In this document: positions 1 through 64,000 of the stretch, piece by piece | Layout: every line of letters starts with the position of its first letter | Numbering within the stretch: the first letter of the stretch is position 1 | From: Strigamia acuminata | Lineage: Eukaryota | DNA: 64,000 nucleotides | Reading direction: 5' to 3' | Assembly (NCBI GenBank): GCA_949358305.1 | Contig: OX442314.1 | Span: forward strand, 16,926,001 to 16,990,000 | Made by a program: the position numbers and the translations under genes | Notes under the pieces: model-generated | Databases searched by the model: none | Told to the model about the DNA's origin: nothing | The model's input: only the letters and a program-made list of their open reading frames with translations

Positions 1-520
1 TTTTCGACGTTAGGCCTAAACTTACTGCGTCGTCGTCAAACCTAGTCTCGAAAAATCTCGGACCCGAACGAGATTTATGAAATGTGAGCTCAACCTGATT
101 ACACGCAACACTAATCTTTTTTTTTTTTCAAAATAAATGTGTTAAATTTTACATTAATCCGTAAATAGCCGTGACGAAAAAAATTACGAGCAAAATCGTT
201 CACCTTTTGTTCGGGTATAATACATAAAAATTATTCGTGTTTTCAAATACTAGTGTTTGTTAAAATTGCACAATGCAACATGAACCGTAAACTTTTTTTT
301 TCCGTTTTTATTTTATTGGTTATTGAATAACAAAAGTTTTTTCGTACATATGTATTTGCACCATGTTAAACATAAAACAAGAAGCCTTACAAATTCAACG
401 ATGCAATTTGAGTAACTCGACCTTAACTTGAGTCTGAAAAGGAAGATGGTGGGTTTCTGAAATTAAAAACAATGATTATTTTGTAGGCAAAAAAAATAAT
501 TTTTTTTACCGATTAATTCC

Positions 521-3030
521 TCATCTTGAACTTTCCATGCCATCCATCGTACATCTGTATACCAATCAATTACTATCTCATCAATATAATGAATGAATAA
601 CAAAACTTGCCTATTTGCAGGAGCAGATGATTTACTCTCTGGTACTTGATCCGCCACTGCTTCCAGGACTCCAACCGCCAAATTATGACAACCCGGGCCC
701 AGTTGTATGTCCTCATCAACATCAGCCTAAAATTAAAAACATAATCGGATTAAATAAATCCTTCGGTAAAAATGTCACCTTGTACCATGCTCAATTTCAA
801 TTTTTGTGGATCGATGCGACTGCTGTTTTTACTGCCAACTGTATTCCAACCGTCCTCACCCATGCTTGATCCGCCACCCATACCTCCAAAACCACAAACA
901 AACCGGCCGTGAGAATAATTTACACGCAGCTAAATAAGATTTTTACTTTTTCGTTTATCTTCAATTCGTTGGTGAGATTGAGGTTGAGTTAAAGACATTT
1001 CTTTTTCCAAAACTTCTCTTTCCGCTTTTACATGAATTTGATCGGAAGTTTTTAGATTACCGTCATCTCTTCTAGGGACCCAATTATTTTGTCGCAAATC
1101 GATGACATCTTGCAACATGAAATAAACTCTCGGCGATGTTTGTCGTTTATTAATAATTTCCTTCATCATGTGAATGTAAGAGTTCATCTTATCACCCTAC
1201 AAAAAATGAACATAAACACCGCCAATTTTTTAAAATTGTAGTTCAATTTTCACTTGCCACTGGTTCTTTATTATTGCTTTTGCTCTTCTCTGGATCAATG
1301 TCCTTTCCGATAATTGTTAACAATATGCACAAACATTCTAATGAATCGTCATCTTCCTGATTGAGCAATTTTTTTAGGCAAATATGCATGATGGTAGCAG
1401 TGAGCATACGCAACTTAAAAAGTTCGCCAATAAATCTACGCGAAATAAAGAAACATTATTTTCTAGAACTATTTTCGACAATCAACACGATAAATTATTC
1501 AACCTGATATTCCCTAGCGATCTCCTTTTCGCTTTTCTTTCCAAATCCTCCAATTCTTCGTCCAATTCACGTTTCTTAGCTTCATCCTATAACAATAACA
1601 TTCGTTTCGTTATTCACATGCTGCCTTAAAAACCCCCTCAATATTCTCACATCAAGAAACATTTTCTTGGCTCTCTTGATTCTCGCAACATCATCGGCAG
1701 TGTCTCTTTCAAATTCCTTCTGGCATTTATTGAGCAGTAATTTACGAAAGTTTACAAAGTCATTATCTTGATTTCCTGTAGGGACTTTTTTCATAGCTAG
1801 ACATTTGCATAAGTAAGCAACACTAAAATTAGGTTCATCTAATGCCTGGAAAAAAATTGACACAAAGTCAACAATAATTCTACTTGGCAAAACAAATACC
1901 TACTTACTTTTTCAAATACTAAGTCAATAACACCCATTAGCCTCTCTTCAGTGTCTATACTTAAATCGTTTACTTTTTTCGATAATGTGTTAAACTTCTG
2001 CGGTGTCAACTCATTGAGAATACCTCCGACTCTTTTATATAAATCCTAAGAATATTCAAAAAAGTTAACACAATACAGTTTCCGAATAAAACGTATTCCT
2101 TACCTCGGTCTTAAGAGCCTCGGTGTCTGTATCCTTGCCAAATTTATGAGTTTGCTTCCATGCATTCTCAGACTTGTTCAATCGCACATCAGGATTGGAA
2201 GATAACAGATCAATCTCCTTCTTTTGCTCAGTTTCAGCAACTTGCTGGCTTAGGCAACGGTTAACTTGAGCCTGATAAAATTTCATTAGCACGAAAATAA
2301 AATAGATAAATAAATAAAAAAGCGGCAAAACACTTACGTTCCTAAGTGCCCTATTAGAAATTATATATTCACATTTGAAATCTGTTACAGGAAGATGAAG
2401 GCTTTTAGACCCAGCTGGACTAACGGGTCGCTCAAACGGTTTTGTTTTATTAGACTTTAAAAACAACATCAAACTTAACTTAAACATAAATGTTAAACTT
2501 AAATATTAAACTGAAAAAAAAACCTCTACCTCTCTTATATAAATCTTACGAACATTCAAAAACATTAGCACAATGCAGTTAACTCATTTCCTTACTTCGG
2601 TTGTAAGTGTGTCGGTATCGGTATCTGTATCTTCGCCAAATTTGTAAGTAGGCTTACATGCATTCTCAGGCTTATTCAATCGCATATCAGGATTGGAAGA
2701 TGGGCATGTTTGAACAATCTTTTTTTTCTTGATTAAGTTGGTGACAAGTTCATCTAGCAATTTCTTGTGGCCTGGTTTGATCTTGAATTTCTCGCAGAAA
2801 TCGTAAAACATTCCATACACTTTGACACTTTTAAGTGGTTCAGCTTGCTTAATAACCTCTGCATTTTCAATTAAAAACACTTCAATTTCATTAACTTCTG
2901 TTAATGAACTTAAACTATGTTCATTATCGTATCCAGTAATTTCTAAGCAAAAACGAACTTCTTCCGGCAGAAGTAATAATGTTTCCTTAAAACCCGAGTT
3001 GTTAACGGCACCTTGATCTTCGTTGTCCAT
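521..3030 (-). CDS. Chimeric eIF4G-derived gene D: novel N-terminal exon + complete MIF4G domain + part of the linker, stopping before MA3 (predicted, multi-exon)
   Basis: ATG at 3030 ([13 protein letters not shown]...). Exon 1 ends TTE|GTAAGG at 2596. Phase-compatible exons follow: [109 protein letters not shown] at 521-523 corresponds to a parental CGA. Could be a young pseudogene. Confidence 0.6.
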
Positions 3031-3140
3031 GACAGAAATCTGGATGGAGATGCTGCGGTAAACTTTCAACAAGCACTCCCGGCCTCAAGGTAGAACTGGT
3101 CGTGTAATCAGTGTGGTCCCGTGTGGTTCTCTGAGCATAG

Positions 3141-3506
3141 TTAAGGGAATTCCCCTCATCTGTGCAGTAGGCGTTGGGGACAGGGAGCTCCTCAGCCAGG
3201 AGTGATTAATGCTGTTTTCTTAATGTTTTTTTCTGCCCCCCTTGTTGACTAATGCATGTTGACTAATGCGCTGGCCCCCCTTGATTCCCCTTCCCCTTGC
3301 AAACCTCACCTTACTGTTTTTTTAATGTGATGGGGAATTGGGCACTTACTTGTTAGTCGCGATATGGTTAGTATGCATTAGTCATTCCTGGTTTTGTGGT
3401 TTGTGTCTGTAATTTTACCCAACAATACACAAAAAACCAAGTCACTCCTGGCTGAAGTGCCCCCTGTCCCCAATGCCTACTGCACAGATGAGGGGAATTC
3501 CCTTAA
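3141..3506. mobile_element. Non-autonomous TIR element (Kolobok-like MITE)
   Basis: Inverted repeats of about 65 bp (GGGAATTCCCCTCATCTGTGCAGTAGGC... / ...GCCTACTGCACAGATGAGGGGAATTCCC) flanked by TTAA at 3141-3144 and 3503-3506. TTAA plus purine-purine termini fits Kolobok rather than piggyBac. Confidence 0.75.
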
Positions 3507-3611
3507 TCTATACTCAGAGTTTTGTGCCTATAGAAAATTAGATTTTACGGTAACATTCGTTTTTACCAATAAAATTGGTTTTTCCATATAAAAAATTCGT
3601 TTTAATCCAAT

Positions 3612-3893
3612 ACAAATTCATTTTTGGACAAAAAATTCACTTTTGGACAAAAAATTCACTTTTGGACAAAAAATTCACTTTTGGACAAAAAATTCATTTT
3701 TGGACAAAAAAATTCATTTTTGGACAAAAAATTCATTTTTGGACAAAAAATTCATTTTTGGACAAAAAATTCATTTTTGGACAAAAAATTCATTTTTGGA
3801 CAAAAAATTCATTTTTGGACAAAAAATTCATTTTTGGACAAAAAATTCATTTTTGGACAAAAAATTCATTTTTGGACAAAAGATTCATTTTTA
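3612..3893. repeat. 19-bp minisatellite (TTTTTGGACAAAAAATTCA)n, about 14 units
   Basis: Directly visible tandem array. It produces the periodic FLDKKFIFGQKIHFWTKNS ORFs in three frames. Confidence 0.95.
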
Positions 3894-4384
3894 GTTGAAC
3901 CTTGGTGGTAAATCAAGTTGACTTGAGAAAAACACAGAATGACCACTCCGCCTTTGATGTTTACTGAAGTGATTGTTGGGTCAGCGACTGCAGGCAACCA
4001 GCAGCGGCGATGGTGATTCCGTGGCAACAAGCAAGAAACAAGCAGGAAATCACAGAATAACACAGAATGGCCACTTCACCGCCGTGAGCACCAGGAATGC
4101 ATCAGTGTCATCTTGTGGCAATTTATGCCCCAATGCAGACAAACATTGTAAAAAACACTACAATTCAGATTTCGTAAGATTTCAAGATTTGTCGTCAAAA
4201 TATAATTATCTACCCTTCAGACTTTAAACATTTTGCTCAATTTTGCTACAATTTGTGAAATTTTATGGATCTCCAGGATCTCGGAGATTTCATGGATTTC
4301 AAAGCCATTTTGCTTATCAAAATACAAGAAAAAATAAATTTTAATCGACTTAAAAATCAAGTAGCCATCTTAAGAAACAATACG

Positions 4385-4665
4385 AGTGATTAAGTACAAA
4401 AATGAATCGAGTCTGGCGGATTTCAGTACTGCTTTCCTGGACCAGTTTCTGATCACATTCGGATTGGTCAGGTCTGTTTTAGTTTCATAACTTTCGATTA
4501 ATTATTCTTAAAGTTGAGATGGCTGTGATGTGTGCTGATGCATCTGAACCTGCGCCGGTGGTTGTTGATGTTGCAGTTGTTGCGATACCTGTTCCGTGAC
4601 TACGGTTTGACCGATTGTGCTAGCAACTTTGAGTCGCAAATTGAGCAGCTATGTCACTCGCTCTC
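4385..4665 (-). pseudogene. Truncated copy of the eIF4G 'RASDIAAQFATQ..' exon, downstream of the stop codon of chimeric gene A
   Basis: Similar to parent 44700-45000 (GCAAATTGAGCAGCTA, TGATGCATCTGAACCTG). It is internally deleted and breaks off at about 4385. Confidence 0.7.
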
Positions 4666-4761
4666 AGTTGTAAAAAAATTAATACATGAATAATTATAAT
4701 TAAGATAAAATAAACAAAACAAAAGCGCCGCAATGGCATTTTCAATTTTATAGCCCACTAG

Positions 4762-7700
4762 CTACTCCGTCAGATCTCGAGACGGAGTGGGATCTTGAAT
4801 ACGAATTAATATTTTCTCTCGTTTGGGTAATTGGGGCTGTCGAGACGGCGACAATGAAGGCACCTGGTATCGGGGCATCATACTACTGTAAGACACTAAA
4901 AGCCAGACAACGAAATGTAAGTCAGAATCGAATTTTATCAAATGAAGATCACACTTATTGTTACCTGGAGGATTTTCGCCTCCGTAATGCGTAACTGGCG
5001 TATTCGCGGTCGAAACGTTCATAGTTTGAGCTGGAGACTGGACTTGGTGAGGCTGTTGCGAAGGATATTGAATCCTGTACTGTAAAAGCGCAACAAATTC
5101 CTACATTAGTTGTACGACTTTAAAATGAACCGTTCAACTCACTTTAGATGTACCACCACCCGTCAAATACATGTGCTGCATAGTATTAATTTGCTGCAGA
5201 GGATTCATTTTTTGCTGCTGCTGCTGCGGTGGCGGTTTTTGAGTGCCAGCATAAAATGATTGTTGATGCTGAGTAGCAGTCGCCGGTTTTATACCCATAT
5301 TCATTTCTGGGCGTTGATTAACCGAAGAAACCTGTGGCCGAAGTGGTGGTTGACGAGAATAAAATGGCTGCAAGTCCTGCATAATTTTGACAATTATTTC
5401 ACTTCATTGATGCAAAGGTTATAATGTTATATTTTAATTACCGGAGGCAAGTGTGTTCCGAACACCATCGGGGTATTGGACGCACCTGGCATCCCAGGTT
5501 GGCCCTGTTTACCCATATCGTGAGGGTTAGTATTTGCAGACATTTGCTGATGTTGTACTGCCGAGCGCATTTGTTGATTAGGATACATTCTTTGGATACT
5601 GTATTCCTCACCAACGTCTAATCGGAGAAAAAAACGTCAAAAAACCTTCACTTTGTCAATTTATGATAAGATCACTTACTTGTGGGGGTTCCGCGAGGTA
5701 TATTTTGCATTCTGAGAAGGCCATTAAGGAATTTTGAAGGTGTACTTTCGTTAGGTGGCATGTGTGTTTCGAACACCATTGGAATGTTGGATGCACCTGG
5801 CTTCCCAGATTGGCCCTGCTTACCCATTTCGTGGGTGTTAGTATTTGCGGACGTTCGCTGCTGATGTTCTGCTAAACGCGTTTGTTGATTAGGATACATA
5901 TTTTGGAAATCCGCAACCGCTTCGTTTTCCGATTCGTTTTCCGCTTCCTTCAGCCAAACATAAAAAGCACGGACAGAGTTCAAAGCCTCGCCTTTACCCT
6001 CCTGTTCTACAGGATCTTCACTCTTCTCCCATAGTAAGAAAGCATCCTCAGAAATTATCTCTTCGTCATAAAGGAACCCGAAAAATGTGCACAATATTCC
6101 TAAATTAAATAAAAGAAATCAGTTCAAATTCTAACTTCACTTTGATCAATTATATTTCATCACCTTTCGGTTGTTCCAATTGATGCATAAGAGCTTGCAG
6201 GGCGTAAATTGCTTGCATTTCGCACGCTTCTGAATGATCCAAGTATTTTCTTAAAATATTACAACGATTTCTCAATAGAGCTTCATCCACTTGTATCGTT
6301 GAGTCATCTGTAAACATGAAAAACCAAAGAGAAAATTATTTTTATAAAATGTTAATTTATGTGCAAACAGTATGGTCTTACCACTTTTTCCTAATACACT
6401 TTGACATACAGCTATCATTAAAGCACGAACAAATGATGCTTCGTGACATTGGCTTTCACTCAGGTGTGCCTACAGTTAAAAAAGATAAAATCAACAAAAA
6501 TCGACTTTTTTATTTGGTAATGCATTTCTCACGTCTATCCAATCAAAAATCTCTTTATTTTCAGATTGCTTACTAGCAAATAGTGCAGCTAACTCGGTTT
6601 TCAGTTGCCCGGAAGAAAGATTGGTGGTTTTGCAAGGCTCTCGTGGCTTCACCGTAAACTCTAACTTCTAGCAACGACCAACAAGAAAAAATATATCTAT
6701 CTAAAACCAGAACACGACACAATAAACCAATCTTACATTCTCCTTAATGAATTCTTCTGTCTTTAGACTAGCCGGTAAAAACTGAGACCACTGTAAATTA
6801 GACGATCTCCACAATTCACCAACTTCATGTGTTCCCTAATTAAAAAAACAACAAATAAATCGTTTTGTTTGGAAATTTATAAATAAAACGGTATTACCAA
6901 TTTGTTAGAAACAGCATGCAAAACGGCAGACACAAAAGAGCCAGCACAACCTGTTTCGAAACAAGGCTGGGCTGCCTCATGAAGAAATGATAAAGGTAAT
7001 GTGCTATCTTTAATCAAAGGCGCAATTAATTCGCCTAAATATTCCCAAATATGAGGAATATCAATTGCATAATCTTCAGCCAAACTCAGAATTGCTTGAA
7101 GGCTGCAAAAAAAAAAGAAATGATAAGTATTGAAAAGAGAAAAAAATATATATATATGAATTATCTTGCATTAACCTTACCCTTTAATATACTGCTCAGG
7201 AGTCATAACTTTCGCCTTTATTAAATCATGCATCAGTTGGCCAATCTGTTGCCTCGTTTGAGCCGAGCGCTCTAGAACGTAATTGAATGCATAAGTAAAA
7301 AAAAAAGAAATCGTTGTGGGAGCACAAATTTCCGAAATGCACAGAATAGCTTCCTAGAAACACAAAATTTCAAAATCAGACAAGTTCTTAAACTGATAAA
7401 ACAAAATAAATATCCAACTTGAAAATCAGTATTATGTAAAAATTCATCGAGTAGTGCTTTAGCTCTCTTTTCAATTTCTATTTCGGTTAAGTCAGGATTT
7501 CCTCTCAGAGCAACATCTTTCTTCTCTTCTTTGGTAATACTACTCTCTCGACTGCTGTCTATCGGAGCGCGGCCACTTTCCCCGCTAGCAATTGTTTTAA
7601 CCGCTGCAATTGCTTGTTCACGCTCCTTCTCCTTTTGCGACTGCACGACAGCTTTGCCACTGCGCTGAGCAGGCGGTGCCATTTGAGTGCCTCGACCTTT

Positions 7701-10700
7701 ACTTGAGTCTCGAGACGAAGAAGGTGCGTTTCTAAAATTTAAAACAATTATTATTTTCGTAATTAAATTCAAATTCTAATTTTTTTACCGATTAATTCCT
7801 CGTCTTGAATCTTCGACGCGAGCACATGGTTCGTTAACGAGAGCGTGAAATCTGTAAACCAATTAATTACAATCTACAATTTCTTAAATGAATAACAAAA
7901 CTTACCTATTTGCTGGAGCAGATGATTTACTCTCTGGTTCCCAGCTACTTGTCCTTGATCCGCCACTGCTTCCACGACTCCAACCAACAACATAACGACC
8001 ACTGGTGGTTTCACAAGGCTCTCGTGACTTCACTGTAAACTCTAACTTCTGTCAGCATCCCACAAATATACATATATATAAAACAAGAAAATAAGACAAT
8101 AAACCAATTTTACATTCTTCCTAATGAATTCTTCTGTCTTTACACTAGGTAGTAAAAACTGAGCCCATTGTAAATTCCACGATCTCCACAATTCACCGAC
8201 TTCGTGCGTTCCCTTAATTAAAAAACAACAAATTAATCGTTTTGATTTTAAATATATAAATAAAGCGGTATTACCAATTTCTTAGAAACAGCATGCAAAA
8301 CGGCAGACACAAAAGAGCCAGCATAACCTGTTTCGAAACAAGGCTGGGCTGCCTCATGAAGCCACACCAAAGGTAATGTGCTATCTTCAATCAAAGGCGC
8401 AATTAATTCGCCTAAATATTCCCAAATATGAGGACTATCAATTGCATAACCTTCGGCCAAACTCAGAATTGCTTGAAGGCTGCAAGAAAAATTATAAATC
8501 AAGTATTAAAAAGTGGAAAAAATGAAAAATCGGAACTTTTTATCTTGTATTAACCATAGGGTACCCTTTAATATACTGCTCAGGAGTCATGACTTTCGCC
8601 TTTATTAAATCATGCATCAGTTGACCAATCTGTTGCCTCATTTTAGCCGTGCGTCGTAGAACGTAACAGAATGCATAAGTAACAAAAAAAGAAATTGTTG
8701 TGGAAGCAAATGTTTCTGAAACGCACAGAATAGCTTCCTAGAAGCACAAAAATTCAAATTCAGATACGTTTTTGAACCGCTAAAACAAAATAAATATCCT
8801 ACTTGAAAATCCGAAGTATGTAAAAATTCATCGAGTATTGCCCTAGCTTTCTTTTTAAATTCCTTTTTAGTTAAGTCGGGACATAATAGTAAAAGAGGTC
8901 TTTTACTACTATGGTCGGGATTTTCTCTCAGAGCTACGTCATCTTTCTTCTCTTCGCTGGTAGTACTACTCTCTCGACTGTTATCTCCTGCAGGGTGTCT
9001 ACTTTCCGTAACCAGCTGAAATTGCATTTTTTTTTTCCTGCCATGCACAACAGCTTTGCCAAGATGCTGATCAGAGGGTGCCATTTGGATACCTCGATCT
9101 TTACTTGAGTCCCGAGACGGCGAAAGAGAGTTTCTGAAATTTAAAACAATTATTATTTTCGTGAACAAACACAAAATAATTTTTTTTACCGATTAATTCC
9201 TCGTCTTGGTTCGTTATTATTACTTTTGCTTTTCTCTGGATCAATGTTTGTTCCGATAGTTGTTAGCATTGTGGACAAAACTTCGAATGATTCATCATCT
9301 TCGCGTTTGACCAATTTTTTTAGGCAGTCGTACATGATGTTTGCAGTAAGCATGTGCAACTCAAAGAGTTCGCCAATAAATCTACGCGAAATAGAATAGC
9401 ATTTTTTTCTAGAATTATTTTCAACCAATCAACACAATAAATTATTCAACCTTATATTTCCTAGCGACCTCGTTTTCTCTTTTCTTTCCAAATCCTTCAA
9501 TTTCTCATCCGATTCCTCAGACAATTCATCTTTCATAGCTTTATCCTTCAATAAAATTCGTTATTCACATGCTGCCTTAAAAACCCCATAAACATTCTCA
9601 CATCGGTAAACATTTCCTTGTCCGTCCTAATTTTCGTAATATCAGCAGGACTGTCTCCTTCAAATTCCTTCTGGCATTTTTTGAGCAAGAATTCACGAAA
9701 TTTTACAAAGTGATTATCTTGATTTCCTGTAGGGATTTTTTTCATTCTTAGACGTTGGCATAAATTGGTGTAAGCGATACTGAAATTAGGTTCATCTAAT
9801 GCCTGGCAAAAAAAATTAACACAATATCAACAACAATTCTTCTTGGCAAAACAAATAACTGCTTACTTTTTCAAATACTAAGTCAATAACACCCATTAGC
9901 CCTTCTTCAATGATTGACTGGCATTTAACTTGAGCCTGATAAAATTTCACGAAAATCAAATAAACGCATAAATAACAAACTAAAAAAATACTTACATCCC
10001 TAGGTTTGGCACAAGACTTTACATATCCAGGAGTATGAGATCTTTGAAACCCAGCTAGACTAACGGGCTTTGTTTTATTAGACTTTAAAAAACAACATCA
10101 AACAGTTAAAAAAAAAGAAAAAAAAAAAAAAAAAAAAAAACTCTTATATTACCCAATCTGTAACTGAATCCTTTATAACTTCCAGATCTGGTAAACCTTC
10201 TGGTTTTCGTAAGGACAGTGGCTGAAACTGCATTTGCAGCAAAAATGATCGATCATATTGTCGTTTTCCTTCAGGATTTAAAGGACTCCATTGATCTAAA
10301 ACCACAAAGAAATCCAGTTAAACATTCACCCCAATCTCCTAAACATCGTTTACTAACCTTTCTTAGAAATAGTTTGACTTTTGGTAATAGGTTGATCTAT
10401 TACATCAATCACTTGTTCATTCCTCTCAAAATCTTGACTAACTTTAGTATTTTCTTCAATCTTTTCACTCAATTTACGTTCTTCCTCCTTAGAATTTATG
10501 TTATCAGTGAGAGAAACCTCTTGTGCGACCGCAGGACTACCTTCAGGTAAGTTAATCTAATAAAACAAGACATTTGCACACATTCGTCTAATGTCTGGAA
10601 AAAATTTATCACAAAATCAACAATAATTGAGCTGGCAAAACGAATAACTACCGGTACATACTTTTTCAAATACTAAGTCAATATCACCTATTAGTTTTTC

Positions 10701-12016
10701 TTTAGTGTCTATACTATACTCAAATCATTTTACTTGTTTAACTAATTTGTTAAACTACTTCACTGTTAACTTATTGAGAACACCTCTGACCGCGGAGTAC
10801 GACTTTTGTCCGAGTCTCAGACATGAGCATCTGAATCTCTGTCTAAGTCTTTCCGAATTCTACCTACATTTTTCCGAATTCTACCTACATTTTTCCGAAT
10901 TCTACCTACATTTTTCCGAATTCTACCTACATTTTTCCGAATTTTAGCTACATCTTTCCGAATTTTACCTACATCTTTCTGAATTTTTCCGAATTCTGCC
11001 TAAATCTTGCCAAATCTCTATTCAAATCTTTGCAAGTTTCTATCTGAATCTTTCAAAATGCCGCTAGAATCTGTCTGAATCCTGCCTGACTCCATACGAA
11101 TCCTTCCAAATTTGTGAGAATCTTTCAAAACCCAAAACCGAATTGAAAAAAAAGATTCGAATCTCTTGACATGCAGATTCTGATTGTCGTACCCCCCGCC
11201 TCTGATTCTCATATAAATCCTACGAATATTCAAAAAAAATAACAGGATGCAGTATAACAGAGAATAACATCGGGTACCCGTACCCGTACCCGTAACCGTA
11301 CCCGCCCGTACCCGTAGGGTACGGGCGGGTACGGTTATAGATCTCCCGCGACTCCCGGTTACGGGTCGGGTACGGGTACGTTTTTTGTTCGTTTTTTGTA
11401 CGTTTTTTGTCCTGCTGGCCACGTAATCGCGGGTACGGGTAGGGTAGGGTAGGGGGATTCCGGGATAGCCCGGGTACGGGCGGGTACGGGTACGAAATTG
11501 TTTCGGTGACGGGTAACGGGCGGGTAACGGGTAAACTTTTTTCGCCAATGTTATTCTCTGCAGTATAACTATGACTCAATTCCTTACCTCGGTCGTCAGA
11601 GTTTCGGTATCAGTATCTTTGCCAAGTTCGTGAGTAGGCCTCCATACATTGTCAGGCTTATCCAACAGCACATCGAGATTGGAAAATGATGTTTGAATAT
11701 TATTTTTCTTGATTAGATCGGCTATAAGTTCCTCTAACATTTTTTTGTGGCCTGGTTTAAACTTGAATTCTTCACAAAAATTGTAAAATATTCCATAGGC
11801 TTTGATACTTTTACGTGGTTCAACTTGCTTAATAATCTTTGCATGTTCAATTAAAAACACTTCAATTTCATTGACATCTGTTAATGAACTTAAACTATGT
11901 TCATTATCGTATCCAGTAATTTCTAAGCAAAAACGAACTTCTTCCGGCAGAAGTAATAATGTTTCCTTAAAACCCGAGTTGACAACGGCACCTTGATCTT
12001 GGTCTTCGTTGTCCAT
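4762..12016 (-). CDS. Chimeric, circularly permuted eIF4G gene A: novel N-term - eIF4E-binding motif - partial MIF4G - MA3 - MA3 - W2 - eIF4G N-terminal Q-rich region - PABP-binding motif (predicted)
   Basis: ATG at 12016. YDRSFLL at 10237-10257. In-frame fused exons at about 9910, 9205, 8005, 5915 and 5750. W2 reads through in ORF 5672-6094 ([25 protein letters not shown]...). Ends [20 protein letters not shown] at 4762. Requires skipping the MITE-disrupted exon at about 10660-11220. Confidence 0.55.
8875..8920. mobile_element. 32-bp palindromic micro-insertion with 7-bp TSD, in frame inside a coding exon
   Basis: GTCGGGA + CATAATAGTAAAAGA GG TCTTTTACTACTATG + GTCGGGA. Empty site at about 25365-25371. 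Adds 13 codons ([13 protein letters not shown]). Confidence 0.8.
10783..11206. mobile_element. hAT-like MITE with internal 21-bp minisatellite, inserted in a MIF4G exon copy
   Basis: 8-bp TSD CCTCTGAC/CCTCTGAT. Imperfect TIRs CGCGGAGTACGAC / GTCGTACCCCCCG. Internal (TTTTCCGAATTCTACCTACAT)n. Interrupts a DLY..VRG.LNKLT exon that also carries a TAG. Confidence 0.75.
11250..11568. mobile_element. 303-bp hAT-type MITE (GGGTAC-rich, fold-back), intronic
   Basis: Perfect 13-bp TIR CAGAGAATAACAT/ATGTTATTCTCTG (11258-11560). Perfect 8-bp TSD CAGTATAA. Clean empty site in the duplicate at about 27898-27905. Confidence 0.92.
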
Positions 12017-12360
12017 GACAAAAATCTAGATGGAGATGCTGTGGTAAACTTTCAACACGCACTCCTGGTCGTGTAGTCAGCCCCGTGTGGTGTCATATGA
12101 GCACAGATTAAGGGAATTCCCCTTATCCGTGCTCGTGACCACGCAACACAATGCCAGGAACGTTTCAGCGCCATCGTGTGGCAACGTTTGTCCCAACACG
12201 GAAAAACATTGTGATTACACTGCGCATCGAGAGGGAAAATCTGAAACAAATTCGAAAAAGACTTAAAAATTGGAAATCTAGATGTATTCTGAGATTTTAG
12301 ATTTAGTATGAGTTTAAAGATTTGCTTTCAAATTTTAACTATTTGCTTTCAGACATTAAA

Positions 12361-12651
12361 ATGAGCGTCCAACCCGCGGCCCCCAGGCCGCATGCGGCTT
12401 AGAATCGCTAGGGATGCGGCATTTAATTTTTTTTTATATTCTAGTGTTTGTTTTCTTTAGACAACAAACAGCATTGAAATTAGGATTATTATACGAGGAT
12501 TCTTTGCTTACCTGTGGTGGTGTATATCAAGAAAATTATGTATGGACTTTTTTTTTTGCTCATCAGCTATCGTCGGTGTATTTTATGTGTGGCCCAAACA
12601 ATTCCTCTTCTTCCAATGTTGCCTGGGAAGCCAAGATGTTGGACATCACTG
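12361..12651. mobile_element. hAT-Charlie MITE resembling MER30 (copy 1 of 4)
   Basis: Ends GTCCAACCCGCGGCCC..GGCCGCATGCGGC and GCTCATCAGCTATCGT..GTGTATTTTATGTGTGGCCCAA..TGGGAAGCCAA.A..TTGGACA.C.CTG. Empty sites at about 4220 and 13773. Family assignment is from recalled consensus. Confidence 0.7.
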
Positions 12652-12791
12652 CTTTAAAACTTTTGCTCAATTTTGCTCCAATTTGTAAGATTTTGTGGAT
12701 TTCCAGGATTTCATGAGCTTTGATTAATTTCAAAACTAGCTACTCTAGCTACATGTATTATATTTTAGTTTAATTCACCTTGGCCGCCACA

Positions 12792-12960
12792 TACAGTGGG
12801 GGGGCAAAACTAAATTAAGAAATGTGACATGTTGAATCTCATGGCTCTATCTCGGGGAAAAAAAGGAGAAAAACCAATAATGAAATTTTAACTGAATACT
12901 TGTCTAACATTCTGCTTTGTTCTCCTAAATTTTTTTTTTAAATCTATCCGTTAGTTCTGA
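12792..12960. mobile_element. Possible one-ended Tc1-like remnant (TA-CAGTGGGGGGGCAAAACT); also at about 19742, 29116 and 36065
   Basis: TA followed by a CAGT(G)nCAAAA terminus typical of Tc1-family TIRs. No matching second TIR found. Confidence 0.35.
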
Positions 12961-13039
12961 AGAAAAAAATTATTTCGTGAAGTGACATCAAAAATTAAGA
13001 GGCAAAAGTAAGTTAACAACTCTGTTAACCATCGAGAAA

Positions 13040-13262
13040 CATAACTATTCTCACCCCGAGAAACATTTCCTTGGTTTTTTTTTATTCTCGCAACAACATC
13101 TGCAGTCTCTCTTTCAAATTCCTTCTGGCATTTATTGAGCAGTAATTTATGAAATATCACGAAAGTTATTATCTTGATTTCTCATATATACTTTTTTCTT
13201 AGCTAAACATTTGCATAATTTGGCATAAGCAACACTGAAATTAAGTTTATGTAATGCCTACC
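13040..13262 (-). pseudogene. Orphan frameshifted MIF4G exon (AL.KLNFSVAYAKLCKCL...); copies at about 19990-20202, 29365-29585 and 36315-36525
   Basis: A +1 insertion after DNNF gives a premature TAA. There are no flanking eIF4G exons. Confidence 0.8.
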
Positions 13263-14815
13263 AAGACATTAACAGAACATCAATAATAATTCTACTTGGC
13301 AAAACAAATTAAAAATTTGCCCATCTGTGAATGTGTGAGGGATTTCGTTTTTGTGCCTGCTTATAGTGTAGTCTCGCAAGTAAACGGCGATTAAAAAGTC
13401 CTTCATTTTGACTCAATCAACGAATGAGGTCCACTTATTTAGTTATTTGAACACTATTATATATTTTCGGCTTGGCTCACCTTTTAGGAAGTGGAGGCTT
13501 TGCCTGAAAGCATTGGGATGACTGGAAGAGACCCCTCGATCTATTTTTCGTCTCAGCCTTTTTGAATTTCCTTATAAAAACTCAAACTGGCAGAAACCAC
13601 TTTAAAAAAAAAAACCACACCAGCCGTAGTTTTTGTTTCTGAAGTTTTTTGTGATCGTTTTCAGCTGTTTTTGATGCCTATTCTGTTACTTACAGAAACT
13701 TTCAATGCACACCTATTGAGATAAAGTAAGCTTTCTTAGATTTTCCTTCAAATTTTAATTATCTACCGTCAGACTCTAAAATTTTGCGCAATTTTGCTGC
13801 AGTTTTCATGAATTTATATGATTTTGGGTATTACATGAGATTTCATGGGTTTCATGATTTACAAAATCCAAATTCTTGACTCCTAAGATATCCACCATTG
13901 GCTATCCTCTCAGCTTTGATTCGTGTTTTATACTTAAAATTAATCGTGCTTTCAAATAAGGCTAGTGTCTGTTAAATTTGCATAATGCAAAATTACCGTA
14001 AACTTTTTTTTTTCCAGTTTTTATTTTATTGGTTATTGAACAACAAAGGTTTTGTCATACAATGTGCATTTACCCAATATTAAACCTAAAGCCAGACGCC
14101 CCACAAACTCAGCGATGCATTATATTATGTAATTCCCCATTATCTCAATTAATATAATAATAATATATGTAAATGAAAGAATAATTTTCTAGGAAAAAAG
14201 ATTTGAGGAGCTATAATGGATAAATTTATTTCATTTGGCTGATCACCTCAAATTTCCCTATTCCTGTGTTAGATTTCACCTCGCTATTGTACTTCTGCAA
14301 TCGAAATCTTGAGAAACAAATAGAACTCATGGTTAATACTTGGTTATAATATAATTTACACAAACGTAAATATAACTGGCTACTCTAGCTGCAATATACA
14401 AAACAATTGGCAATGCTTTTTTTTTTGTTGTATTCATGACAATATACAACTCGAGACTCCATTACAACATGCCTTTTTTATCAGTCACAATTTTGTTAAA
14501 GCAGTCCAAAGGCCAATTTAAGCCATTTTTCTTACCAAAAAAACAAGAAAAAATAAATTTTAATCGACTTAAAAATCATGCAGCCATCATAAGAAACAAT
14601 AATTAAAAAACAAAAACTGTAGTGAAAAAAAAAAAGAAAAAAAAAACACTTTCGGAAGAAAAAAAATAATACATATACGATTGTACCCTAAAATCCCCCC
14701 CTCCCCCTCGTTAGTGCGGCAGCAACGACGATGGGGTGGAGCAGCCAGTCGATGTTCGGAGCATAGGCCAGTAGATTTGATGGGTTGTGATTACTTTCTA
14801 AGGGGAAGCCATGAC

Positions 14816-15968
14816 TCAGCTTTGATCCAAAGTTTTTGGATTATTTTCGTCTCTTCTGGGAACCCAATTGTTCTGTCGCAAATCTGTGACATCTTGCAAC
14901 ATGAAACGAACTCTCGGCGATGCCTGTCGCTTATTAATGATTTCCTTCATCATTCGAAAGTAAGAGTTCATCTTATCATCCTACATAAAATAAATACCGC
15001 AATTAGAACACAACTTTTTTTAAACTGTAATTTAATTTCCACTTGCCACTGGTTCTTTATTATTGCTTTGGCTCTTCTCTGGATCAATGTCTTTTCCGAT
15101 AGTTGTTAACAATATGCAAAAACATTCTAATGAATGGTCATCTTCCTGATTGAGCAATTTTTTTAGACAATCATGTATGATGCTGGCAGTGAGCATGTGC
15201 AACTTAAAAAGTTCGCCAATAAATCTACGCGAAATAAAAGAAACATTATTTTCGACGATCAACACGATAAATTATTCAACAACCTTATATTCCCTAGCGA
15301 TCTCCTTTTCGCTTTTCTTTCCAAATCCTCCAATTCTTCGTCCAATTCACGTTTCTTAGCTTCATCCTATAACAATAACATTCGTTTCGTTATTCACATT
15401 AAAAACCCCCTAAATATTCTCACATCAGGAAACATTTCCTTGGCCCTCTTGATTCTCGCAACATCATCCGCAGTGTCTCTTTCAAATTCCTTCTGGCATT
15501 TATTGAGCAGTAATTTACGAAAGTACCGGTATACAAAGTGATTATCTTGATTTCCTGTAGGGACTTTTTTCATAGCTAGACACTTGCATAAGTCAGCAAC
15601 ACTGAAATTAGGTTCATCTAATGCCTGGCAAATAATTAACACAAAATAAACAATAATTCTACTTGGCCAACAAATAATTGCTTACTTTTTCAAACACTAA
15701 GTTAGTAACACCCATTAGCCTTTCTTCAGTGTCTATACTTAAATCGTTTACTTGTTTCGATAATGTGTTAAACTTCTCCTGTGTCAACTCATTGAGAATA
15801 TCTCCGACTCTTTTATATAAATCCTAAGAATATTCAAAAAAGTTAACACAATACAGTTTCCGAATAAAACGTATTCCTTACCTCGGTCTTAAGAGCCTCG
15901 GTGTCTGTATCCTTGCCAAATTTATGAGTACGCCTCCAAGCACCTTGATCTTGGTCTTCGTTGTCCAT
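14816..15968 (-). CDS. Stand-alone MIF4G minigene C1 (6 predicted exons)
   Basis: [10 protein letters not shown] fused in frame to [19 protein letters not shown]|, then [35 protein letters not shown] and [23 protein letters not shown]. The last codons and the 3'UTR come from the parental end (AGC TGA GTCATGGCTTCCCC). Confidence 0.65.
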
Positions 15969-16046
15969 GACAGAAATCTAGATGGAGATGCTGTGGTAAA
16001 CTTTCAACCCGCACTCCTGGTCGTGTAGTCAGCCCAGTGTGGTGTC

Positions 16047-16086
16047 ATATGAGCATAGATATAGATTACTATATCTATGATATGAG
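16047..16086. mobile_element. 26-bp palindromic micro-insertion with 7-bp TSD (duplicate at 32371-32410)
   Basis: ATATGAG + CATAGATATAG ATTA CTATATCTATG + ATATGAG. Empty sites at about 12095 and 28432. Confidence 0.8.
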
Positions 16087-16433
16087 CACAGATTAAGGGA
16101 ATTCTCCTCTTCTGTGCTCGTGACCACGCAACACAATGCCAGGAACGTTTCAGCGCCATCGTGTGGCAACGTCAAGATGTAGATGCTGTGGTAAACTTTC
16201 AACGAGCACTCCGGGTAGCAGTTGTTGTGGTTTTATTTAGTTTGATTATTTTAGATCTTTGAAATGATTTAAAATGACTAATATTTAATAATAAAATGTT
16301 TTTAAAAGTCTGGAAGCAATGTTTTAAGCTGTTACTTTTTCAAAATTCATGATTCGTCAGTTCGCTCAGTTTATCGGTTGTTATGTCAAGCTTGTTTTGA
16401 AATTTATGATCGATTATTCTGTTTGGACACAAA

Positions 16434-18516
16434 ATGGCTTCCCGCAACTCGAGTGTTTGCTCTCCGGATATTTCCAAAGTTTCTTCCCGCGACTCCAGTG
16501 TTTGCAGTCCATCTCCTGATCTTCTTGACTTTCTTCCAACTCCGGCACACAGTAGGCGCACACGTCGAGGTGGTGTCCACCTCCCGAAAATCCCCGTGGC
16601 TGAATTTAAGAAATTCGAGAAAGGTCGCCCCATTAATAGACAGGCAAAGCAGATTGTATTGAATTTATTTAATCAATTTTTTCATAAGCAACCTGAAGTT
16701 GGTTGTAAAGAGTTGATTAAACTTCTGTCAAATGTAACCGGTTTGGGAATTCAAAGCATACAGAAAATAAGAAGAGAGATGAATGATAAAGGTGAGTAAA
16801 AACATTGAAGTTTAAAAATAAAAATTAACACTTTCTTTTGGTTTAGGACAATTGAAAACACCAGGGAAGAAGAGGTGCGGTGATTTTCGGAAGCGTATGA
16901 ACAAATATGATTCGTTCACACAATCCGCTATTCGTGCGAAAGTGCACGAATTTTTCCGTAGAGGTGAGGTGCCCACACTGAAAAAGGTTGTAGCCAAAAT
17001 TCAGAATGATGAGACACTTCCGAGTTTAAGCAAAGAAGCATTACGTTTATTTCTACACGACATCGGTTTCAAGTTTATGAAACATAAAAGCAATGCAGCT
17101 TTAATTGAACGCGAAGACATAGTCGCTTGGAGAAGGAAGTATTTGCGTCAGATTAGCGGTTATCGCCGAGAAGGAAGAAAAATTTATTACATGGACGAAA
17201 CATCGGTTAATGCAGGTTATTAACTGAAATTATAATTTAATTTGAAATTTGAAATTAACTAAATGCTAATTCTTATTGTAGGTGAAAATGTAAGCAAATC
17301 ACACACAAATGGTTTTCTGAGTACTGGACTGAAACATCCCACACCCAAAGGAGGTAGGCATATTGTTGCTTACATTGGAAGTGACACAGGTTTCATCAAG
17401 AATGGTTTACTTCTTTTCAAGTAATTTAAATTACATTAATCTGGAAGTATTGTGTATTTAATTATTGTAATTACTTTTAGAGCTACCGGTAAGAAATCTG
17501 ATGATACCTACCACTCAAAGATGATCTCGGTAAACTTTATGAAGTGGATGGAAACTATTTTTCCAAACTTGGAAAAAGGCAGTGTGATAGTGATGGATAA
17601 TGCATCCTATCACACTGAAGAATTGGATCCAACACCCACAACTGAATGGCTTAAAGCCGATATCCAAAAATGGTGCATTGACCATAATGCACATTTTGAG
17701 GATAATTATGTAAAGGCTGAGTTACTGGAGGTATTCTATTTTAAAATATAACAATAATTTAATATATCATCAATACTTATTTATTATACTAGGTTGTAGC
17801 TACAATAAAAAACAATTTTGTCAGCTATGTCTTTGATTCCAGAGCCCAGGATTTAGGGTTCAAAGTTTTGCGCTTGCCTCCACACCACTCTTGCCTAAAT
17901 CCAATTGAAATGGTTTGGAGACAGGTCAATAATTGAATAAACTTGCTGCATCTAAACACAAAAGAAATTGTATTATAAAAAAAATAAAATTACAGGTTAA
18001 GCACCATGTTCGCTTTAACAACACCACATTTAAATTGCCACAAGTCAAACAACTGATGCGACAAGGGACTGTAGTAGTGACGTCCCAGCAATGGGAAAGT
18101 TATTTTTCGCATGTAAAAAGGAAGGTTTGTAAATTAATAATTCATATTCGTTCTTATCTTGTCTCATATACAACATTCTATTGAAGGAACAACAAATGTG
18201 GGATCAGGAAGAATTAATCAATGATGTAATGGAGCAATTCATCATTAACGCCGGGGATGATTCATCAAGTGATGAAGATTTATCAAGTGGTGAAGATTTC
18301 TCAGACAGCCAAGATAATGATGAAGACGCTACAACAACTGCAACAAACACAACTTGTCTCAATCCTTTCCTTCTGCAACGAATAAAAACCGAAGATTTAT
18401 CAAGTGATGAAGATTTCCCAGACAACCACGATAATGATGAAGATACTACAACAATTGCAACAAACACAACTTATGTCAATTCTTTCCTTCTGCAACAAAT
18501 AAAAACCGAATTTTGA
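16434..18516 (+). CDS. Intron-containing IS630-Tc1-mariner transposase, DD82E (Sailor-type), about 568 aa, copy 1
   Basis: Exons 16434-16791, 16847-17215, 17282-17420, 17481-17730, 17793-17924, 17996-18124 and 18187-18516 join with GT-AG in frame. Catalytic motifs YMDET, VMDNASYH and LPPHHSCLNPIE, with 82 residues between the second D and the E. Confidence 0.88.
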
Positions 18517-19359
18517 AATAACAAATAAATTTGGTATTACATCGATAATCTATGACAGACAGACCGGACTTCATGTCTTAAATTCATCACTTGAGTCAGT
18601 AATCTTTCGTCTCATTCGCGGACTTCGGGCGACAAATCTCCCGTTTCTGATTAAATAAAATTAATTTTTTTTTTTACTTTTGCTGACAATTTTCGTCTGA
18701 GCGCCCGTTGTTTTCTTCGATGGCTTTGTTGCCCACATCGTTAACACTTAAAATTCAAACAGAAATAAAACTGTACATCGATTGCAGTAACCTCAAATAT
18801 ATGAAAATAAATGCAAACAAAATGAATCGGTAAATTGATTATTACAATGACTTAATTAATTCCATAATTATGGTTCAGTGATTATTTTATAAAAAAGCCT
18901 GTACTCAGATCATCCTCTAATTCGAGAACAAATGTGCATCGGCCAGTATAAAAAGCTCTTCCTTCTACTTCAACAATTACTGCCGGATATTTTCCACACT
19001 TGGTTAGGTTGTGACGATTCTACTTTTGGCTGAATAATTAGCCATTACAAGAGATAAATCGGTTTAAACAAGACATTTCTACAACTAGAAATAACCTAAC
19101 CGAGATAAGCTACGGAAGTCTGTACAACGTGAATATGTGATCAAATATAATAACTTACGATTTTCGTGTGATATAATTACATGTTTATTAACATTACAAC
19201 TGGGTTGTGGTTCTGGATAAGCATCGAGAGGGAAAATCTGGATCAAATTCGAAAGACTTACTATACAAATTGGAAATCTAGATGTATCCTAAGATTTTAG
19301 ATTTAGTAAGAGTTTAAAGATTTTCCTTCAAATTTTAATTATCTGCCTTCAGACTTAAA

Positions 19360-19603
19360 ACGGGTGTCCAACCCGCGACCCCCAGGCCGCATGCGGCTTT
19401 TAATTTTTTTTAAATATATTCTAGTGTTTGTTTTCTTTAGACAGCAAACAGCATTGAAATTAGGATTATTATACGAGTATTCTTTGCTTACCTGTGGTGG
19501 TGTATATCACGAAAATTTTGTATGGACTTTTTTTTTTTGCTCATCAGCTATCGTCAGTGTATTTTATGTGTGGCCCGGGAAGCCAAGATATTGGACATCC
19601 CTG
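19360..19603. mobile_element. MER30-like hAT MITE, copy 2 (internally shorter)
   Basis: GGGTGTCCAACCCGCGACC... ...TTGGACATCCCTG, in the same flanks as copy 1. Confidence 0.7.
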
Positions 19604-21872
19604 CTTTAAAACTTTTGCTCAATTTTGCTCCAATTTGTAAGATTTTGTGGATTTCCAGGATTTCATGAGCTTTCATTAATTTCAAACTAGCTACTCTAGC
19701 TATTATATTTTAGTTTAATTCACCTTGGCCGCCGCGAGATATACAGTGGGGGGCAAAACTAAGTTAACAAATGTGACATGTTGAATCTCATGGCTGTATC
19801 TCGGAAAAAAAGGAAAAAAAACCAATAAAATTTAAACTGAATACTTGTCTAACATTCTGCTTTGTTCTACTAAAATTTTTATGAAAATCTATCCATTAAT
19901 TCTGGAGATAAAAATTATTTTGTGAAGTGACATCAAAAATTAAGAGGCAAAAGTAAGTTAACAACTCTGTTAACCATTGAGAAACCTAACTATTCTCACC
20001 TCTGGAAACATTTCCTTGACTTTCTTTATTCTTGTAACATCATCCGCAGCGTCTCTTTCAAATTCCTTGTGGCATTTATTGAGCAGTAATTTATGAAATA
20101 TCACGAAGTTATTATCTTGATTTCTCATATATACTTTTTTCTTAGCTAAACATTTGCGTAATTTGGCATAAGCAACACTAAAATTAAGTTCATGTAATGC
20201 CTACCAAGAAATTAACAGAACATCAATAATAATTCTATTTGGCAAAACAAATTAAACATTTTACCAGCTGTGAAGTGTGAATGTGTGAGGGATTTCGTTT
20301 TTGTCCCTGCTTATAGTGTAGTCTCGTAAGTAAACGGTGATTAAAGAGTCATTTTGACTCATTCAACGAATGAGGTCCACTTATTTAGTTATTTGAACAC
20401 AATTATATATTTTTGGTTTGGCTCACCTTTTAGGAAGTGGAGGCTTTGCCTGAAAACATTGTGATGACTGGAAAAGACCCACCTCGATCTATTTTTCGTC
20501 TCAGCCTTTTCGAATTTTCTTCTGAAAACTCAAACTGGCAGAAGCCACTTAAAAAAAAACCACACCAGCCGCAGATTTTGTTTCTGAAGATTTTTGTGAT
20601 CGTTTTCAGCTGTTTTTGATGCCTATTCTGTTACTTACAGAAACTTTCAATGCACACCTATTGAGATTAAGTAAGCTTTCTTGGATTTTCCTTCAAATTT
20701 TAATTATCTATCGTCAGACTCTAAAAATTTACGCAATTTTGCTGCAGTTTTCATAAATTTAGATGATTTTGGGTATTTTATGAGATTTCATGGGTTTCAT
20801 GATTTACAAAATCAAAATTGTTGACTCCTGGGATATCCACCATTGGCTATCCTCTCAGCTTAAGCTGACACATGCAACAAGAAAAAACTTACGCGAATAA
20901 ATCGTCACCGCTTTGATTCGTGTTTTATGCTTAAAATTAATCGTGCTGTCAAATAAGGCTAGTGTCTGTTAAATTTGCATAATGCAAGATTACCGTAAAC
21001 TTTTTTTTCAGTTTTTATTTTATTGGTTATTGAACAACAAAGGTTTTGTCATACATGTGTATTTACACCATATTAAACCTAAAGCCAGACGCCCCACAAA
21101 CTCAGCGATGCAGGACTATTGACCTGGCATGCATTATATTATGTAATTCCCCATTATCTCAATTAATATAATAATAATATATGTAAATGAAAGAATAATT
21201 TTCTAGGAAAAAAGATTTGAGGAGCTATAATGGATAAATTTATTTCATTTGGCTGATCACCTCAAATTTCCCTATTCCTGTGTTAGATTTCACCTCGCTA
21301 TTGTACTTCTGCAATCGAAATCTTGAGAAACAAATAGAACTCATGGTTAATACTTGGTTATAATATAATTTACACAAACATAAATATAACTGGCTACTCT
21401 AGCTGCAATATACAAAACAATTGGCAATACTATTATTTTTTTTTGTATTCACGACAATATACAACTCGAGACTCCATTATAACATGCCTTTTTTATCAGT
21501 CACAATTTTGTTAAAGCAGTCCAAAAGCCAATTTAAGCCATTTTGCTTATCAAAAAAACAAGAAAAAATAAATTTCAATCGACTTAAAAATCATGCAGCC
21601 ATCATAAGAAACAATAATTAAAAGACAAAAACTGTAGTGAAAAAAAAAAAGAAAAATAAAACAATTTCGGAAGAAAAAAAATAATATATATACGAGGTTA
21701 GACCATCCAATGTGATTGGCTGGTCGATCCATTTGATTGCACCCTAAAATCCCCTCCCTCCCCCTCGTTAGTGCGGCAGCAACGAAGATGGGGTGGAGCA
21801 GCCAGTCGATGTTCGGAGCATAAGCCAGTAGATTTGATGGGTTGTGATTACTTTCTAAGGGGAAGCCATGAC

Positions 21873-24800
21873 TCAGCTTTGATCCAAAGTTTTTGGATTA
21901 TTTTCGTCTCTTCTGGGAACCCAATTGTTCTGTCGCAAATCTGTGACATCTTGCAACATGAAACGAACTCTCGGCGATGCCTGTCGCTTATTAATGATTT
22001 CCTTCATCATTCGAAAGTAAGAGTTCATCTTATCATCCTACATAAAATAAATACCGCAATTAGAACACAACTTTTTTTAAACTGTAATTTAATTTCCACT
22101 TGCCACTGGTTCTTTATTATTGCTTTGGCTCTTCTCTGGATCAATGTCTTTTCCGATAGTTGTTAACAATATGCAAAAACATTCTAATGAATGGTCATCT
22201 TCCTGATTGAGCAATTTTTTTAGACAATCATGTATGATGCTGGCAGTGAGCATGTGCAACTTAAAAAGTTCGCCAATAAATCTACGCGAAATAAAAGAAA
22301 CATTATTTTCGACGATCAACACGATAAATTATTCAACAACCTTATATTCCCTAGCGATCTCCTTTTCGCTTTTCTTTCCAAATCCTCCAATTCTTCGTCC
22401 AATTCACGTTTCTTAGCTTCATCCTATAACAATAACATTCGTTTCGTTATTCACATTAAAAACCCCCTAAATATTCTCACATCAGGAAACATTTCCTTGG
22501 CCCTCTTGATTCTCGCAACATCATCCGCAGTGTCTCTTTCAAATTCCTTCTGGCATTTATTGAGCAGTAATTTACGAAAGTACTGGTATACAAAGTGATT
22601 ATCTTGATTTCCTGTAGGGACTTTTTTCATAGCTAGACACTTGCATAAGTCAGCAACACTGAAATTAGGTTCATCTAATGCCTGGCAAATAATTAACACA
22701 AAATAAACAATAATTCTACTTGGCCAACAAATAATTGCTTACTTTTTCAAACACTAAGTTAGTAACACCCATTAGCCTTTCTTCAGTGTCTATACTTAAA
22801 TCGTTTACTTGTTTCGATAATGTGTTAAACTTCTCCGGTGTCAACTCATTGAGAATACCTCCGAATCTTTTATATAAATCCTAAGAATATTCAAAAAAGT
22901 TAACACAATGCATTAATAATTGTGATTAAAATAAAATAAAATATTAAAAAAAATAAAATCACCGAATCGGAATTATCGATTTTATGGCCCACTATTTCCT
23001 CAGTCAGATCTCCAGACGTAGTGGGATCTTGAATACGAATTAGTTTTTTCTCTCGTTTGGGTAATTGGGGCTGTTGAGACGGCGGCATTGACGGCACCGG
23101 ATGTCGGGGCATCATATGACTGTAGAACACTAAAAGCCAGACGACGAAATGCAAGTCAGAACCGAATTTGATCAAATGAAGATCACTCTTATTGTTACCT
23201 GGAGGATTTCCACCTCCGTAATGCGTAAATGGCGTATTCGCGGTCGAAACGTACATAGTCTGAGCTGGAGACTGGACTTGGTAAGGCTGTTGAGGAGGAT
23301 ATTGAATCCTGTACTGTAAAAGCGCAACAAACTCCTTCATTAGTTGTACGACTTGAAAAGGAACTCATCAACTCACATTAGGTGTACCACCACCCGTCAT
23401 GTGCTGCATAGTATTAATTTGCTGCGGTGGCGGTTGTTGAGTGTGAGCATAAAGCGACTGTTGTTGCTGGGTAGCAGTCGCCGGGTTTATACCCATATTT
23501 ATTCCTGGGCGTTGATTAACCGAAGAAACCTGTGGCCGAGGTGGTGGTTGACGAGAATAAAATGGCTGCAAGTTCTGCATAGTTTTGACAATTATTTCAC
23601 TTCATTTATGCAAAGGTTATATTTTAATTACCGGAGGCATGTGTGTTCCGAATACCATCGGAGTATTGGACGCACCTGGCTTCCCAGATTGGCACTGCTT
23701 ACCCATATCGTGGGTGTTAGTATTTGCGGACGTTCGCTGCTGATGTTCTGCCAAACGCATTTGTTGATTAGGATACATACTTTGGATATCCGCATCCAAT
23801 TCGTTTTCCTCAACCGATTCGTTTTCCGCTTCCTCCAGCCAACCATAAAAAGAACGGACAGAGTTCAAAGCCACGCTTTTACCCTCCTGTTCTACAGGAT
23901 CTTCACTCATCTTCCATAGTAAGAAAGTATCCTCAGAAATTATCTCTTCGTCATAAAGGAACCCGAAAAATGTGCACAATATTCCTAAATTAAATAAAAG
24001 AAATCAGTTCAAATTCTAACTTCACTTTGATCAATTATATTTCATCACCTTTCGGTTGTTCCAATTGATGCATAAGAGCTTGCAGGGCGTAAAGTGCTTG
24101 CATTTCGCACGCTTCTGAATGATCCAAGTATTTTCTTAAAATATTACAACGATTTCTCAATAGAGCTTCATCCACTTGTATCGTTGAGTCATCTGTAAAC
24201 ATGAAAAACCAAAGAGAAAATTGTTTTTATAAAATGTTCATTAATGTGCAAACAGTATGGTCTTACTACTTTTTCCTAATACACTTTGACATACAGCTAT
24301 CATTAAAGCACGAACAAATGATGCTTCGTGACATTGGCTTTCATTCAGGTGTGCCTACAGTTAAAAAAATAAAATCAACAAAAATCGACTTGTTTATTTG
24401 GTAATGTATTTCTCACGTCTATCCAATCGAAAATTTCTTCAATTTCAGTTTGCTTATTAGCAAATAGTGCAGTTAACTCGGTTTTCAGTTGCCCGGAAGA
24501 AAAATTGGTAGTTTTGCAAGGCTCTGGTGGCTTCACTGTAAACTCTAACTTCTGTCAGCATCCGACAAATATACATATATATAAAACCAGAACATGAGAC
24601 AATAAACCAATTTTACATTCTCCTTAATGAATTCTTCTGTCTTTACACTAGATAGTAAAAATTGAGACCATTGTAAATTCCACGATCTCCACAATTCACC
24701 AACTTCGTGCGTTCCCTTAATTAAAAAACAACAAATAAATCGTTTTGTTTTTAAATATCCAAGAAAAGTGGTATTACCAATTTCTTAGAAACAGCATGCA

Positions 24801-27800
24801 AAACGGCAGTCACAAAATAGCCAGCACAACCTGTTTCGTAACAGGGCTGGGCTACCTCGTGAAGACATATCAAAGGTAATGTACTATCTTCAATCAAAGG
24901 CGCAATTAATTCGCCTAAATATTCCCAAATATGAGGAATATCAATTGCATAATCTTTAACCAAACTCAGAATTGCTTGAAGGCTGCAAAAAAAAATAAGA
25001 AATAATAAGTATTGAAAAGAAAAAAAATAAATAAAGACATTGCATTAACCTTACCCTTTAATATACTGCTCAGGAGTCATAACTTTCGCCTTTATTAAAT
25101 CATGCATCAGCTGACCAACCTGTTGCCTTATTTTAGGCGAGCGCTCTAGAACGCAATTGAATGCATGAGTAACAAAAAAAGAAATTGTTGTGGAAGCAAA
25201 TATTTCTGAAACGCACAAAATAGCTTCCTAGAAGCACAAAAATTCAAATTTAGATACGTTTTAGAACCGCTAAAACAAAATAAATATCCTACTTGAAAAT
25301 CAGAAATATGTAAAAATTCATCGATTAGTGCCTTAGCTCTCCTTTCAATTTCCTTTTCAGTTAAGTCGGGATTTCCTCTCAGAACAACATCTTTTTTCTC
25401 TTCGCTGGTAGTACTACTCTCTCTACTGCTACCTCTTGCAGCATGTCTACTTTCCGTAACCAGCGGCAATTGCTTCTTTTTTTCCCTGCCATGCACAACA
25501 GCTTTGCTACGATGCTGATCAGGGGGTGCCATTTGAATACCTCGACCTTTACTTGAGTCCCGAGACGGCGAAAGAGAGTTTCTGAATTTTAAAACAATTA
25601 TTATTTTCGTAAACAAACACAAAATAATTTTTTTTACCGATTAATTCCTCTTCTTGGTTCGTTATTATTACTTTTGCTTTTCTCTGGATCAATGTTTTCT
25701 CCGATAATTGTAAGCATTGTGGACAAAACTTCGAACGATTCCTCATCTTCATAATTGAGCAATTTTTTTAGGCAGTCGCACATGATGCTGGCAGTGAGCA
25801 TGTGCAACTCAAAGAGTTCACCAATAAATCTACACGAAATAGAAAAGCATTATTTTCTAGAATTTCTTTCAACTAATCAACACAATAAATTATTCAACCT
25901 TATATTTCCTAGTGACCTCGTTTTCGCTTTTCTTTCCAAATCCTGCAATTCCTCATCCGATTCCTCAGCCAATTCATCTTTCATAGCTTTATCCTTCAAT
26001 AAAATTCGTTATTCACATGCTGCCTTAAAAACCCCATAAATATTCTCACATCGGTAAACATTTCGTTGTCTCTCTTAACTTTCGTAATATCAGCAGGACT
26101 GTCTCCTTCAAATTCCTTCTGGCATTTTTTGAGCAAGAATTCACGAAATTTTACAAAGTGATTATCTTGATTTCCTGTAGGGATTTTTTTCATTCTTAAA
26201 CGTTGGCATAAATTGGTGTAAGCGATACTGAAATTAGGTTCATCTAATGCCTGGCAAAAAAAATTAACACAATATCAACAACAATTCTACTTGGCAAAAC
26301 AAATAACTGCTTACTTTTTCAAAAACTAAGTCAATAACACCCATTAGCCTTTCTTCAATGATTGACTGGCATTTAACTTGAGCCTGATAAAATTTCACGA
26401 AAATCAAATAAACGCATAAATAACAAACTAAAAAAATACTTACATCCCTAGGTTTGGCACAAGACTTTACATATCCAGGAGTATGAGATCTTTGAAACCC
26501 AGCTAGACTAACGGGCTTTGTTTTATTAGACTTTAAAAAACAACATCAAACAGTTAAAAAAAAAGAAAAAAAAAAAAAAAAAAAAAAACTCTTATATTAC
26601 CCAATCTGTAACTGAATCCTTTATAACTTCCAGATCTGGTAAACCTTCTGGTTTTCGTAAGGACAGTGTCTGAAACTGCATTTGCAGCAAAAATGATCGA
26701 TCATATTGTCGTTTTCCTTCAGGATTTAAAGGACTCCATTGATCTAAAACCACAAAGAAATCCAGTTAAACATTCACCCCAATCTCCTAAACATCGTTTA
26801 CTAACCTTTCTTAGAAATAGTTTGACTTTTGGTAATAGGTTGATCTATTACATCAATCACTTGTTCATTCCTCTCAAAATCTTGACTAACTTTAGTATTT
26901 TCTTCAATCTTTTCACTCAATTTACGTTCTTCCTCCTTAGAATTTATGTTATCAGTGAGAGAAACCTCTTGTGCGACCGCAGGACTACCTTCAGGTAAGT
27001 TAATCTAATAAAACAAGACATTTGCTCACATTCGTCTAATGTCTGGAAAAAATTTATCACAAAATCAACAATAATTGACCTGGCTAAACGAATATCTACC
27101 GGTACATACTTTTTCAAATACTAAGTCAATATCACCTATTAGTCTTTCTTTAGTGTCTATACTATACTCAAATCATTTTACTTGTTTCACTAATTTGTTA
27201 AACTACTTCACTGTTAACTTATTGAGAACACCTCTGACCGCGGAGTACGACTTTTGTCCGAGTCTCAGACATGAGCATCTGAATCTCTGTCTAAGTCTTT
27301 CCGAATTCTACCTACATTTTTCCGAATTCTACCTACATTTTTCCGAATTCTACCTACATTTTTCCGAATTCTACCTACATTTTTCCGAATTCTACCTACA
27401 TTTTTCCGAATTCTACCTACATTTTTCCGAATTCTACCTACATTTTTCCGAATTCTACCTACATTTTTCCGAATTCTACCTACATTTTTCCGAATTCTAC
27501 CTACATTTTTCCGAATTCTACCTACATTTTTCCGAATTCTACCTACATTTTTCCGAATTCTATCTACATTTTTCCGAATTCTACCTACATTTTTCCGAAT
27601 TTTAGCTACATCTTTCCGAATTTTACCTACATCTTTCCGAATTCTGCCTAAATCTTGCCAAATCTCTATTCAAATCTTTGCAAGTCTCTATCTGAATCTT
27701 TCAAAATGCCGCTCGAATTTGTCTGAATCCTGCCTTACTCCATACGAATCCTTCCAAATTTGTGAGAATCTTTCAAAACCCAAAACCGAATTGAAAAAAA

Positions 27801-28353
27801 AGATTCGAATCTCTTGACATGCAGATTCTGATTGTCGTACCCCCCGCCTCTGATTCTCATATAAATCCTACGAATATTCAAAAAAAATAACAGGATGCAG
27901 TATAACTATGACTCAATTCCTTACCTCGGTCGTCAGAGTTTCGGTATCAGTATCTTTGCCAAGTTCGTGAGTAGGCCTCCATACATTGTCAGGCTTATCC
28001 AACAGCACATCGAGATTGGAAAATGACGTTTGAATATATTTTTTCTTGATTAGATCGGCTATAAGTTCCTCTAACATTTTTTTGTGGCCTGGTTTAAACT
28101 TGAATTCTTCACAGAAATTGTAAAATATTCCATAGGCTTTGATACTTTTACGTGGTTCAACTTGCTTAATAATCTTTGCATGTTCAATTAAAAACACTTC
28201 AATTTCATTGACATCTGTTAATGAACTTAAACTATGTTCATTATCGTATCCAGTAATTTCTAAGCAAAAACGAACTTCTTCCGGCAGAAGTAATAATGTT
28301 TCCTTAAAACCCGAGTTGACAACGGCACCTTGATCTTGGTCTTCGTTGTCCAT
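21873..28353 (-). CDS. Chimeric, circularly permuted eIF4G gene B: novel N-term - 4E-binding motif - partial MIF4G - MA3 - W2 - N-terminal region/PABP motif - complete second MIF4G (predicted)
   Basis: ATG at 28353. YDRSFLL at 26685-26705. W2 read-through in ORF 23617-23979 ([27 protein letters not shown]). [18 protein letters not shown] motif. The phase-0 donor DNSDS|GT joins the phase-0 DLYKRF exon at 22881. Ends KTLDQS* at 21873. Requires skipping the MITE-disrupted exon at about 27110-27868. Confidence 0.55.
27231..27854. mobile_element. hAT-like MITE (duplicate of 10783-11206) with expanded 21-bp minisatellite
   Basis: Same TSD and TIRs. About 14 near-perfect repeat units here versus about 4 in the other copy. 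Confidence 0.75.
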
Positions 28354-28682
28354 GACAGAAATCTAAATGGAGATGCTGTGGTAAACTTTCAACCCGCACT
28401 CCTGGTCGTGTAGTCAGCCCCGTGTGGTGTCATATGAGCACAGATTAAGGGAATTCCCCTTATCCGTGCTCGTGACCACGCAACACAATGCCAGGAACGT
28501 TTCAGCGCCATCGTGTGGCAACGTTTGTCCCAACACGGAAAAACATTGTGATTAAATCTGAAACAAATTCGAAAAAGACTTACTGTATAAATTGGAAATC
28601 TAGATGTATACTGAGATTTTAGATTTAGTATGAGTTTAAAGATTTGGCTTCAACTTTTAACTATTTGCTTTCAGACATTAAA

Positions 28683-28975
28683 ATGAGTGTCCAACCCGCG
28701 GCCCCCAGGCCGCATGCGGCTTAGAATCGCTATAGGGCTGCGGCATTTAATTTTTTTTTATATTCTAGTGTTTGTTTTCTTTAGACAACAAACAGCATTG
28801 AAATTAGGATTATTATACGAGGATTCTTTGCTTACCTGTGGTGGTGTATATCAAGAAAATTATGTATGGACTTTTTTTTTTGCTCATCAGCTATCGTCGG
28901 TGTATTTTATGTGTGGCCCAAACAATTCCTCTTCTTCCAATGTTGCCTGGGAAGCCAAGATGTTGGACATCACTG
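28683..28975. mobile_element. MER30-like hAT MITE, copy 3
   Basis: Near-identical to 12361-12651. Confidence 0.7.
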
Positions 28976-31139
28976 CTTTAAAACTTTTGCTCAATTTTGC
29001 TCCAATTTGTAAGATTTTGTGGATTTCCAGGATTTCATGAGCTTTGATTAATTTCAAAACTAGCTACTCTAGCTACATGTATTATATTTTAGTTTAATTC
29101 ACCTTGGCCGCCACATACAGTGGGGGGGCAAAACTAAATTAAGAAATGTGACATGTTGAATCTCATGGCTCTATCTCGGGGAAAAAAAGGAGAAAAACCA
29201 ATAATGAAATTTTAACTGAATACTTGTCTAACATTCTGCTTTGTTCTCCTAAATTTTTTTTTTAAATCTATCCGTTAGTTCTGAAGAAAAAAATTATTTC
29301 GTGAAGTGACATCAAAAATTAAGAGGCAAAAGTAAGTTAACAACTCTGTTAACCATCGAGAAACATAACTATTCTCACCCCGAGAAACATTTCCTTGGTT
29401 TTTTTTTATTCTCGCAACAACATCTGCAGTCTCTCTTTCAAATTCCTTCTGGCATTTATTGAGCAGTAATTTATGAAATATCACGAAAGTTATTATCTTG
29501 ATTTCTCATATATACTTTTTTCTTAGCTAAACATTTGCATAATTTGGCATAAGCAACACTGAAATTAAGTTTATGTAATGCCTACCAAGACATTAACAGA
29601 ACATCAATAATAATTCTACTTGGCAAAACAAATTAAAAGTTTGCCCATCTGTGAATGTGTGAGGGATTTCGTTTTTGTGCCTGCTTATAGTGTAGTCTCG
29701 CAAGTAAACGGCGATTAAAAAGTCCTTCATTTTGACTCAATCAACGAATGAGGTCCACTTATTTAGTTATTTGAACACTATTATATATTTTCGGCTTGGC
29801 TCACCTTTTAGGAAGTGGAGGCTTTGCCTGAAAGCATTGGGATGACTGGAAGAGACCCCTCGATCTATTTTTCGTCTCAGCCTTTTTGAATTTCCTTATA
29901 AAAACTCAAACTGGCAGAAACCACTTTAAAAAAAAAAACCACACCAGCCGTAGTTTTTGTTTCTGAAGTTTTTTGTGATCGTTTTCAGCTGTTTTTGATG
30001 CCTATTCTGTTACTTACAGAAACTTTCAATGCACACCTATTGAGATAAAGTAAGCTTTCTTAGATTTTCCTTCAAATTTTAATTATCTACCGTCAGACTC
30101 TAAAATTTTGCGCAATTTTGCTGCAGTTTTCATGAATTTATATGATTTTAGGTATTACATGAGATTTCATGGGTTTCATGATTTACAAAATCCAAATTCT
30201 TGACTCCTAAGATATCCACCATTGGCTATCCTCTCAGCTTTGATTCGTGTTTTATACTTAAAATTAATCGTGCTTTCAAATAAGGCTAGTGTCTGTTAAA
30301 TTTGCATAATGCAAAATTACCGTAAACTTTTTTTTTTCCAGTTTTTATTTTATTGGTTATTGAACAACAAAGGTTTTGTCATACAATGTGCATTTACCCA
30401 ATATTAAACCTAAAGCCAGACGCCCCACAAACTCAGCGATGCATTATATTATGTAATTCCCCATTATCTCAATTAATATAATAATAATATATGTAAATGA
30501 AAGAATAATTTTCTAGGAAAAAAGATTTGAGGAGCTATAATGGATAAATTTATTTCATTTGGCTGATCACCTCAAATTTCCCTATTCCTGTGTTAGATTT
30601 CACCTCGCTATTGTACTTCTGCAATCGAAATCTTGAGAAACAAATAGAACTCATGGTTAATACTTGGTTATAATATAATTTACACAAACGTAAATATAAC
30701 TGGCTACTCTAGCTGCAATATACAAAACAATTGGCAATGCTTTTTTTTTTGTTGTATTCATGACAATATACAACTCGAGACTCCATTACAACATGCCTTT
30801 TTTATCAGTCACAATTTTGTTAAAGCAGTCCAAAGGCCAATTTAAGCCATTTTTCTTACCAAAAAAACAAGAAAAAATAAATTTTAATCGACTTAAAAAT
30901 CATGCAGCCATCATAAGAAACAATAATTAAAAAACAAAAACTGTAGTGAAAAAAAAAAAGAAAAAAAAAACACTTTCGGAAGAAAAAAAATAATACATAT
31001 ACGATTGTACCCTAAAATCCCCCCCTCCCCCTCGTTAGTGCGGCAGCAACGACGATGGGGTGGAGCAGCCAGTCGATGTTCGGAGCATAGGCCAGTAGAT
31101 TTGATGGGTTGTGATTACTTTCTAAGGGGAAGCCATGAC

Positions 31140-32292
31140 TCAGCTTTGATCCAAAGTTTTTGGATTATTTTCGTCTCTTCTGGGAACCCAATTGTTCTGT
31201 CGCAAATCTGTGACATCTTGCAACATGAAACGAACTCTCGGCGATGCTTGTCGCTTATTAATGATTTCCTTCATCATTCGAAAGTAAGAGTTCATCTTAT
31301 CATCCTACATAAAATAAATACCGCAATTAGAACACAACTTTTTTTAAACTGTAATTTAATTTCCACTTGCCACTGGTTCTTTATTATTGCTTTGGCTCTT
31401 CTCTGGATCAATGTCTTTTCCGATAGTTGTTAACAATATGCAAAAACATTCTAATGAATGGTCATCTTCCTGATTGAGCAATTTTTTTAGACAATCATGT
31501 ATGATGCTGGCAGTGAGCATGTGCAACTTAAAAAGTTCGCCAATAAATCTACGCGAAATAAAAGAAACATTATTTTCGACGATCAACACGATAAATTATT
31601 CAACAACCTTATATTCCCTAGCGATCTCCTTTTCGCTTTTCTTTCCAAATCCTCCAATTCTTCGTCCAATTCACGTTTCTTAGCTTCATCCTATAACAAT
31701 AACATTCGTTTCGTTATTCACATTAAAAACCCCCTAAATATTCTCACATCAGGAAACATTTCCTTGGCCCTCTTGATTCTCGCAACATCATCCGCAGTGT
31801 CTCTTTCAAATTCCTTCTGGCATTTATTGAGCAGTAATTTACGAAAGTACCGGTATACAAAGTGATTATCTTGATTTCCTGTAGGGACTTTTTTCATAGC
31901 TAGACACTTGCATAAGTCAGCAACACTGAAATTAGGTTCATCTAATGCCTGGCAAATAATTAACACAAAATAAACAATAATTCTACTTGGCCAACAAATA
32001 ATTGCTTACTTTTTCAAACACTAAGTTAGTAACACCCATTAGCCTTTCTTCAGTGTCTATACTTAAATCGTTTACTTGTTTCGATAATGTGTTAAACTTC
32101 TCCTGTGTCAACTCATTGAGAATATCTCCGACTCTTTTATATAAATCCTAAGAATATTCAAAAAAGTTAACACAATACAGTTTCCGAATAAAACGTATTC
32201 CTTACCTCGGTCTTAAGAGCCTCGGTGTCTGTATCCTTGCCAAATTTATGAGTACGCCTCCAAGCACCTTGATCTTGGTCTTCGTTGTCCAT
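31140..32292 (-). CDS. Stand-alone MIF4G minigene C2 (duplicate of C1, offset 16324)
   Basis: Same exons and splice sites as 14816-15968; the ORF-track translations are identical. Confidence 0.65.
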
Positions 32293-32757
32293 GACAGAAA
32301 TCTAGATGGAGATGCTGTGGTAAACTTTCAACCCGCACTCCTGGTCGTGTAGTCAGCCCCGTGTGGTGTCATATGAGCATAGATATAGATTACTATATCT
32401 ATGATATGAGCACAGATTAAGGGAATTCTCCTCTTCTGTGCTCGTGACCACGCAACACAATGCCAGGAACGTTTCAGCGCCATCGTGTGGCAACGTCAAG
32501 ATGTAGATGCTGTGGTAAACTTTCAACGAGCACTCCGGGTAGCAGTTGTTGTGGTTTTATTTAGTTTGATTATTTTAGATCTTTGAAATGATTTAAAATG
32601 ACTAATATTTAATAATAAAATGTTTTTAAAAGTCTGGAAGCAATGTTTTAAGCTGTTACTTTTTCAAAATTCATGATTCGTCAGTTCGCTCAGTTTATCG
32701 GTTGTTATGTCAAGCTTGTTTTGAAATTTATGATCGATTATTCTGTTTGGACACAAA

Positions 32758-34840
32758 ATGGCTTCCCGCAACTCGAGTGTTTGCTCTCCGGATATTTCCA
32801 AAGTTTCTTCCCGCGACTCCAGTGTTTGCAGTCCATCTCCTGATCTTCTTGACTTTCTTCCAACTCCGGCACACAGTAGGCGCACACGTCGAGGTGGTGT
32901 CCACCTCCCGAAAATCCCCGTGGCTGAATTTAAGAAATTCGAGAAAGGTCGCCCCATTAATAGACAGGCAAAGCAGATTGTATTGAATTTATTTAATCAA
33001 TTTTTTCATAAGCAACCTGAAGTTGGTTGTAAAGAGTTGATTAAACTTCTGTCAAATGTAACCGGTTTGGGAATTCAAAGCATACAGAAAATAAGAAGAG
33101 AGATGAATGATAAAGGTGAGTAAAAACATTGAAGTTTAAAAATAAAAATTAACACTTTCTTTTGGTTTAGGACAATTGAAAACACCAGGGAAGAAGAGGT
33201 GCGGTGATTTTCGGAAGCGTATGAACAAATATGATTCGTTCACACAATCCGCTATTCGTGCGAAAGTGCACGAATTTTTCCGTAGAGGTGAGGTGCCCAC
33301 ACTGAAAAAGGTTGTAGCCAAAATTCAGAATGATGAGACACTTCCGAGTTTAAGCAAAGAAGCATTACGTTTATTTCTACACGACATCGGTTTCAAGTTT
33401 ATGAAACATAAAAGCAATGCAGCTTTAATTGAACGCGAAGACATAGTCGCTTGGAGAAGGAAGTATTTGCGTCAGATTAGCGGTTATCGCCGAGAAGGAA
33501 GAAAAATTTATTACATGGACGAAACATCGGTTAATGCAGGTTATTAACTGAAATTATAATTTAATTTGAAATTTGAAATTAACTAAATGCTAATTCTTAT
33601 TGTAGGTGAAAATGTAAGCAAATCACACACAAATGGTTTTCTGAGTACTGGACTGAAACATCCCACACCCAAAGGAGGTAGGCATATTGTTGCTTACATT
33701 GGAAGTGACACAGGTTTCATCAAGAATGGTTTACTTCTTTTCAAGTAATTTAAATTACATTAATCTGGAAGTATTGTGTATTTAATTATTGTAATTACTT
33801 TTAGAGCTACCGGTAAGAAATCTGATGATACCTACCACTCAAAGATGATCTCGGTAAACTTTATGAAGTGGATGGAAACTATTTTTCCAAACTTGGAAAA
33901 AGGCAGTGTGATAGTGATGGATAATGCATCCTATCACACTGAAGAATTGGATCCAACACCCACAACTGAATGGCTTAAAGCCGATATCCAAAAATGGTGC
34001 ATTGACCATAATGCACATTTTGAGGATAATTATGTAAAGGCTGAGTTACTGGAGGTATTCTATTTTAAAATATAACAATAATTTAATATATCATCAATAC
34101 TTATTTATTATACTAGGTTGTAGCTACAATAAAAAACAATTTTGTCAGCTATGTCTTTGATTCCAGAGCCCAGGATTTAGGGTTCAAAGTTTTGCGCTTG
34201 CCTCCACACCACTCTTGCCTAAATCCAATTGAAATGGTTTGGAGACAGGTCAATAATTGAATAAACTTGCTGCATCTAAACACAAAAGAAATTGTATTAT
34301 AAAAAAAATAAAATTACAGGTTAAGCACCATGTTCGCTTTAACAACACCACATTTAAATTGCCACAAGTCAAACAACTGATGCGACAAGGGACTGTAGTA
34401 GTGACGTCCCAGCAATGGGAAAGTTATTTTTCGCATGTAAAAAGGAAGGTTTGTAAATTAATAATTCATATTCGTTCTTATCTTGTCTCATATACAACAT
34501 TCTATTGAAGGAACAACAAATGTGGGATCAGGAAGAATTAATCGATGATGTAATGGAGCAATTCATCATTAACGCCGGGGATGATTCATCAAGTGATGAA
34601 GATTTATCAAGTGGTGAAGATTTCTCAGACTGCCAAGATAATGATGAAGACGCTACAACAACTGCAACAAACACAACTTGTCTCAATCCTTTCCTTCTGC
34701 AACGAATAAAAACCGAAGATTTATCAAGTGATGAAGATTTCCCAGACAACCACGATAATGATGAAGATACTACAACAATTGCAACAAACACAACTTATGT
34801 CAATTCTTTCCTTCTGCAACAAATAAAAACCGAATTTTGA
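32758..34840 (+). CDS. DD82E (Sailor-type) ITm transposase, copy 2
   Basis: Duplicate of 16434-18516 at offset 16324. Two amino-acid differences are visible in the last exon (N/D and S/C). Confidence 0.88.
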
Positions 34841-35683
34841 AATAACAAATAAATTTGGTATTACATCGATAATCTATGACAGACAGACCGGACTTCATGT
34901 CTTAAATTCATCACTTGAGTCAGTAATCTTTCGTCTCATTTGCGGACTTCGGGCGACAAATCTCCCGTTTCTGATTAAATAAAATTAATTTTTTTTTTTA
35001 CTTTTGCTGACAATTTTCGTCTGAGCGCCCGTTGTTTTCTTCGATGGCTTTGTTGCCCACATCGTTAACACTTAAAATTCAAACAGAAATAAAACTGTAC
35101 ATCGATTGCAGTAACCTCAAATATATGAAAATAAATGCAAACAAAATGAATCGGTAAATTGATTATTACAATGACTTAATTAATTCCATAATTATGGTTC
35201 AGTGATTATTTTATAAAAAAGCCTGTACTCAGATCATCCTCTAATTCGAGAACAAATGTGCATCGGCCAGTATAAAAAGCTCTTCCTTCTACTTCAACAA
35301 TTACTGCCGGATATTTTCCACACTTGGTTAGGTTGTGACGATTCTACTTTTGGCTGAATAATTAGCCATTACAAGAGATAAATCGGTTTAAACAAGACAT
35401 TTCTACAACTAGAAATAACCTAACCGAGATAAGCTACGGAAGTCTGTACAACGTGAATATGTGATCAAATATAATAACTTACGATTTTCGTGTGATATAA
35501 TTACATGTTTATTAACATTACAACTGGGTTGTGGTTCTGGATAAGCATCGAGAGGGAAAATCTGGATCAAATTCGAAAGACTTACTATACAAATTGGAAA
35601 TCTAGATGTATCCTAAGATTTTAGATTTAGTAAGAGTTTAAAGATTTTCCTTCAAATTTTAATTATCTGCCTTCAGACTTAAA

Positions 35684-35926
35684 ACGGGTGTCCAACCCGC
35701 GACCCCCAGGCCGCATGCGGCTTTTAATTTTTTTTAAATATATTCTAGTGTTTGTTTTCTTTAGACAGCAAACAGCATTGAAATTAGGATTATTATACGA
35801 GTATTCTTTGCTTACCTGTGGTGGTGTATATCACGAAAATTTTGTATGGACTTTTTTTTTTGCTCATCAGCTATCGTCAGTGTATTTTATGTGTGGCCCG
35901 GGAAGCCAAGATATTGGACATCCCTG
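35684..35926. mobile_element. MER30-like hAT MITE, copy 4
   Basis: Near-identical to 19360-19603. Confidence 0.7.
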
Positions 35927-38195
35927 CTTTAAAACTTTTGCTCAATTTTGCTCCAATTTGTAAGATTTTGTGGATTTCCAGGATTTCATGAGCTTTCATT
36001 AATTTCAAACTAGCTACTCTAGCTATTATATTTTAGTTTAATTCACCTTGGCCGCCGCGAGATATACAGTGGGGGGCAAAACTAAGTTAACAAATGTGAC
36101 ATGTTGAATCTCATGGCTGTATCTCGGAAAAAAAGGAAAAAAAACCAATAAAATTTAAACTGAATACTTGTCTAACATTCTGCTTTGTTCTACTAAAATT
36201 TTTATGAAAATCTATCCATTAATTCTGGAGATAAAAATTATTTTGTGAAGTGACATCAAAAATTAAGAGGCAAAAGTAAGTTAACAACTCTGTTAACCAT
36301 TGAGAAACCTAACTATTCTCACCTCTGGAAACATTTCCTTGACTTTCTTTATTCTTGTAACATCATCCGCAGCGTCTCTTTCAAATTCCTTGTGGCATTT
36401 ATTGAGCAGTAATTTATGAAATATCACGAAGTTATTATCTTGATTTCTCATATATACTTTTTTCTTAGCTAAACATTTGCGTAATTTGGCATAAGCAACA
36501 CTAAAATTAAGTTCATGTAATGCCTACCAAGAAATTAACAGAACATCAATAATAATTCTATTTGGCAAAACAAATTAAACATTTTACCAGCTGTGAAGTG
36601 TGAATGTGTGAGGGATTTCGTTTTTGTCCCTGCTTATAGTGTAGTCTCGTAAGTAAACGGTGATTAAAGAGTCATTTTGACTCATTCAACGAATGAGGTC
36701 CACTTATTTAGTTATTTGAACACAATTATATATTTTTGGTTTGGCTCACCTTTTAGGAAGTGGAGGCTTTGCCTGAAAACATTGTGATGACTGGAAAAGA
36801 CCCACCTCGATCTATTTTTCGTCTCAGCCTTTTCGAATTTTCTTCTGAAAACTCAAACTGGCAGAAGCCACTTAAAAAAAAACCACACCAGCCGCAGATT
36901 TTGTTTCTGAAGATTTTTGTGATCGTTTTCAGCTGTTTTTGATGCCTATTCTGTTACTTACAGAAACTTTCAATGCACACCTATTGAGATTAAGTAAGCT
37001 TTCTTGGATTTTCCTTCAAATTTTAATTATCTATCGTCAGACTCTAAAAATTTACGCAATTTTGCTGCAGTTTTCATAAATTTAGATGATTTTGGGTATT
37101 TTATGAGATTTCATGGGTTTCATGATTTACAAAATCAAAATTGTTGACTCCTGGGATATCCACCATTGGCTATCCTCTCAGCTTAAGCTGACACATGCAA
37201 CAAGAAAAAACTTACGCGAATAAATCGTCACCGCTTTGATTCGTGTTTTATGCTTAAAATTAATCGTGCTGTCAAATAAGGCTAGTGTCTGTTAAATTTG
37301 CATAATGCAAGATTATCGTAAACTTTTTTTTCAGTTTTTATTTTATTGGTTATTGAACAACAAAGGTTTTGTCATACATGTGTATTTACACCATATTAAA
37401 CCTAAAGCCAGACGCCCCACAAACTCAGCGATGCAGGACTATTGACCTGGCATGCATTATATTATGTAATTCCCCATTATCTCAATTAATATAATAATAA
37501 TATATGTAAATGAAAGAATAATTTTCTAGGAAAAAAGATTTGAGGAGCTATAATGGATAAATTTATTTCATTTGGCTGATCACCTCAAATTTCCCTATTC
37601 CTGTGTTAGATTTCACCTCGCTATTGTACTTCTGCAATCGAAATCTTGAGAAACAAATAGAACTCATGGTTAATACTTGGTTATAATATAATTTACACAA
37701 ACATAAATATAACTGGCTACTCTAGCTGCAATATACAAAACAATTGGCAATGCTATTATTTTTTTTTTTGTATTCACGACAATATACAACTCGAGACTCC
37801 ATTATAACATGCCTTTTTTATCAGTCACAATTTTGTTAAAGCAGTCCAAAGGCCAATTTAAGCCATTTTGCTTATCAAAAAAACAAGAAAAAATAAATTT
37901 TAATCGACTTAAAAATCATGCAGCCATCATAAGAAACAATAATTAAAAGACAAAAACTGTAGTGAAAAAAAAAAAAAAAAAAAAACAATTTTGGAAGAAA
38001 AAAAATAATATATATACGAGGTTAGACCATCCAATGTGATTGGCTGGTCGATCCATTTGATTGCACCCTAAAATCCCCCCCTCCCCCTCGTTAGTGCGGC
38101 AGCGACGACGATGGGGTGGAGCAGCCAGTCGATGTTCGGAGCATCGGCCAGTAGATTTGATGGGTTGTGATTACTTTCTAAGGGGAAGCCATGAC

Positions 38196-41100
38196 TCAGC
38201 TCTCTTCAACCGATTCGTTTTCCGCTTCCTTCAGCCAAACATAAAAAGAACGGACAGAGTTCAAAGCCACGCCTTTACCCTCCTGTTCTACAGGATCTTC
38301 ACTCATCTCCCATAGTAAGAAAGCATCCTCAGAAATTATCTCTTCGTCATAAAGGAACCCGAAAAATGTGCACAATATTCCTAAATTAAATAAAAGAAAT
38401 CAGTTCAAATTGTAACTTAACTTTGATCAAATATATTTCATCACCTTTCGGTTGTTCCAATTGATGCATAAGAGCTTGCAGGGCGTAAAGTGCTTGCATT
38501 TCGCACGCTTCTGAATGATCCAAGTATTTTCTTAAAATATTACAACGATTTCTCAAAAGAGCTTCATCCACTTGTATCGTTGAGTCATCTGTTAAACATG
38601 AAAAACCAAAGAGAAAATTGTTTTTATAAAATGTTCATTTATGTGGAAACAGTATGGTCTTACCACTTTTTCCTAATACACTTTGACATACAGCTATCAT
38701 TAAAGCACGAACAAATGATGCTTCGTGACATTGGCTTTCATTCAGGTGTGCCTACAGTTAAAAAAGATAAAATCAACAAAAATCGACTTTTTCATTTGGT
38801 AATGTATTTCTCACGTCTATCCAATCGAAAATTTCTTCATTTTCAGATTGCTTACTAGCAAATAGTGCAGCTAACTCGATTTTCAGTTGCCCGGAAGAAA
38901 GATTGGTGGTTTTGCAAGGCTCTCGTGGCTTCACCGTAAACTCTAACTTCTAGCAACGACCAACAAGAAAAAATATATCTATCTAAAACCAGAACACGAC
39001 ACAATAAACCAATCTTACATTCTCCTTAATGAATTCTTCTGTCTTTAGACTAGCCGGTAAAAACTGAGACCACTGTAAATTAGACGATCTCCACAATTCA
39101 CCAACTTCATGTGTCCCCTTAATTAAAAAAACAACAAATAAATTGTTTTGTTTTGAAATTTATAAATAAAGCGGTATTACCAATTTCTTAGAAACAGCAT
39201 GCAAAACGGCAGACACAAAAGAGCCAGCACAACCTGTTTCGAAACAAGGCTGGGCTGCCTCATGAAGAAATGATAAAGGTAATGTGCTATCTTTAATCAA
39301 AGGCGCAATTAATTCGCCTAAATATTCCCAAATATGAGGAATATCAATTGCATAATCTTCAGCCAAACCCAGAATTGCTTGAAGGCTGAAAAAAAGAAGA
39401 AATAATAAGTATTGAAAAGAGAGAAGAAAAAAAATAAAAACATGAATTCTCTTGCATTAAACTTACCCTTTAATATACTGCTCAGGAGTCATGACTTTCG
39501 CCTTTATTAAATCATGCATCAGTTGGCCAATCTGTTGCCTCGTTTGAGCCGAGCGCTCTAGAACGCAATTGAATGCATAAGTAACAAAAAAAGAAATCGT
39601 TGTGGGAGCACAAATTTCCGAAATGCACAGAATAGCTTCCTAGAAACACAAAATTTCACAATCAGACAAGTTCTTAAACCGATAAAACAAAATAAATATC
39701 CAACTTGAAAATCAGTATTATGTAAAAATTCATCGAGTAGTGCTTTAGCTCTCTTTTCAATTTCCATTTCGGTTAAGTCAGGATTTCCTCTCAGAGCAAC
39801 ATCTTTCTTCTCTTCTCTGGTAATACTACTCTCTCGACTGCTGTCTATTGGAGCGCGGCCACTTTCCCCGCCAGCAATTGTTTTAACCGCTGCAATTGCT
39901 TGTTCACGCTCCTTCTCCTTTTGCGACTGCACGACAGCTTTGCCACTGCGCTGAGCAGGCGGTGCCATTTGAGTGCCTCGACCTTTACTTGAGTCTCGAG
40001 CCGAAGAAGGTGCGTTTCTAAAATTTAAAACATTTATTATTTTCGTAAGCAAATTCAAATTATTGTTCTTTTTACCGATTAATTCCTCGTCTTGAATCTT
40101 CGACGCGAGCACACGGTTCGTTAGCGAGAGCTTGAAATCTGTAAACCAAATAATTACAATCTACAATTTCTTAAATGAATAACAAAACTTGCCTATTTGC
40201 TGGAGCAGATGATTTACTCTCTGGTTCCTGGCTACTTGTCCTTGATCCGCCACTGCTTCCACGACTCCAACCAACAACATTACGACCACCCGGGCCCAGT
40301 TGTATGTCCTCATCAACATTAACCTAAAATTAGAAACATAATCGGATTAAATAAATCCTTCGGTAAAAATGTCACGTTGTACCTTGCTCAATTTCAATTT
40401 TTGTGGATCGATGCGACTGCTGTTTTTACTGCCAACTGTATTCCAACCGTCCTCACCCATGCTTGATCCGCCACCCATACCTCCTAAACCACAAACAAAC
40501 CGGCCGTCAGAATAATCTACACGCAGTTAAATAAGATTTTTACTTTTTCGTTTATCTTCCATTCGTCGGTGAGATTGAGGTTGAGTTAAATTGGTTTCTC
40601 TTTCCAAGGCTTCTCTTTCCGCTTCTAAATGAATTTGATCCAAAGTTTTTGGATTATTTTCGTCTCTTCTGGGAACCCAATTGTTCTGTCGCAAATCTGT
40701 GACATCTTGCAACATGAAACGAACTCTTGGCGATGCGTGTCGCTTATTAATGATTTCCTTCATCATTCGAAAGTAAGAGTTCATCTTATCATCCTACATA
40801 AAATAAATACCGCAATTAGAATACAACTTTTTTTAAACTGTAATTTAATTTCCACTTACCACCGGTTCTTTATTATTGCTTTTGCTCTTCTCTGGATCAA
40901 TGTCTTTTCCGATAGTTGTTAGCAGTCTGCACAAACATTCTAATGAATCTTCATCTTCCTGATTGAGCAATTTTTTTAGACAATCATGCATGATGCTGGC
41001 AGTGAGCATGTGCAACTTAAAAAGTTCGCCAATAAATCTACGCGAAATAAAAGAAACATTATTTTCTAGAACTATTTTTGACGATCAACACGATAAATTA

Positions 41101-44100
41101 TTCAACCTGATATTCCCTAGCGATCTCCTTTTCGCTTTTCTTTCCAAATCCTCCAATTCTTCATCCAATTCACGTTTCTTAGCTTCGTCCTATAACAATA
41201 ACATTCGTTTCGTTATTCACATGCTGCCTTAAAAACCCCCTCAATATTCTCACATCAGGAAACATTTCCTTGGCTCTCTTGATTCTCGCAACATCATCCG
41301 CAGTATCTCTTTCAAATTCCTTCTGGCATTTATTGAGCAGTAATTTACGAAAGTTTACAAAGTCATTATCTTGATTTCCTATGGGGACTTTTTTCATAGC
41401 TAGACACTTGCATAAATTGGCGTAAGCAACACTGAAATTAGGTTCATCTAATGCCTGGCAAAAAATTAACATAAAATCAGCAATAATTCTACTTGGCCAA
41501 ACAAATAAGTACTCACTTTTTCAAATACTAAGTCAATAACACCCATTAGCCTTTCTTCAGTGTCTATACTTAAATCGTTTACTTGTTTCACTAAAGTGTT
41601 AAACTTCTGCGGTGTCAACTTATTGAGAATACCTCTCACTCTCTTATACAAATCCTAAGAATATTCAAAAAAGTTAACACGATACAGTTTAAGAATAATA
41701 CGTTTGCCTACTTCGGTCTTAAGAGTCTCGGTATCTGTATCCTTGCCAAATTTGTGGGTAGGTCTCCATGCATTCTCTGACTTGTTCAATCGCACATCGG
41801 GATTGAAAGATAATAGAACAATCTTCTTCTTTTGATCAGTCTTGCCACCTTGCTGGCTTGGTCGACGGTTAACTTGAGCCTGCTACAATATCACGAAATT
41901 CAAATAAATGCATAAATGCATAAAGCAAACTTAAAAAATACTTACATTCCTAGGTGTGCTACTAGACTTTACATATCCAGGAATGAAATCAGGAATATGT
42001 GGTCTTTGAAACCCAGCTAGACTAACGGGTCGTTCAAATGGCTTTTGTTTATTAGACTTTAAAAAACAACATCGAACAGTTAGAAAAAAGAAAAAAACAA
42101 AAAAAGAATTCATATTACCCAAACTGTAACTGAATCCTTTATAACTTCCAGATCTGGTAAACCTTCTGGTTTTCGTAAGGACATTGGCTGAGACTGCATT
42201 CGCAGCAAAAATGATCGATCATATTGTCGCTTTCCTTCAGGGTTTAAAGGACTCCATTGATCTAAAACCACAAGGAAATAAAGTTAAACAACCATCCCAA
42301 TCTCCTAAACATCGTTTACTAACCTTCCTTGTAATTATACTTAGGAATAGTTTGACTTTTGGTAATAGGTTGATCTATTACATCAATCACTTGTTCATTC
42401 CTCTCAAAATCTTGACTAACTTTAGTATTTTCTTCATTCTTTTCAGCCACTTTACGTTCTTCCTCCTTAGAGTTTATGTCATCAGCGAGAGAAACTTCTT
42501 CCGGGACCGCAGGACTACTGACAGGCAAGGCAATCTAATAAAAACAAGGTTAGATATTATAACAGCCGATAAATTAATTAAATTCACACCAGATCGTTAC
42601 CTCATCTTTGTCAACAAATGCGTCCATATCTCCACCTTGTTTGCTTTCTCCCTTGCGATTCAAATACACCTTGTGTTTCTTGCTTTTCTGTTTCTTCATT
42701 TCTTTAGCTATAATAAACAACAAACAGTTTGTTAATTAAAAAATAACGAATTACCAAATGTGCTAAAATTCAAATTTCATAAATCATTTGAATTTACATT
42801 AATGCGAAGGAAGAAAAATAAAGCACAACGAGATCAAGGTCTTCTAGCTCAAACTTGTCTAATCCTAATCTAAAAATAGGCTCCTACCCCTCAATGTCCT
42901 CGTCCCTCCAACAAGCACAAATAAAATCCCCTAAAACAACTTCATCCCACTTTTAAAATCGCCAAAGCCTCGCACAAGTTCAAAATGGCTCGTCCAAACT
43001 CAAGTCCGAGCGATGTGAACTAATCCTGTAATTCTATCTTGTTTACTCACCACGGCAATTAGCAAAATCATCTTTGACTACTTTCAAGCGACATTGTCTT
43101 TCCATTTTATAACTAAAATTCTCAGCGCAATTTCAAAATTCTATTTTACTAATACATTCAACGAAGCTCGAGATATTTGTGGCACCCGTATCCATACTTG
43201 GTCCTATTTTGAACACGAAACCCGAGTCTGCCAAAAAGGCATGAAGAGCCCTCTTGTACAACGAAAGAGAGACGTTCCGCATATCCGGTTCCTCTTCTTA
43301 CCGTATGCACAAACTAAACTACTTTCACCACCGTAAATTACCATTTCAGTGAGATTACTATTTTATTTTTATTTATTTACCACTAACTAGTTATATTTCT
43401 ACAAAATGTCGGCTTTAAACCATGTCGAGTCAACGAACGTCACGAACATCACATGTGGCAACACGTGTATTTTTTTTTAGCTTCCAATTCAAAAATGGAC
43501 GCTTACTAATGATAATGAGGCTCGAAAATTACTAGTATAAGTCCGAAGTGTTGCAATAATACCAACATCATCGGGTGCATCGCACTTAACAAATTCTAAC
43601 ACAATTCACAGGCGCCATTTAAGTTCTGCTAGACATCCGGCTAGCAAGGTTCAAAACTCAGGGATAACCGGCACTCCATTTTAATTTTATTACACCAAAA
43701 ATTCTCATTTATATTATTTTTTTAAAAAAGAGCACAATCCTACACAGATGCAAACATTCTCATTATTTAATCGTTACGAAATCATATCGCCCACGGTACA
43801 CAGTCCTACTGTAATTGCGATACGCACAGCTCGTGTCCAGAAAAAAATGAACTCAAATAATTCTTATCTAGATAAATTGTTTTAATATTCTATACCGATA
43901 AATTAGTTTAAATACTCGAGTAAATTAAAGTTTTAAAAAAAAAACTAGTTTAAATATTTACACGTATGCAAATCGCCTATTTTACATATTAAAGAAGTAA
44001 TTTACACGAAATGAACGCGCCTATCCTTAATTATTCATTTCTAATCACTAATTTAAATAGTGAAAAATAATACATTTCCTTCATTAACCGATATCTAACG

Positions 44101-44878
44101 TTTTGGCAGTCATATCGTGATAAAACTTACACTTTGTACTCTCCACTACAAAAATGTACGCCAACGATTTAATTATTTATTTCTCCATGACCTTAGAACT
44201 AAAAAGCCGAAATAATTCAAACTATTGGCTTCGTGCCACCGAAATTGATTGTTCGGATGAACAAAGTAGGGCAGAAATTAAATTCCTAAAATACCCAGAA
44301 CTTTTTTCTGTTAAATAAATAAAATGTTGTTCAATACTCACACTCGGTTTCCCATTTTTCTGCGTGTGGGTCAACCATGTCATTAGCACCGACATCACCG
44401 TTCTCCTGCGGACTCATCTCGTCATCTGCACTGGCGTCTGCAGATTCCGCTGCGTTTACAGTACTCTCGTGCTGAACAATCACGGGTGTCTGCTCGATGT
44501 GTTCGGGAACTGCGACTTCAACCTCGACTGGAAGTGGCGCAAAATCCGCTTCTCTCTCCCTCGGGACAACGACTGGCGCGTCTACCGGGTGCTCAGTGCT
44601 AGGAATTGCATTTACTTCGATTGGGTCCATAAACGTAGGCATGTTGAATGGAGGAGCGGCTACGTTTCTGGGCACTACATTCACCGATTGAGTCTCGCGG
44701 ATTTCGGTTTCAGTACTGCTTTTCTCGGTCAGTTTCACCTGAGCACTAATCACATTGGGATTGCTTACGTCTGTTTTAGTTTCATGACTTTCGGTTGACT
44801 TTTCAACAATCACAGCACTCCTAGTTGAGATGGCTGCTATATGTTGATGCATCTGAACCTGTGCCGGTGGTTGATGAT

Positions 44879-44915
<37 letters not shown>

Positions 44916-46612
44916 CGGCGGCACCGGTTCCTTGACTGCGGTTTGGCCGATCACACCAGCAACTTGAGTCGCAAATTGAGCAGCTACGTCACTCGTTCTC
45001 TGTTGTCAAAGAATTAATACATTAATAATTGTGATTAAGTAAAATAAAATATTAAAAGAAATAAAATCACCGAATCGGAATTATCGATTTTATGGCCCAC
45101 TATTTCCTCAGTCAGATCTCGAGACGTAGTGGGATCTTGAATACGAATAAGTTTTTTCTCTCGTTTGGGTAATTGGGGCTGTTGAGACGGCGGCATTGAC
45201 GGCACCGGATGTCGGGGCATCATATGACTGTAGAACACTAAAAGCCAGACGACGAAATGCAAGTCAGAACCGAATTTTATCAAATGAAGATCACACTTAT
45301 TGTTACCTGGAGGATTTCCGCCTCCGTAATGCGTAAATGGCGTATTCGCGGTCGAAACGTACATAGTCTGAGCTGGAGACTGGACTTGGTAAGGCTGTTG
45401 AGGAGGATATTGAATCCTGTACTGTAAAAGCGCAACAAACTCCTTCATTAGTTGTACGACTTGAAAATGAACTCATCAACTCACATTAGGTGTACCACCA
45501 CCCGTCATATACATGTGCTGCATAGTATTAATTTGCTGCAGAGGAATCATTTGTTGCTGCTGCTGCTGCGGTGGCGGTTGTTGAGTGTGAGCATAAAACG
45601 ACTGTTGTTGCTGGGTAGCAGTCGCCGGGTTTATACCCATATTCATTCCTGGGCGTTGATTAACCGAAGAAACCTGTGGCCGAGGTGGTGGTTGACGAGA
45701 ATAAAATGGCTGCAAGTTCTGCATAGTTTTGACAATTATTTCACTTCATTTATGCAAAGGTTATATTTTAATTACCGGAGGCATGTGTGTTCCGAACACC
45801 ATCGGGGTGTTGGACGCACCTGGCATCCCAGGTTGGCCCTGTTTACCCATATCGTGAGGGTTAGTATTTGCAGACATTTGCTGATGTTGTACTGCCGAGC
45901 GCATTTGTTGATTAGGATACATTCTTTGGATACTGTATTCCTCACCAACGTCTAATCGGAGAAAAAAACGTCAAAAAACCTTCACTTTGTCAATTTATGA
46001 TAAGATCACTTACTTGTGGGGGTTCCGCGAGGTATATTTTGCATTCTGAGGGGGCCATTAAGGAATTTTGAAGGTGGACTTTGTTTGAAAGGCCCTTTAC
46101 TTTGGGATGTTGAACGCAACAAGAAATGTAAAACATATGGTAGTCAGATGGGCAAAATCGCACATATTTCGTTATTTACGCGGAATAAAATATCAAGTGG
46201 CTTCTAAAAATCAAGATTACCGTTTCCTTAGGCGTGTGAATCATCAATTTCACCAAATTTGATACGCGTGAAATTCATTTACAGTGGAAACGAATAAATG
46301 GAACAAGTTCCTTGATCCACATTTATTCAAATGTTTAGAAATCGTTTAACTCGGTAATATTAATAATTGTTTAAAATTCTAATGTTGAAATGATATTGCG
46401 ATCGTTTTTAAAGTGCTGTTTGGTCAATCAAGGCCGTCCATTTAGGTGGCCCTAAATGACAACTGCGTCATTCATTCCTTAGCTTTTGTTCAAATACACA
46501 CCCTAATATCACACTGGCTATTTTAGTTCGGTAAAGGATACTGTTGTGGTCCTCTTTGCGAAACAGTTTGTAAAATTTGTTGCGAATTCGGTTTTCCTTT
46601 CGGCAAACTCAT
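38196..46612 (-). CDS. eIF4G: Eukaryotic translation initiation factor 4 gamma, full-length parent gene
   Basis: ATG at 46612 ([12 protein letters not shown]..). PABP-binding [18 protein letters not shown] (about 45105-45165). eIF4E motif YDRSFLL (42203-42223). MIF4G ([51 protein letters not shown]), MA3 ([14 protein letters not shown]) and W2 ending [13 protein letters not shown] at 38196. Confidence 0.96.
43051..43105 (-). other. Candidate alternative first coding exon of eIF4G inside the 1.6-kb intron
   Basis: ataaaATGG start, [18 protein letters not shown]+G, then a strong GTGAGT donor. The 55 nt end in phase 1, matching the next acceptor at about 42707. Confidence 0.6.
46046..46541 (-). 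other. U12-type (minor spliceosome) GT-AG intron in eIF4G
   Basis: 5' splice site GTATCCTTT (46541-46533), branch TTCCTTAAT (46065-46057), CAG about 11 nt later with no long pyrimidine tract. Splicing keeps the frame (CA|A ATG CAA AAT). Confidence 0.8.
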
Positions 46613-47606
46613 TGCAACGTGAGAAATCTAATAGTTGTCCTCATACAAGGAGGACTGTTCCGACACAATTGTAGTTCTAACGTTTTTTTATCCTACTCAA
46701 AAGAAAATACGCAAATATTTCAATCAAAAACTTATCCAAAAACACGTCCACAATATTTAGTAATTTAGATGATCGTACCACAAATGGGATGAAGACGATT
46801 AATTTAACTTAACATCAACATGGCTCCGTTGAGCGGTGCCGCGGTGTTGCAGCTTCGAACACTTCCGGCAGTTGTTGCACTTCCGCTTAGAAAATCTTCT
46901 CAGCACAGCGCTGTAACTTTGCAGGGATAATTAAGACCTCGACGCAATTACGCCTTAACAACTGAACTGGAAAATAGATTGCGGGGACAGCGTGAATTTT
47001 CGTTTGGAAATCAATAATCCAAACTCGAACCAAAAAATTGGGCAAACTAAACTGCACGACGAAACTCGGTAAAGAATCTAGAGTTGTTCAAATTATACAA
47101 TAACTAAAAAAAATTCTTTCTTATTAGATTTTTCGAGTGTCCATCACGATTTCGTCGTAATTTACAATGAAGAAAGAATTGGAGAGAAATAATAATTTAC
47201 ATCCTAGAACGCCGTCTCATTTAAGAGTCAATGATGTATGGGAAGGACTCGCATCTAATTCTGTTTTTACGCGGTAGACACATTTCAGAAAAAACCGGGT
47301 AAAAAAAAAGAAACTGTGTACCTAGAAAAATAGGTGATTGATTCCAGATCTCTAAATATTTCCTAGAAAATTACAGTATTGGAAATATTTTGCCTTAAAA
47401 TTTAAATCAATATTGGATTTTAAAAAGGCAATGTTTTTAATCGTGTTAAATCAAAAGAAATTGTGCAGAAAACTGAATTTATTTGTAAATTCATAATTTA
47501 TATATTATATTTTATTTATTTATAAAAACGTGAATGTGAATTTTAGTTATCTAGAGCGTGTTGAATCAAAATTGTGTAAAAAAAAAAAGAGCGTATAAAA
47601 ACAGAA

Positions 47607-47986
47607 ATGGGTGTATTTTATGAAATGAACTTGACTTGACTTATACAAGTGTTGTTTTAATTAAGGACGCCCCTAAGTCACTCGGGTACCGCCAGTTGGA
47701 GAGCTGGCTCAACAAGAGCATGAAAATCGAGATGACGGATGGAAGAACGTTAATCGGTACTTTCCTGTGCACGGATCGAGACTGTAACGTGATCCTAGGC
47801 TCGTGCAGCGAATACCTTTGTGCAGGTAGTTTCGTTTCGTTTTAACGTCAAGATAATTGTTATTTGATCGTAGAAGGGGGCACGGAAGAAGAGCCACGAG
47901 TTCTGGGCTTGGCGATGATCCCTGGTCACCACATCGTGTCGATCAGCTTGGACAAGTTGGAGAATGCAAGAGTGGACGTTTTGTAA
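47607..47986 (+). CDS. NAA38: NatC auxiliary subunit (LSM domain, LSMD1/Mak31)
   Basis: [40 protein letters not shown]|..[19 protein letters not shown]. The MG micro-exon used as start is tentative. Confidence 0.88.
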
Positions 47987-48526
47987 AAATGTGAAATAAA
48001 TGTACGAAATACAATCGAATACCAATATTTTGGGCGGTATTTATTGAAAATGCACATGTTTTCCAAAAGTAGTTCATTTGTGAAATATTACACAAATTAA
48101 AAATATATTTGTTGTACATACAAATCATTCATCTTTCAGTGAAAACAGGATTTCTTTCACCAATATCAAAATTAAGAATAAACTGAAAAACGCTAACACT
48201 CGAACGGTTTAGCACTTGTAATGAAAAGACAAACCGTTCAAAATAGAATAATTTTCAAAAGTTGACTTTTTCAACAAACAGATGATGATGAAAACTTTTC
48301 AACCGCCTCAATACCTGATGAGCAAATTTCATGACGACTTGCAAATCAAAACAAATTGATGGTTCTTCCAAACATGTGCACTCCAGTGGTATTTCCCCAT
48401 TTCAAATACATTTGCAGGATGGTAAGAGCTCATTCTACAAGTTGCTAGAGGTGGTGTTTTTATATGGCTGATGTTGCCTTTTTGTAAATTTTTTTTCTTT
48501 TTTTGTTTGTTTGCGATAAAACTCTT

Positions 48527-50592
48527 TCAAGCGCTCGACTGAGCTTCTGTTATTTTCCACGTGCGAGCCAGGTCCGTTTACATTCTTACAGAAAACAACA
48601 AATTAACAACTCAATAAACCTAAAACAGATAAATTAGTAAAAATATAGTAAACATCCGCCTTGCTCAGTTAGTTAGTAATAGTTGCCTCGTTTGCAATTT
48701 TCTCCGCGGTCTTGTCACCCTGATCGCCCCCTTCTTTTTGACCATTCTCGTCGCTTTCTCTTTTGGGACGGGATTGGCCTCGAGGGCGTCGATTGGGTTT
48801 CCTGCGAGGACGTGGATTATCTGGTTGCATGCCCTCGTTTTCCTAAACCAAAAATACACACAACTCAAATATTTACCCCAATAAATCAATCCTCAATAAT
48901 CCACTACCTTATTTCCTTCTGTATCTGTACCACTCTGGTTGCTGCTGTCTTGGTTAGACCTTGGTCGACGCGGTGGGCCGCGGTAATAGCTGCGGTAAAA
49001 GCGTCGTTGTGGTCGATGCATTCCTCCTGTGCTTCCATCACCATCCTTCTGTTCACCCTGTTTACAATTTTTTTTTAAATATATTTTAAATTAGATTAAA
49101 TTATTTAATAAATTCCTAATTTCAAACTCTAACCTCCGACCCAGGTTCCTGGTCATTTTGACTGGAGCGTTGAGTCCGGGGGCGGCGATAAAACCGGCGA
49201 TAAAAAGGTCTTCGAGGCCGGCGAGGGCGATTGTCGGGTTGACCACCTTCTCCCGAACCGCCATCTCCAGTCTGTTCTCCAGATCCTCCTTCACCTCCTT
49301 CACTATTCTGTTTAAACATAATTACAAAAAAATAAATCATCTTATTTATAATTTACGCTACGATATAAATCGTCGCGTACCGACTGCCGTACTCTACTTC
49401 GTGGATTAACACGAGGAACATAACGGCGATAACGTCTTCGACGATCAGCTGCATACGGACTTCCCTGAACTGGAGACCCGTTTGGTCCAGTTACATTTGC
49501 TGCTTCGTTGCCCTAAATTGAGTTATTATTTATTCAAGTGCAGGCATCAATTCCTCAGCAAGTTTGCTTGGAAAATGCTCGTGGAAGCAAAAAAATGAGC
49601 AATCGAAAACAAATACTTACTTTCTCTCCCACCACCACGTCAAATTCTACTGTTTCGCCATCTCCGACACTTCTTACATACTTTTTTGGATTATTTTTTG
49701 TTATGGCAGTCTAAAAATAAAACAAAAATAAAAAAAAATTAAAAAAAAGTTGAAAAAAAAATAAAAAGTTGAAAAAAATGTTACAACCATCTGCAAAAAT
49801 GTATTTAATAATGTGTTTACGAACCTGATGAACAAAAACGTCTTCTTTGGTATCATTTCTATTAATTAAAAAAAGAAAAAAAGTTTTCAATTTATTGTTA
49901 CGTAACTTTTTCAGTAAATGTGGATACAGCAATTATAGGCCTAACATATCTTATCTCGGGGAGACTATTGAACGTTTAACTATTAAGTTTCCTATTTTCA
50001 AAGAAAAAAAATGATCTTCATTTATAAAAGTCATGTGCAGAAATTCCCAGCAATAGAGCATAAACACTTAGGCCTAAGAAAATCCAAAGAAAAAAGTAAC
50101 AAACATTTTGAGAATAAAATCGAGCGGCATTCAACAATTGCCGAAAATACTCCAAAGTCCCCTCCCCACTGCAAGACTTATTTAAGAATTCTTCACTTAA
50201 TGACCCCAAATGTTTTTTTTAAGCCTATGAACATCGTAAGTTAAGCCTACCGGTTGATAAATCCATATCCGCTCTTAACGTTGAACCATTTTACTGTCCC
50301 AGTTACTTTGGTCGCTAAATGACAAAATAAAATTGACAAAAAAATCGTTAGTTGATAAAAACACAACAGACTGAGTCGAGTTTAAAGTTGGCTAAGTCGA
50401 TTACAACTTAAGAATTCGATTCGAACGAACAAAGGCGTAAGCGGCCGCCGGAAGATGGATTCGCATTTTTCGTTAACGAGAAGCAAATTCATCACCAATT
50501 CGGGCGTTATAATTTCAAGAGTTCAACTCACCGATTATTTTTTTTTCTAACACAGCCTTAGGTTGTTCAGACTGTTTTTCCGGGTCGGACAT
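48527..50592 (-). CDS. YBX1: Y-box binding protein (cold-shock domain, YB-1/Yps family)
   Basis: [69 protein letters not shown] across small exons, followed by Arg-rich basic islands. The last exon and stop are uncertain. Confidence 0.92.
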
Positions 50593-51632
50593 GATGTTAA
50601 GGGTGGTGGTAAAGGTGTTAACGATCCCGTCCTCCGATGTTACTCCGTTCTATAGCTTTGTTCTGTCCCTTCTGAAATGATGGCCCCCAAACCGAACAAA
50701 CTAGCGCTCCGCCTGCATATGATTGGTGGATTGTGTATGACATCATAAAATCATCTCATTTCATTGGGCTAGCCGCTCGGTCAATTGTTTAGGGCAAAGA
50801 TAAAACTATTCATAGACTAAACCCTAATAATACTACATAACCAGCCACATTTTAGTACAAAATAAACGAATACAAGTGTCTTTTTTTTATTCGAATACCC
50901 ATTTGATATTTCTTTTACAAAAAAAAAATATACAAATAAAACCAAGGTAAACTCACTTTATTTTTTTTCACCGTCATGTCTTAAGAAACATGATTTACAT
51001 TAAAATGTTTTGGGAGGTCCACCAGATTTTTAACAATATTGCGGATTGTTCAACAGCAGCAATATACCTATAATGAAATTAGGAACATGTACACATATAG
51101 CGAGAATACAAAAAGAACTAACGAAAATGATTGAGAAAACGTTTCAGCTTCTGCTGATACTCTATTGAGGATTAAAGTGAGTAAAAAAAAAATTTATGGT
51201 GCTACTGATGTTTTACAGGAAAAATAAGACAATAATCGTCATGATATCAAAATAATGTTACTAAGGCTTTCCAACACTCGTGTAAAAAATAGTGGCAATA
51301 AACAAATCGGCTAGAAAAAACAAAATCCAACTTTTCTTTTCTTAATTCCAGTTTTTTTTTCTAAAAACAAACTACTTTTTACGGGAGTTACTTATTAAGT
51401 GCGAGAAAGCCAAAGTTTGAAATTGAATTTTTTTCTTTTCTTTTTTTTCTTTTTCATTTTACATTAACAGGAAACTTTATACAGAACATTTTATCAATTA
51501 TTTCATTTTTTTTTGTTTTTAAGGTTTCTTTTAAACTTTTATTTTTCTTTAACTGTCAAGTTCATTCGTACACCCTCCTCTGTTACTGTACTTTTCATTT
51601 ATACAGGACCACTCCCGTTGTTTCAAATACAT

Positions 51633-52368
51633 TTACGACTTGTCGCCAGCAGTGTTGTTCTTATAAGCCACGACACACTCTTCTCCACAAGATTTTAGAA
51701 CGGTACACTGTAAGATACAATTTTTAAAAAAAAATACAAATTAAGCCAAGTATAAACGCTTTTAACGTGATATTTTTCAATAATTACCAATATATCATTT
51801 CCGGATTCGTATTCTCCTCGTATTTTCTGTCCCAAATCAGCATCAGGCATTTTTAAATCATCACGCACATCACCATTATCGTTCATCAAAGACAAATAAC
51901 CATCATCACTAACAGCACAAAGCTTAATAAAAAAAAATAAAAAGAAGAAAAAGAAGAAAAAAAAAGGAAATTATAAAATTGTTTTTTAAAAAAAATCTAA
52001 ATAATCGAACTTACTTGATAATCCTCACGTTTGACAAAAGGCACATCCATATTATGGGTAGACGGACAAATATCCTCATATTTTTTATTAGAAAATATAT
52101 CTAAACCCACTAAATGAACCTATATTTAAAAAAAGAATTAAAACAAAAAAATGTTTTACAACTCATATTTTGTTCTCCGCTTTAATTTCCATGTTACCTT
52201 CGCATGCCCATGTTTGCCCGTTTTGGACGTGGACATTTCCACGATTTTACACGGGCGGGCTTTGAGCATAACGAAGCCATTTTTGCGGAGTGAAGAGCAC
52301 TGTTGCGGAAAAGTAGCCGACGCACCGGAGTCTCCAGACTCAAATTGGGAATCATCTACATCTGCCAT
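51633..52368 (-). CDS. eIF5A: Translation factor eIF5A
   Basis: Hypusination motif [12 protein letters not shown]. Four exons ending [24 protein letters not shown]. Confidence 0.97.
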
Positions 52369-53103
52369 TGTATTTGAGCTGTCGGGGGTCTAAACAATAA
52401 AAGTTGATAAAGAAATTCAGTCTTTCAAATTATTTCGCTGTTAAAAGTGAAAATTATAGTTTAATACAACAGTTCAACACTAAACGCACACATATATAGC
52501 GATTAAATGGTGTAAATTAACACTTTTATTTATTTAAAAAAGGTAAGAAAGCGTGAAAAAGCAAACGCGTGGCATTAGGCCTAAATCTTAGAATGGCTAT
52601 TTTCGTACAGAGAAACGACATATTTGCTGAAATTCAAATTACCCGAGTTAAAGTCAAGGTTTTCGATTTGTGCACAAATTATCACCTAATTGATCGGCGA
52701 ATTTAAGAGGCAATTTCTTTAAAAATGTGGGAGGATAAATTGTCATGGAGAATCCAATATGGCGGGAAAGAGTCATCAACATTTAGCACCAAACCGGCTT
52801 TTTGTTTTCGCATTGTCTCATTCAGTTAGGTTACTTACATTACAAACAAAAGTCCGCACTGTTGGTAAAAATACTTTTAACAGAACAAATACTCATAATT
52901 GAACATTGAAATAATTTTTAAAAAATTTCAACAGTTAAGATACTTACATGTGACTTTGCAGGAGACGAATAGACGATAAACTGTGCATGCGCACCACGTT
53001 TTCAAAAACTAAACATCTCGCCACTAGAGGTCGCAGGTAACATTTCAAGAAAAAAAATTTCAAAACCAACCTGAGCATTCCAAAAATTAATTGAAATTTC
53101 GAA

Positions 53104-53961
53104 ATGTCCAAACGTTATTTCACACCAAATGAAGTTTTACTTCACAATACGACGACAGATTTATGGGTTTCATTTTTGGGCAAAGTGTGTAATTTAACAA
53201 AAATTTGTCAAGAATATAAAGGTATATACATAAACTCACTTTAATTCAAAGCCGTAATTCAAATATACGTAGAAATTAGAATAAATTGAATTAAAATTCA
53301 TTCAAGGCAGTGATCTCATGAAGCCTATTATAGCATTTGCTGGCAAAGACGTCTCTATGTGGTTTAATCCAAAGAGTGGCGATGTTAGTTCAATTTAAAA
53401 ATGAATTAATAGAATTCTGAATTTCAAAAATCTTCCACATAAACAGCTGAAAACGCACATAGATCAAGACACCGGGCTACGCCAGCCGTTTTTTCCTCAT
53501 GGGCGTTTTGTGCACGGTCCTCCGTCATTTCCTTCATCGGACTGGGCGACCGATTTCGGAGTCCCGTGGTGGAAAAACAAGCATCTCCTTGTGGGCCACT
53601 TGTCAAAAAATGTAAAACGAATCAGAATCATAAATGTGCTAGCCTCTATCGAAGACACGTTAGAAGTGAGTTAAGTTATACAAGACACTCGTTGTAGCCT
53701 TGTTTTCTAAAGAATTTCGTTTCAAAGGTGTGCGCTGAAGAGACTATCAACGATATAAGCGAACGGTACAGAGCCAATTTCAATTCACACGCTCGAAGTT
53801 ACACTTGGAAGTGCGAAGGTTGTTGTCTTGACATGAATAAAACTATGGCCGAGAACGGGATTTTGGACGACCAACCTCGATTTAATCGAGTTAATTTGCC
53901 AGAAGATATATATCTGCCGTCGTTGTTAGTTTTCTACAATGACGACTTAACTGAGGATTAA
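53104..53961 (+). CDS. CYB5D1: Cytochrome b5 domain-containing protein 1
   Basis: [54 protein letters not shown], and C-terminal YNDDLTE. Confidence 0.92.
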
Positions 53962-54074
53962 ATTCAAAAATTGCTCAAATTGGTGCTTAAAAACTCATTT
54001 AATAAATTAACAAAAAGAAAAAGGAAAAAGAAAAAAAAACAGATTAAAGAATTTTTTAATTTCTACTATAAATA

Positions 54075-57000
54075 TTACTTCCATGCTTGGTGCAAAGCTT
54101 TACGGGCTGCCAACTGTCTGATAAGATATGCTCCCAAAATGAGTGAAATCAACACGACCGAAATAAGAAAATGATCGAAATCGTCTTTCAACACGTCGAA
54201 CGTTCGAGATGGAGTAACGCGAGCAAAGAATAGATCTATTGTTTTTTTTTTAAATAAATAAATATTAATTTCAATTGTTACAACAAAATATTTTTCTTAC
54301 CTAGTCCATATGCAAATACTAAGCACGTAGACTCGAGACCCGCTGCGGCGGTACTAATACCGCGAACGTTGTACGAGCTCTGATTGTAATTAATAATGCT
54401 TTCCGAAGGTACGGGGAGCTCCGGCACATACGGATAGATGCTTTCTTCTCTGTGCTCGGAACTGGGAAAAACGGATCTTCGAGGATCAAGTACCGATTTA
54501 GGTAGCTCGACTATTCCGCCGTTGGGCAGAGCAACTACAATGTTTAAAATAATAAGTAATTATGGATCCAGCGACGAAAAAATTATAATAAAACCAAAAT
54601 AAATACATAAAAGATGTTTGCTGGTGATTCCTTTTTCAGTCATTGTGACTGCCATGGCGTTTAAACCTGGAGGAAACAAGTAAGCTTGTCTTTCAACCAT
54701 TGGCAACTGCGGTGGATTCAAGGATGAAAAAGCGGTCGAGTTGCTCTGGATTTTTCCTTCGTACATCTCTAGAACGGTCATTTCTGTGCGTCTTGACTTC
54801 TCATTGAAGTATGCATACTGCAAAAAAATTGATAAACGTCAAGTCTTAGTCTTGTCTTCGTTCATCGTTGCTAAGATTCATACCACGGCCCAATTCTCGG
54901 ATAAGACGGCATGAATTGGTTCTCGACATCGCTTGTGGACAGCACTGAACACTATATTACCCGTGATGACATCGACGAGAATGATTTTAAAAAAAGCTAG
55001 TTTCAAAACGAAAAATAAAAGTTAAACAGATAATATTTTCAATAAAACAAAATGTCGTTACGTTTTAACTGTGAGTCAGTGCCTTTAGCAATTACACCTA
55101 CTAAATTTGGATTGAGGTATTTATATGTGACGCTTCGGTCTCCCATCACACGGCCTTGGGAATGTACATGTTCTTGAAAATTTAAAAAAAAAGCCATAAA
55201 TAAGTTGCTTAACGTACATATGTCAAATTTGATACCGTTCAGTGGTTTAACTACTACGTGTGTAATTGAATGAAACGGTGGTAACCTAATGTTCCACATC
55301 GGCACGGCCATAATTTTCTAAATAAATAATTTATAATTGAAAACACTAACTGCTATAATTCAAATAACTTAGTCTTACTTCATTTTTTAAAGCGAGACTG
55401 AACCCTGTTACTGTACCCTCGTGTTTAGCAGTATATAAATAAAACGAGGACATTGAATCACGTACTCCTTGCGTAGCAGATTCTGGATAAACATGCACCT
55501 AAACACATTATTAGTAATATTACATTTCTTTATTCAAAGTCTACTTACATGACCACTTGTGGCGAGCAAAAGTATTCCTCGCAAATAATCATCCTCTGGC
55601 GGGGGTAGCAACATGACTTGAGCGATTTTGAAATCAAAATTTATAGTTCCAACACCAATTGGTTCTCCAGTTAGCGAATGAAATTGATATAATAATCCGT
55701 TCTTGGTCCGCTAAAGTATTCGTAATTATATTAAAAGCGATTTGAGACTTATTCCCTAGGATTTAATAAGTTTAAAATTACTTTATCGATTCCAACAATG
55801 GCACACTGGGGTGATTGTGAAAAATGAGTGGTTTTTGTTTGAGAGAACAAAGCGAACGGTTGATGAGCACTTGCGTCAAAAGGAGCCAAATTCGGGAAAT
55901 ATCTATGCCAAATAATTTTACCATTTGTGCTGTCCATTCCAAACAACTGCAAAAATTATAAAAATTTATTTTAAATAAAATTAAAAAATTTAAAAACTTA
56001 TTTTTTGTAATACCTTTCCAGAAAGAGTAGCAACTACAATTATTTTGTTAATGTTGAATACATCTCTGGTAAGTGGGGAAGTTGTTTCAGCAGTCATGAG
56101 ATTTCTTCTTGGGTATAAACCGCTGATAATTGACAAAATCGAATTTTCCAGTTGAAACACTTGACTGGTTAGTCTCTTCAACAACATTGTGAGCAAATTA
56201 GCTAGTAATATAAATCAGTATTAGATTTTAGTATTTTTTTCTTTTAGAAACTTTGTTTTTACTATCATCGAGTCTAAATTCTTGTTCAAATTGAATATCG
56301 CTTTCGGACATTGGTAAATCGATCATTTCAACATTAGCTACAGATGCCAGTGCTTCGTCCCTAGCCCAGAGTAATTTACCTAAAAGAAAAATGTTTAGTG
56401 CCATTTGTCAATTATTAAAATTAAAATTTCTGCGTACCATTCAGCTGATACAAAATAAAAGAATCATCCTGTGTTGTAAAGAAAATTCGATGCGATGACT
56501 CGCTTTCTTTGCGAGGGATCATACAAACCCACATCTAAATCAAGTAATAAAAAAAAAAAACATTTATTTAGTTTTCCATTCTAGTTTTTGGTAATTTTTT
56601 TTTCGTTTTACTCTCTCTGGCGTCCCATAATGTTCAGAAGAAACATCGATTTTAAAAGGGGTTCCAGAATCGTGTAATTCGGTCACATTACCCACTTCTA
56701 ATATAATTTGCTCCTGTTTTGTGTAAAAAATTGTTCAGGTAGTTCTGTAAACTCGATTTATATCTAAAAACACCTAACCTTTTTTTTTGCCAATGATAAC
56801 AGTAAATAATCGCCATTATTTTCCACAACACTAAAATCAAGGACCTGTAAAAAGAAAAGAATAAAGATTTAGCTGTCAGTATTAATAAATTTAATTATTA
56901 ATTTTGTTTACGTTTGGTAAATCGCGAACAAATGATATGGCATCGTCTTCAATTTGTCCTAACATTTTGTGCCTAGCGTCGACACTTATACCGAAATACG

Positions 57001-58096
57001 AATTTTTTTCACCAATAAAACTCGACATACTCATAAATTGGGGCCTAAATGTGAAATTTGTTTTCTGAAAATCCTGTAAAAAAAAAATCAAATGACAACG
57101 TAACGAATTCCCTAATCCTTTATGGTATTACCGGAATCTTTGAAACTACAAACATCGCATCAGGGACCATTTTCATTGCGTATACAACTGATGCTTCTTC
57201 TTCTATACACGCGAATAAAGTTTCACGTAAAAATTGACACGATACTAAACGAGAACCCCATGGCACTTCGTAACTCTGAGTCCAAACAACCCAATTTGAA
57301 CTGTAATTTAAAACGGTCACGTGTAGTTGTGAGTCTGAAGAAAGACTTATTGCTACCAATTTTTCTTCACTCGGATTCAGATGATAAAAACTCTTTACAA
57401 CGCTAAATAACAAAAGAAAAAAAAAATTTATGTCAGCAGATTAGCAGTTAACCAATCCCGATTTCAAGTTATTTACTATTCATGCGTTGGTCTAACTATC
57501 GGCAATTCCCAGTTTAAATATCCTGTAGCAATTTCCCAATTTCTTATAATTTTGCCTTCACCAGAAATAACGTATAATTCATCTGAAACGTTCAAAATGT
57601 AAATACAATTTTAACGGTGTGTATACAAACAGTTAATTAACACAACCTTTCCATCCTTGAAAGAATTCAATATCTCCTTTGGGGCTTGCTTCGTATATCT
57701 GTCTCCACACTTGAAAATACAAATATTACGTGTTAACTAAAAAATATATCGAATTTATACTACAATCTAAAAATAAAGCGTACCTGTGCCGCCAGATCGA
57801 AGATTAAGGGATGCGATAACATTTAAATTTGTTCCCACACAAATTCGTCGAGTTACGGGGTTGAAATATACGTGCTCTACTCTTCCTATATATTGTTGTC
57901 TCCTGCAAAGATTTTATATTGCATATTGGTAATCAAACAGGAAACATAAATAATTAGTTGAAAAGTAGCTACTGTACCAATCAAATTTCCCAATTTGATC
58001 TTCGTACAAGCCAGATGTGTTGGGGAAAATATTTAAAAATAATAATATGCATAGTTTGGTTAAAATACTGAATTTGCACACACGCTGAAAATCCAT
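54075..58096 (-). CDS. EMC1: ER membrane protein complex subunit 1
   Basis: Signal peptide + [64 protein letters not shown]-terminal TM segment and QAWK*. Confidence 0.95.
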
Positions 58097-58354
58097 GCTT
58101 TTGCAGGGTGCCGCTGTTAATGGCAACACGATATCATTTCGAGAACATTAGATTGATGCGACACCTAACGAGAATATGGATATACTATAAGTATACTATC
58201 TGAAATTTACATCTGACCTAAGAATTTTTTATTTTTTATTTTGAATATAATTATTTAATTATATTAGTTTCTCAAAAAACAGTAAACAATTATTGATTGT
58301 ATATCTCTGTGGGAAGTGGGTCTTAGTGTTGTGTCAGAGGTTGTATTGTACAGT

Positions 58355-58410
58355 ATGTATGGAGCCTCCATACATGTATGGAGCCTCCATACATGTATGG
58401 AGCCTCCATA
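58355..58410. repeat. Three tandem 19-bp palindromic units (ATGTATGGAGCCTCCATAC)
   Basis: Directly visible. Each unit contains GTATGGAG-C-CTCCATAC. Confidence 0.85.
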
Positions 58411-58715
58411 ATGGAGGCCAGTGAGGTGGTGAGGCCACATATCTCAAAACTTTTGTGTATACATTTTTTTACAGACAATGTGAAAGAATTTTCTTGGATT
58501 AATTTTAATCCCTTTTCTGGTGCGAAAAAACTCAACAATGTTCAACAAGTTTTAAATTCACAGCTACTGTAAAGTCTTTTGAATAAATAATAAATTTTAA
58601 ATGGGAGCAAAAGGAAATACTAAGTCTTAAAAGTTAAAAATAAAATGATCTGAAATTTGACGTTGAAACAAAGAAATAACATCTGGTTTATTAATCTTTT
58701 TATATTTTTTTTCGA

Positions 58716-60519
58716 CTATAAATATTTTGTAATAAAAATTTTTTTATATTCCAATTGATCGCAGTTGTTCAGCTGTTCATCATCTGTGTCGAATGGAGCA
58801 ATTACAACATTTTCACCAATTTTTGAAGCAATGTTTTTATAATCTTCTCTATACACGTTCCTCCGAGAAGAAAGTGATAAGGTTTTTTCATTATCGTTTA
58901 GCTTGCTTTCACTTACGGCTTCTGCTAATTGCACATACAAATTTCTTTTAAAATCGTTTTGAGGGCTACTAGTAATTACATCCGAATCGATTTGGTCTAA
59001 ATCATTCAAAGATAAAGACAGACGATTTCTACTTTTTGTCCAAGTGTCCGAATTGGCACAAATCTTGACAGGACAGTCCTGACAACTTCTATCCGTAATC
59101 TCAGTCATCGGCAGTGGGTTTTCTCGAACATTGTGAAATTCAAAGTCTTCATTTGCAGCCACGGAACCACAAACTGAACTCGTGTCGTCATCGGAATAAT
59201 CTCCAACATAACTATTTCCATTTGTCAGTTGTAAATGCGCATCCAGGCATTTTTCATTCTTAAGAGTATTCAAATGTATCATAAAGTTATCCCGCACTGG
59301 AGTCAACACTATTCCGTTGACACTAGTCCTTTGGAAAGTAGTTGGCCAAACGAGACTATCTTCTTTCACTCCGCTGCAAACCTTAAAAGTGGACTTGTTT
59401 GGAAAGTTGGTGTCGAATAATCGACGAGGAATAACTTTGGCTTCTGACAACTCATTTATGTATTGAAAGGTGTTACACGATTCGGCTAAAATTAAAAAAA
59501 TCTAATAATTTAAAACAAAACAAAAATCATTACCTGATTAAATAAATGTAAAAAAAAATACCAAACGAATGACGAATCAAAGTTGGGCTGCGAAATGTCT
59601 TTTTTAGAGCTGCCCAATGTGTTTTATCAGCTAACACCAAAACAAAAGGCAAAAATAGTGTGTCTGCAAAAGAAAGCCATGCAAATCCATTTTCCAACCA
59701 AGGAGATGAAATTGGTAAAACAAATAAAATAAATATAGTTATTATCTGCAATATTAAAAAAATAAATAATAAAAAAATAAAAATAATTTATGACTGAATA
59801 GCAAACAGCGCGGGAACTAACTTAAGTGCACCGGCCCAACTTACCAAATAAGGCAAATGATGGACAGCGTAGCACGAAAGGGATGTGGCGAAGACGACCG
59901 AGCACTGATTAAGGGGCCGAGTAATGGAAGCATAACGAGAACTCAATTTATAGAGGCAAAGCAAGAGTGCGCACACCAGATGCGACGAAAACGAAAGTGT
60001 CAAAATGAGAACGTACAAAATGGCGAACGGAAAGGGCCATTGAATAGAGAACACAATGCACGAAGGCGTTGAAGTGGCGGAAGAAAAAGGTTCGGAAAAC
60101 CGTGAGAAAATCCCCGAAAGCCCGACACAGATGCACAGTAAGGATAAAAACACAACGTGATAACGAACTTGGTTAGCACTTACGCGATAACGATGACGGG
60201 ACTGCGAATACAGCACACGGTCCACACACATAGAAACCAATATTAAAACCTGCAGCACACGCATTGAAACGAACGACCATACAAAAAACAAGCAAACCGA
60301 CGAAGGAAACGAAGAGCGAAGCAGCAGAAACACTAACGAATAGGAAAACAAGAAGAAACACGAAACGAGCTCTACGGATGTTAAACAAACGATAAATAAA
60401 TGCACAGTGGACCAATGGGTCCGATACGAATGGTAAACAAACAGGGAAGACAACGAAAGAAGAATAGGCAAGGGACACAAACATGTCAGCAGCAACCAGC
60501 TAAGTATGATAGGCTCCAT
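58716..60519 (-). CDS. Orphan 7TM receptor, GPR153/GPR162-like
   Basis: Three exons (about 60519-59845, 59745-59562 and 59485-58716). Multiple hydrophobic helices, CVDRV at the end of TM3, YRVS..QVRYHV, LPFVLVLAD, and a long polar C-tail. Family assignment is by recalled similarity. Confidence 0.65.
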
Positions 60520-61675
60520 TACCAATACATCGCCATGGATCTAACGAGATGAAATTATGGAGTTGAGTCAATGGCCCACATGACGATCTTTCTTTCGTCC
60601 TTGGGAGTTTTTGACCGAGGAGAAAAGGGCGCGAGGTCGATCCGAGAGTAAATCTCCCTCAGGCCCGACTGCTGGAGCACTCGCTTCCGCGTTGTTAGTT
60701 GGAGTGCCCACGTTCGGAGCCCCACACGCACAAACTCGCGTCCGCCTGGTCAAGTGCGATTGCAGGCTCACTAGTGCGCACTCGTTCGCTACGTGGCAGT
60801 GGATTAGTGTTGCATGACGGCACACACCGTGCTCAATCCGTTGCGCTCTTACAATTCGCTCGTGTCTAATCAGAGAAAATGTTAAGGCTAATAAACTTAA
60901 GATGTGGCTTGTTGCTTAATTACACGTTAGTCGCAGAGCTGAGCAGGTGATTGGCAGTTGGTGCAGATGGTGAAGTGGCGTGTGTGGAGGGAAATCGAGT
61001 TCGACCCGGAACTCCACTTATGCTTTCGGGCGAGAAGAATGAACCGACTATACAGAGTGAAAGAATGAGCCGAGTATAGAGAAAAATGTGCAGAATAATC
61101 CCACGACATACTGGCCTCGCTCACATAGAGGGGCGGGTCTCGCAATTGACGCGCACCACGCAACATCGGGATCGCCACGCGCCTTCTTACACACCCATCT
61201 AATTTCATTCAATTTTTATTTAAATATTGAACCACTTTTTATCATACAAAAAAGAAATGCCAAATAATTACTAATCGTGAAGCAAATAAATCGATCCATT
61301 TTCGGTTACTACAACCATATTATATTCTGTACAAATTCGTTAAATTAAAACAATTTCTTTCCTGTATTTATTATTATTATTATTATTTATTATAATTGTT
61401 TTTTTTTTTGTGTTTTATTCTCTTTTTTTTTTAATACAATATAATTCAATATTAATTTATTTTAGTGGCCGTAACGTGAAACGTGAGTCGTTGCACAAAA
61501 TTTGAGTCCACAAATTTGGCAGTGCCAAAATTTTTATTAAATCTGTTTGAAATCAACAGCATTAAATTGATCACTACACCAGAGGTGAGGGTGTCGTGGT
61601 CAATTTGTTTTCTGTTGCCTCATCACAAATGACTCGAATAAAAACGTATCTCAAAGTCTAGTTTCTCAGTGACTT

Positions 61676-62731
61676 CTAACCGGCCCTGCCCGAATCTTCT
61701 TGGGCGCGATAACGTGGTTTCCCATGAGTGAACGGGATATAACGGTATTTGATCATATGCTAAAATGTTAAATGTTCATTTTAAAAACAAAATACCTCAA
61801 AATTTTTTTTTTAAAAATATATAAATTATTACCTTGATTTGCCTTTTCATCGTTATACAAAACAACGTGATGAAATACATGACCAAAATGGGCCAGAACA
61901 CAGGGATATTAAAAGCATCAAAAAATGTGCAAATCATAGCGATGACAACTGCCTTTGTTGCTGAATACCAAAATTTGAATTCTGGCAAACGTCGAATAAA
62001 CGGTCGAAATTCTTCATTAATTTTCGTTGGTAATTCCGGACCATCCTCTGAAATAAATCAAATTTGTTGTAAGTCAGTTTACGATTTATTTTATTTTTTG
62101 ACAAATTCGTGCTGTTTAATACTGAGATCATAAAAAAAAAACAAAAGAAAATTTCAAGATAAACACTTGCAACAACTTAAAACATCTCGAAAACAAAGCA
62201 TAACTAGCATTAAAACATCATCTATCACGCATGAAAAATGCCCCCCATTATTCTATTAATTAGCCATAAAATTATACATTGTCTAAACATAAACATTTGT
62301 TTCAAATGACCAATCATATTACCTATTTCATCCTGCATGGCTGGATCAATTTTAGGCGAGAGAAATGCGATGAACAAATTAAGATGATAAATACCCAACG
62401 CGTAGGTTATAATATACCATCCCTGAAACACAAAAAAATCATATTTATCAACGACTTAACTCGTTTGAATGTCTACATACTTGTAAATAAAAAACTCGTG
62501 CCAAATATAGTAATCCTAGTATCAATGTTGCTGCCCACCGGCCGAGCGTATATGGTGTCCACGAGTCCAACAGCTTCTGATATAACTGAAGTGGATAACA
62601 CTATAGGTAACATTTTATTGTTTCTTTAAACGTGTGTGTATCATTTTAATTTCCTTCACCTGACATAGCCTTCTGTAAGCACGCGTCAATATTCTGGGTT
62701 GTGGTTTAAGAGTGGCCGAGTCGCCCTCCAT
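61676..62731 (-). CDS. RER1: Protein RER1 (Golgi-to-ER retrieval receptor)
   Basis: [65 protein letters not shown]. Confidence 0.97.
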
Positions 62732-63186
62732 ATCGGTGTTTTAGGCCTAAAACGTCTTTTATAGGCTCACAATTTGACTTTTGGTAAAATGTGTGACTTC
62801 CAAGGAACGATCATACATCTGAATTCAGTTAATTCGAGTCTACTCTTTGCTGTTTGCCCAATTGTTTTTGACAAACGTACAATGATATCTCGATGTAACT
62901 TCTCGATTATCCGGCCCAGTCATGGACGCCACGTTGCCAGCCTCGGTTTCACTTTTATCGGTAGCGGCGGCTGGCGATTGAGTCACAGAATAACATTATT
63001 TTGTGATTGAGTTATAAAATTGTAATGTTAATTTTTTTGCTTTTTCTTTTTTCTTGTTGAGTTTTTTATTTGCTTTTTCTTTTTCGTTATTGGATTAAAA
63101 TTAAAATATTAAAATAAAAATATTTTATATTTTAGCGACACCTACTGAGAAAGTGTTCAATTCGGCCAGTCACAACACGCTGCAAC

Positions 63187-63837
63187 ATGGCGGACAGCGA
63201 GGACGATTTACCGGAGAGTATCAGTTTTTCCGCTTCTAAAAGCCAAGCTATAAAGGATTTCCAGTTATCCGTTAAAAAAGGAATCTCAAAAAAGCGGCGT
63301 GTTAAAAGGCAGAATAATAACGATGAGGAAACACAAATACAGCGAAAACCTAAAAAGGTTTCGAGTCGTCTTATGTTTATACTTATGCTGCTAAAATAAA
63401 TTTTCTTAACTATTTAGGAAAGACTACCGAAACCAACTTTCGAAGAAAGTGAAACAAGTATTTCGGATGATAATATTCGTATAATCGAAGCTGGGTAAAA
63501 GCATATTAAGTTTTTTTCTTTATATTTTTATAATGAATTAATTTTAAATTTTCATATTTTCAAACAAATTTAGGACCACTGTATTTCAAATTGAAACCAT
63601 AGACGATAATTTATCCAAAGCGCACAAAATGTCCGATAAGGCCATTGAGTTTCGACGTAAACAGCTATCGAAAAGAAGTATTGAAAGACAAACAGGTAAA
63701 AAAAAAATGAAATAATCAGGTAAAATTTAATTACAACTTAGGTTTTGACTATATTTGCAGCAAAATCCTGGTTAAGCCAACGTATCAAAGTTGCAACTAG
63801 AACATCAACTCAATGTAAGGCAATTGGAAGGCAATAA
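63187..63837 (+). CDS. Small basic 4-exon protein, possibly NOL7-like; head-to-head with RER1
   Basis: MADSEDDLPESISFS..; in-frame GT-AG exons ERLPKP.., TTVFQI..AIEFRRKQL..ERQT and AKSWLSQR..RQ*. The homology is only suggestive. Confidence 0.55.
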
Positions 63838-64000
63838 AATTTGTAATTTTTGTTAAAATTTAAAAAAAAAAATGCAAGGGTCGTCATTACTTAAGGCAAA
63901 CTGGAAATGAATGATTGAATGCATAATAAATTGAGTATGACAAAAGTCTATTCCATTTCACATGTGTTTGACGCTATGAAAAAACCAGTCTACTTTAGTG

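What the first reader, a model, noticed from the sequence alone, without database searches (positions are those of the whole stretch)
521..38200. An eIF4G domain-shuffling array: five chimeric genes built from the neighbouring parent, with frame-preserving junctions
Seen: 38 kb downstream of eIF4G are made of its exons in new orders, and each unit starts at the same foreign ATG exon. Independent intra-exon junctions are in frame at about 15938, 9910, 9205, 8005, 5915 and 5750, as are the 39-nt insertion at 8882 and the small deletions in the SNKTK exon. If junction phase were random, about seven such events would have probability near (1/3)^7, roughly 1 in 2200. Orphan exon copies in the same array (e.g. 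13040-13262) do carry frameshifts, which serves as an internal control. Established: eIF4G is a modular scaffold with PABP, eIF4E, MIF4G/eIF4A-eIF3, MA3 and W2/Mnk sites. Inference: this is a young, selected family of rewired translation scaffolds, possibly germline-specific regulators, dominant negatives, or decoys for viral proteases, VPg or IRESs.
Basis: partly seen in the sequence, partly recalled or inferred. Interest (0 to 1): 0.93.

Follow-up and report, generated by a model that had tools for sequence, protein, structure and literature searches.

The report
Transposon-capped shuffled eIF4G gene array
Beside its eIF4G gene, a soil centipede carries a young row of intact, partly selected and transcribed genes rebuilt from shuffled eIF4G exons under a likely transposon-derived cap, which are predicted to have lost or weakened the main eIF4A contact and would then likely act as competitors or regulators of normal translation initiation.

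Summary
Confirmed and extended. The window is from a centipede close to Strigamia maritima. Downstream of an intact 28-exon eIF4G lie five open chimeric ORFs (283, 1381, 283, 1554, 603 aa) of four architectures; two are identical inside a 99.4% duplicated block. All 8 intra-exon junctions are in frame; 13 of 13 exon length changes are multiples of 3 versus 5 of 36 in introns; MIF4G copies show dN/dS 0.37-0.45 among themselves. An independent DNA run bridges the 9205 junction, and a spliced (RNA) run holds copy-specific exons and the W2-to-N-terminus junction. New here: the foreign first exon matches the N-terminal domain of P/THAP9-like transposases and folds like a SAM domain (weak Z), and every MIF4G copy is altered at the eIF4A interface (K740E, R953Y, or both contact repeats deleted) while eIF4E, PABP, MA3 and W2 motifs survive. 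Best reading: selected, eIF4A-uncoupled eIF4G competitors made by transposase capture plus tandem duplication and deletion. Weak points: U2/U4 need one disrupted exon skipped, only one of two orphan controls is broken, copy number may be inflated, and no protein or binding was tested.

The parts
38196..46821 (-). Parent eIF4G, 28 exons, 1556 aa (PABP-like motif, YDRSFLL, MIF4G, MA3, W2)
   Evidence: exon 1 is inferred from splice signals only
31140..32292 (-). U1: 9 foreign codons + end of exon 12 + complete MIF4G (exons 13-17), joined in frame to the parent's stop and 3'UTR; 283 aa
21873..28353 (-). U2: foreign domain - eIF4E motif - truncated MIF4G - MA3 - W2 - N-terminal/PABP region - complete MIF4G; 1381 aa (permuted order)
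14816..15968 (-). U3: identical to U1; 283 aa
4762..12016 (-). U4: foreign domain - eIF4E motif - truncated MIF4G - MA3 - MA3 - W2 - N-terminal region ending just after the PABP-like motif; 1554 aa
   Evidence: last exon seen with its intron retained in run X4
521..3030 (-). U5: foreign domain - exons 12', 11, 12 - complete MIF4G (K740E, R953Y) - linker; 603 aa
   Evidence: exon 17 copy seen in run X4
28025..28353 (-). Foreign first exon (copies at about 11690-12016 and 2734-3030): N-terminal domain shared with P/THAP9-like transposase-sized proteins; predicted SAM-like helical fold
28449..28458 (.). GGGAATTCCC palindrome 95 nt upstream of the U2 ATG (also 12112-12121 for U4, 3145-3154 for U5; one mismatch in U1/U3), part of a MITE end
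3136..3512 (.). High-copy MITE upstream of U5 with 65-nt inverted arms and 7-bp near-identical flanks; supplies the palindrome
   Evidence: high depth in DNA run X2
10662..11219 (-). Disrupted exon-13 copy (MITE insertion, two stops) that U4 must skip; twin at 27110-27867 in U2
13056..13257 (-). Orphan exon-14 copy, frameshifted (twin 29380-29581)
20000..20200 (-). Orphan exon-14 copy, open with AG/GT intact (twin 36323-36523)
11559..21878 (.). 10.3-kb block 99.4% identical to 27896-38201; holds U3 and the first exon of U4

Best explanation
This is a lineage-specific tandem family of intact, transcribed eIF4G chimeras, headed by a likely transposase-derived, predicted SAM-like exon, that likely act as eIF4A-uncoupled competitors of eIF4G and would tune or damp cap-dependent translation. 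Origin: the first exon and promoter of a P/THAP9-like DNA transposon were fused in frame to exon 12 of a tandem eIF4G copy (fusion shown; donor identity inferred); further tandem duplications and short-homology deletions, all at DNA level with introns kept, made new domain orders (shown); selection kept the in-frame products (shown statistically). Action (inferred): U2 and U4 keep the eIF4E motif, PABP-like motif, MA3 and W2, so they would bind eIF4E/PABP-bearing mRNPs, but U4's MIF4G lacks both eIF4A-contact repeats and U2's complete MIF4G carries K740E; U1/U3/U5 are MIF4G-only modules with K740E (U5 also R953Y) that would hold eIF3/RNA partners without properly activating eIF4A. U4's two MA3 domains recall PDCD4.
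For: Open ORFs and in-frame junctions. Exon length changes 13 of 13 multiples of 3 (10 distinct events) versus 5 of 36 in introns. Copy-versus-copy MIF4G dN/dS 0.37 (U1/U5, p=0.0009), 0.38 (U2a/U4a, p=0.016), 0.39-0.45 across clades. Neutral stop-free survival 0.0005 for U5 and 0.007 for the old U4 MA3 segment. Sequence past the stops and the skipped exon are decayed. Run X4 skips six introns exactly, so is RNA; it has pieces with 7 differences to U5 exon 17 (parent would give 34), 23 differences to U4's last exon (parent 68), 3 to the foreign exon, and a loose end reading across the W2/N-terminus junction. DNA run X2 bridges the 9205 junction and the 39-nt insertion with 6 differences in 1217 nt. 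Parent N739 and R953 map to DAP5 N86 and R295, the two eIF4A contacts named in PMC10746786; the residue after N is K or R in 40 of 40 homolog motifs but E in all four complete copies; the R953 position is R in 47 of 49 motifs but Y in U5. Foreign domain: 9 hits, two of them 1010-1267 aa, the Atlas placing one with P/THAP9 transposases at 0.90; model pLDDT 84, top 15 structural matches SAM-domain entries.
Against: No binding or translation was measured; N739 itself is kept in all complete copies and R953 in U1/U2/U3, and the importance of K740 rests on conservation plus a recalled mutagenesis that three paper searches did not find. MA3, a second eIF4A site (PMC9177959), is kept in U2/U4. Outside MIF4G, copy-versus-copy dN/dS is not below 1 significantly (0.64-0.78; W2 2.0). 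U2/U4 depend on an exon skip past an intact AG. One of two orphans is open, and 67 codons survive neutrally 40-60% of the time. X4 pieces differ from the window by 1-5%, so they may come from alleles or further paralogs. SAM Z-scores (at most 6.0) are below the tool's trust level; Pfam found no transposase family in the long homologs.
Confidence: 0.48

Rival explanations
1. Functional genes, but alternative activators: Mextli- or DAP5-like scaffolds that recruit eIF4E/eIF3 (and eIF4A through MA3 or a weakened MIF4G) to a subset of mRNAs, for example in the germ line.
For: U2 keeps every eIF4G module in a permuted order; N739 and R953 are kept in U1/U2/U3; Mextli has a MIF4G-like domain plus a 4E motif and promotes translation through eIF3 (PMC4573856 introduction); purifying selection is strongest on MIF4G.
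Against: U1/U3/U5 have no eIF4E or PABP motif; the eIF4A interface was hit in three separate ways (K740E, R953Y, deletion).
Confidence: 0.2
2. Immune-inducible antiviral decoys: fast-changing eIF4G fragments that soak up viral IRES, VPg or protease while being unable to drive translation.
For: A perfect GGGAATTCCC lies 95-114 nt upstream of three ATGs, one mismatch in the other two; 13 matches to a kappaB consensus versus 2.9 expected, 12 of them at these sites; MIF4G binds viral IRES and VPg (PMC9177959 Table 1); young, restructuring array.
Against: The palindrome is one inherited site counted on both strands, and is part of a high-copy MITE end, so the enrichment is not independent; the consensus is recalled; no segment shows dN/dS significantly above 1.
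Confidence: 0.14
3. Relaxed, near-neutral duplicates kept briefly for dosage or by hitch-hiking; open frames reflect earlier constraint and gene conversion from the parent.
For: Young segments have dN/dS 0.77-1.0 against the parent; copies carry 11-70 derived amino-acid changes per segment against 0-6 in the parent; blocks of 97-99.9% identity show ongoing homogenisation.
Against: Old segments (dS 0.24-0.37) stay open; dN/dS below 1 holds between copies that share derived changes; exon versus intron indel contrast.
Confidence: 0.12
4. Assembly artefact: haplotypes or repeats joined in tandem.
For: The 10.3-kb block is about 99.9% identical in its core and U1 equals U3; this block was not tested with reads.
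Against: Units are 83-97% identical to the parent and to each other elsewhere, far beyond alleles; contigs of a separate DNA run bridge copy-specific joints at 9205, 8882-8920 and 10570.
Confidence: 0.04

Closest known systems
Host-transposase fusion genes (Cosby et al., bioRxiv 10.1101/2020.05.07.082677; abstract and outline seen)
   Same: A DNA-transposon exon is captured into a host gene and makes a lineage-specific fusion protein.
   Different: There the captured part is mostly a DNA-binding domain joined by splicing to KRAB-type domains in tetrapods; here a SAM-like N-terminal piece heads a translation scaffold, is fused inside an exon, supplies the start codon, and was then amplified and reshuffled.
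Mextli (PMC4573856, abstract and introduction seen)
   Same: eIF4E motif plus MIF4G-like domain in an invertebrate eIF4G competitor.
   Different: Mextli is old, has a KH domain and C-terminal 4E motifs; these genes are recent direct copies of eIF4G exons.
DAP5/eIF4G2, PAIP1, CTIF, SLIP1 (listed in PMC9177959, passages seen)
   Same: Partial eIF4G module sets; MIF4G-only regulators resemble U1/U3/U5.
   Different: Ancient single genes; DAP5 keeps the eIF4A interface (N86, R295) and lacks the 4E motif, the reverse of U4.
PDCD4 (two MA3 domains that inhibit eIF4A; title seen in the reference list of PMC9177959)
   Same: U4 has two MA3 domains and no intact MIF4G interface.
   Different: U4's MA3s are about 220 aa apart, inside a 1554-aa protein with 4E, W2 and PABP-like motifs; inhibition untested.
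Eel multi-MIF4G eIF4G1-like proteins P0001/P0003
   Same: Lineage-specific proteins built from repeated eIF4G MIF4G domains.
   Different: Three MIF4G repeats that keep ILNKLT; no foreign cap or permuted W2/N-terminus seen.
Sdic-type tandem chimeric gene clusters of Drosophila (recalled, no call)
   Same: Young tandem chimeras from neighbouring genes with copy-number variation and gene conversion.
   Different: One architecture amplified, not several domain orders of one scaffold.

Membership tests
eIF4G (parent gene) | MIF4G, MA3 and W2 domains in order | tested here: met
   Pfam PF02854, PF02847, PF02020 on exons 14/17, 23, 28; aligns end to end with S. maritima P0002
eIF4G (parent gene) | YX4L-phi eIF4E motif upstream of MIF4G | tested here: met
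   YDRSFLL at aa 601; motif definition in PMC4573856
Canonical eIF4G (units U1-U5) | Full module set in canonical order | tested here: not met
   U1/U3/U5 lack 4E, MA3, W2; U2/U4 are permuted
Canonical eIF4G (units U1-U5) | Conserved eIF4A-contact surface of MIF4G | tested here: not met
   K740E in 4 of 4 complete copies, R953Y in U5, both contact repeats absent in the truncated copies; sequence level only
Host-transposase fusion gene | Part of the ORF derives from a DNA transposase | tested here: inconclusive
   Homologs P0054/P0055 are 1010-1267 aa; Atlas first hit 0.90, P/THAP9-like (family on 33% of that cluster), 7 of 10 best family hits in the same clan; Pfam gave no transposase family
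Host-transposase fusion gene | In-frame fusion to host exons under purifying selection | tested here: met
   the foreign part alone is borderline (dN/dS 0.47, p=0.056)
Host-transposase fusion gene | Fusion transcript observed | tested here: inconclusive
   Foreign exon present in RNA run X4, but no displayed piece bridges it to eIF4G exons
SAM domain | SAM helical fold | tested here: inconclusive
   Model pLDDT 84; best Z 6.0, rmsd 2.9, 69 aligned to CASKIN2 SAM; top 15 rows SAM entries, two of them named SAM from recall; no Pfam SAM hit
SAM domain | Self-association or RNA binding | not testable with these tools
   needs biochemistry
4E-BP / Mextli-like eIF4G competitor | Canonical 4E motif | tested here: met
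   YDRSFLL at aa 223 of U2 and U4 only
4E-BP / Mextli-like eIF4G competitor | Competes with eIF4G for eIF4E in cells | not testable with these tools
   needs pull-down or reporter assays
PDCD4-like eIF4A inhibitor | Two MA3 domains that bind eIF4A | tested here: inconclusive
   U4 has two MA3 copies; the first has D-to-G and I-to-S changes in the conserved AEDxxIDIP stretch; binding untested
Pseudogene array | Stops, frameshifts, dN/dS near 1 | tested here: not met
Retrocopies | Introns lost | tested here: not met
   60 intron copies align to the parent's introns

The most novel reading that the evidence does not exclude
A transposon has seeded an inducible, self-reshuffling eIF4G decoy locus: a MITE end supplies an NF-kB site, a captured SAM-like domain clusters the proteins, and unequal crossing-over keeps generating new domain orders that bind cap complexes or viral IRES/VPg but cannot engage eIF4A, giving an evolvable translational shut-off and antiviral system, and a natural series of circular permutations of eIF4G caught in the making.
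Probability: 0.14. Interest if true: 0.92.

Novelty: new variant of a known kind. Interest (0 to 1): 0.76.

Why it matters
eIF4G is one of the most conserved scaffolds of translation; its known derivatives (DAP5, PAIP1, Mextli, PDCD4) are ancient and their origin is not visible. Here such derivatives are seen arising, younger than the split from S. maritima, with every junction still readable, including a permuted order (W2 before the PABP region before MIF4G). The units are a ready-made natural deletion and permutation series for asking which eIF4G modules work out of order, and what a MIF4G does once eIF4A contact is lost. It also extends transposase capture from transcription factors to translation control. 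Searches for Strigamia with eIF4G (0 papers), for chimeric or lineage-specific eIF4G duplicates (7 listings, none on this by title or abstract start) and for eIF4G decoy paralogs (2 listings) found no description; the library lacks most subscription journals.

Tried and rejected
No whole genome is held, so other copies or the donor transposon elsewhere could not be sought. The run search listed no holder on record as RNA; X4 was recognised as RNA only from its intron skips. Only 300-12300 was laid with reads, so U1, U2, U3 and the 10.3-kb duplicate were not tested directly. In one search no displayed X4 piece bridges the junctions at 9910, 9205, 8003, 5750 or the long first intron of U4, and bins 9523-9923 and 10726-11126 had no X4 cover; tables were cut (1204 pieces and 34 joints not shown), so this shows nothing. 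Joints 405>4302 and 8000>691 in X4 are parent sequence lying on two copies, not array joints. Runs X5 and X6 (other organisms, small share) gave depth 0-5 over eIF4G-derived bins and covered only repeats, so no sister-species test was possible. The foreign exon found no longer homolog by the word search (0 of 368 candidates; weak evidence), and two eIF4G-exon searches returned only P0002 from Strigamia. Single-sequence fold of the foreign domain was poor (pLDDT 57); Foldseek gave no match under E 0.001; sequence searches of PDB with the long homologs found nothing; a locus search with the domain alignment could not be run. A two-copy complex prediction of the foreign domain gave no verdict. 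Paper searches for the recalled eIF4A-binding mutants found nothing. Earlier-findings look-ups were empty. Retroposition rejected (introns kept). My first guess of a water flea from intron size was rejected.
Full report
Setting. A self-comparison of the window shows 0.4-38.2 kb to be a mosaic of pieces of the region 38.2-46.1 kb. That region is an intact eIF4G on the minus strand: 28 exons, 1556 aa (exon 1 is inferred from splice signals), with Pfam MIF4G, MA3 and W2. Its exon 17 is 95% identical to Strigamia maritima eIF4G, the next hits being 75% or less, so the host is a geophilomorph centipede close to that species.

Gene models. The same foreign start occurs five times. Using exon copies found by BLAST I built five models, all open with canonical or GC donor sites: U1 and U3 (283 aa: 9 foreign codons plus a complete MIF4G closed on the parent's own stop), U2 (1381 aa: foreign domain, eIF4E motif, truncated MIF4G, MA3, W2, N-terminal/PABP-like region, complete MIF4G), U4 (1554 aa: foreign, eIF4E motif, truncated MIF4G, two MA3, W2, N-terminal region ending after the PABP-like motif) and U5 (603 aa: foreign, complete MIF4G, linker). 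Three choices were mine: a shifted acceptor for exon 15 in U2/U4, the next AG for exon 18 in U5, and skipping of an exon-13 remnant. In U5 that remnant can also be read as a 15-nt in-frame micro-exon. In U2/U4 it holds a MITE and two stops yet keeps its AG; if used, U4 ends at 194 aa. This is the weakest point of the long models.

Is it more than chance? Eight intra-exon junctions are in frame (14 of 15 coordinate pairs, the exception resolved); three intronic junctions join phase 0 to phase 0, which is less telling because 15 of 27 parent introns are phase 0. Of 53 whole-exon comparisons 13 changed length, all by multiples of 3 (10 distinct events, two from my acceptor choices, two with internal compensating shifts); of 60 intron comparisons 36 changed length and 5 by multiples of 3 (U3, fused exons and the two post-stop exons were left out; shared history makes rows non-independent). 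A substitution-only simulation at half the observed dS gave stop-free survival of 0.0005 for U5, 0.007 for the old MA3 segment of U4 and 0.07-0.46 for the six other segments. Against the parent, old segments have dN/dS 0.13-0.46 and young or linker segments 0.77-1.04; since the parent barely changes, copy-versus-copy values are the fair test: MIF4G 0.37-0.45 (p 0.0002-0.016), a short exon-3 copy 0.20 (p 0.006), foreign domain 0.47 (p 0.056), but MA3, linker and N-terminal parts 0.64-0.78 and W2 2.0, none significant. Selection is thus moderate and centred on MIF4G and on ORF continuity. Controls: sequence behind the U4 and U5 stops and the skipped exon are decayed; of two distinct orphan exon-14 copies one is frameshifted and one is open.

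Is it real and expressed? Four of six listed runs were laid on 300-12300. DNA run X2 has a 1217-nt contig with 6 differences across the 9205 junction and the 39-nt insertion (U2 would give 83 mismatches), and contigs across the joints near 10570 and 2500-2730 (the last with 28 differences and 13 gap letters). Run X4 skips six introns between 6098 and 7181 at the predicted sites, so it is RNA, though those contigs may be the parent's (97% identical there). Copy-specific pieces in X4: U5 exon 17 with 7 differences (parent 34), bounded by the exon ends; U4's last exon with its intron retained as the early stop predicts, 23 differences and 14 gap letters (parent 68 and 65), ending at the acceptor 4895; the foreign exon with 3 differences; and a contig ending at 5930 whose 30 further letters are W2-end sequence in the U2-like form, which the parent cannot give. 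The 10.3-kb duplicate holding U3 is about 99.9% identical in its core and was not tested, so copy number is four or five.

Age and origin. All copies share M765 and Q802 with the parent where S. maritima has K and K, and M occurs in none of 19 homolog motifs: the array postdates that split (gene conversion could blur this). Segment dS runs from 0.02 to about 0.4, showing repeated rounds. Introns are kept, junctions have short or no homology, each unit ends in pieces of the parent's 3'UTR, and the latest duplication breaks in that shared UTR: tandem duplication, unequal crossing-over and deletion. The W2-to-exon-3 fusion is what read-through between tandem copies would give, hence the permuted order (inference).

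The foreign exon. It has 9 relatives among 1.84 billion representatives, all at or near protein N-termini; two are 1010 and 1267 aa and the Atlas groups one with P/THAP9-like transposases, although Pfam and PDB sequence searches are blank. With a 16-sequence alignment it folds at pLDDT 84 and its best structural matches are SAM domains at Z up to 6.0, a consistent but weak signal. A GGGAATTCCC palindrome sits 95-128 nt upstream of each ATG (one mismatch in U1/U3); it is the end of a high-copy MITE, whole at U5 and reduced to about 30 nt elsewhere. It matches a recalled NF-kB consensus but is one inherited site.

The eIF4A interface. PMC10746786 (passages) names DAP5 N86 (yeast N615) and R295 (yeast K837) as contacts with the two eIF4A domains; PMC4402527 (passages) shows N86A abolishes binding. 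One offset maps both onto PDB 4iul and thence to parent N739 and R953. The truncated MIF4G of U2 and U4 lacks both ends that carry these residues. All four complete copies keep N739 but have R735G and K740E beside it; the K position is basic in 40 of 40 homolog motifs, the R position in 34 of 40. U5 adds R953Y (R in 47 of 49 motifs). I recall charge-reversal mutants of these basic residues in eIF4GII abolishing eIF4A binding, but could not find this in the library. Meanwhile the eIF4E motif, PABP-like motif (label recalled) and W2 boxes persist in U2/U4, and MA3, a second eIF4A site (PMC9177959 passages and section 12), persists too.

Verdict. Real, transcribed and selected genes: about 0.85. 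As to mechanism I favour eIF4A-uncoupled competitors (0.48) over alternative activators (0.2), immune decoys (0.14, overlapping the first), drifting duplicates (0.12) and artefact (0.04). It is a new variant of known kinds (transposase capture; tandem chimeric clusters; partial-eIF4G regulators), not found in the searches made. Supplements were not consulted.

Noticed in passing
window 16410-18516 (+), twin about 32730-34840: An intron-containing DDE_3 (Tc1/IS630-like) transposase gene sits just upstream of U3 and U1, next to a partial duplicate of the foreign 5' leader; weak Pfam hit E 0.0023. No clear terminal repeats found.
   Followed up: partly
window 48600-59500 (-): Neighbours upstream of eIF4G: a Y-box-like gene (read from sequence; a 30-aa exon gave no Pfam hit), eIF5A and EMC1. 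Three translation-related genes lie together.
   Followed up: partly
window 11258-11560: A palindromic, GC-rich MITE with 16-nt inverted ends in U4's first intron, absent from U2.
   Followed up: partly
window 10790-11200 and 27240-27850: MITE with a 21-bp tandem array of different length in the two copies, inserted in the exon-13 remnant with an 8-bp near-duplicated target.
   Followed up: partly
window about 16050-16085 and 32375-32410: A 26-bp hairpin with 11-bp inverted ends and a 7-bp target duplication between the palindrome and the ATG of U3/U1; resembles a minimal P-type element.
   Followed up: no
window 8803-9133, 25293-25581, 611-726: Compensating frameshifts inside linker exons of U4, U2 and U5: local sequence is scrambled but the frame is restored.
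   Followed up: partly
proteins P0001, P0003: Eel eIF4G1-like proteins with three MIF4G repeats, one annotated with a LITAF tail: a possible independent MIF4G expansion.
   Followed up: no
window 3620-3880: High-copy satellite-like repeat of about 19 bp shared with other organisms' runs.
   Followed up: no
window 59900-61150: Region of skewed composition with retroelement-like look inside or beside the EMC1 gene's 5' part.
   Followed up: no

What the first reader, a model, noticed from the sequence alone, without database searches (positions are those of the whole stretch)
5672..6094. Circular permutation of eIF4G: W2 C-terminus reads in frame into the N-terminal region (gene A)
Seen: the parent ends [13 protein letters not shown]. 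Here the stop is lost and the frame continues [14 protein letters not shown].. into N-terminal exons. It then splices through the Q-rich exons and ends right after the PABP-binding motif (TAG at 4762 replaces parental GAA). Inference: the PABP site has moved from the N- to the C-terminus, changing closed-loop geometry. This fits the duplication-then-trimming route to permutation.
Basis: partly seen in the sequence, partly recalled or inferred. Interest (0 to 1): 0.88.

Follow-up and report, generated by a model that had tools for sequence, protein, structure and literature searches.

The report
Domain-shuffled eIF4G copies in a centipede
Next to an intact gene for the translation scaffold eIF4G, a centipede-like genome carries rearranged copies that put the protein's front end behind its tail, with reading frames still open and the new joint seen in spliced RNA; the copy flagged here has lost part of its working core and would more likely act as a decoy than as a scaffold.

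Summary
The junction is real. Gene A (minus strand, 10556-4762) reads from W2 through a duplicated W2 tail into N-terminal exons and stops at 4764-4762. It belongs to a tandem array beside an intact 28-exon eIF4G (92% identical to Strigamia maritima eIF4G): two permuted copies (A, B) and three MIF4G-only copies.

With parental splice sites, A (1411 codons) and B (1238) are open. All 17 exon-level indels and fusions keep frame (intron indels: 2 of 22, 5 of 20). A has no internal stop where 11-14 are expected, yet amino acids drift almost freely. One RNA run holds the junction spliced, in B's exon layout; no A-specific joint was listed.

A is not a clean circular permutation: its MIF4G lacks about 70 of 203 profile positions, MA3 is doubled, and the stop clips the PABP peptide. 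B is the better permutant, with a whole PABP motif followed by a whole MIF4G.

The weak point is the 5' end: the exon after the shared start exon is broken, so an exon skip must be assumed. Best reading: expressed chimeric paralogs, A a likely decoy; decay is the main rival.

The parts
5672..6099 (-). Gene A fusion exon (6099-5680): end of W2 (E27), duplicated W2 tail, diverged exon-2 copy, exonised intron-0 end, E1
   Evidence: DNA contig X3 record 19
4762..5617 (-). Gene A E2-E5 copies (Q/P-rich region, PABP motif) ending in TAG 4764-4762; old intron-5 donor lost, so E5 is likely the last exon
6164..8002 (-). Gene A second MA3 and W2 (E18 part to E26), 96% amino-acid identity to the parent over 495 codons including E27
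8003..9133 (-). Gene A first MA3 (E20-E24 part), 77% amino-acid identity to the parent; 42-nt in-frame insertion; fused in frame to E18
9190..9935 (-). Gene A truncated MIF4G: last 15 codons of E12, E13-E15; E16 absent; fused to the end of E19
9996..10556 (-). Gene A E8-E10 with the eIF4E-binding motif YDRSFLL; first in-frame Met lies two residues after the motif
   Evidence: Pfam PF21140 32.3 bits over cut-off 27
10662..11219 (-). Broken E12 copy with a repeat-bearing insertion and 11 stops; must be skipped for A to be whole
11588..12016 (-). Start exon X1 (143 codons): about 110 residues foreign to eIF4G fused to the 3' half of E11; its ATG and leader are shared by A, B, C, D
4406..4761 (-). 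Decayed E5 tail and E6 copy behind A's stop (frameshifting indels), internal control for release from constraint
21872..28353 (-). Gene B: X1, broken E12 copy, E8-E10, truncated MIF4G, MA3, W2, same W2/exon-2 junction (about 23810), E3-E5 with whole PABP motif, whole MIF4G (E12-E16), stop and parental 3' UTR
611..3030 (-). Gene C: X1, E10-E18 (whole MIF4G), open for 592 codons as far as modelled
14815..15968 (-). Gene D1: short X1 plus whole MIF4G, 283 codons
31139..32292 (-). Gene D2: same protein as D1
38196..46612 (-). Intact parental eIF4G, 28 exons (E0 at 46612-46542)
11559..21878 (.). 10.3-kb segment 99.4% identical to 27896-38201 (parental 3' UTR, D, transposon, X1): the most recent duplication unit

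Best explanation
Gene A is one of two domain-permuted eIF4G copies in a tandem array, open in frame under the parental splice sites, likely made by tandem duplication plus in-frame deletions, likely translated, and predicted to act as a decoy rather than a scaffold. Shown: the junctions, the open frames from E8 on, the lost parts, and a spliced RNA of the A/B kind. Inferred origin: a deletion joined the W2 end of one copy to exon 2 of the next; later unequal exchanges with the parent gave A a second MA3 and a second E1-E2, and gave B a whole MIF4G at its end; a foreign start exon (X1) supplies promoter and ATG. Inferred selection: on keeping the frame, with little constraint on most residues. 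Predicted action of A: it would hold eIF4E (YDRSFLL, if X1 splices to E8), eIF4A through tandem MA3 domains as PDCD4 does, and perhaps PABP weakly, but without a whole MIF4G or most of the eIF3-binding linker it would not activate eIF4A or recruit the 43S complex, so it would damp cap-dependent translation where expressed. Confidence by step: origin 0.9, frame kept by selection 0.8, A translated today 0.5, decoy action 0.4.
For: Open frames of 1411 and 1238 codons using only parental splice positions. 17 of 17 distinct exon-level indels or fusions keep frame (12 on A's line), against 2 of 22 and 5 of 20 intron indels being multiples of 3 (Fisher p 1.7e-7 and 2.9e-5). 174 of 189 amino-acid differences in A arose on the copy's line (S. 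maritima as outgroup), which predicts 11-14 stops; none internal, one terminal (P of at most one: 1e-5 to 3e-4). Controls in the same array decay: 4 of 5 orphan or post-stop fragments tested carry frameshifts or stops, not counting A's own terminal stop. RNA run X4: contig of depth 23.1 covers 5757-5930, carries 30 letters of the W2 end and splices to E3; another joins E15/E19 to E20 and E21. MIF4G loss: E12 is Pfam positions 2-44 and E16 164-203; A keeps 15 codons of E12 and none of E16. The human eIF3-binding linker 1011-1104 (PMC12709193, passage) maps by the alignment to about parent residues 963-1050, of which A keeps about 15 and B none. An eIF4G fragment with eIF4E and PABP sites but no MIF4G is a dominant repressor in human cells (bioRxiv 10.64898/2026.04.06.716749, abstract and passages); PDCD4 sequesters eIF4A with two MA3 domains (PMC12709193, passage).
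Against: The 5' end is unproven: the nearest acceptor after X1 leads into a broken exon with a stop at codon 52 in A and 60 in B, and 44 (A) and 58 (B) YAG triplets lie between the X1 donor and the E8 acceptor. Without the skip, the first Met lies behind the eIF4E motif. Amino-acid constraint on A's line is weak to absent (dN/dS 0.7-2.1 by assumption; B 0.5-1.5), as in a pseudogene. The RNA contigs have B's exon layout and match neither A nor B exactly (14 and 6 differences from A where B has 17 and 17). The PABP peptide in A is clipped and mutated, and the cited repressor needs both eIF4E and PABP. A and B share 8 of the 17 events, and the event list was compiled by hand; E20 counts as one net event though it holds compensating frameshifts.
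Confidence: 0.45

Rival explanations
1. A and B are transcribed but dying or dead copies: the frame was kept while an ancestral chimera was in use, and the insertion into the E12 copy has since cut them off from their start exon.
For: Default splicing gives an early stop. dN/dS near or above 1 on A's line. A's PABP peptide is cut by a nonsense change and the sequence behind it has decayed. The array is turning over fast (10.3-kb unit at 99.4%).
Against: The insertion is shared by A and B, so it is older than their split, yet 9 of 9 events specific to A or B also keep frame and neither has an internal stop. In gene C the matching acceptor has been lost by mutation, which makes X1 splice past it. 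B has an in-frame GTAAGG donor inside the insertion (129-nt exon).
Confidence: 0.3
2. The permuted proteins are working initiation scaffolds with a new domain order. This fits B better than A: eIF4E site first, then MA3 and W2, then PABP motif directly before a whole MIF4G.
For: B's C-terminal MIF4G is 93% identical to the parent with pairwise dN/dS 0.26; its PABP motif is whole; the spliced RNA junction has B's layout. PABP binding and its position may matter little, since it is dispensable for bulk initiation in human cells (bioRxiv 10.64898/2026.04.06.716749, abstract).
Against: A has no whole MIF4G in its frame. B lacks the segment that binds eIF3 in mammals and the Trp motif is far from its MIF4G; the first MIF4G helix carries changes ([14 protein letters not shown] to [14 protein letters not shown]). 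B's MIF4G differs from D's at 1 of 458 nt, so its constraint may have been earned in D.
Confidence: 0.2
3. The junction is a mis-assembly, or mirrors a circular RNA of the parent.
For: Arrays of near-identical repeats are hard to assemble; the 10.3-kb pair is 99.4% identical.
Against: The junction lies off any parental splice site, occurs in two copies that differ at 15 of 174 nt, is covered by a single-copy DNA contig in run X3, and A-specific sequence at 8782-9128 and 4330-4958 is matched without difference in X1 and X2.
Confidence: 0.03

Closest known systems
Canonical metazoan eIF4G1/eIF4G3 (parent here; S. maritima T1J0U7)
   Same: All eIF4G-derived parts of A and B come from this gene; eIF4E motif, MA3 and W2 kept.
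   Different: Domain order changed, PABP motif behind W2, MIF4G truncated (A) or moved to the end (B), foreign start exon.
Permutation-by-duplication intermediates of DNA methyltransferases
   Same: Tandem duplication, loss of the first stop, trimming of both ends (PMC5944983, one passage). B still shows the redundant overlap (E12-E15 twice).
   Different: Here whole folded domains and disordered motifs are reordered in a spliced animal gene, with internal deletions; no single fold is permuted and not all parts are kept.
PDCD4
   Same: Two MA3 domains in tandem (A); eIF4G MA3 matches PDCD4 chains by sequence.
   Different: A's MA3 pair arose from eIF4G itself, is separated by a linker of about 130 residues and comes with an eIF4E motif and W2; eIF4A binding untested.
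Enteroviral 2A N-terminal cleavage fragment of eIF4G
   Same: eIF4E and PABP sites without a working MIF4G, a dominant repressor (bioRxiv 10.64898/2026.04.06.716749).
   Different: Gene-encoded rather than cut; sites at opposite ends of a 1400-1550-residue chain; PABP peptide clipped.
eIF4G2/DAP5/NAT1 and MIF4G-only proteins such as PAIP1
   Same: eIF4G relatives that lack some binding sites (PMC12709193, PMC9177959, passages); genes C and D are of this build.
   Different: Those are ancient and keep the domain order; A keeps the eIF4E motif and loses MIF4G, the reverse of DAP5.

Membership tests
eIF4G (canonical scaffold), gene A | eIF4E-binding motif Y(X)4L-hydrophobic | tested here: met
   YDRSFLL; PF21140 32.3 bits, cut-off 27. 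Its translation depends on the inferred X1-E8 splice.
eIF4G (canonical scaffold), gene A | Whole MIF4G/HEAT-1 domain | tested here: not met
   Pfam positions about 2-29 and 164-203 of 203 absent
eIF4G (canonical scaffold), gene A | MA3 followed by W2 | tested here: met
   E20-E27 at 96% identity to the parent; W2 by Pfam; extra MA3 upstream
eIF4G (canonical scaffold), gene A | PABP-binding peptide | tested here: inconclusive
   Core motif present with one K-to-I change; peptide ends at residue 23 of 28 of 1LJ2_C; binding not tested
eIF4G (canonical scaffold), gene A | Binds eIF4A and eIF3 and recruits 43S | not testable with these tools
   needs biochemistry
Circular permutant of eIF4G | Old C-terminus joined in frame to old N-terminal part | tested here: met
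   A and B
Circular permutant of eIF4G | All parts kept once, in rotated order | tested here: not met
   A: E0, E6, E7, E16, E17 absent, MA3 and E2 doubled. B: E0, E1, E6, E7, E17, E18 absent, E12-E15 doubled, but every folded domain and both motifs present
Circular permutant of eIF4G | Junction transcribed and spliced | tested here: inconclusive
   Met for a B-layout transcript in 1 RNA run; no A-specific joint listed
PDCD4-like tandem-MA3 repressor | Two MA3 domains | tested here: met
PDCD4-like tandem-MA3 repressor | Descent from PDCD4 | tested here: not met
   Both MA3 copies derive from the neighbouring eIF4G, 77% and 96% identical
Pseudogene | Disabling stops or frameshifts in the coding exons | tested here: inconclusive
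   None from E8 on; the E12 copy upstream is broken

The most novel reading that the evidence does not exclude
This centipede lineage has built, from its one eIF4G gene and a captured start exon, a live family of domain-shuffled initiation factors: B a naturally permuted scaffold with the PABP motif and MIF4G moved behind W2, A a gene-encoded dead-end repressor with tandem MA3, C and D free MIF4G domains, all evolving fast at the amino-acid level as in germline control or an arms race with viral proteases.
Probability: 0.25. Interest if true: 0.85.

Novelty: new variant of a known kind. Interest (0 to 1): 0.6.

Why it matters
The domain order of animal eIF4G (PABP site, eIF4E site, MIF4G, MA3, W2) is treated as fixed. 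Natural copies with the order rotated, kept in frame and at least partly transcribed, give ready-made tests of whether order and closed-loop geometry matter, and show permutation-by-duplication caught midway in a spliced animal gene. If A is a repressor it would be a gene-encoded counterpart of viral eIF4G cleavage. If the copies are decaying, it remains a clean case of exon shuffling but of local interest only. No report of it turned up in searches (eIF4G + circular permutation, 7 papers, none on this by title or abstract; eIF4G + Strigamia, 0); the library lacks most subscription journals.

Tried and rejected
No whole genome is held, so other copies and the donor of X1 could not be sought. 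No run is on record as RNA; X4 was recognised as RNA by 8 listed joints that equal predicted GT-AG introns. In X4 no contig was listed over A's own features (8003 fusion, 5712-5756, 4544-5275); contigs drop rare forms and the tables were cut, so this is no evidence of silence. Contig depths were used only to reconstruct which bases a contig covers, not to rank expression. Pairwise dN/dS against the parent (A 0.55, B 0.41) looked like purifying selection but was set aside: the parent's line alone can halve it; the polarised count replaced it. Protein searches found no annotated protein with the junction: 3 hits of 129 candidates, all of normal order, no candidate; weak evidence. X1: no Pfam family at cut-off, Atlas hits 0.92 or less to unnamed clusters, 0 of 368 longer candidates, 8 distant unnamed relatives without Pfam family. 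No paper in the library gave the residue-level role of the clipped PABP helix or named the eIF4A-contact helices of MIF4G; that these are the first and last repeats is recalled. No fold or complex was predicted, as the spliced proteins are not single stretches of the window. Earlier scan findings: none. circRNA and mis-assembly were rejected as above.

Full report
Setting. The window holds, on the minus strand, an EMC1-like gene, eIF5A (both by Pfam), a cold-shock-domain gene (read from sequence, recalled likeness to YBX1) and an intact eIF4G at 46612-38196. Exons E1-E27 join into 1535 codons with canonical splice sites; a further first exon E0 was found by homology. The protein is identical at 1394 of 1515 aligned residues to Strigamia maritima eIF4G, P0002, so the source is likely a Strigamia centipede (taxonomy). 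Downstream, 38 kb consist of rearranged copies of this gene.

The observation. The parent's end, the lost stop, the read-through and the TAG at 4764-4762 are as described. The linker after W2 is a tandem copy of the W2 tail (17 of 18 nt in A, 15 of 18 in B); exon-2 homology begins near 5907. A then has a second junction into the end of intron 0, followed by E1 and E2 at 100% and 99% identity, and E3-E5 at 94, 94 and 87%. Public DNA contigs support the assembly: X3 covers 5719-5958 with one difference and 7964-8284 with none; X1 and X2 match A-specific stretches without difference. X1-X3 come from two studies and may include the source of the window.

The array. Using only parental splice positions, gene A is open for 1411 codons from E8 and gene B for 1238. 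A reads: eIF4E motif, truncated MIF4G, MA3, MA3, W2, Q/P-rich region, clipped PABP peptide. B reads: eIF4E motif, truncated MIF4G, MA3, W2, Q/P-rich region, whole PABP motif, whole MIF4G, stop. C (592 codons as modelled) and D1/D2 (283) carry MIF4G alone. All five begin with the same ATG and leader, exon X1, whose first 110 or so residues are foreign to eIF4G. X1 has 8 distant unnamed relatives among 1.84 billion representatives, none with a Pfam family; one of 1010 residues looks to me like a DNA-transposon protein (recalled, untested). Identity to the parent is a patchwork (A: 72-77% in the 5' half and at the junction, 96-99% in E18-E27 and E1-E2), which points to an old chimera repeatedly patched by exchange with the parent.

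Is the frame kept by selection? I listed 17 distinct indels or fusions in exons (8 shared, 4 in A, 5 in B); all keep frame, counting E20 once by its net change although it holds compensating shifts. In orthologous introns 2 of 22 (A) and 5 of 20 (B) indels are multiples of three. With S. maritima as outgroup, 174 of 189 amino-acid differences in A and 144 of 161 in B arose on the copy's line; neutral change would add 11-14 and 8-12 stops. A has only its terminal stop and B none internal. Of five orphan or post-stop fragments at similar divergence, four are broken. Against this, amino-acid constraint is weak: dN/dS on A's line is 0.7-2.1 depending on assumptions, B's 0.5-1.5. The pairwise values of 0.55 and 0.41 include the parent's line and are not evidence. 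The pattern is a kept frame with drifting residues: relaxed or diversifying selection on a translated product, or a recent death.

RNA. Run X4 (61,566 contigs, 9 laid) is a transcriptome by its joints, 8 of which equal predicted introns. One contig of depth 23.1 covers 5757-5930, continues into 30 letters of the W2 end and splices to an in-frame acceptor 45 nt inside E3. The coverage and the assignment of the loose end to this contig are my inference from the depth table (167 of 167 bases). Another contig joins the E15/E19 fusion to E20 and E21 without A's 42-nt insertion. Both have B's exon layout, but are closer to A in sequence than B is (14 and 6 differences where B has 17 and 17), so they come from a third allele or paralog of the A/B kind. 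Short contigs cannot show that the pieces lie on one molecule. This is one run from one study.

The weak point. After X1 the nearest acceptor leads into an E12 copy that carries an insertion with 21-nt repeats and stops at codon 52 (A) or 60 (B). A whole protein needs X1 to splice about 1 kb on to E8, which is phase-compatible; B also has an in-frame donor inside the insertion. Otherwise the first Met follows the eIF4E motif. In C the matching acceptor is mutated away. The insertion predates the A/B split, and all 9 later events still keep frame, which argues for continued translation.

How it would work. A lacks Pfam MIF4G positions about 2-29 and 164-203; that the first and last repeats carry the eIF4A contacts is recalled, and section 12 of PMC9177959 (read) describes three sites without naming helices. 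The linker that binds eIF3 in mammals (PMC12709193, passage) maps to about parent residues 963-1050 (alignment), nearly all missing from A and all from B. A keeps YDRSFLL, two MA3 domains and W2. Its PABP region keeps the core motif named in bioRxiv 10.64898/2026.04.06.716749 (passages) with one change, but ends at residue 23 of the 28-residue 1LJ2 peptide; even the KRERK mutant keeps some binding (PMC4174440, passages), so the effect is open. The same preprint reports that a fragment with eIF4E and PABP sites and no MIF4G is a dominant repressor, and that PABP binding is dispensable for bulk initiation (abstract). Hence A would most likely bind factors without delivering ribosomes. B has every folded domain and both motifs in rotated order and is the candidate for a working permutant. 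None of this binding was tested.

Comparison and novelty. The route matches permutation-by-duplication (PMC5944983, one passage). A fails the strict tests for a canonical eIF4G and for a complete circular permutant; it works, if at all, like PDCD4 or the 2A fragment without being either. Searches (listings and abstract starts only) showed no permuted eIF4G; PMC4335499 (passages) added nothing; supplements were not read. Verdict: real, new as a variant, function unproven; interest 0.6.

Noticed in passing
window 21872-28353 (-): Gene B is the more complete permutant: whole PABP motif joined by an intron5/intron11 fusion (phase 0 to 0) to a whole MIF4G; worth its own follow-up.
   Followed up: partly
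window 611-3030, 14815-15968, 31139-32292 (-): Three open MIF4G-only genes (C, D1, D2) starting at the shared X1 ATG; D and B's last exons use a GC donor after E15.
   Followed up: partly
window 11588-12016, 27925-28353, 2596-3030 (-): Foreign start exon X1, open in all three long copies, dN/dS 0.46 between A and C (p 0.017); 8 distant unnamed relatives, possibly transposon-linked.
   Followed up: partly
window 48500-52400 (-): eIF5A, a cold-shock-domain (YBX1-like, recalled) gene and eIF4G lie in a row on one strand: three translation genes side by side.
   Followed up: no
window 16300-19200 and 32600-35500 (+): Intron-bearing Tc1/IS630-like transposase remnant (weak DDE_3 hit, E 0.002, below cut-off) inside the duplicated 10.3-kb unit.
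   Followed up: no
window 11230-11560: High-copy miniature element (contig depth over 20 times the flanks) inserted in A's first intron, absent from B.
   Followed up: no
window 10805-11205 and 27253-27853: Insertion in the E12 copy with a short target-like repeat and a 21-nt tandem array of 6.5 (A) and 16.8 (B) copies.
   Followed up: partly
window 5331 and 45673 (-): In-frame alternative acceptor 45 nt inside E3, used by the junction transcript in X4 while the parent-type contig uses the first acceptor.
   Followed up: partly
window 40192 (-): Parent intron 18 has a GC donor; gene A has GT at the same place.
   Followed up: no
window 58716-60540: Two long open frames (261 and 250 codons) upstream of the EMC1-like gene, not identified.
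   Followed up: no

What the first reader, a model, noticed from the sequence alone, without database searches (positions are those of the whole stretch)
16434..18516. Intact six-intron DD82E (Sailor-type) transposase without recognisable TIRs
Seen: seven exons splice to about 568 aa with all three catalytic residues and D-82-E spacing. The introns are host-sized. The 3-kb segment (about 16173-19220) replaces a 36-bp stretch present at 12188-12223, and I found no TIR pair or TA duplication. Established: DD82E defines the Sailor group of ITm elements, and ITm transposases usually have few introns. Inference: either a domesticated transposase or an unusually intron-rich element that may have contributed to the rearrangements.
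Basis: partly seen in the sequence, partly recalled or inferred. Interest (0 to 1): 0.72.

Follow-up and report, generated by a model that had tools for sequence, protein, structure and literature searches.

The report
Six-intron Sailor transposase, likely tamed
A jumping-gene enzyme gene of the Sailor type, predicted to be spliced from seven exons, sits here in two tandem copies without its terminal repeats; it keeps its DNA-binding half but has lost many normally fixed residues of its cutting domain, so it is likely being kept as a DNA-binding protein rather than as a working transposase.

Summary
Observation confirmed: seven exons, six GT-AG introns of 55-71 nt, 568 aa, D236/D328/E411 with 82 residues between D and E; no TIR or TSD; the 3,048-bp segment replaces 36 bp.

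(1) A second intact copy lies 16,324 bp away in a 99.4% tandem duplication. (2) 'Intact' is nominal: 0 of 19 conserved N-terminal columns are lost but 16 of 67 catalytic and C-terminal ones (W239S, Y403H, C405S), the profile of Sailor derivatives that lost the DDE triad. (3) DNA contigs show diverged paralogs whose indels fall in the predicted introns (6 of 7; the seventh is in frame), which supports the splicing model and selection on the frame. (4) Both ends match a very abundant repeat and are cut off at the junctions, so the TIRs were likely lost when the piece was patched in.

Best reading (0.5): an immobilised Sailor-derived gene kept for a non-cutting role. Rival (0.3): a truncated copy of a still-mobile, intron-rich Sailor subfamily. 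Nothing shows that it caused the rearrangements. No whole genome, ortholog or transcript could be examined.

The parts
16434..18516 (+). Sailor-derived DD82E transposase gene, 7 exons, 568 aa (predicted splicing)
16434..16791 (+). Exon 1: about 55-aa Ser/Pro-rich extension built partly from a 45-bp tandem repeat, then the first helical DNA-binding module
   Evidence: (D6)
16847..17215 (+). Exon 2: second DNA-binding module, linker and first catalytic Asp (D236 at 17194); DETW has become DETS (S239 at 17203)
17282..17420 (+). Exon 3: shortened loop after D236 (24 aa against 35 in 113 of 125 scored homologs), WxD motif lost, H273Y
17481..17730 (+). Exon 4: DYH changed to TYH, second catalytic Asp (D328 at 17596)
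17793..17924 (+). Exon 5: PPYHC changed to PPHHS, catalytic Glu (E411 at 17907)
17996..18124 (+). Exon 6: C-terminal helices
18187..18516 (+). Exon 7: acidic tail lengthened by a 117-bp in-frame tandem duplication (18274-18507, 91%)
   Evidence: D1
16173..19220 (.). Inserted 3,048-bp segment, no TIR, no target duplication
16172..16216 (+). 45-bp filler, 89% like host sequence at 15977-16021; likely a repair-templated insert
   Evidence: (D3)
16222..16459 (.). Left end: matches a very abundant repeat, includes the start codon; other copies continue differently on both sides
   Evidence: tables 2, 3, 7
19009..19221 (.). Right end: matches a very abundant repeat, cut off at the junction; other copies continue past it
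   Evidence: tables 2, 7, 8
12188..12223 (.). 36 bp at the equivalent site of a paralogous unit that lacks the segment
32758..34840 (+). Second intact copy of the gene (N471D, S500C)
11559..38201 (.). Tandem duplication 11559-21878 / 27896-38201, 99.4% identical, within an array of partial eIF4G-like paralogs on the minus strand

Best explanation
This is a Sailor-derived transposase gene, predicted to be spliced from seven exons and present in two tandem copies, that keeps its DNA-binding half and its D-D-E triad but has lost its terminal repeats and many otherwise fixed catalytic-domain residues, so it is likely immobile and kept by selection for binding DNA rather than cutting it. Steps: (1, inferred) an intronless Sailor element entered this lineage and gained six host-type introns; (2, shown in contigs) it left a few diverged paralogs with the same introns; (3, inferred) abundant non-autonomous relatives share its ends, including its start codon; (4, junctions shown, mechanism inferred) an end-truncated piece was patched into the upstream region of one eIF4G-like paralog by break repair, deleting 36 bp and adding a 45-bp locally templated filler; (5, shown) a later 16.3-kb tandem duplication copied it; (6, inferred) the protein would still bind element ends or related sites and would act as a repressor of its family or as a co-opted DNA-binding factor.
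For: Asymmetric loss: 0 of 19 conserved columns before D236, 16 of 67 after (Fisher p 0.018), while the 120 homologs lose 6.4% and 3.3%. In a wider set the protein loses 0 of 18 and 15 of 59; the 129 proteins with D-D-E (itself included) lose a median of 1 and 1, whereas 17 of 19 proteins without the triad lose 11 or more of the C-terminal set; 1 of 128 others has a larger C-minus-N excess. W at D+3 is present in 177 of 186 scored proteins and S in none; in Mos1 the residue three after catalytic D156, W159, is needed for excision and strand transfer (PMC5481204, passages; the equivalence is by position only). Both other proteins with His in the PPYHC Tyr position have Gly for the first Asp. 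The frame is under selection: between this gene and a paralog about 17% diverged (138 other letters in 836), 6 of 7 indels lie in predicted introns, which are 27% of the aligned length (p 0.002), and the seventh is 6 bp. Neutral decay of this many conserved sites would give about six stop codons (my arithmetic from the 4.4% stop fraction); there are none. No TIR or TSD.
Against: All three catalytic residues and their immediate motifs are kept (though at a 24% loss rate three sites survive by chance about 44% of the time). Nine of 128 other D-D-E proteins lose as many C-terminal columns, so a divergent but active subfamily is possible; Tc1-like enzymes have Lys at the W159 position. The gene is multi-copy, sits in only some paralogous units, and both ends match an abundant repeat, as a transposon's would. 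No ortholog was found: best exon-2 identity 54% among the 150 best of 1,112 hits, no supported sister in the tree. The 14 listed paralog differences in coding sequence are 10 non-synonymous to 4 synonymous, compatible with neutrality (p 0.36) and only excluding strong constraint; they are a biased 14 of about 345. One contig in one run shows a 1-bp deletion in exon 2 of some paralog. DNA binding and repression were not tested.
Confidence: 0.5

Rival explanations
1. A truncated copy of a still-mobile, intron-rich Sailor subfamily whose transposase is divergent but active; full copies with ends lie elsewhere and mobilise the abundant non-autonomous relatives, and selection on the frame acts at the level of the element.
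For: D-D-E kept; both ends match an abundant repeat and the left one includes the start codon; present in some paralogous units and absent from others; introns do not prevent mobility: L019 has an intron and terminal inverted repeats, TLEWI elements kept moving after gaining introns (10.1101/656579, passages).
Against: Loss of W239, WxD, H273, D298, Y403 and C405; gene-body paralogs are few and about 17% diverged, not near-identical; the window's end sequences differ from the abundant repeat at many sites where nearly all laid depth shows another letter, so this copy is not the recent master.
Confidence: 0.3
2. The gene is a passenger: a non-autonomous element of another kind captured it and carried it here, so the repeat ends say nothing about Sailor transposition.
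For: Both ends are abundant while the gene is rare; the 55-aa N-terminal extension has no counterpart in most homologs; the junctions have no Sailor signature.
Against: The only Met before residue 116 lies inside the left repeat, so the repeat supplies the gene's own start, simplest if it derives from the element's own end; the letters that follow the left repeat in other copies weakly resemble the start of the right repeat (33 of 1000 shuffles, one of 30 comparisons), as in an internal-deletion derivative.
Confidence: 0.12
3. An ordinary relic now decaying neutrally, not yet hit by a stop codon.
For: Ends lost; N:S of 10:4 among listed paralog differences; low-complexity tandem expansions at both ends of the protein.
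Against: Open 568-codon frame and six intact splice pairs despite 16 conserved residues lost, all after D236; indels confined to introns.
Confidence: 0.08

Closest known systems
Sailor (DD82E) superfamily of IS630-Tc1-mariner transposons (Shi et al. 2021, PMC8533490; read parts 1-3 of 6 of the text, passages, supplement parts 1, 255, 256 of 355)
   Same: DD82E spacing, IYYMDET and VIVMDNA motifs, length within 323-676 aa, low copy number, invertebrate-type host
   Different: No TIR, no TATA duplication, six introns (the paper's main text mentions introns only in a reference title), DETW, WxD, DYH and PPYHC motifs altered
TLEWI, Tc1-like elements with introns in bivalves (bioRxiv 10.1101/656579; passages and abstract)
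   Same: ITm transposase gene with several GT-AG introns, low copy number, no TIR, ambiguous between mobile and domesticated
   Different: TLEWI are DD36E Tc1-like with 2-5 introns; this is DD82E with six, and its ends match an abundant repeat
Stationary P-element neogenes of Drosophila guanche and relatives (Miller et al. 1992 as cited in PMC8616336, passage and reference title seen; repressor-like role recalled, not checked)
   Same: Tandemly repeated, immobile transposase derivatives proposed as co-opted genes
   Different: Different superfamily; here the catalytic triad is retained and the tandem arrangement comes from a host segmental duplication
Sailor-derived proteins with Gly at the first Asp in planthoppers and a beetle (P0233, P0245, P0188)
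   Same: Intact DNA-binding half, eroded catalytic domain, PPHH in two of them
   Different: They have lost the triad; they do not group with the window protein (tree distance 2.4-2.5 against 1.6 for its nearest), so the erosion is independent

Membership tests
Sailor (DD82E) transposon | D-to-E spacing DD78-111E, mostly 82 | tested here: met
   82 residues between D328 and E411
Sailor (DD82E) transposon | Motifs I/VVYLDET and VIIMDNA around the two Asp | tested here: met
   IYYMDET and VIVMDNA
Sailor (DD82E) transposon | HCELNPIEL around the Glu | tested here: inconclusive
   HSCLNPIEM: LNPIE kept, YHC changed to HHS; 125 of 134 scored homologs have YHC
Sailor (DD82E) transposon | N-terminal DNA-binding domain | tested here: met
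   Aligns from residue 56; 0 of 19 conserved columns lost; the homolog P0021 folds like Mos1 (E 2.7e-10)
Sailor (DD82E) transposon | Falls in the Sailor clade against other ITm groups | tested here: inconclusive
   Tree of 148 Sailor-type proteins without outgroup or the paper's reference set; long branch, no supported sister
Sailor (DD82E) transposon | Terminal inverted repeats | tested here: not met
   None pairing the two ends at this locus; ends are cut off. Filed as a Sailor-derived gene, not as a Sailor transposon
Sailor (DD82E) transposon | 4-bp TATA-type target duplication | tested here: not met
   36-bp deletion and filler instead
Sailor (DD82E) transposon | Transposition activity | not testable with these tools
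   needs an assay
Domesticated transposase gene (criteria as given in 10.1101/656579) | Loss of TIR and TSD | tested here: met
   for this locus only
Domesticated transposase gene (criteria as given in 10.1101/656579) | Single copy | tested here: not met
   Two tandem copies and about two further diverged paralogs
Domesticated transposase gene (criteria as given in 10.1101/656579) | Orthologs in other species | tested here: inconclusive
   None above 54% on exon 2; relatives of the host may not be in the collections
Domesticated transposase gene (criteria as given in 10.1101/656579) | Intact frame under purifying selection | tested here: inconclusive
   Frame kept and indels confined to introns (p 0.002), but the small substitution sample is 10 non-synonymous to 4 synonymous
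Domesticated transposase gene (criteria as given in 10.1101/656579) | Full-length spliced transcript | not testable with these tools
   see Tried and rejected

The most novel reading that the evidence does not exclude
A Sailor transposase has been domesticated in this lineage into a small, six-intron gene family that encodes a catalytically disarmed DNA-binding repressor of its own hundreds of non-autonomous relatives, caught before the catalytic triad itself decayed; together with the independent Asp-to-Gly derivatives in planthoppers and a beetle, Sailor domestication would be recurrent in arthropods and undescribed.
Probability: 0.25. Interest if true: 0.7.

Novelty: new variant of a known kind. 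Interest (0 to 1): 0.48.

Why it matters
No domesticated or intron-rich Sailor gene turned up in print (searches; main text of the Sailor paper; most of its supplement unread). If the reading holds, the locus shows an intermediate stage of transposase taming, with the triad still present but its supporting residues gone, and offers six recently gained introns in a gene with a known intronless ancestor. If the rival holds, it is an active ITm enzyme lacking residues that look invariant, which would also interest a specialist. Transposase domestication and intron gain in such genes are known phenomena in other families, so this is a new case and not a new kind of system.

Tried and rejected
No whole genome is held for this window, so the genome-wide copy search was not possible. 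Sequencing-run search: two holders from one study, no RNA holder listed; this says nothing on expression. The two runs may be the sample behind the assembly, so they are not independent; their depth is not a copy number and is used only as a rough consistency check. Their contigs do not cover 18590-18979 beyond the exact copy, which is not taken as evidence. Exon-2 searches: 2 hits among 99 longer candidates, none among 5 similar-length candidates. A 26-nt motif of the abundant repeat had 0 matches in metagenome contigs, and five 11-nt motifs had none in the Sailor supplement, so the repeat's true termini stay unknown. Aligning the separate exons to P0021 gave a bad alignment, not used. Shuffle tests of loose-end motifs against the segment: best 22-35 of 1000 in 5 of 30 comparisons, none significant over the whole segment; treated as weak. 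A TACA in the 36-bp empty site could be a Sailor target but is expected by chance; rejected as evidence. Only 3 mismatches in the segment between the two copies, but the adjacent 2.2 kb has only 2, so this is not specific to the gene. A count of five 'second-shell' residues was chosen after seeing the protein and is not used as a test; one search is the unbiased version. Sequence search of solved structures reached only Sleeping Beauty's C-terminal part, so the W159 equivalence is positional. The window protein itself was not folded; only the homolog P0021 was. False duplication from two haplotypes was considered: sites shared by three window copies have matching depth 1080 and 248, two-copy sites about 710-850 and 156-210, single paralogs about 335 and 80, which fits a real duplication better. 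A literature search on selection in transposon copies gave nothing usable; some searches were seen as listings only.

Full report
Observation. The gene model stands. Seven exons between 16434 and 18516 give 568 aa; the six introns are GT-AG, 55-71 nt and AT-rich; D236, D328 and E411 are present with 82 residues between the last two. Ten roughly located host introns nearby are 50-92 nt. The protein is 40-42% identical to full-length Sailor-type proteins over residues 56-504, and five of six junctions align without a gap. Exons 4 and 5 hit Pfam DDE_3 below the curated cut-off, as fragments would. The homolog P0021 folds with mean pLDDT 84.7 and matches Mos1 and Sleeping Beauty structures best. 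Motifs agree with those given for Sailor in PMC8533490, except around the Glu.

Context. The first 46 kb of the window is an array of partial eIF4G-like paralogs on the minus strand (MIF4G, MA3 and W2 hits; self-BLAST). The stretch 11559-21878 is repeated at 27896-38201 at 99.4%, so a second intact copy of the gene lies at 32758-34840 with two changes in the acidic tail. Contig depths fit a real duplication better than a haplotype artefact, as a rough check only. The breakpoints are kilobases from the segment, so nothing ties the rearrangements to it.

Junctions. Against the paralogous unit at 11988-12260, the 3,048-bp segment replaces 36 bp without a duplicated target. Its first 45 bp are an 89% copy of host sequence 195 bp upstream; the two units are 91% identical overall, so local templating soon after they split fits. 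That pattern is what break repair with a templated insert leaves (inference from general knowledge; seen as a listing only). Contigs of two DNA runs bridge the right junction. They also show that 16222-16459 and 18980-19239 carry summed depth of about 26,000-150,000 in X1 against 780-2,400 in between, with loose ends at 16222, 16459, 19009 and 19221. So both ends belong to abundant repeats whose other copies run on beyond the junctions: the termini were cut off here, which explains the missing TIR without needing a TIR-less element. The left repeat contains the only usable start codon, which is simplest if the repeat derives from the element's own 5' end, as MITEs share subterminal sequence with autonomous elements (PMC1562414, passages). 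Whether both ends are one family is only weakly supported, and the true termini could not be recovered.

Paralogs and splicing. The same contigs include about two further copies of the gene body, the longest about 17% diverged. In the three aligned pieces (836 bp, 27% intron) there are seven indels; six lie in predicted introns 3, 4 and 6 and one removes 6 bp at the start of exon 4 (p 0.002 for random placement). This is DNA-level support for those introns and for selection on the frame. Against it: one unaligned stretch has a net 10-nt difference that I cannot place, one contig in one run has a 1-bp deletion in exon 2, and the 14 listed coding differences are 10 non-synonymous to 4 synonymous, a small and biased sample that excludes only strong constraint.

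Protein erosion. Of 86 columns conserved in at least 85% of 120 homologs the protein has lost 16, against a median of 3 and a maximum of 10 in the 110 homologs with at most two gaps at those columns (these homologs were gathered with P0001, so they are a close set). All 16 lie after D236 (0 of 19 against 16 of 67, p 0.018). In a wider set of 148 (147 kept of 268 proteins by coverage) it loses 0 of 18 and 15 of 59; D-D-E proteins lose a median of 1 and 1, 9 of 128 lose as many C-terminal columns, and 1 of 128 has a larger imbalance; the 19 proteins without the triad mostly look like the window protein. Identity to the others is normal over residues 120-235 (43% against 42% pairwise) and low over the catalytic domain (41-44% against 50-53%). 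W239S is the most telling change: 177 of 186 scored proteins and 72 of 73 scored locus matches have Trp, and Mos1 W159A nearly abolishes integration and excision, though Tc1-like enzymes manage with Lys there.

Introns elsewhere. Among 80 related loci from metagenomes (many partial, some near-duplicates, some probably from hosts without introns), 7 carry at least one GT-AG intron of exactly the gap length: five have one, L080 at least two, L075 four. L036 has its intron at the same site and phase as window intron 2; the other ten positions differ. L019 has an intron and terminal inverted repeats. So six is at the high end of what I saw, and introns alone do not show domestication. TLEWI elements are the published parallel; intron gain in domesticated genes is described for mammals (PMC3257199, abstract). 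Earlier notes of this scan mention seven- and ten-intron Sailor-like genes in other genomes; these are unchecked leads and lower the novelty of intron richness.

Relatives. No close relative was found: best exon-2 identity 54%; terminal branch 0.89 against a median of 0.30, eighth longest of 148, with no supported sister. The host was not identified.

Verdict. A Sailor-derived gene, not an intact Sailor transposon. Selection has kept the frame, the splice sites and the DNA-binding half while the catalytic domain drifted, which points to a non-cutting role (0.5); a divergent but mobile subfamily remains a serious rival (0.3). Function, expression and genome-wide copy structure are untested. New variant of a known kind; interest 0.48.

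Noticed in passing
window 1-46000, minus strand: Array of many partial, rearranged eIF4G-like paralogs (MIF4G, MA3, W2 domains), 75-99% alike; an unusual expansion of a housekeeping translation factor.
   Followed up: partly
window 11579-12025, 2587-3084, 27913-28362 (minus): Some eIF4G-like units begin with an unrelated 150-aa exon that runs into the start of the MIF4G domain; no Pfam family above cut-off, only unnamed clusters in the Atlas. Possible chimeric genes.
   Followed up: partly
window 16057-16082 (and the copy 16,324 bp on): 26-bp palindromic insert with CAT...ATG ends and a 7-bp target duplication, absent from the paralogous unit; looks like a minimal DNA-transposon remnant.
   Followed up: no
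window 3141-3506: MITE-like element with 65-nt, 94% inverted arms whose end resembles the conserved upstream motif of the eIF4G-like units.
   Followed up: no
P0233, P0245 (planthoppers), P0188 (beetle): Full-length Sailor-derived proteins with Gly for the first catalytic Asp; the two planthopper proteins pair with support 1.0: candidate domesticated Sailor gene shared between species.
   Followed up: partly
P0075, P0119, P0140: Sailor-type proteins named from a gecko, one with Pfam PF01352 (recalled as KRAB) fused, although the Sailor paper reports absence from vertebrates.
   Followed up: no
L075 85-1273; L080 281-1284: Related Sailor-type genes with four and at least two short introns and intact catalytic motifs.
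   Followed up: partly
window 10733-11068, 27181-27726, 3576-3957: 21-bp and 19-bp minisatellites; the 21-bp array differs in length between the two duplicated blocks.
   Followed up: no
window 49500-60500, minus strand: Ordinary host genes with short introns: EMC1 (Pfam hit), an eIF5A-like gene, a cold-shock-domain-like gene and a 250-aa hydrophobic ORF at 59788-60540 (names from recalled motifs, not tested).
   Followed up: no

Follow-up and report, generated by a model that had tools for sequence, protein, structure and literature searches.

The window, a 64-kb stretch of DNA, contains an eIF4G gene (38196..46044, minus strand) modelled with 27 exons and 1,534 residues and taken here as the parental gene. 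Its product is 90.8% identical to the Strigamia maritima eIF4G (T1J0U7) across 1,533 aligned positions; since T1J0U7 matches across the modelled junctions, the parental gene model was considered validated, apart from the first 24 residues of the orthologue, which it does not include. The match makes a Strigamia-like centipede the likely source of the DNA. The region downstream from this gene is a mosaic of duplications; mapping of the parental exons one by one resolved five rearranged eIF4G copies with open reading frames beside the parent, named A, B, C, D1 and D2 (copies were counted inside the window). All five begin with one common foreign upstream region and start.

Gene A (4762..12016, minus strand), the sister of B, has 26 exons and 1,553 residues, contains two MA3 copies and ends after the PABP-binding motif. 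It is the cleaner circular permutant: its frame is open, it has no intact MIF4G, and its two MA3 copies are reminiscent of PDCD4. Gene C (510..3030, minus strand) consists of the foreign exon 1 and MIF4G, with 604 open codons; the AG of its exon-9 acceptor is lost. D1 (31140..32292, minus strand; 283 residues) and D2 (14816..15968, minus strand) are MIF4G-only minigenes with identical proteins. Both retain the Trp motif and carry Asp at the position of human S767, where the parent has Gly; in the available part of PMC7470955, S767D of human eIF4G1 failed to bind wild-type eIF4A1.

Several other elements were observed in the window. A 19-nt tandem array (14.6 copies, 98% matches) lies between genes A and C at 3614-3892, and a small inverted-repeat element with 16-nt ends (11258-11560), absent from B, lies within the first intron of gene A. 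The parental gene has its own GC donor after exon 18, at 40192 (minus strand); the matching site of gene A is GT. Genes with Pfam matches to LSM, eIF5A, EMC1 and Rer1 were found at 47600-62500, together with a 250-residue hydrophobic ORF at 59788-60540 (minus strand) that has no Pfam match. An Rfam search yielded no matches, and a word-index protein search with the W2/N-terminus exon returned T1J0U7 as the sole match (1 of 42 candidates). The literature searched, judged mostly by title and with subscription papers largely outside its scope, gave no account of such eIF4G copies among the papers listed under Strigamia, arthropod duplication or permutation/chimera.

Architecture of gene B

Gene B (21873..28353, minus strand, as are all its parts below) was modelled, with splice-site scores, as 24 exons encoding 1,380 residues in one open frame, whose sole stop is the terminal one, at codon 1,381; its start at 28353 lies beyond the interval first given for the feature (21873..23979). 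The order of its parts is a foreign first exon (predicted SAM-like), the 4E motif, a broken MIF4G, MA3, W2, the PABP motif, a MIF4G, and the parental stop and UTR. The permuted module order described in the earlier note is real, and the canonical order PABP - 4E - MIF4G - MA3 - W2 is not found. All exons of B except the first map to eIF4G.

Exon 1 (27925..28353) carries the foreign domain (28023-28326) in frame with the 3' end of parental exon 11, and the Trp-anchor motif of B lies within this exon 11 part. Exons 2-3 (26601..27004) contain an intact eIF4E-binding motif, YDRSFLL, which fits YxxxxLphi and is located at residues 220-230 of 1,380; PF21140 scored 33 bits on the 4E exon against a cut-off of 27 (30.6 bits for the parental exon). 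Exons 5-8 (25638..26383) encode a partial MIF4G without helix 1 and the last helices, both ends of which are in-frame fusions. The linker and MA3 follow in exons 9-12 (24617..25581) and W2 in exons 13-16, 5' part (23810..24551); PF02847 and PF02020 were found above cut-off on single exons, and MA3 and W2 are 82.6% identical to those of the parent over 453 residues.

From W2, gene B reads through into copies of parental exons 2-5 (22963..23809): exon 16 (23984-23632) continues via ...[19 protein letters not shown] in the frame of parental exon 2, and the segment ends with an intact PABP-binding motif, [13 protein letters not shown], which matches the eIF4G peptide of PDB 1LJ2 (E 9e-4). A hybrid intron of 82 nt (22881..22962, phase 0 to phase 0; donor score 6.1, acceptor score 9.5) comes next. 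It consists of parental intron 5 on the 5' side and a D/C-type copy of intron 11 on the 3' side, joined at a 6-nt microhomology with one mismatch. The tail MIF4G cassette, exons 20-24 (21873..22880), is a near copy of the D minigenes with a GC donor after 22104; it ends with KTLDQ fused to AGC TGA, that is Ser and stop, and is followed by a parent-type 3' UTR (21000..21872; AATAAA at 21244 and 21024) identical to that of the parent at 862 of 871 bases and to that of D1 at 787 of 809. The read-through, the PABP motif, the hybrid intron, the fused 3' end and the truncation of the upstream MIF4G at both ends, all proposed earlier from the letters of the DNA, were recovered in this model. The in-exon fusions of B keep the frame in five of five cases.

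Residues 10-110 of exon 1 belong to a family that has no name, with nine relatives found at E values of 3.6e-10 to 8.8e-4. A model built from nine sequences reached a pLDDT of 88, and SAM appeared in nine of the top 12 titles among its structure matches (best Z 6.4, rmsd 3.9 over 69 residues). No match was obtained in Foldseek or Pfam, word-index protein searches with exon 1 gave 0 of 11 and 0 of 368 candidates, and in the atlas the hits at 0.91-0.92 were nameless clusters, named ones staying at or below 0.89. A SAM-like helical fold is the lead that this model provides; an oligomerising role of the domain would be speculation. The fold predicted from the single sequence (pLDDT 55) gave generic helical matches only and was dropped. 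Among the relatives (P0002-P0010) a Cys/His cluster is often present at the end, and two carry the domain twice. The relative P0010, of 1,010 residues, has a long unmatched region beyond the exon-1-like domain and gave no Pfam or useful PDB match; the long region looks transposase-like, and the transposon origin of exon 1 that we would presume from it rests on this motif impression. A transposase-like gene with intron-like interruptions was observed at 16410-18516 and 32734-34840 (plus strand), once in each arm of the 10.3-kb duplication described below, with a weak DDE_3 match (E 0.0023, below cut-off) and a 117-nt tandem pair near its end.

The earlier note had all eIF4G modules present in B. 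This did not hold: B contains no counterpart of about 412 of the 1,534 parental residues, parental segments 242-496 and 961-1082 being absent. Human numbering was taken from chain 8OZ0 (offset 196) and verified manually on six residues that PMC7470955 names. Parental segment 961-1082, which hardly differs between the parent and T1J0U7, corresponds in the alignment to the human linker that follows HEAT-1, in which the excerpted text of PMC12709193 places the eIF3 site of eIF4G1 (1011-1104); by this alignment B appears to lack the eIF3-binding linker. The whole post-MIF4G linker is missing from B, D1 and D2, and A retains its end only. The tail of B spans human residues 760 to about 1005, which makes it shorter than the human 653-1020 construct, inactive in the eIF4G1 tethering assays of PMC7470955 as available, in which a construct ending at 1053 was active; these linker and tethering data are mammalian and are applied here to a centipede sequence. 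The tail begins at the first MIF4G exon and has no Trp contact next to HEAT-1 of the kind located upstream of that domain in yeast (W579; PMC9177959, in part). The sole Trp motif copy of B is in exon 1, about 1,000 residues from the tail.

The tail MIF4G/HEAT-1 itself is full-length, corresponding to parental residues 708-960 with a 2-residue deletion and a 2-residue insertion, provided that the GC donor is used. Its helix 1 carries the changes V765F, R766G and K771E; R766 and K771 are common to the parent, S. maritima, human eIF4G1, eIF4GII and DAP5. In work by Marcotrigiano from 2001, these two positions are said to be part of an eIF4A-binding mutant of eIF4GII. Five contact residues, R764, N770, T773, Q783 and D982, are retained in the tail, as compared with those named in the portions available of PMC7470955 and PMC4402527 (N770 aligns to the DAP5 N86 position of the latter), so that binding of eIF4A may be only weakened; the intact MA3 would be a second site. 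Residues 775-787 of HEAT-1 contact eIF3 directly according to the accessible text of PMC10948362, and only two positions of this stretch are different in B and the parent; DAP5, moreover, binds eIF3 despite a poorly conserved linker (PMC12709193, in part). All five copies have lost MIF4G helix 1 or carry changes in it. The excess of changes in the first MIF4G exon (7 of 46 versus about 12 of 205, p 0.057) is not significant, and clustering in helix 1 was rejected as proof of a selected loss. B is better kept apart from canonical eIF4G scaffolds, as three of the defining features tested were found wanting: the Trp contact just upstream of HEAT-1, the eIF3-binding linker and the module order.

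Splicing, origin and selection

A dead copy of the first MIF4G exon (27110..27867, minus strand) lies between exons 1 and 2 of gene B, split by a MITE-like insertion with 13-nt inverted ends at 27239 and 27846 and an internal 21-nt array. Splice sites were scored with a matrix from the 26 parental introns. The acceptor of the dead exon, at 27867, scored 10.7 and is 57 nt from the exon-1 donor, which is the parental intron length, versus a score of 5.8 and a distance of 920 nt for the modelled exon-2 acceptor. Used without a rescue donor, it brings the frame to a stop after 59 codons; the frame would be restored through a 27-nt mini-exon by a phase-0 donor at 27841 (score 6.3). The donor of exon 23 is GT in the parent and GC in B, where its score of 4.7 lies within the parental leave-one-out range of 1.3-8.6, and read-through past it stops after ...EPVASGN. 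The full frame of B thus requires that the dead exon be skipped or the mini-exon used, and that the GC donor function at exon 23. All 46 modelled splice sites of B keep AG and GT/GC. The poison route through 27867 is a real risk to the gene model. Inside exon 17, at 23503 (minus strand), a B-specific change makes AATAAA, a possible early polyadenylation signal.

The arrangement of the copies points to a stepwise origin. A 10.3-kb tandem duplication (arms 11559..21878 and 27896-38201, 99.4% identical) ends at 21878, which placed the parental stop and UTR behind B. The fusion of KTLDQ to the stop also occurs in the stand-alone minigenes D1 and D2. Variants of C, and its full intron 11, recur in D, which was therefore likely derived by two deletions from a gene resembling C; one of these deletions likely fused KTLDQ to the last codon and stop of the parent. 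The W2-to-N-terminus read-through is common to genes A and B, and as dS between the two copies of this segment is about 0.2, the permutation is older than the tail of B. The latter differs from D1 at five positions in 759 coding nt (dS 0.007). This closeness, together with the hybrid intron, indicates that the tail was gained ready-made and recently, or was homogenised by conversion. The statement that B "regains" a complete MIF4G is an overstatement, since the tail came from a minigene that already existed and was copied and fused to B recently; as the D cassette is older than the fusion, the intactness of the tail was inherited. That B regained MIF4G by its own selection was rejected, the cassette predating the fusion.

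B is likely to be a real, unusual chimeric duplicate that arose through tandem duplication and deletion. A false join of closely similar repeats in the assembly, which the 99.4% identical tandem repeat and three near-identical MIF4G cassettes of the region might favour, is a very improbable source of the B-specific tail junction: the B cassette has five private bases at positions identical in D1 and D2, which is not what a simple mis-join would produce, the microhomology at the junction carries a substitution, contig depths roughly scale with copy number in the window (two runs of one study), and two A/B-type junctions are covered by contigs in a run of another study. With the parental stop junction as the reference, depth was 1.1-1.3 for B-only sequence, 1.7 for A plus B, 2.2-2.5 for parent plus A plus B and 2.2 for the dead-exon pair; the tail cassette, in three copies, gave 3.9-4.7 and the UTR, in four, 3.0-3.1, an inexact fit. 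These depths come from single contigs and are a weak measure, and the runs may include the assembly's own sample.

The search returned six sequencing runs, none of which is on record as RNA, and contigs from four of the six were compared with 19800-27200, an interval outside which exon 1, gene A, the D genes and the parent lie. Among the contigs listed, none bridges the B junctions at 22910 or 23810-23790 (22919-22959 was skipped as repeat). Contig ends within one base of the B/D fork, seen in two runs, were too indirect to count. One run, X4 (19 Mb of contigs, possibly RNA), gave three records, two parent-type and one C-type; the C-type sequence is in a low-depth contig that includes intron bases. 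X4 has no B-specific cover, which is not evidence of silence.

The reading frames of the copies look as if they have been kept by selection. When the copies were compared with the parent, length had changed in 10 of 44 exons, each time by a multiple of three, and in 21 of 35 introns, two of them by a multiple of three (Fisher p 1.5e-6, an inflated figure, as several events are common to copies and not independent). For B alone the counts are five of five length-changed exons and one of 10 length-changed introns, which, with its five frame-keeping fusions, is beyond chance. Under neutrality about 10.7 stops were expected in B and none was seen (P 1.5e-5); the simulation puts half of each segment's dS on the B lineage, a share that branch fits indicate is too high for the tail and too low for the upstream MIF4G and MA3. 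Three of the five dead exon copies carry frameshifts; a 200-nt copy has none and another is too short to judge. Between A and B, 102 of 2,181 exon bases differ, with indels in multiples of three only and no stop, where 4.2 stops were expected for 95 changes (P 0.0125). Since both genes carry the MITE and open frames, the frame was likely kept after the insertion.

Constraint on the amino acids is relaxed, and much weaker than in the parent. With distances apportioned on a fixed tree, pooled dN/dS of the duplicate branches was 0.50 (0.33-0.84), 0.44 (0.24-0.78), 0.55 (0.37-0.80) and 0.64 (0.40-1.10); three of the four bootstrap intervals exclude 1 and that of 0.64 includes it. The parental MIF4G branch gave 0.10-0.16. 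Terminal branches gave 0.21-0.64 for B and 0.90-1.47 for A, noisy values from few changes, and A-versus-B dN/dS was 0.75-1.02 for the linker and MA3. These results support the view that the parts of B were probably translated at some time. The final architecture of B is too young (dS 0.007 from D1) for the fusion to be covered as well; the evidence for selection concerns the parts.

Possible roles and related systems

The readings of gene B were ranked in the order of a decoy, closely followed by a decaying or neutral duplicate, then a working scaffold and, less probable still, the assembly error considered above. If translated, B, a chimera of eIF4G pieces, would likely act as a decoy for eIF4E and PABP that recruits ribosomes poorly. 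We favour this reading tentatively, at somewhat less than even chances, because A and B have best preserved the parts by which eIF4E and PABP are bound, the damage having fallen on the parts that recruit eIF3 and eIF4A. In the proposed series of events, a foreign upstream region and first exon would have been joined to an eIF4G copy (C type), two deletions would have produced the MIF4G-only D type, head-to-tail read-through the permuted A/B type, and a very recent deletion would have fused an A-like gene to a D copy, creating the tail of B. The B product would then occupy eIF4E and PABP in a dead-end closed loop, as the N-terminal fragment released by enteroviral 2A does, and eIF4A might be held by the MA3 of B. 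A human fragment with the 4E and PABP sites and without the eIF3 and eIF4A sites is, in the part available of a preprint (PMC13081929), a dominant repressor of translation that needs both sites. Against the decoy stands the cost that a strong dominant repressor would be expected to impose if it were expressed without restriction.

Only a little less credible is that B is a decaying or near-neutral duplicate, in which the frames of its ancestors were selected and B itself is now silent, mostly spliced to the MITE-split exon and degraded, or translated into a harmless protein. The strong poison acceptor at parental spacing, the GC donor in the tail, the B-specific AATAAA of exon 17, the relaxed dN/dS (near 1 in several A-versus-B segments), the very recent tail fusion and the acceptor already missing from gene C all speak for decay; the stop-free A-B comparison, the presence of the MITE in both genes, the 46 of 46 modelled splice sites that are kept, the rescue donor at 27841 and the use of a GC donor by the parent itself speak against it.

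We consider it improbable that B is a working alternative scaffold which binds eIF4E, eIF4A, PABP and, through its tail, enough eIF3, perhaps for a subset of mRNAs as with Mextli or DAP5. Such a scaffold would account for the presence of 4E, MA3, W2, PABP and a full-length MIF4G in one frame and for the five retained contact residues, and Mextli is a precedent, a protein that has a MIF4G-like domain, carries its 4E motif at the C-terminus and promotes translation (PMC4573856, in part). It is opposed by the absent linker and the short tail, by the distance of the Trp motif from that tail, by R766G and K771E, which alter residues shared from the parent to DAP5, and by the inherited intactness of the tail.

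Extended to the whole array, the decoy reading becomes a good deal more doubtful: a young genome-encoded family in which the captured upstream region and SAM-like exon would drive shuffled copies whose eIF4A-contact helix is lost or altered, A and B being circularly permuted cap-to-tail clamps, hard-wired counterparts of the 2A fragment, and D1 and D2 MIF4G-only proteins with the S767D-type Asp. If expressed, the genes would offer a natural test of whether the order of eIF4G modules matters and would exemplify a core translation factor turned into its own regulator in a short evolutionary time; if not, they would be a clear record of exon shuffling with frames kept, of local interest only. The array keeps C, D, A and B, apparent intermediates of permutation by duplication, side by side.

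The nearest functional analogy is the N-terminal fragment of eIF4G1 produced by enteroviral 2A, which has the eIF4E and PABP sites without the eIF3 site (PMC13081929, preprint, in part); it is a proteolytic product without a HEAT domain, whereas B is a gene with MA3, W2 and an altered MIF4G. Mextli, in the available text of PMC4573856, is likewise an invertebrate protein in which a MIF4G-like domain and a 4E motif are arranged otherwise than in eIF4G, but it belongs to an old family of its own, has a KH domain and acts through eIF3 to promote translation, and B is a recent derivative of eIF4G. No KH domain was seen in the parts of B, which also lack the C-terminal 4E motif of Mextli. DAP5/p97 and PDCD4 are, like B, related to eIF4G and hold a subset of its modules; the 4E and PABP sites retained by B are missing from DAP5, and PDCD4, which sequesters eIF4A with two MA3 domains, has no 4E motif (excerpts of PMC12709193). 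Gene A, by analogy, might sequester eIF4A through its own two MA3 copies.

Drosophila eIF4G2/off-schedule retains the normal domain order, unlike B. This testis protein resembles B in being an extra arthropod eIF4G paralogue, as far as reference titles in PMC12709193 tell. Canonical metazoan eIF4G (T1J0U7, human eIF4G1) is the source of all eIF4G-like parts of B, in which 4E, MA3, W2 and PABP are kept; it differs from B in module order, in having no foreign first exon and in the two MIF4G copies of B, one broken and one altered. In circular permutation by tandem duplication, two head-to-tail copies are read through as one and their outer ends are then lost, a model that matches genes A and B. 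The cases generally known are single-fold enzymes or domains; here it is a modular scaffold that was permuted, with further deletions and a foreign first exon.
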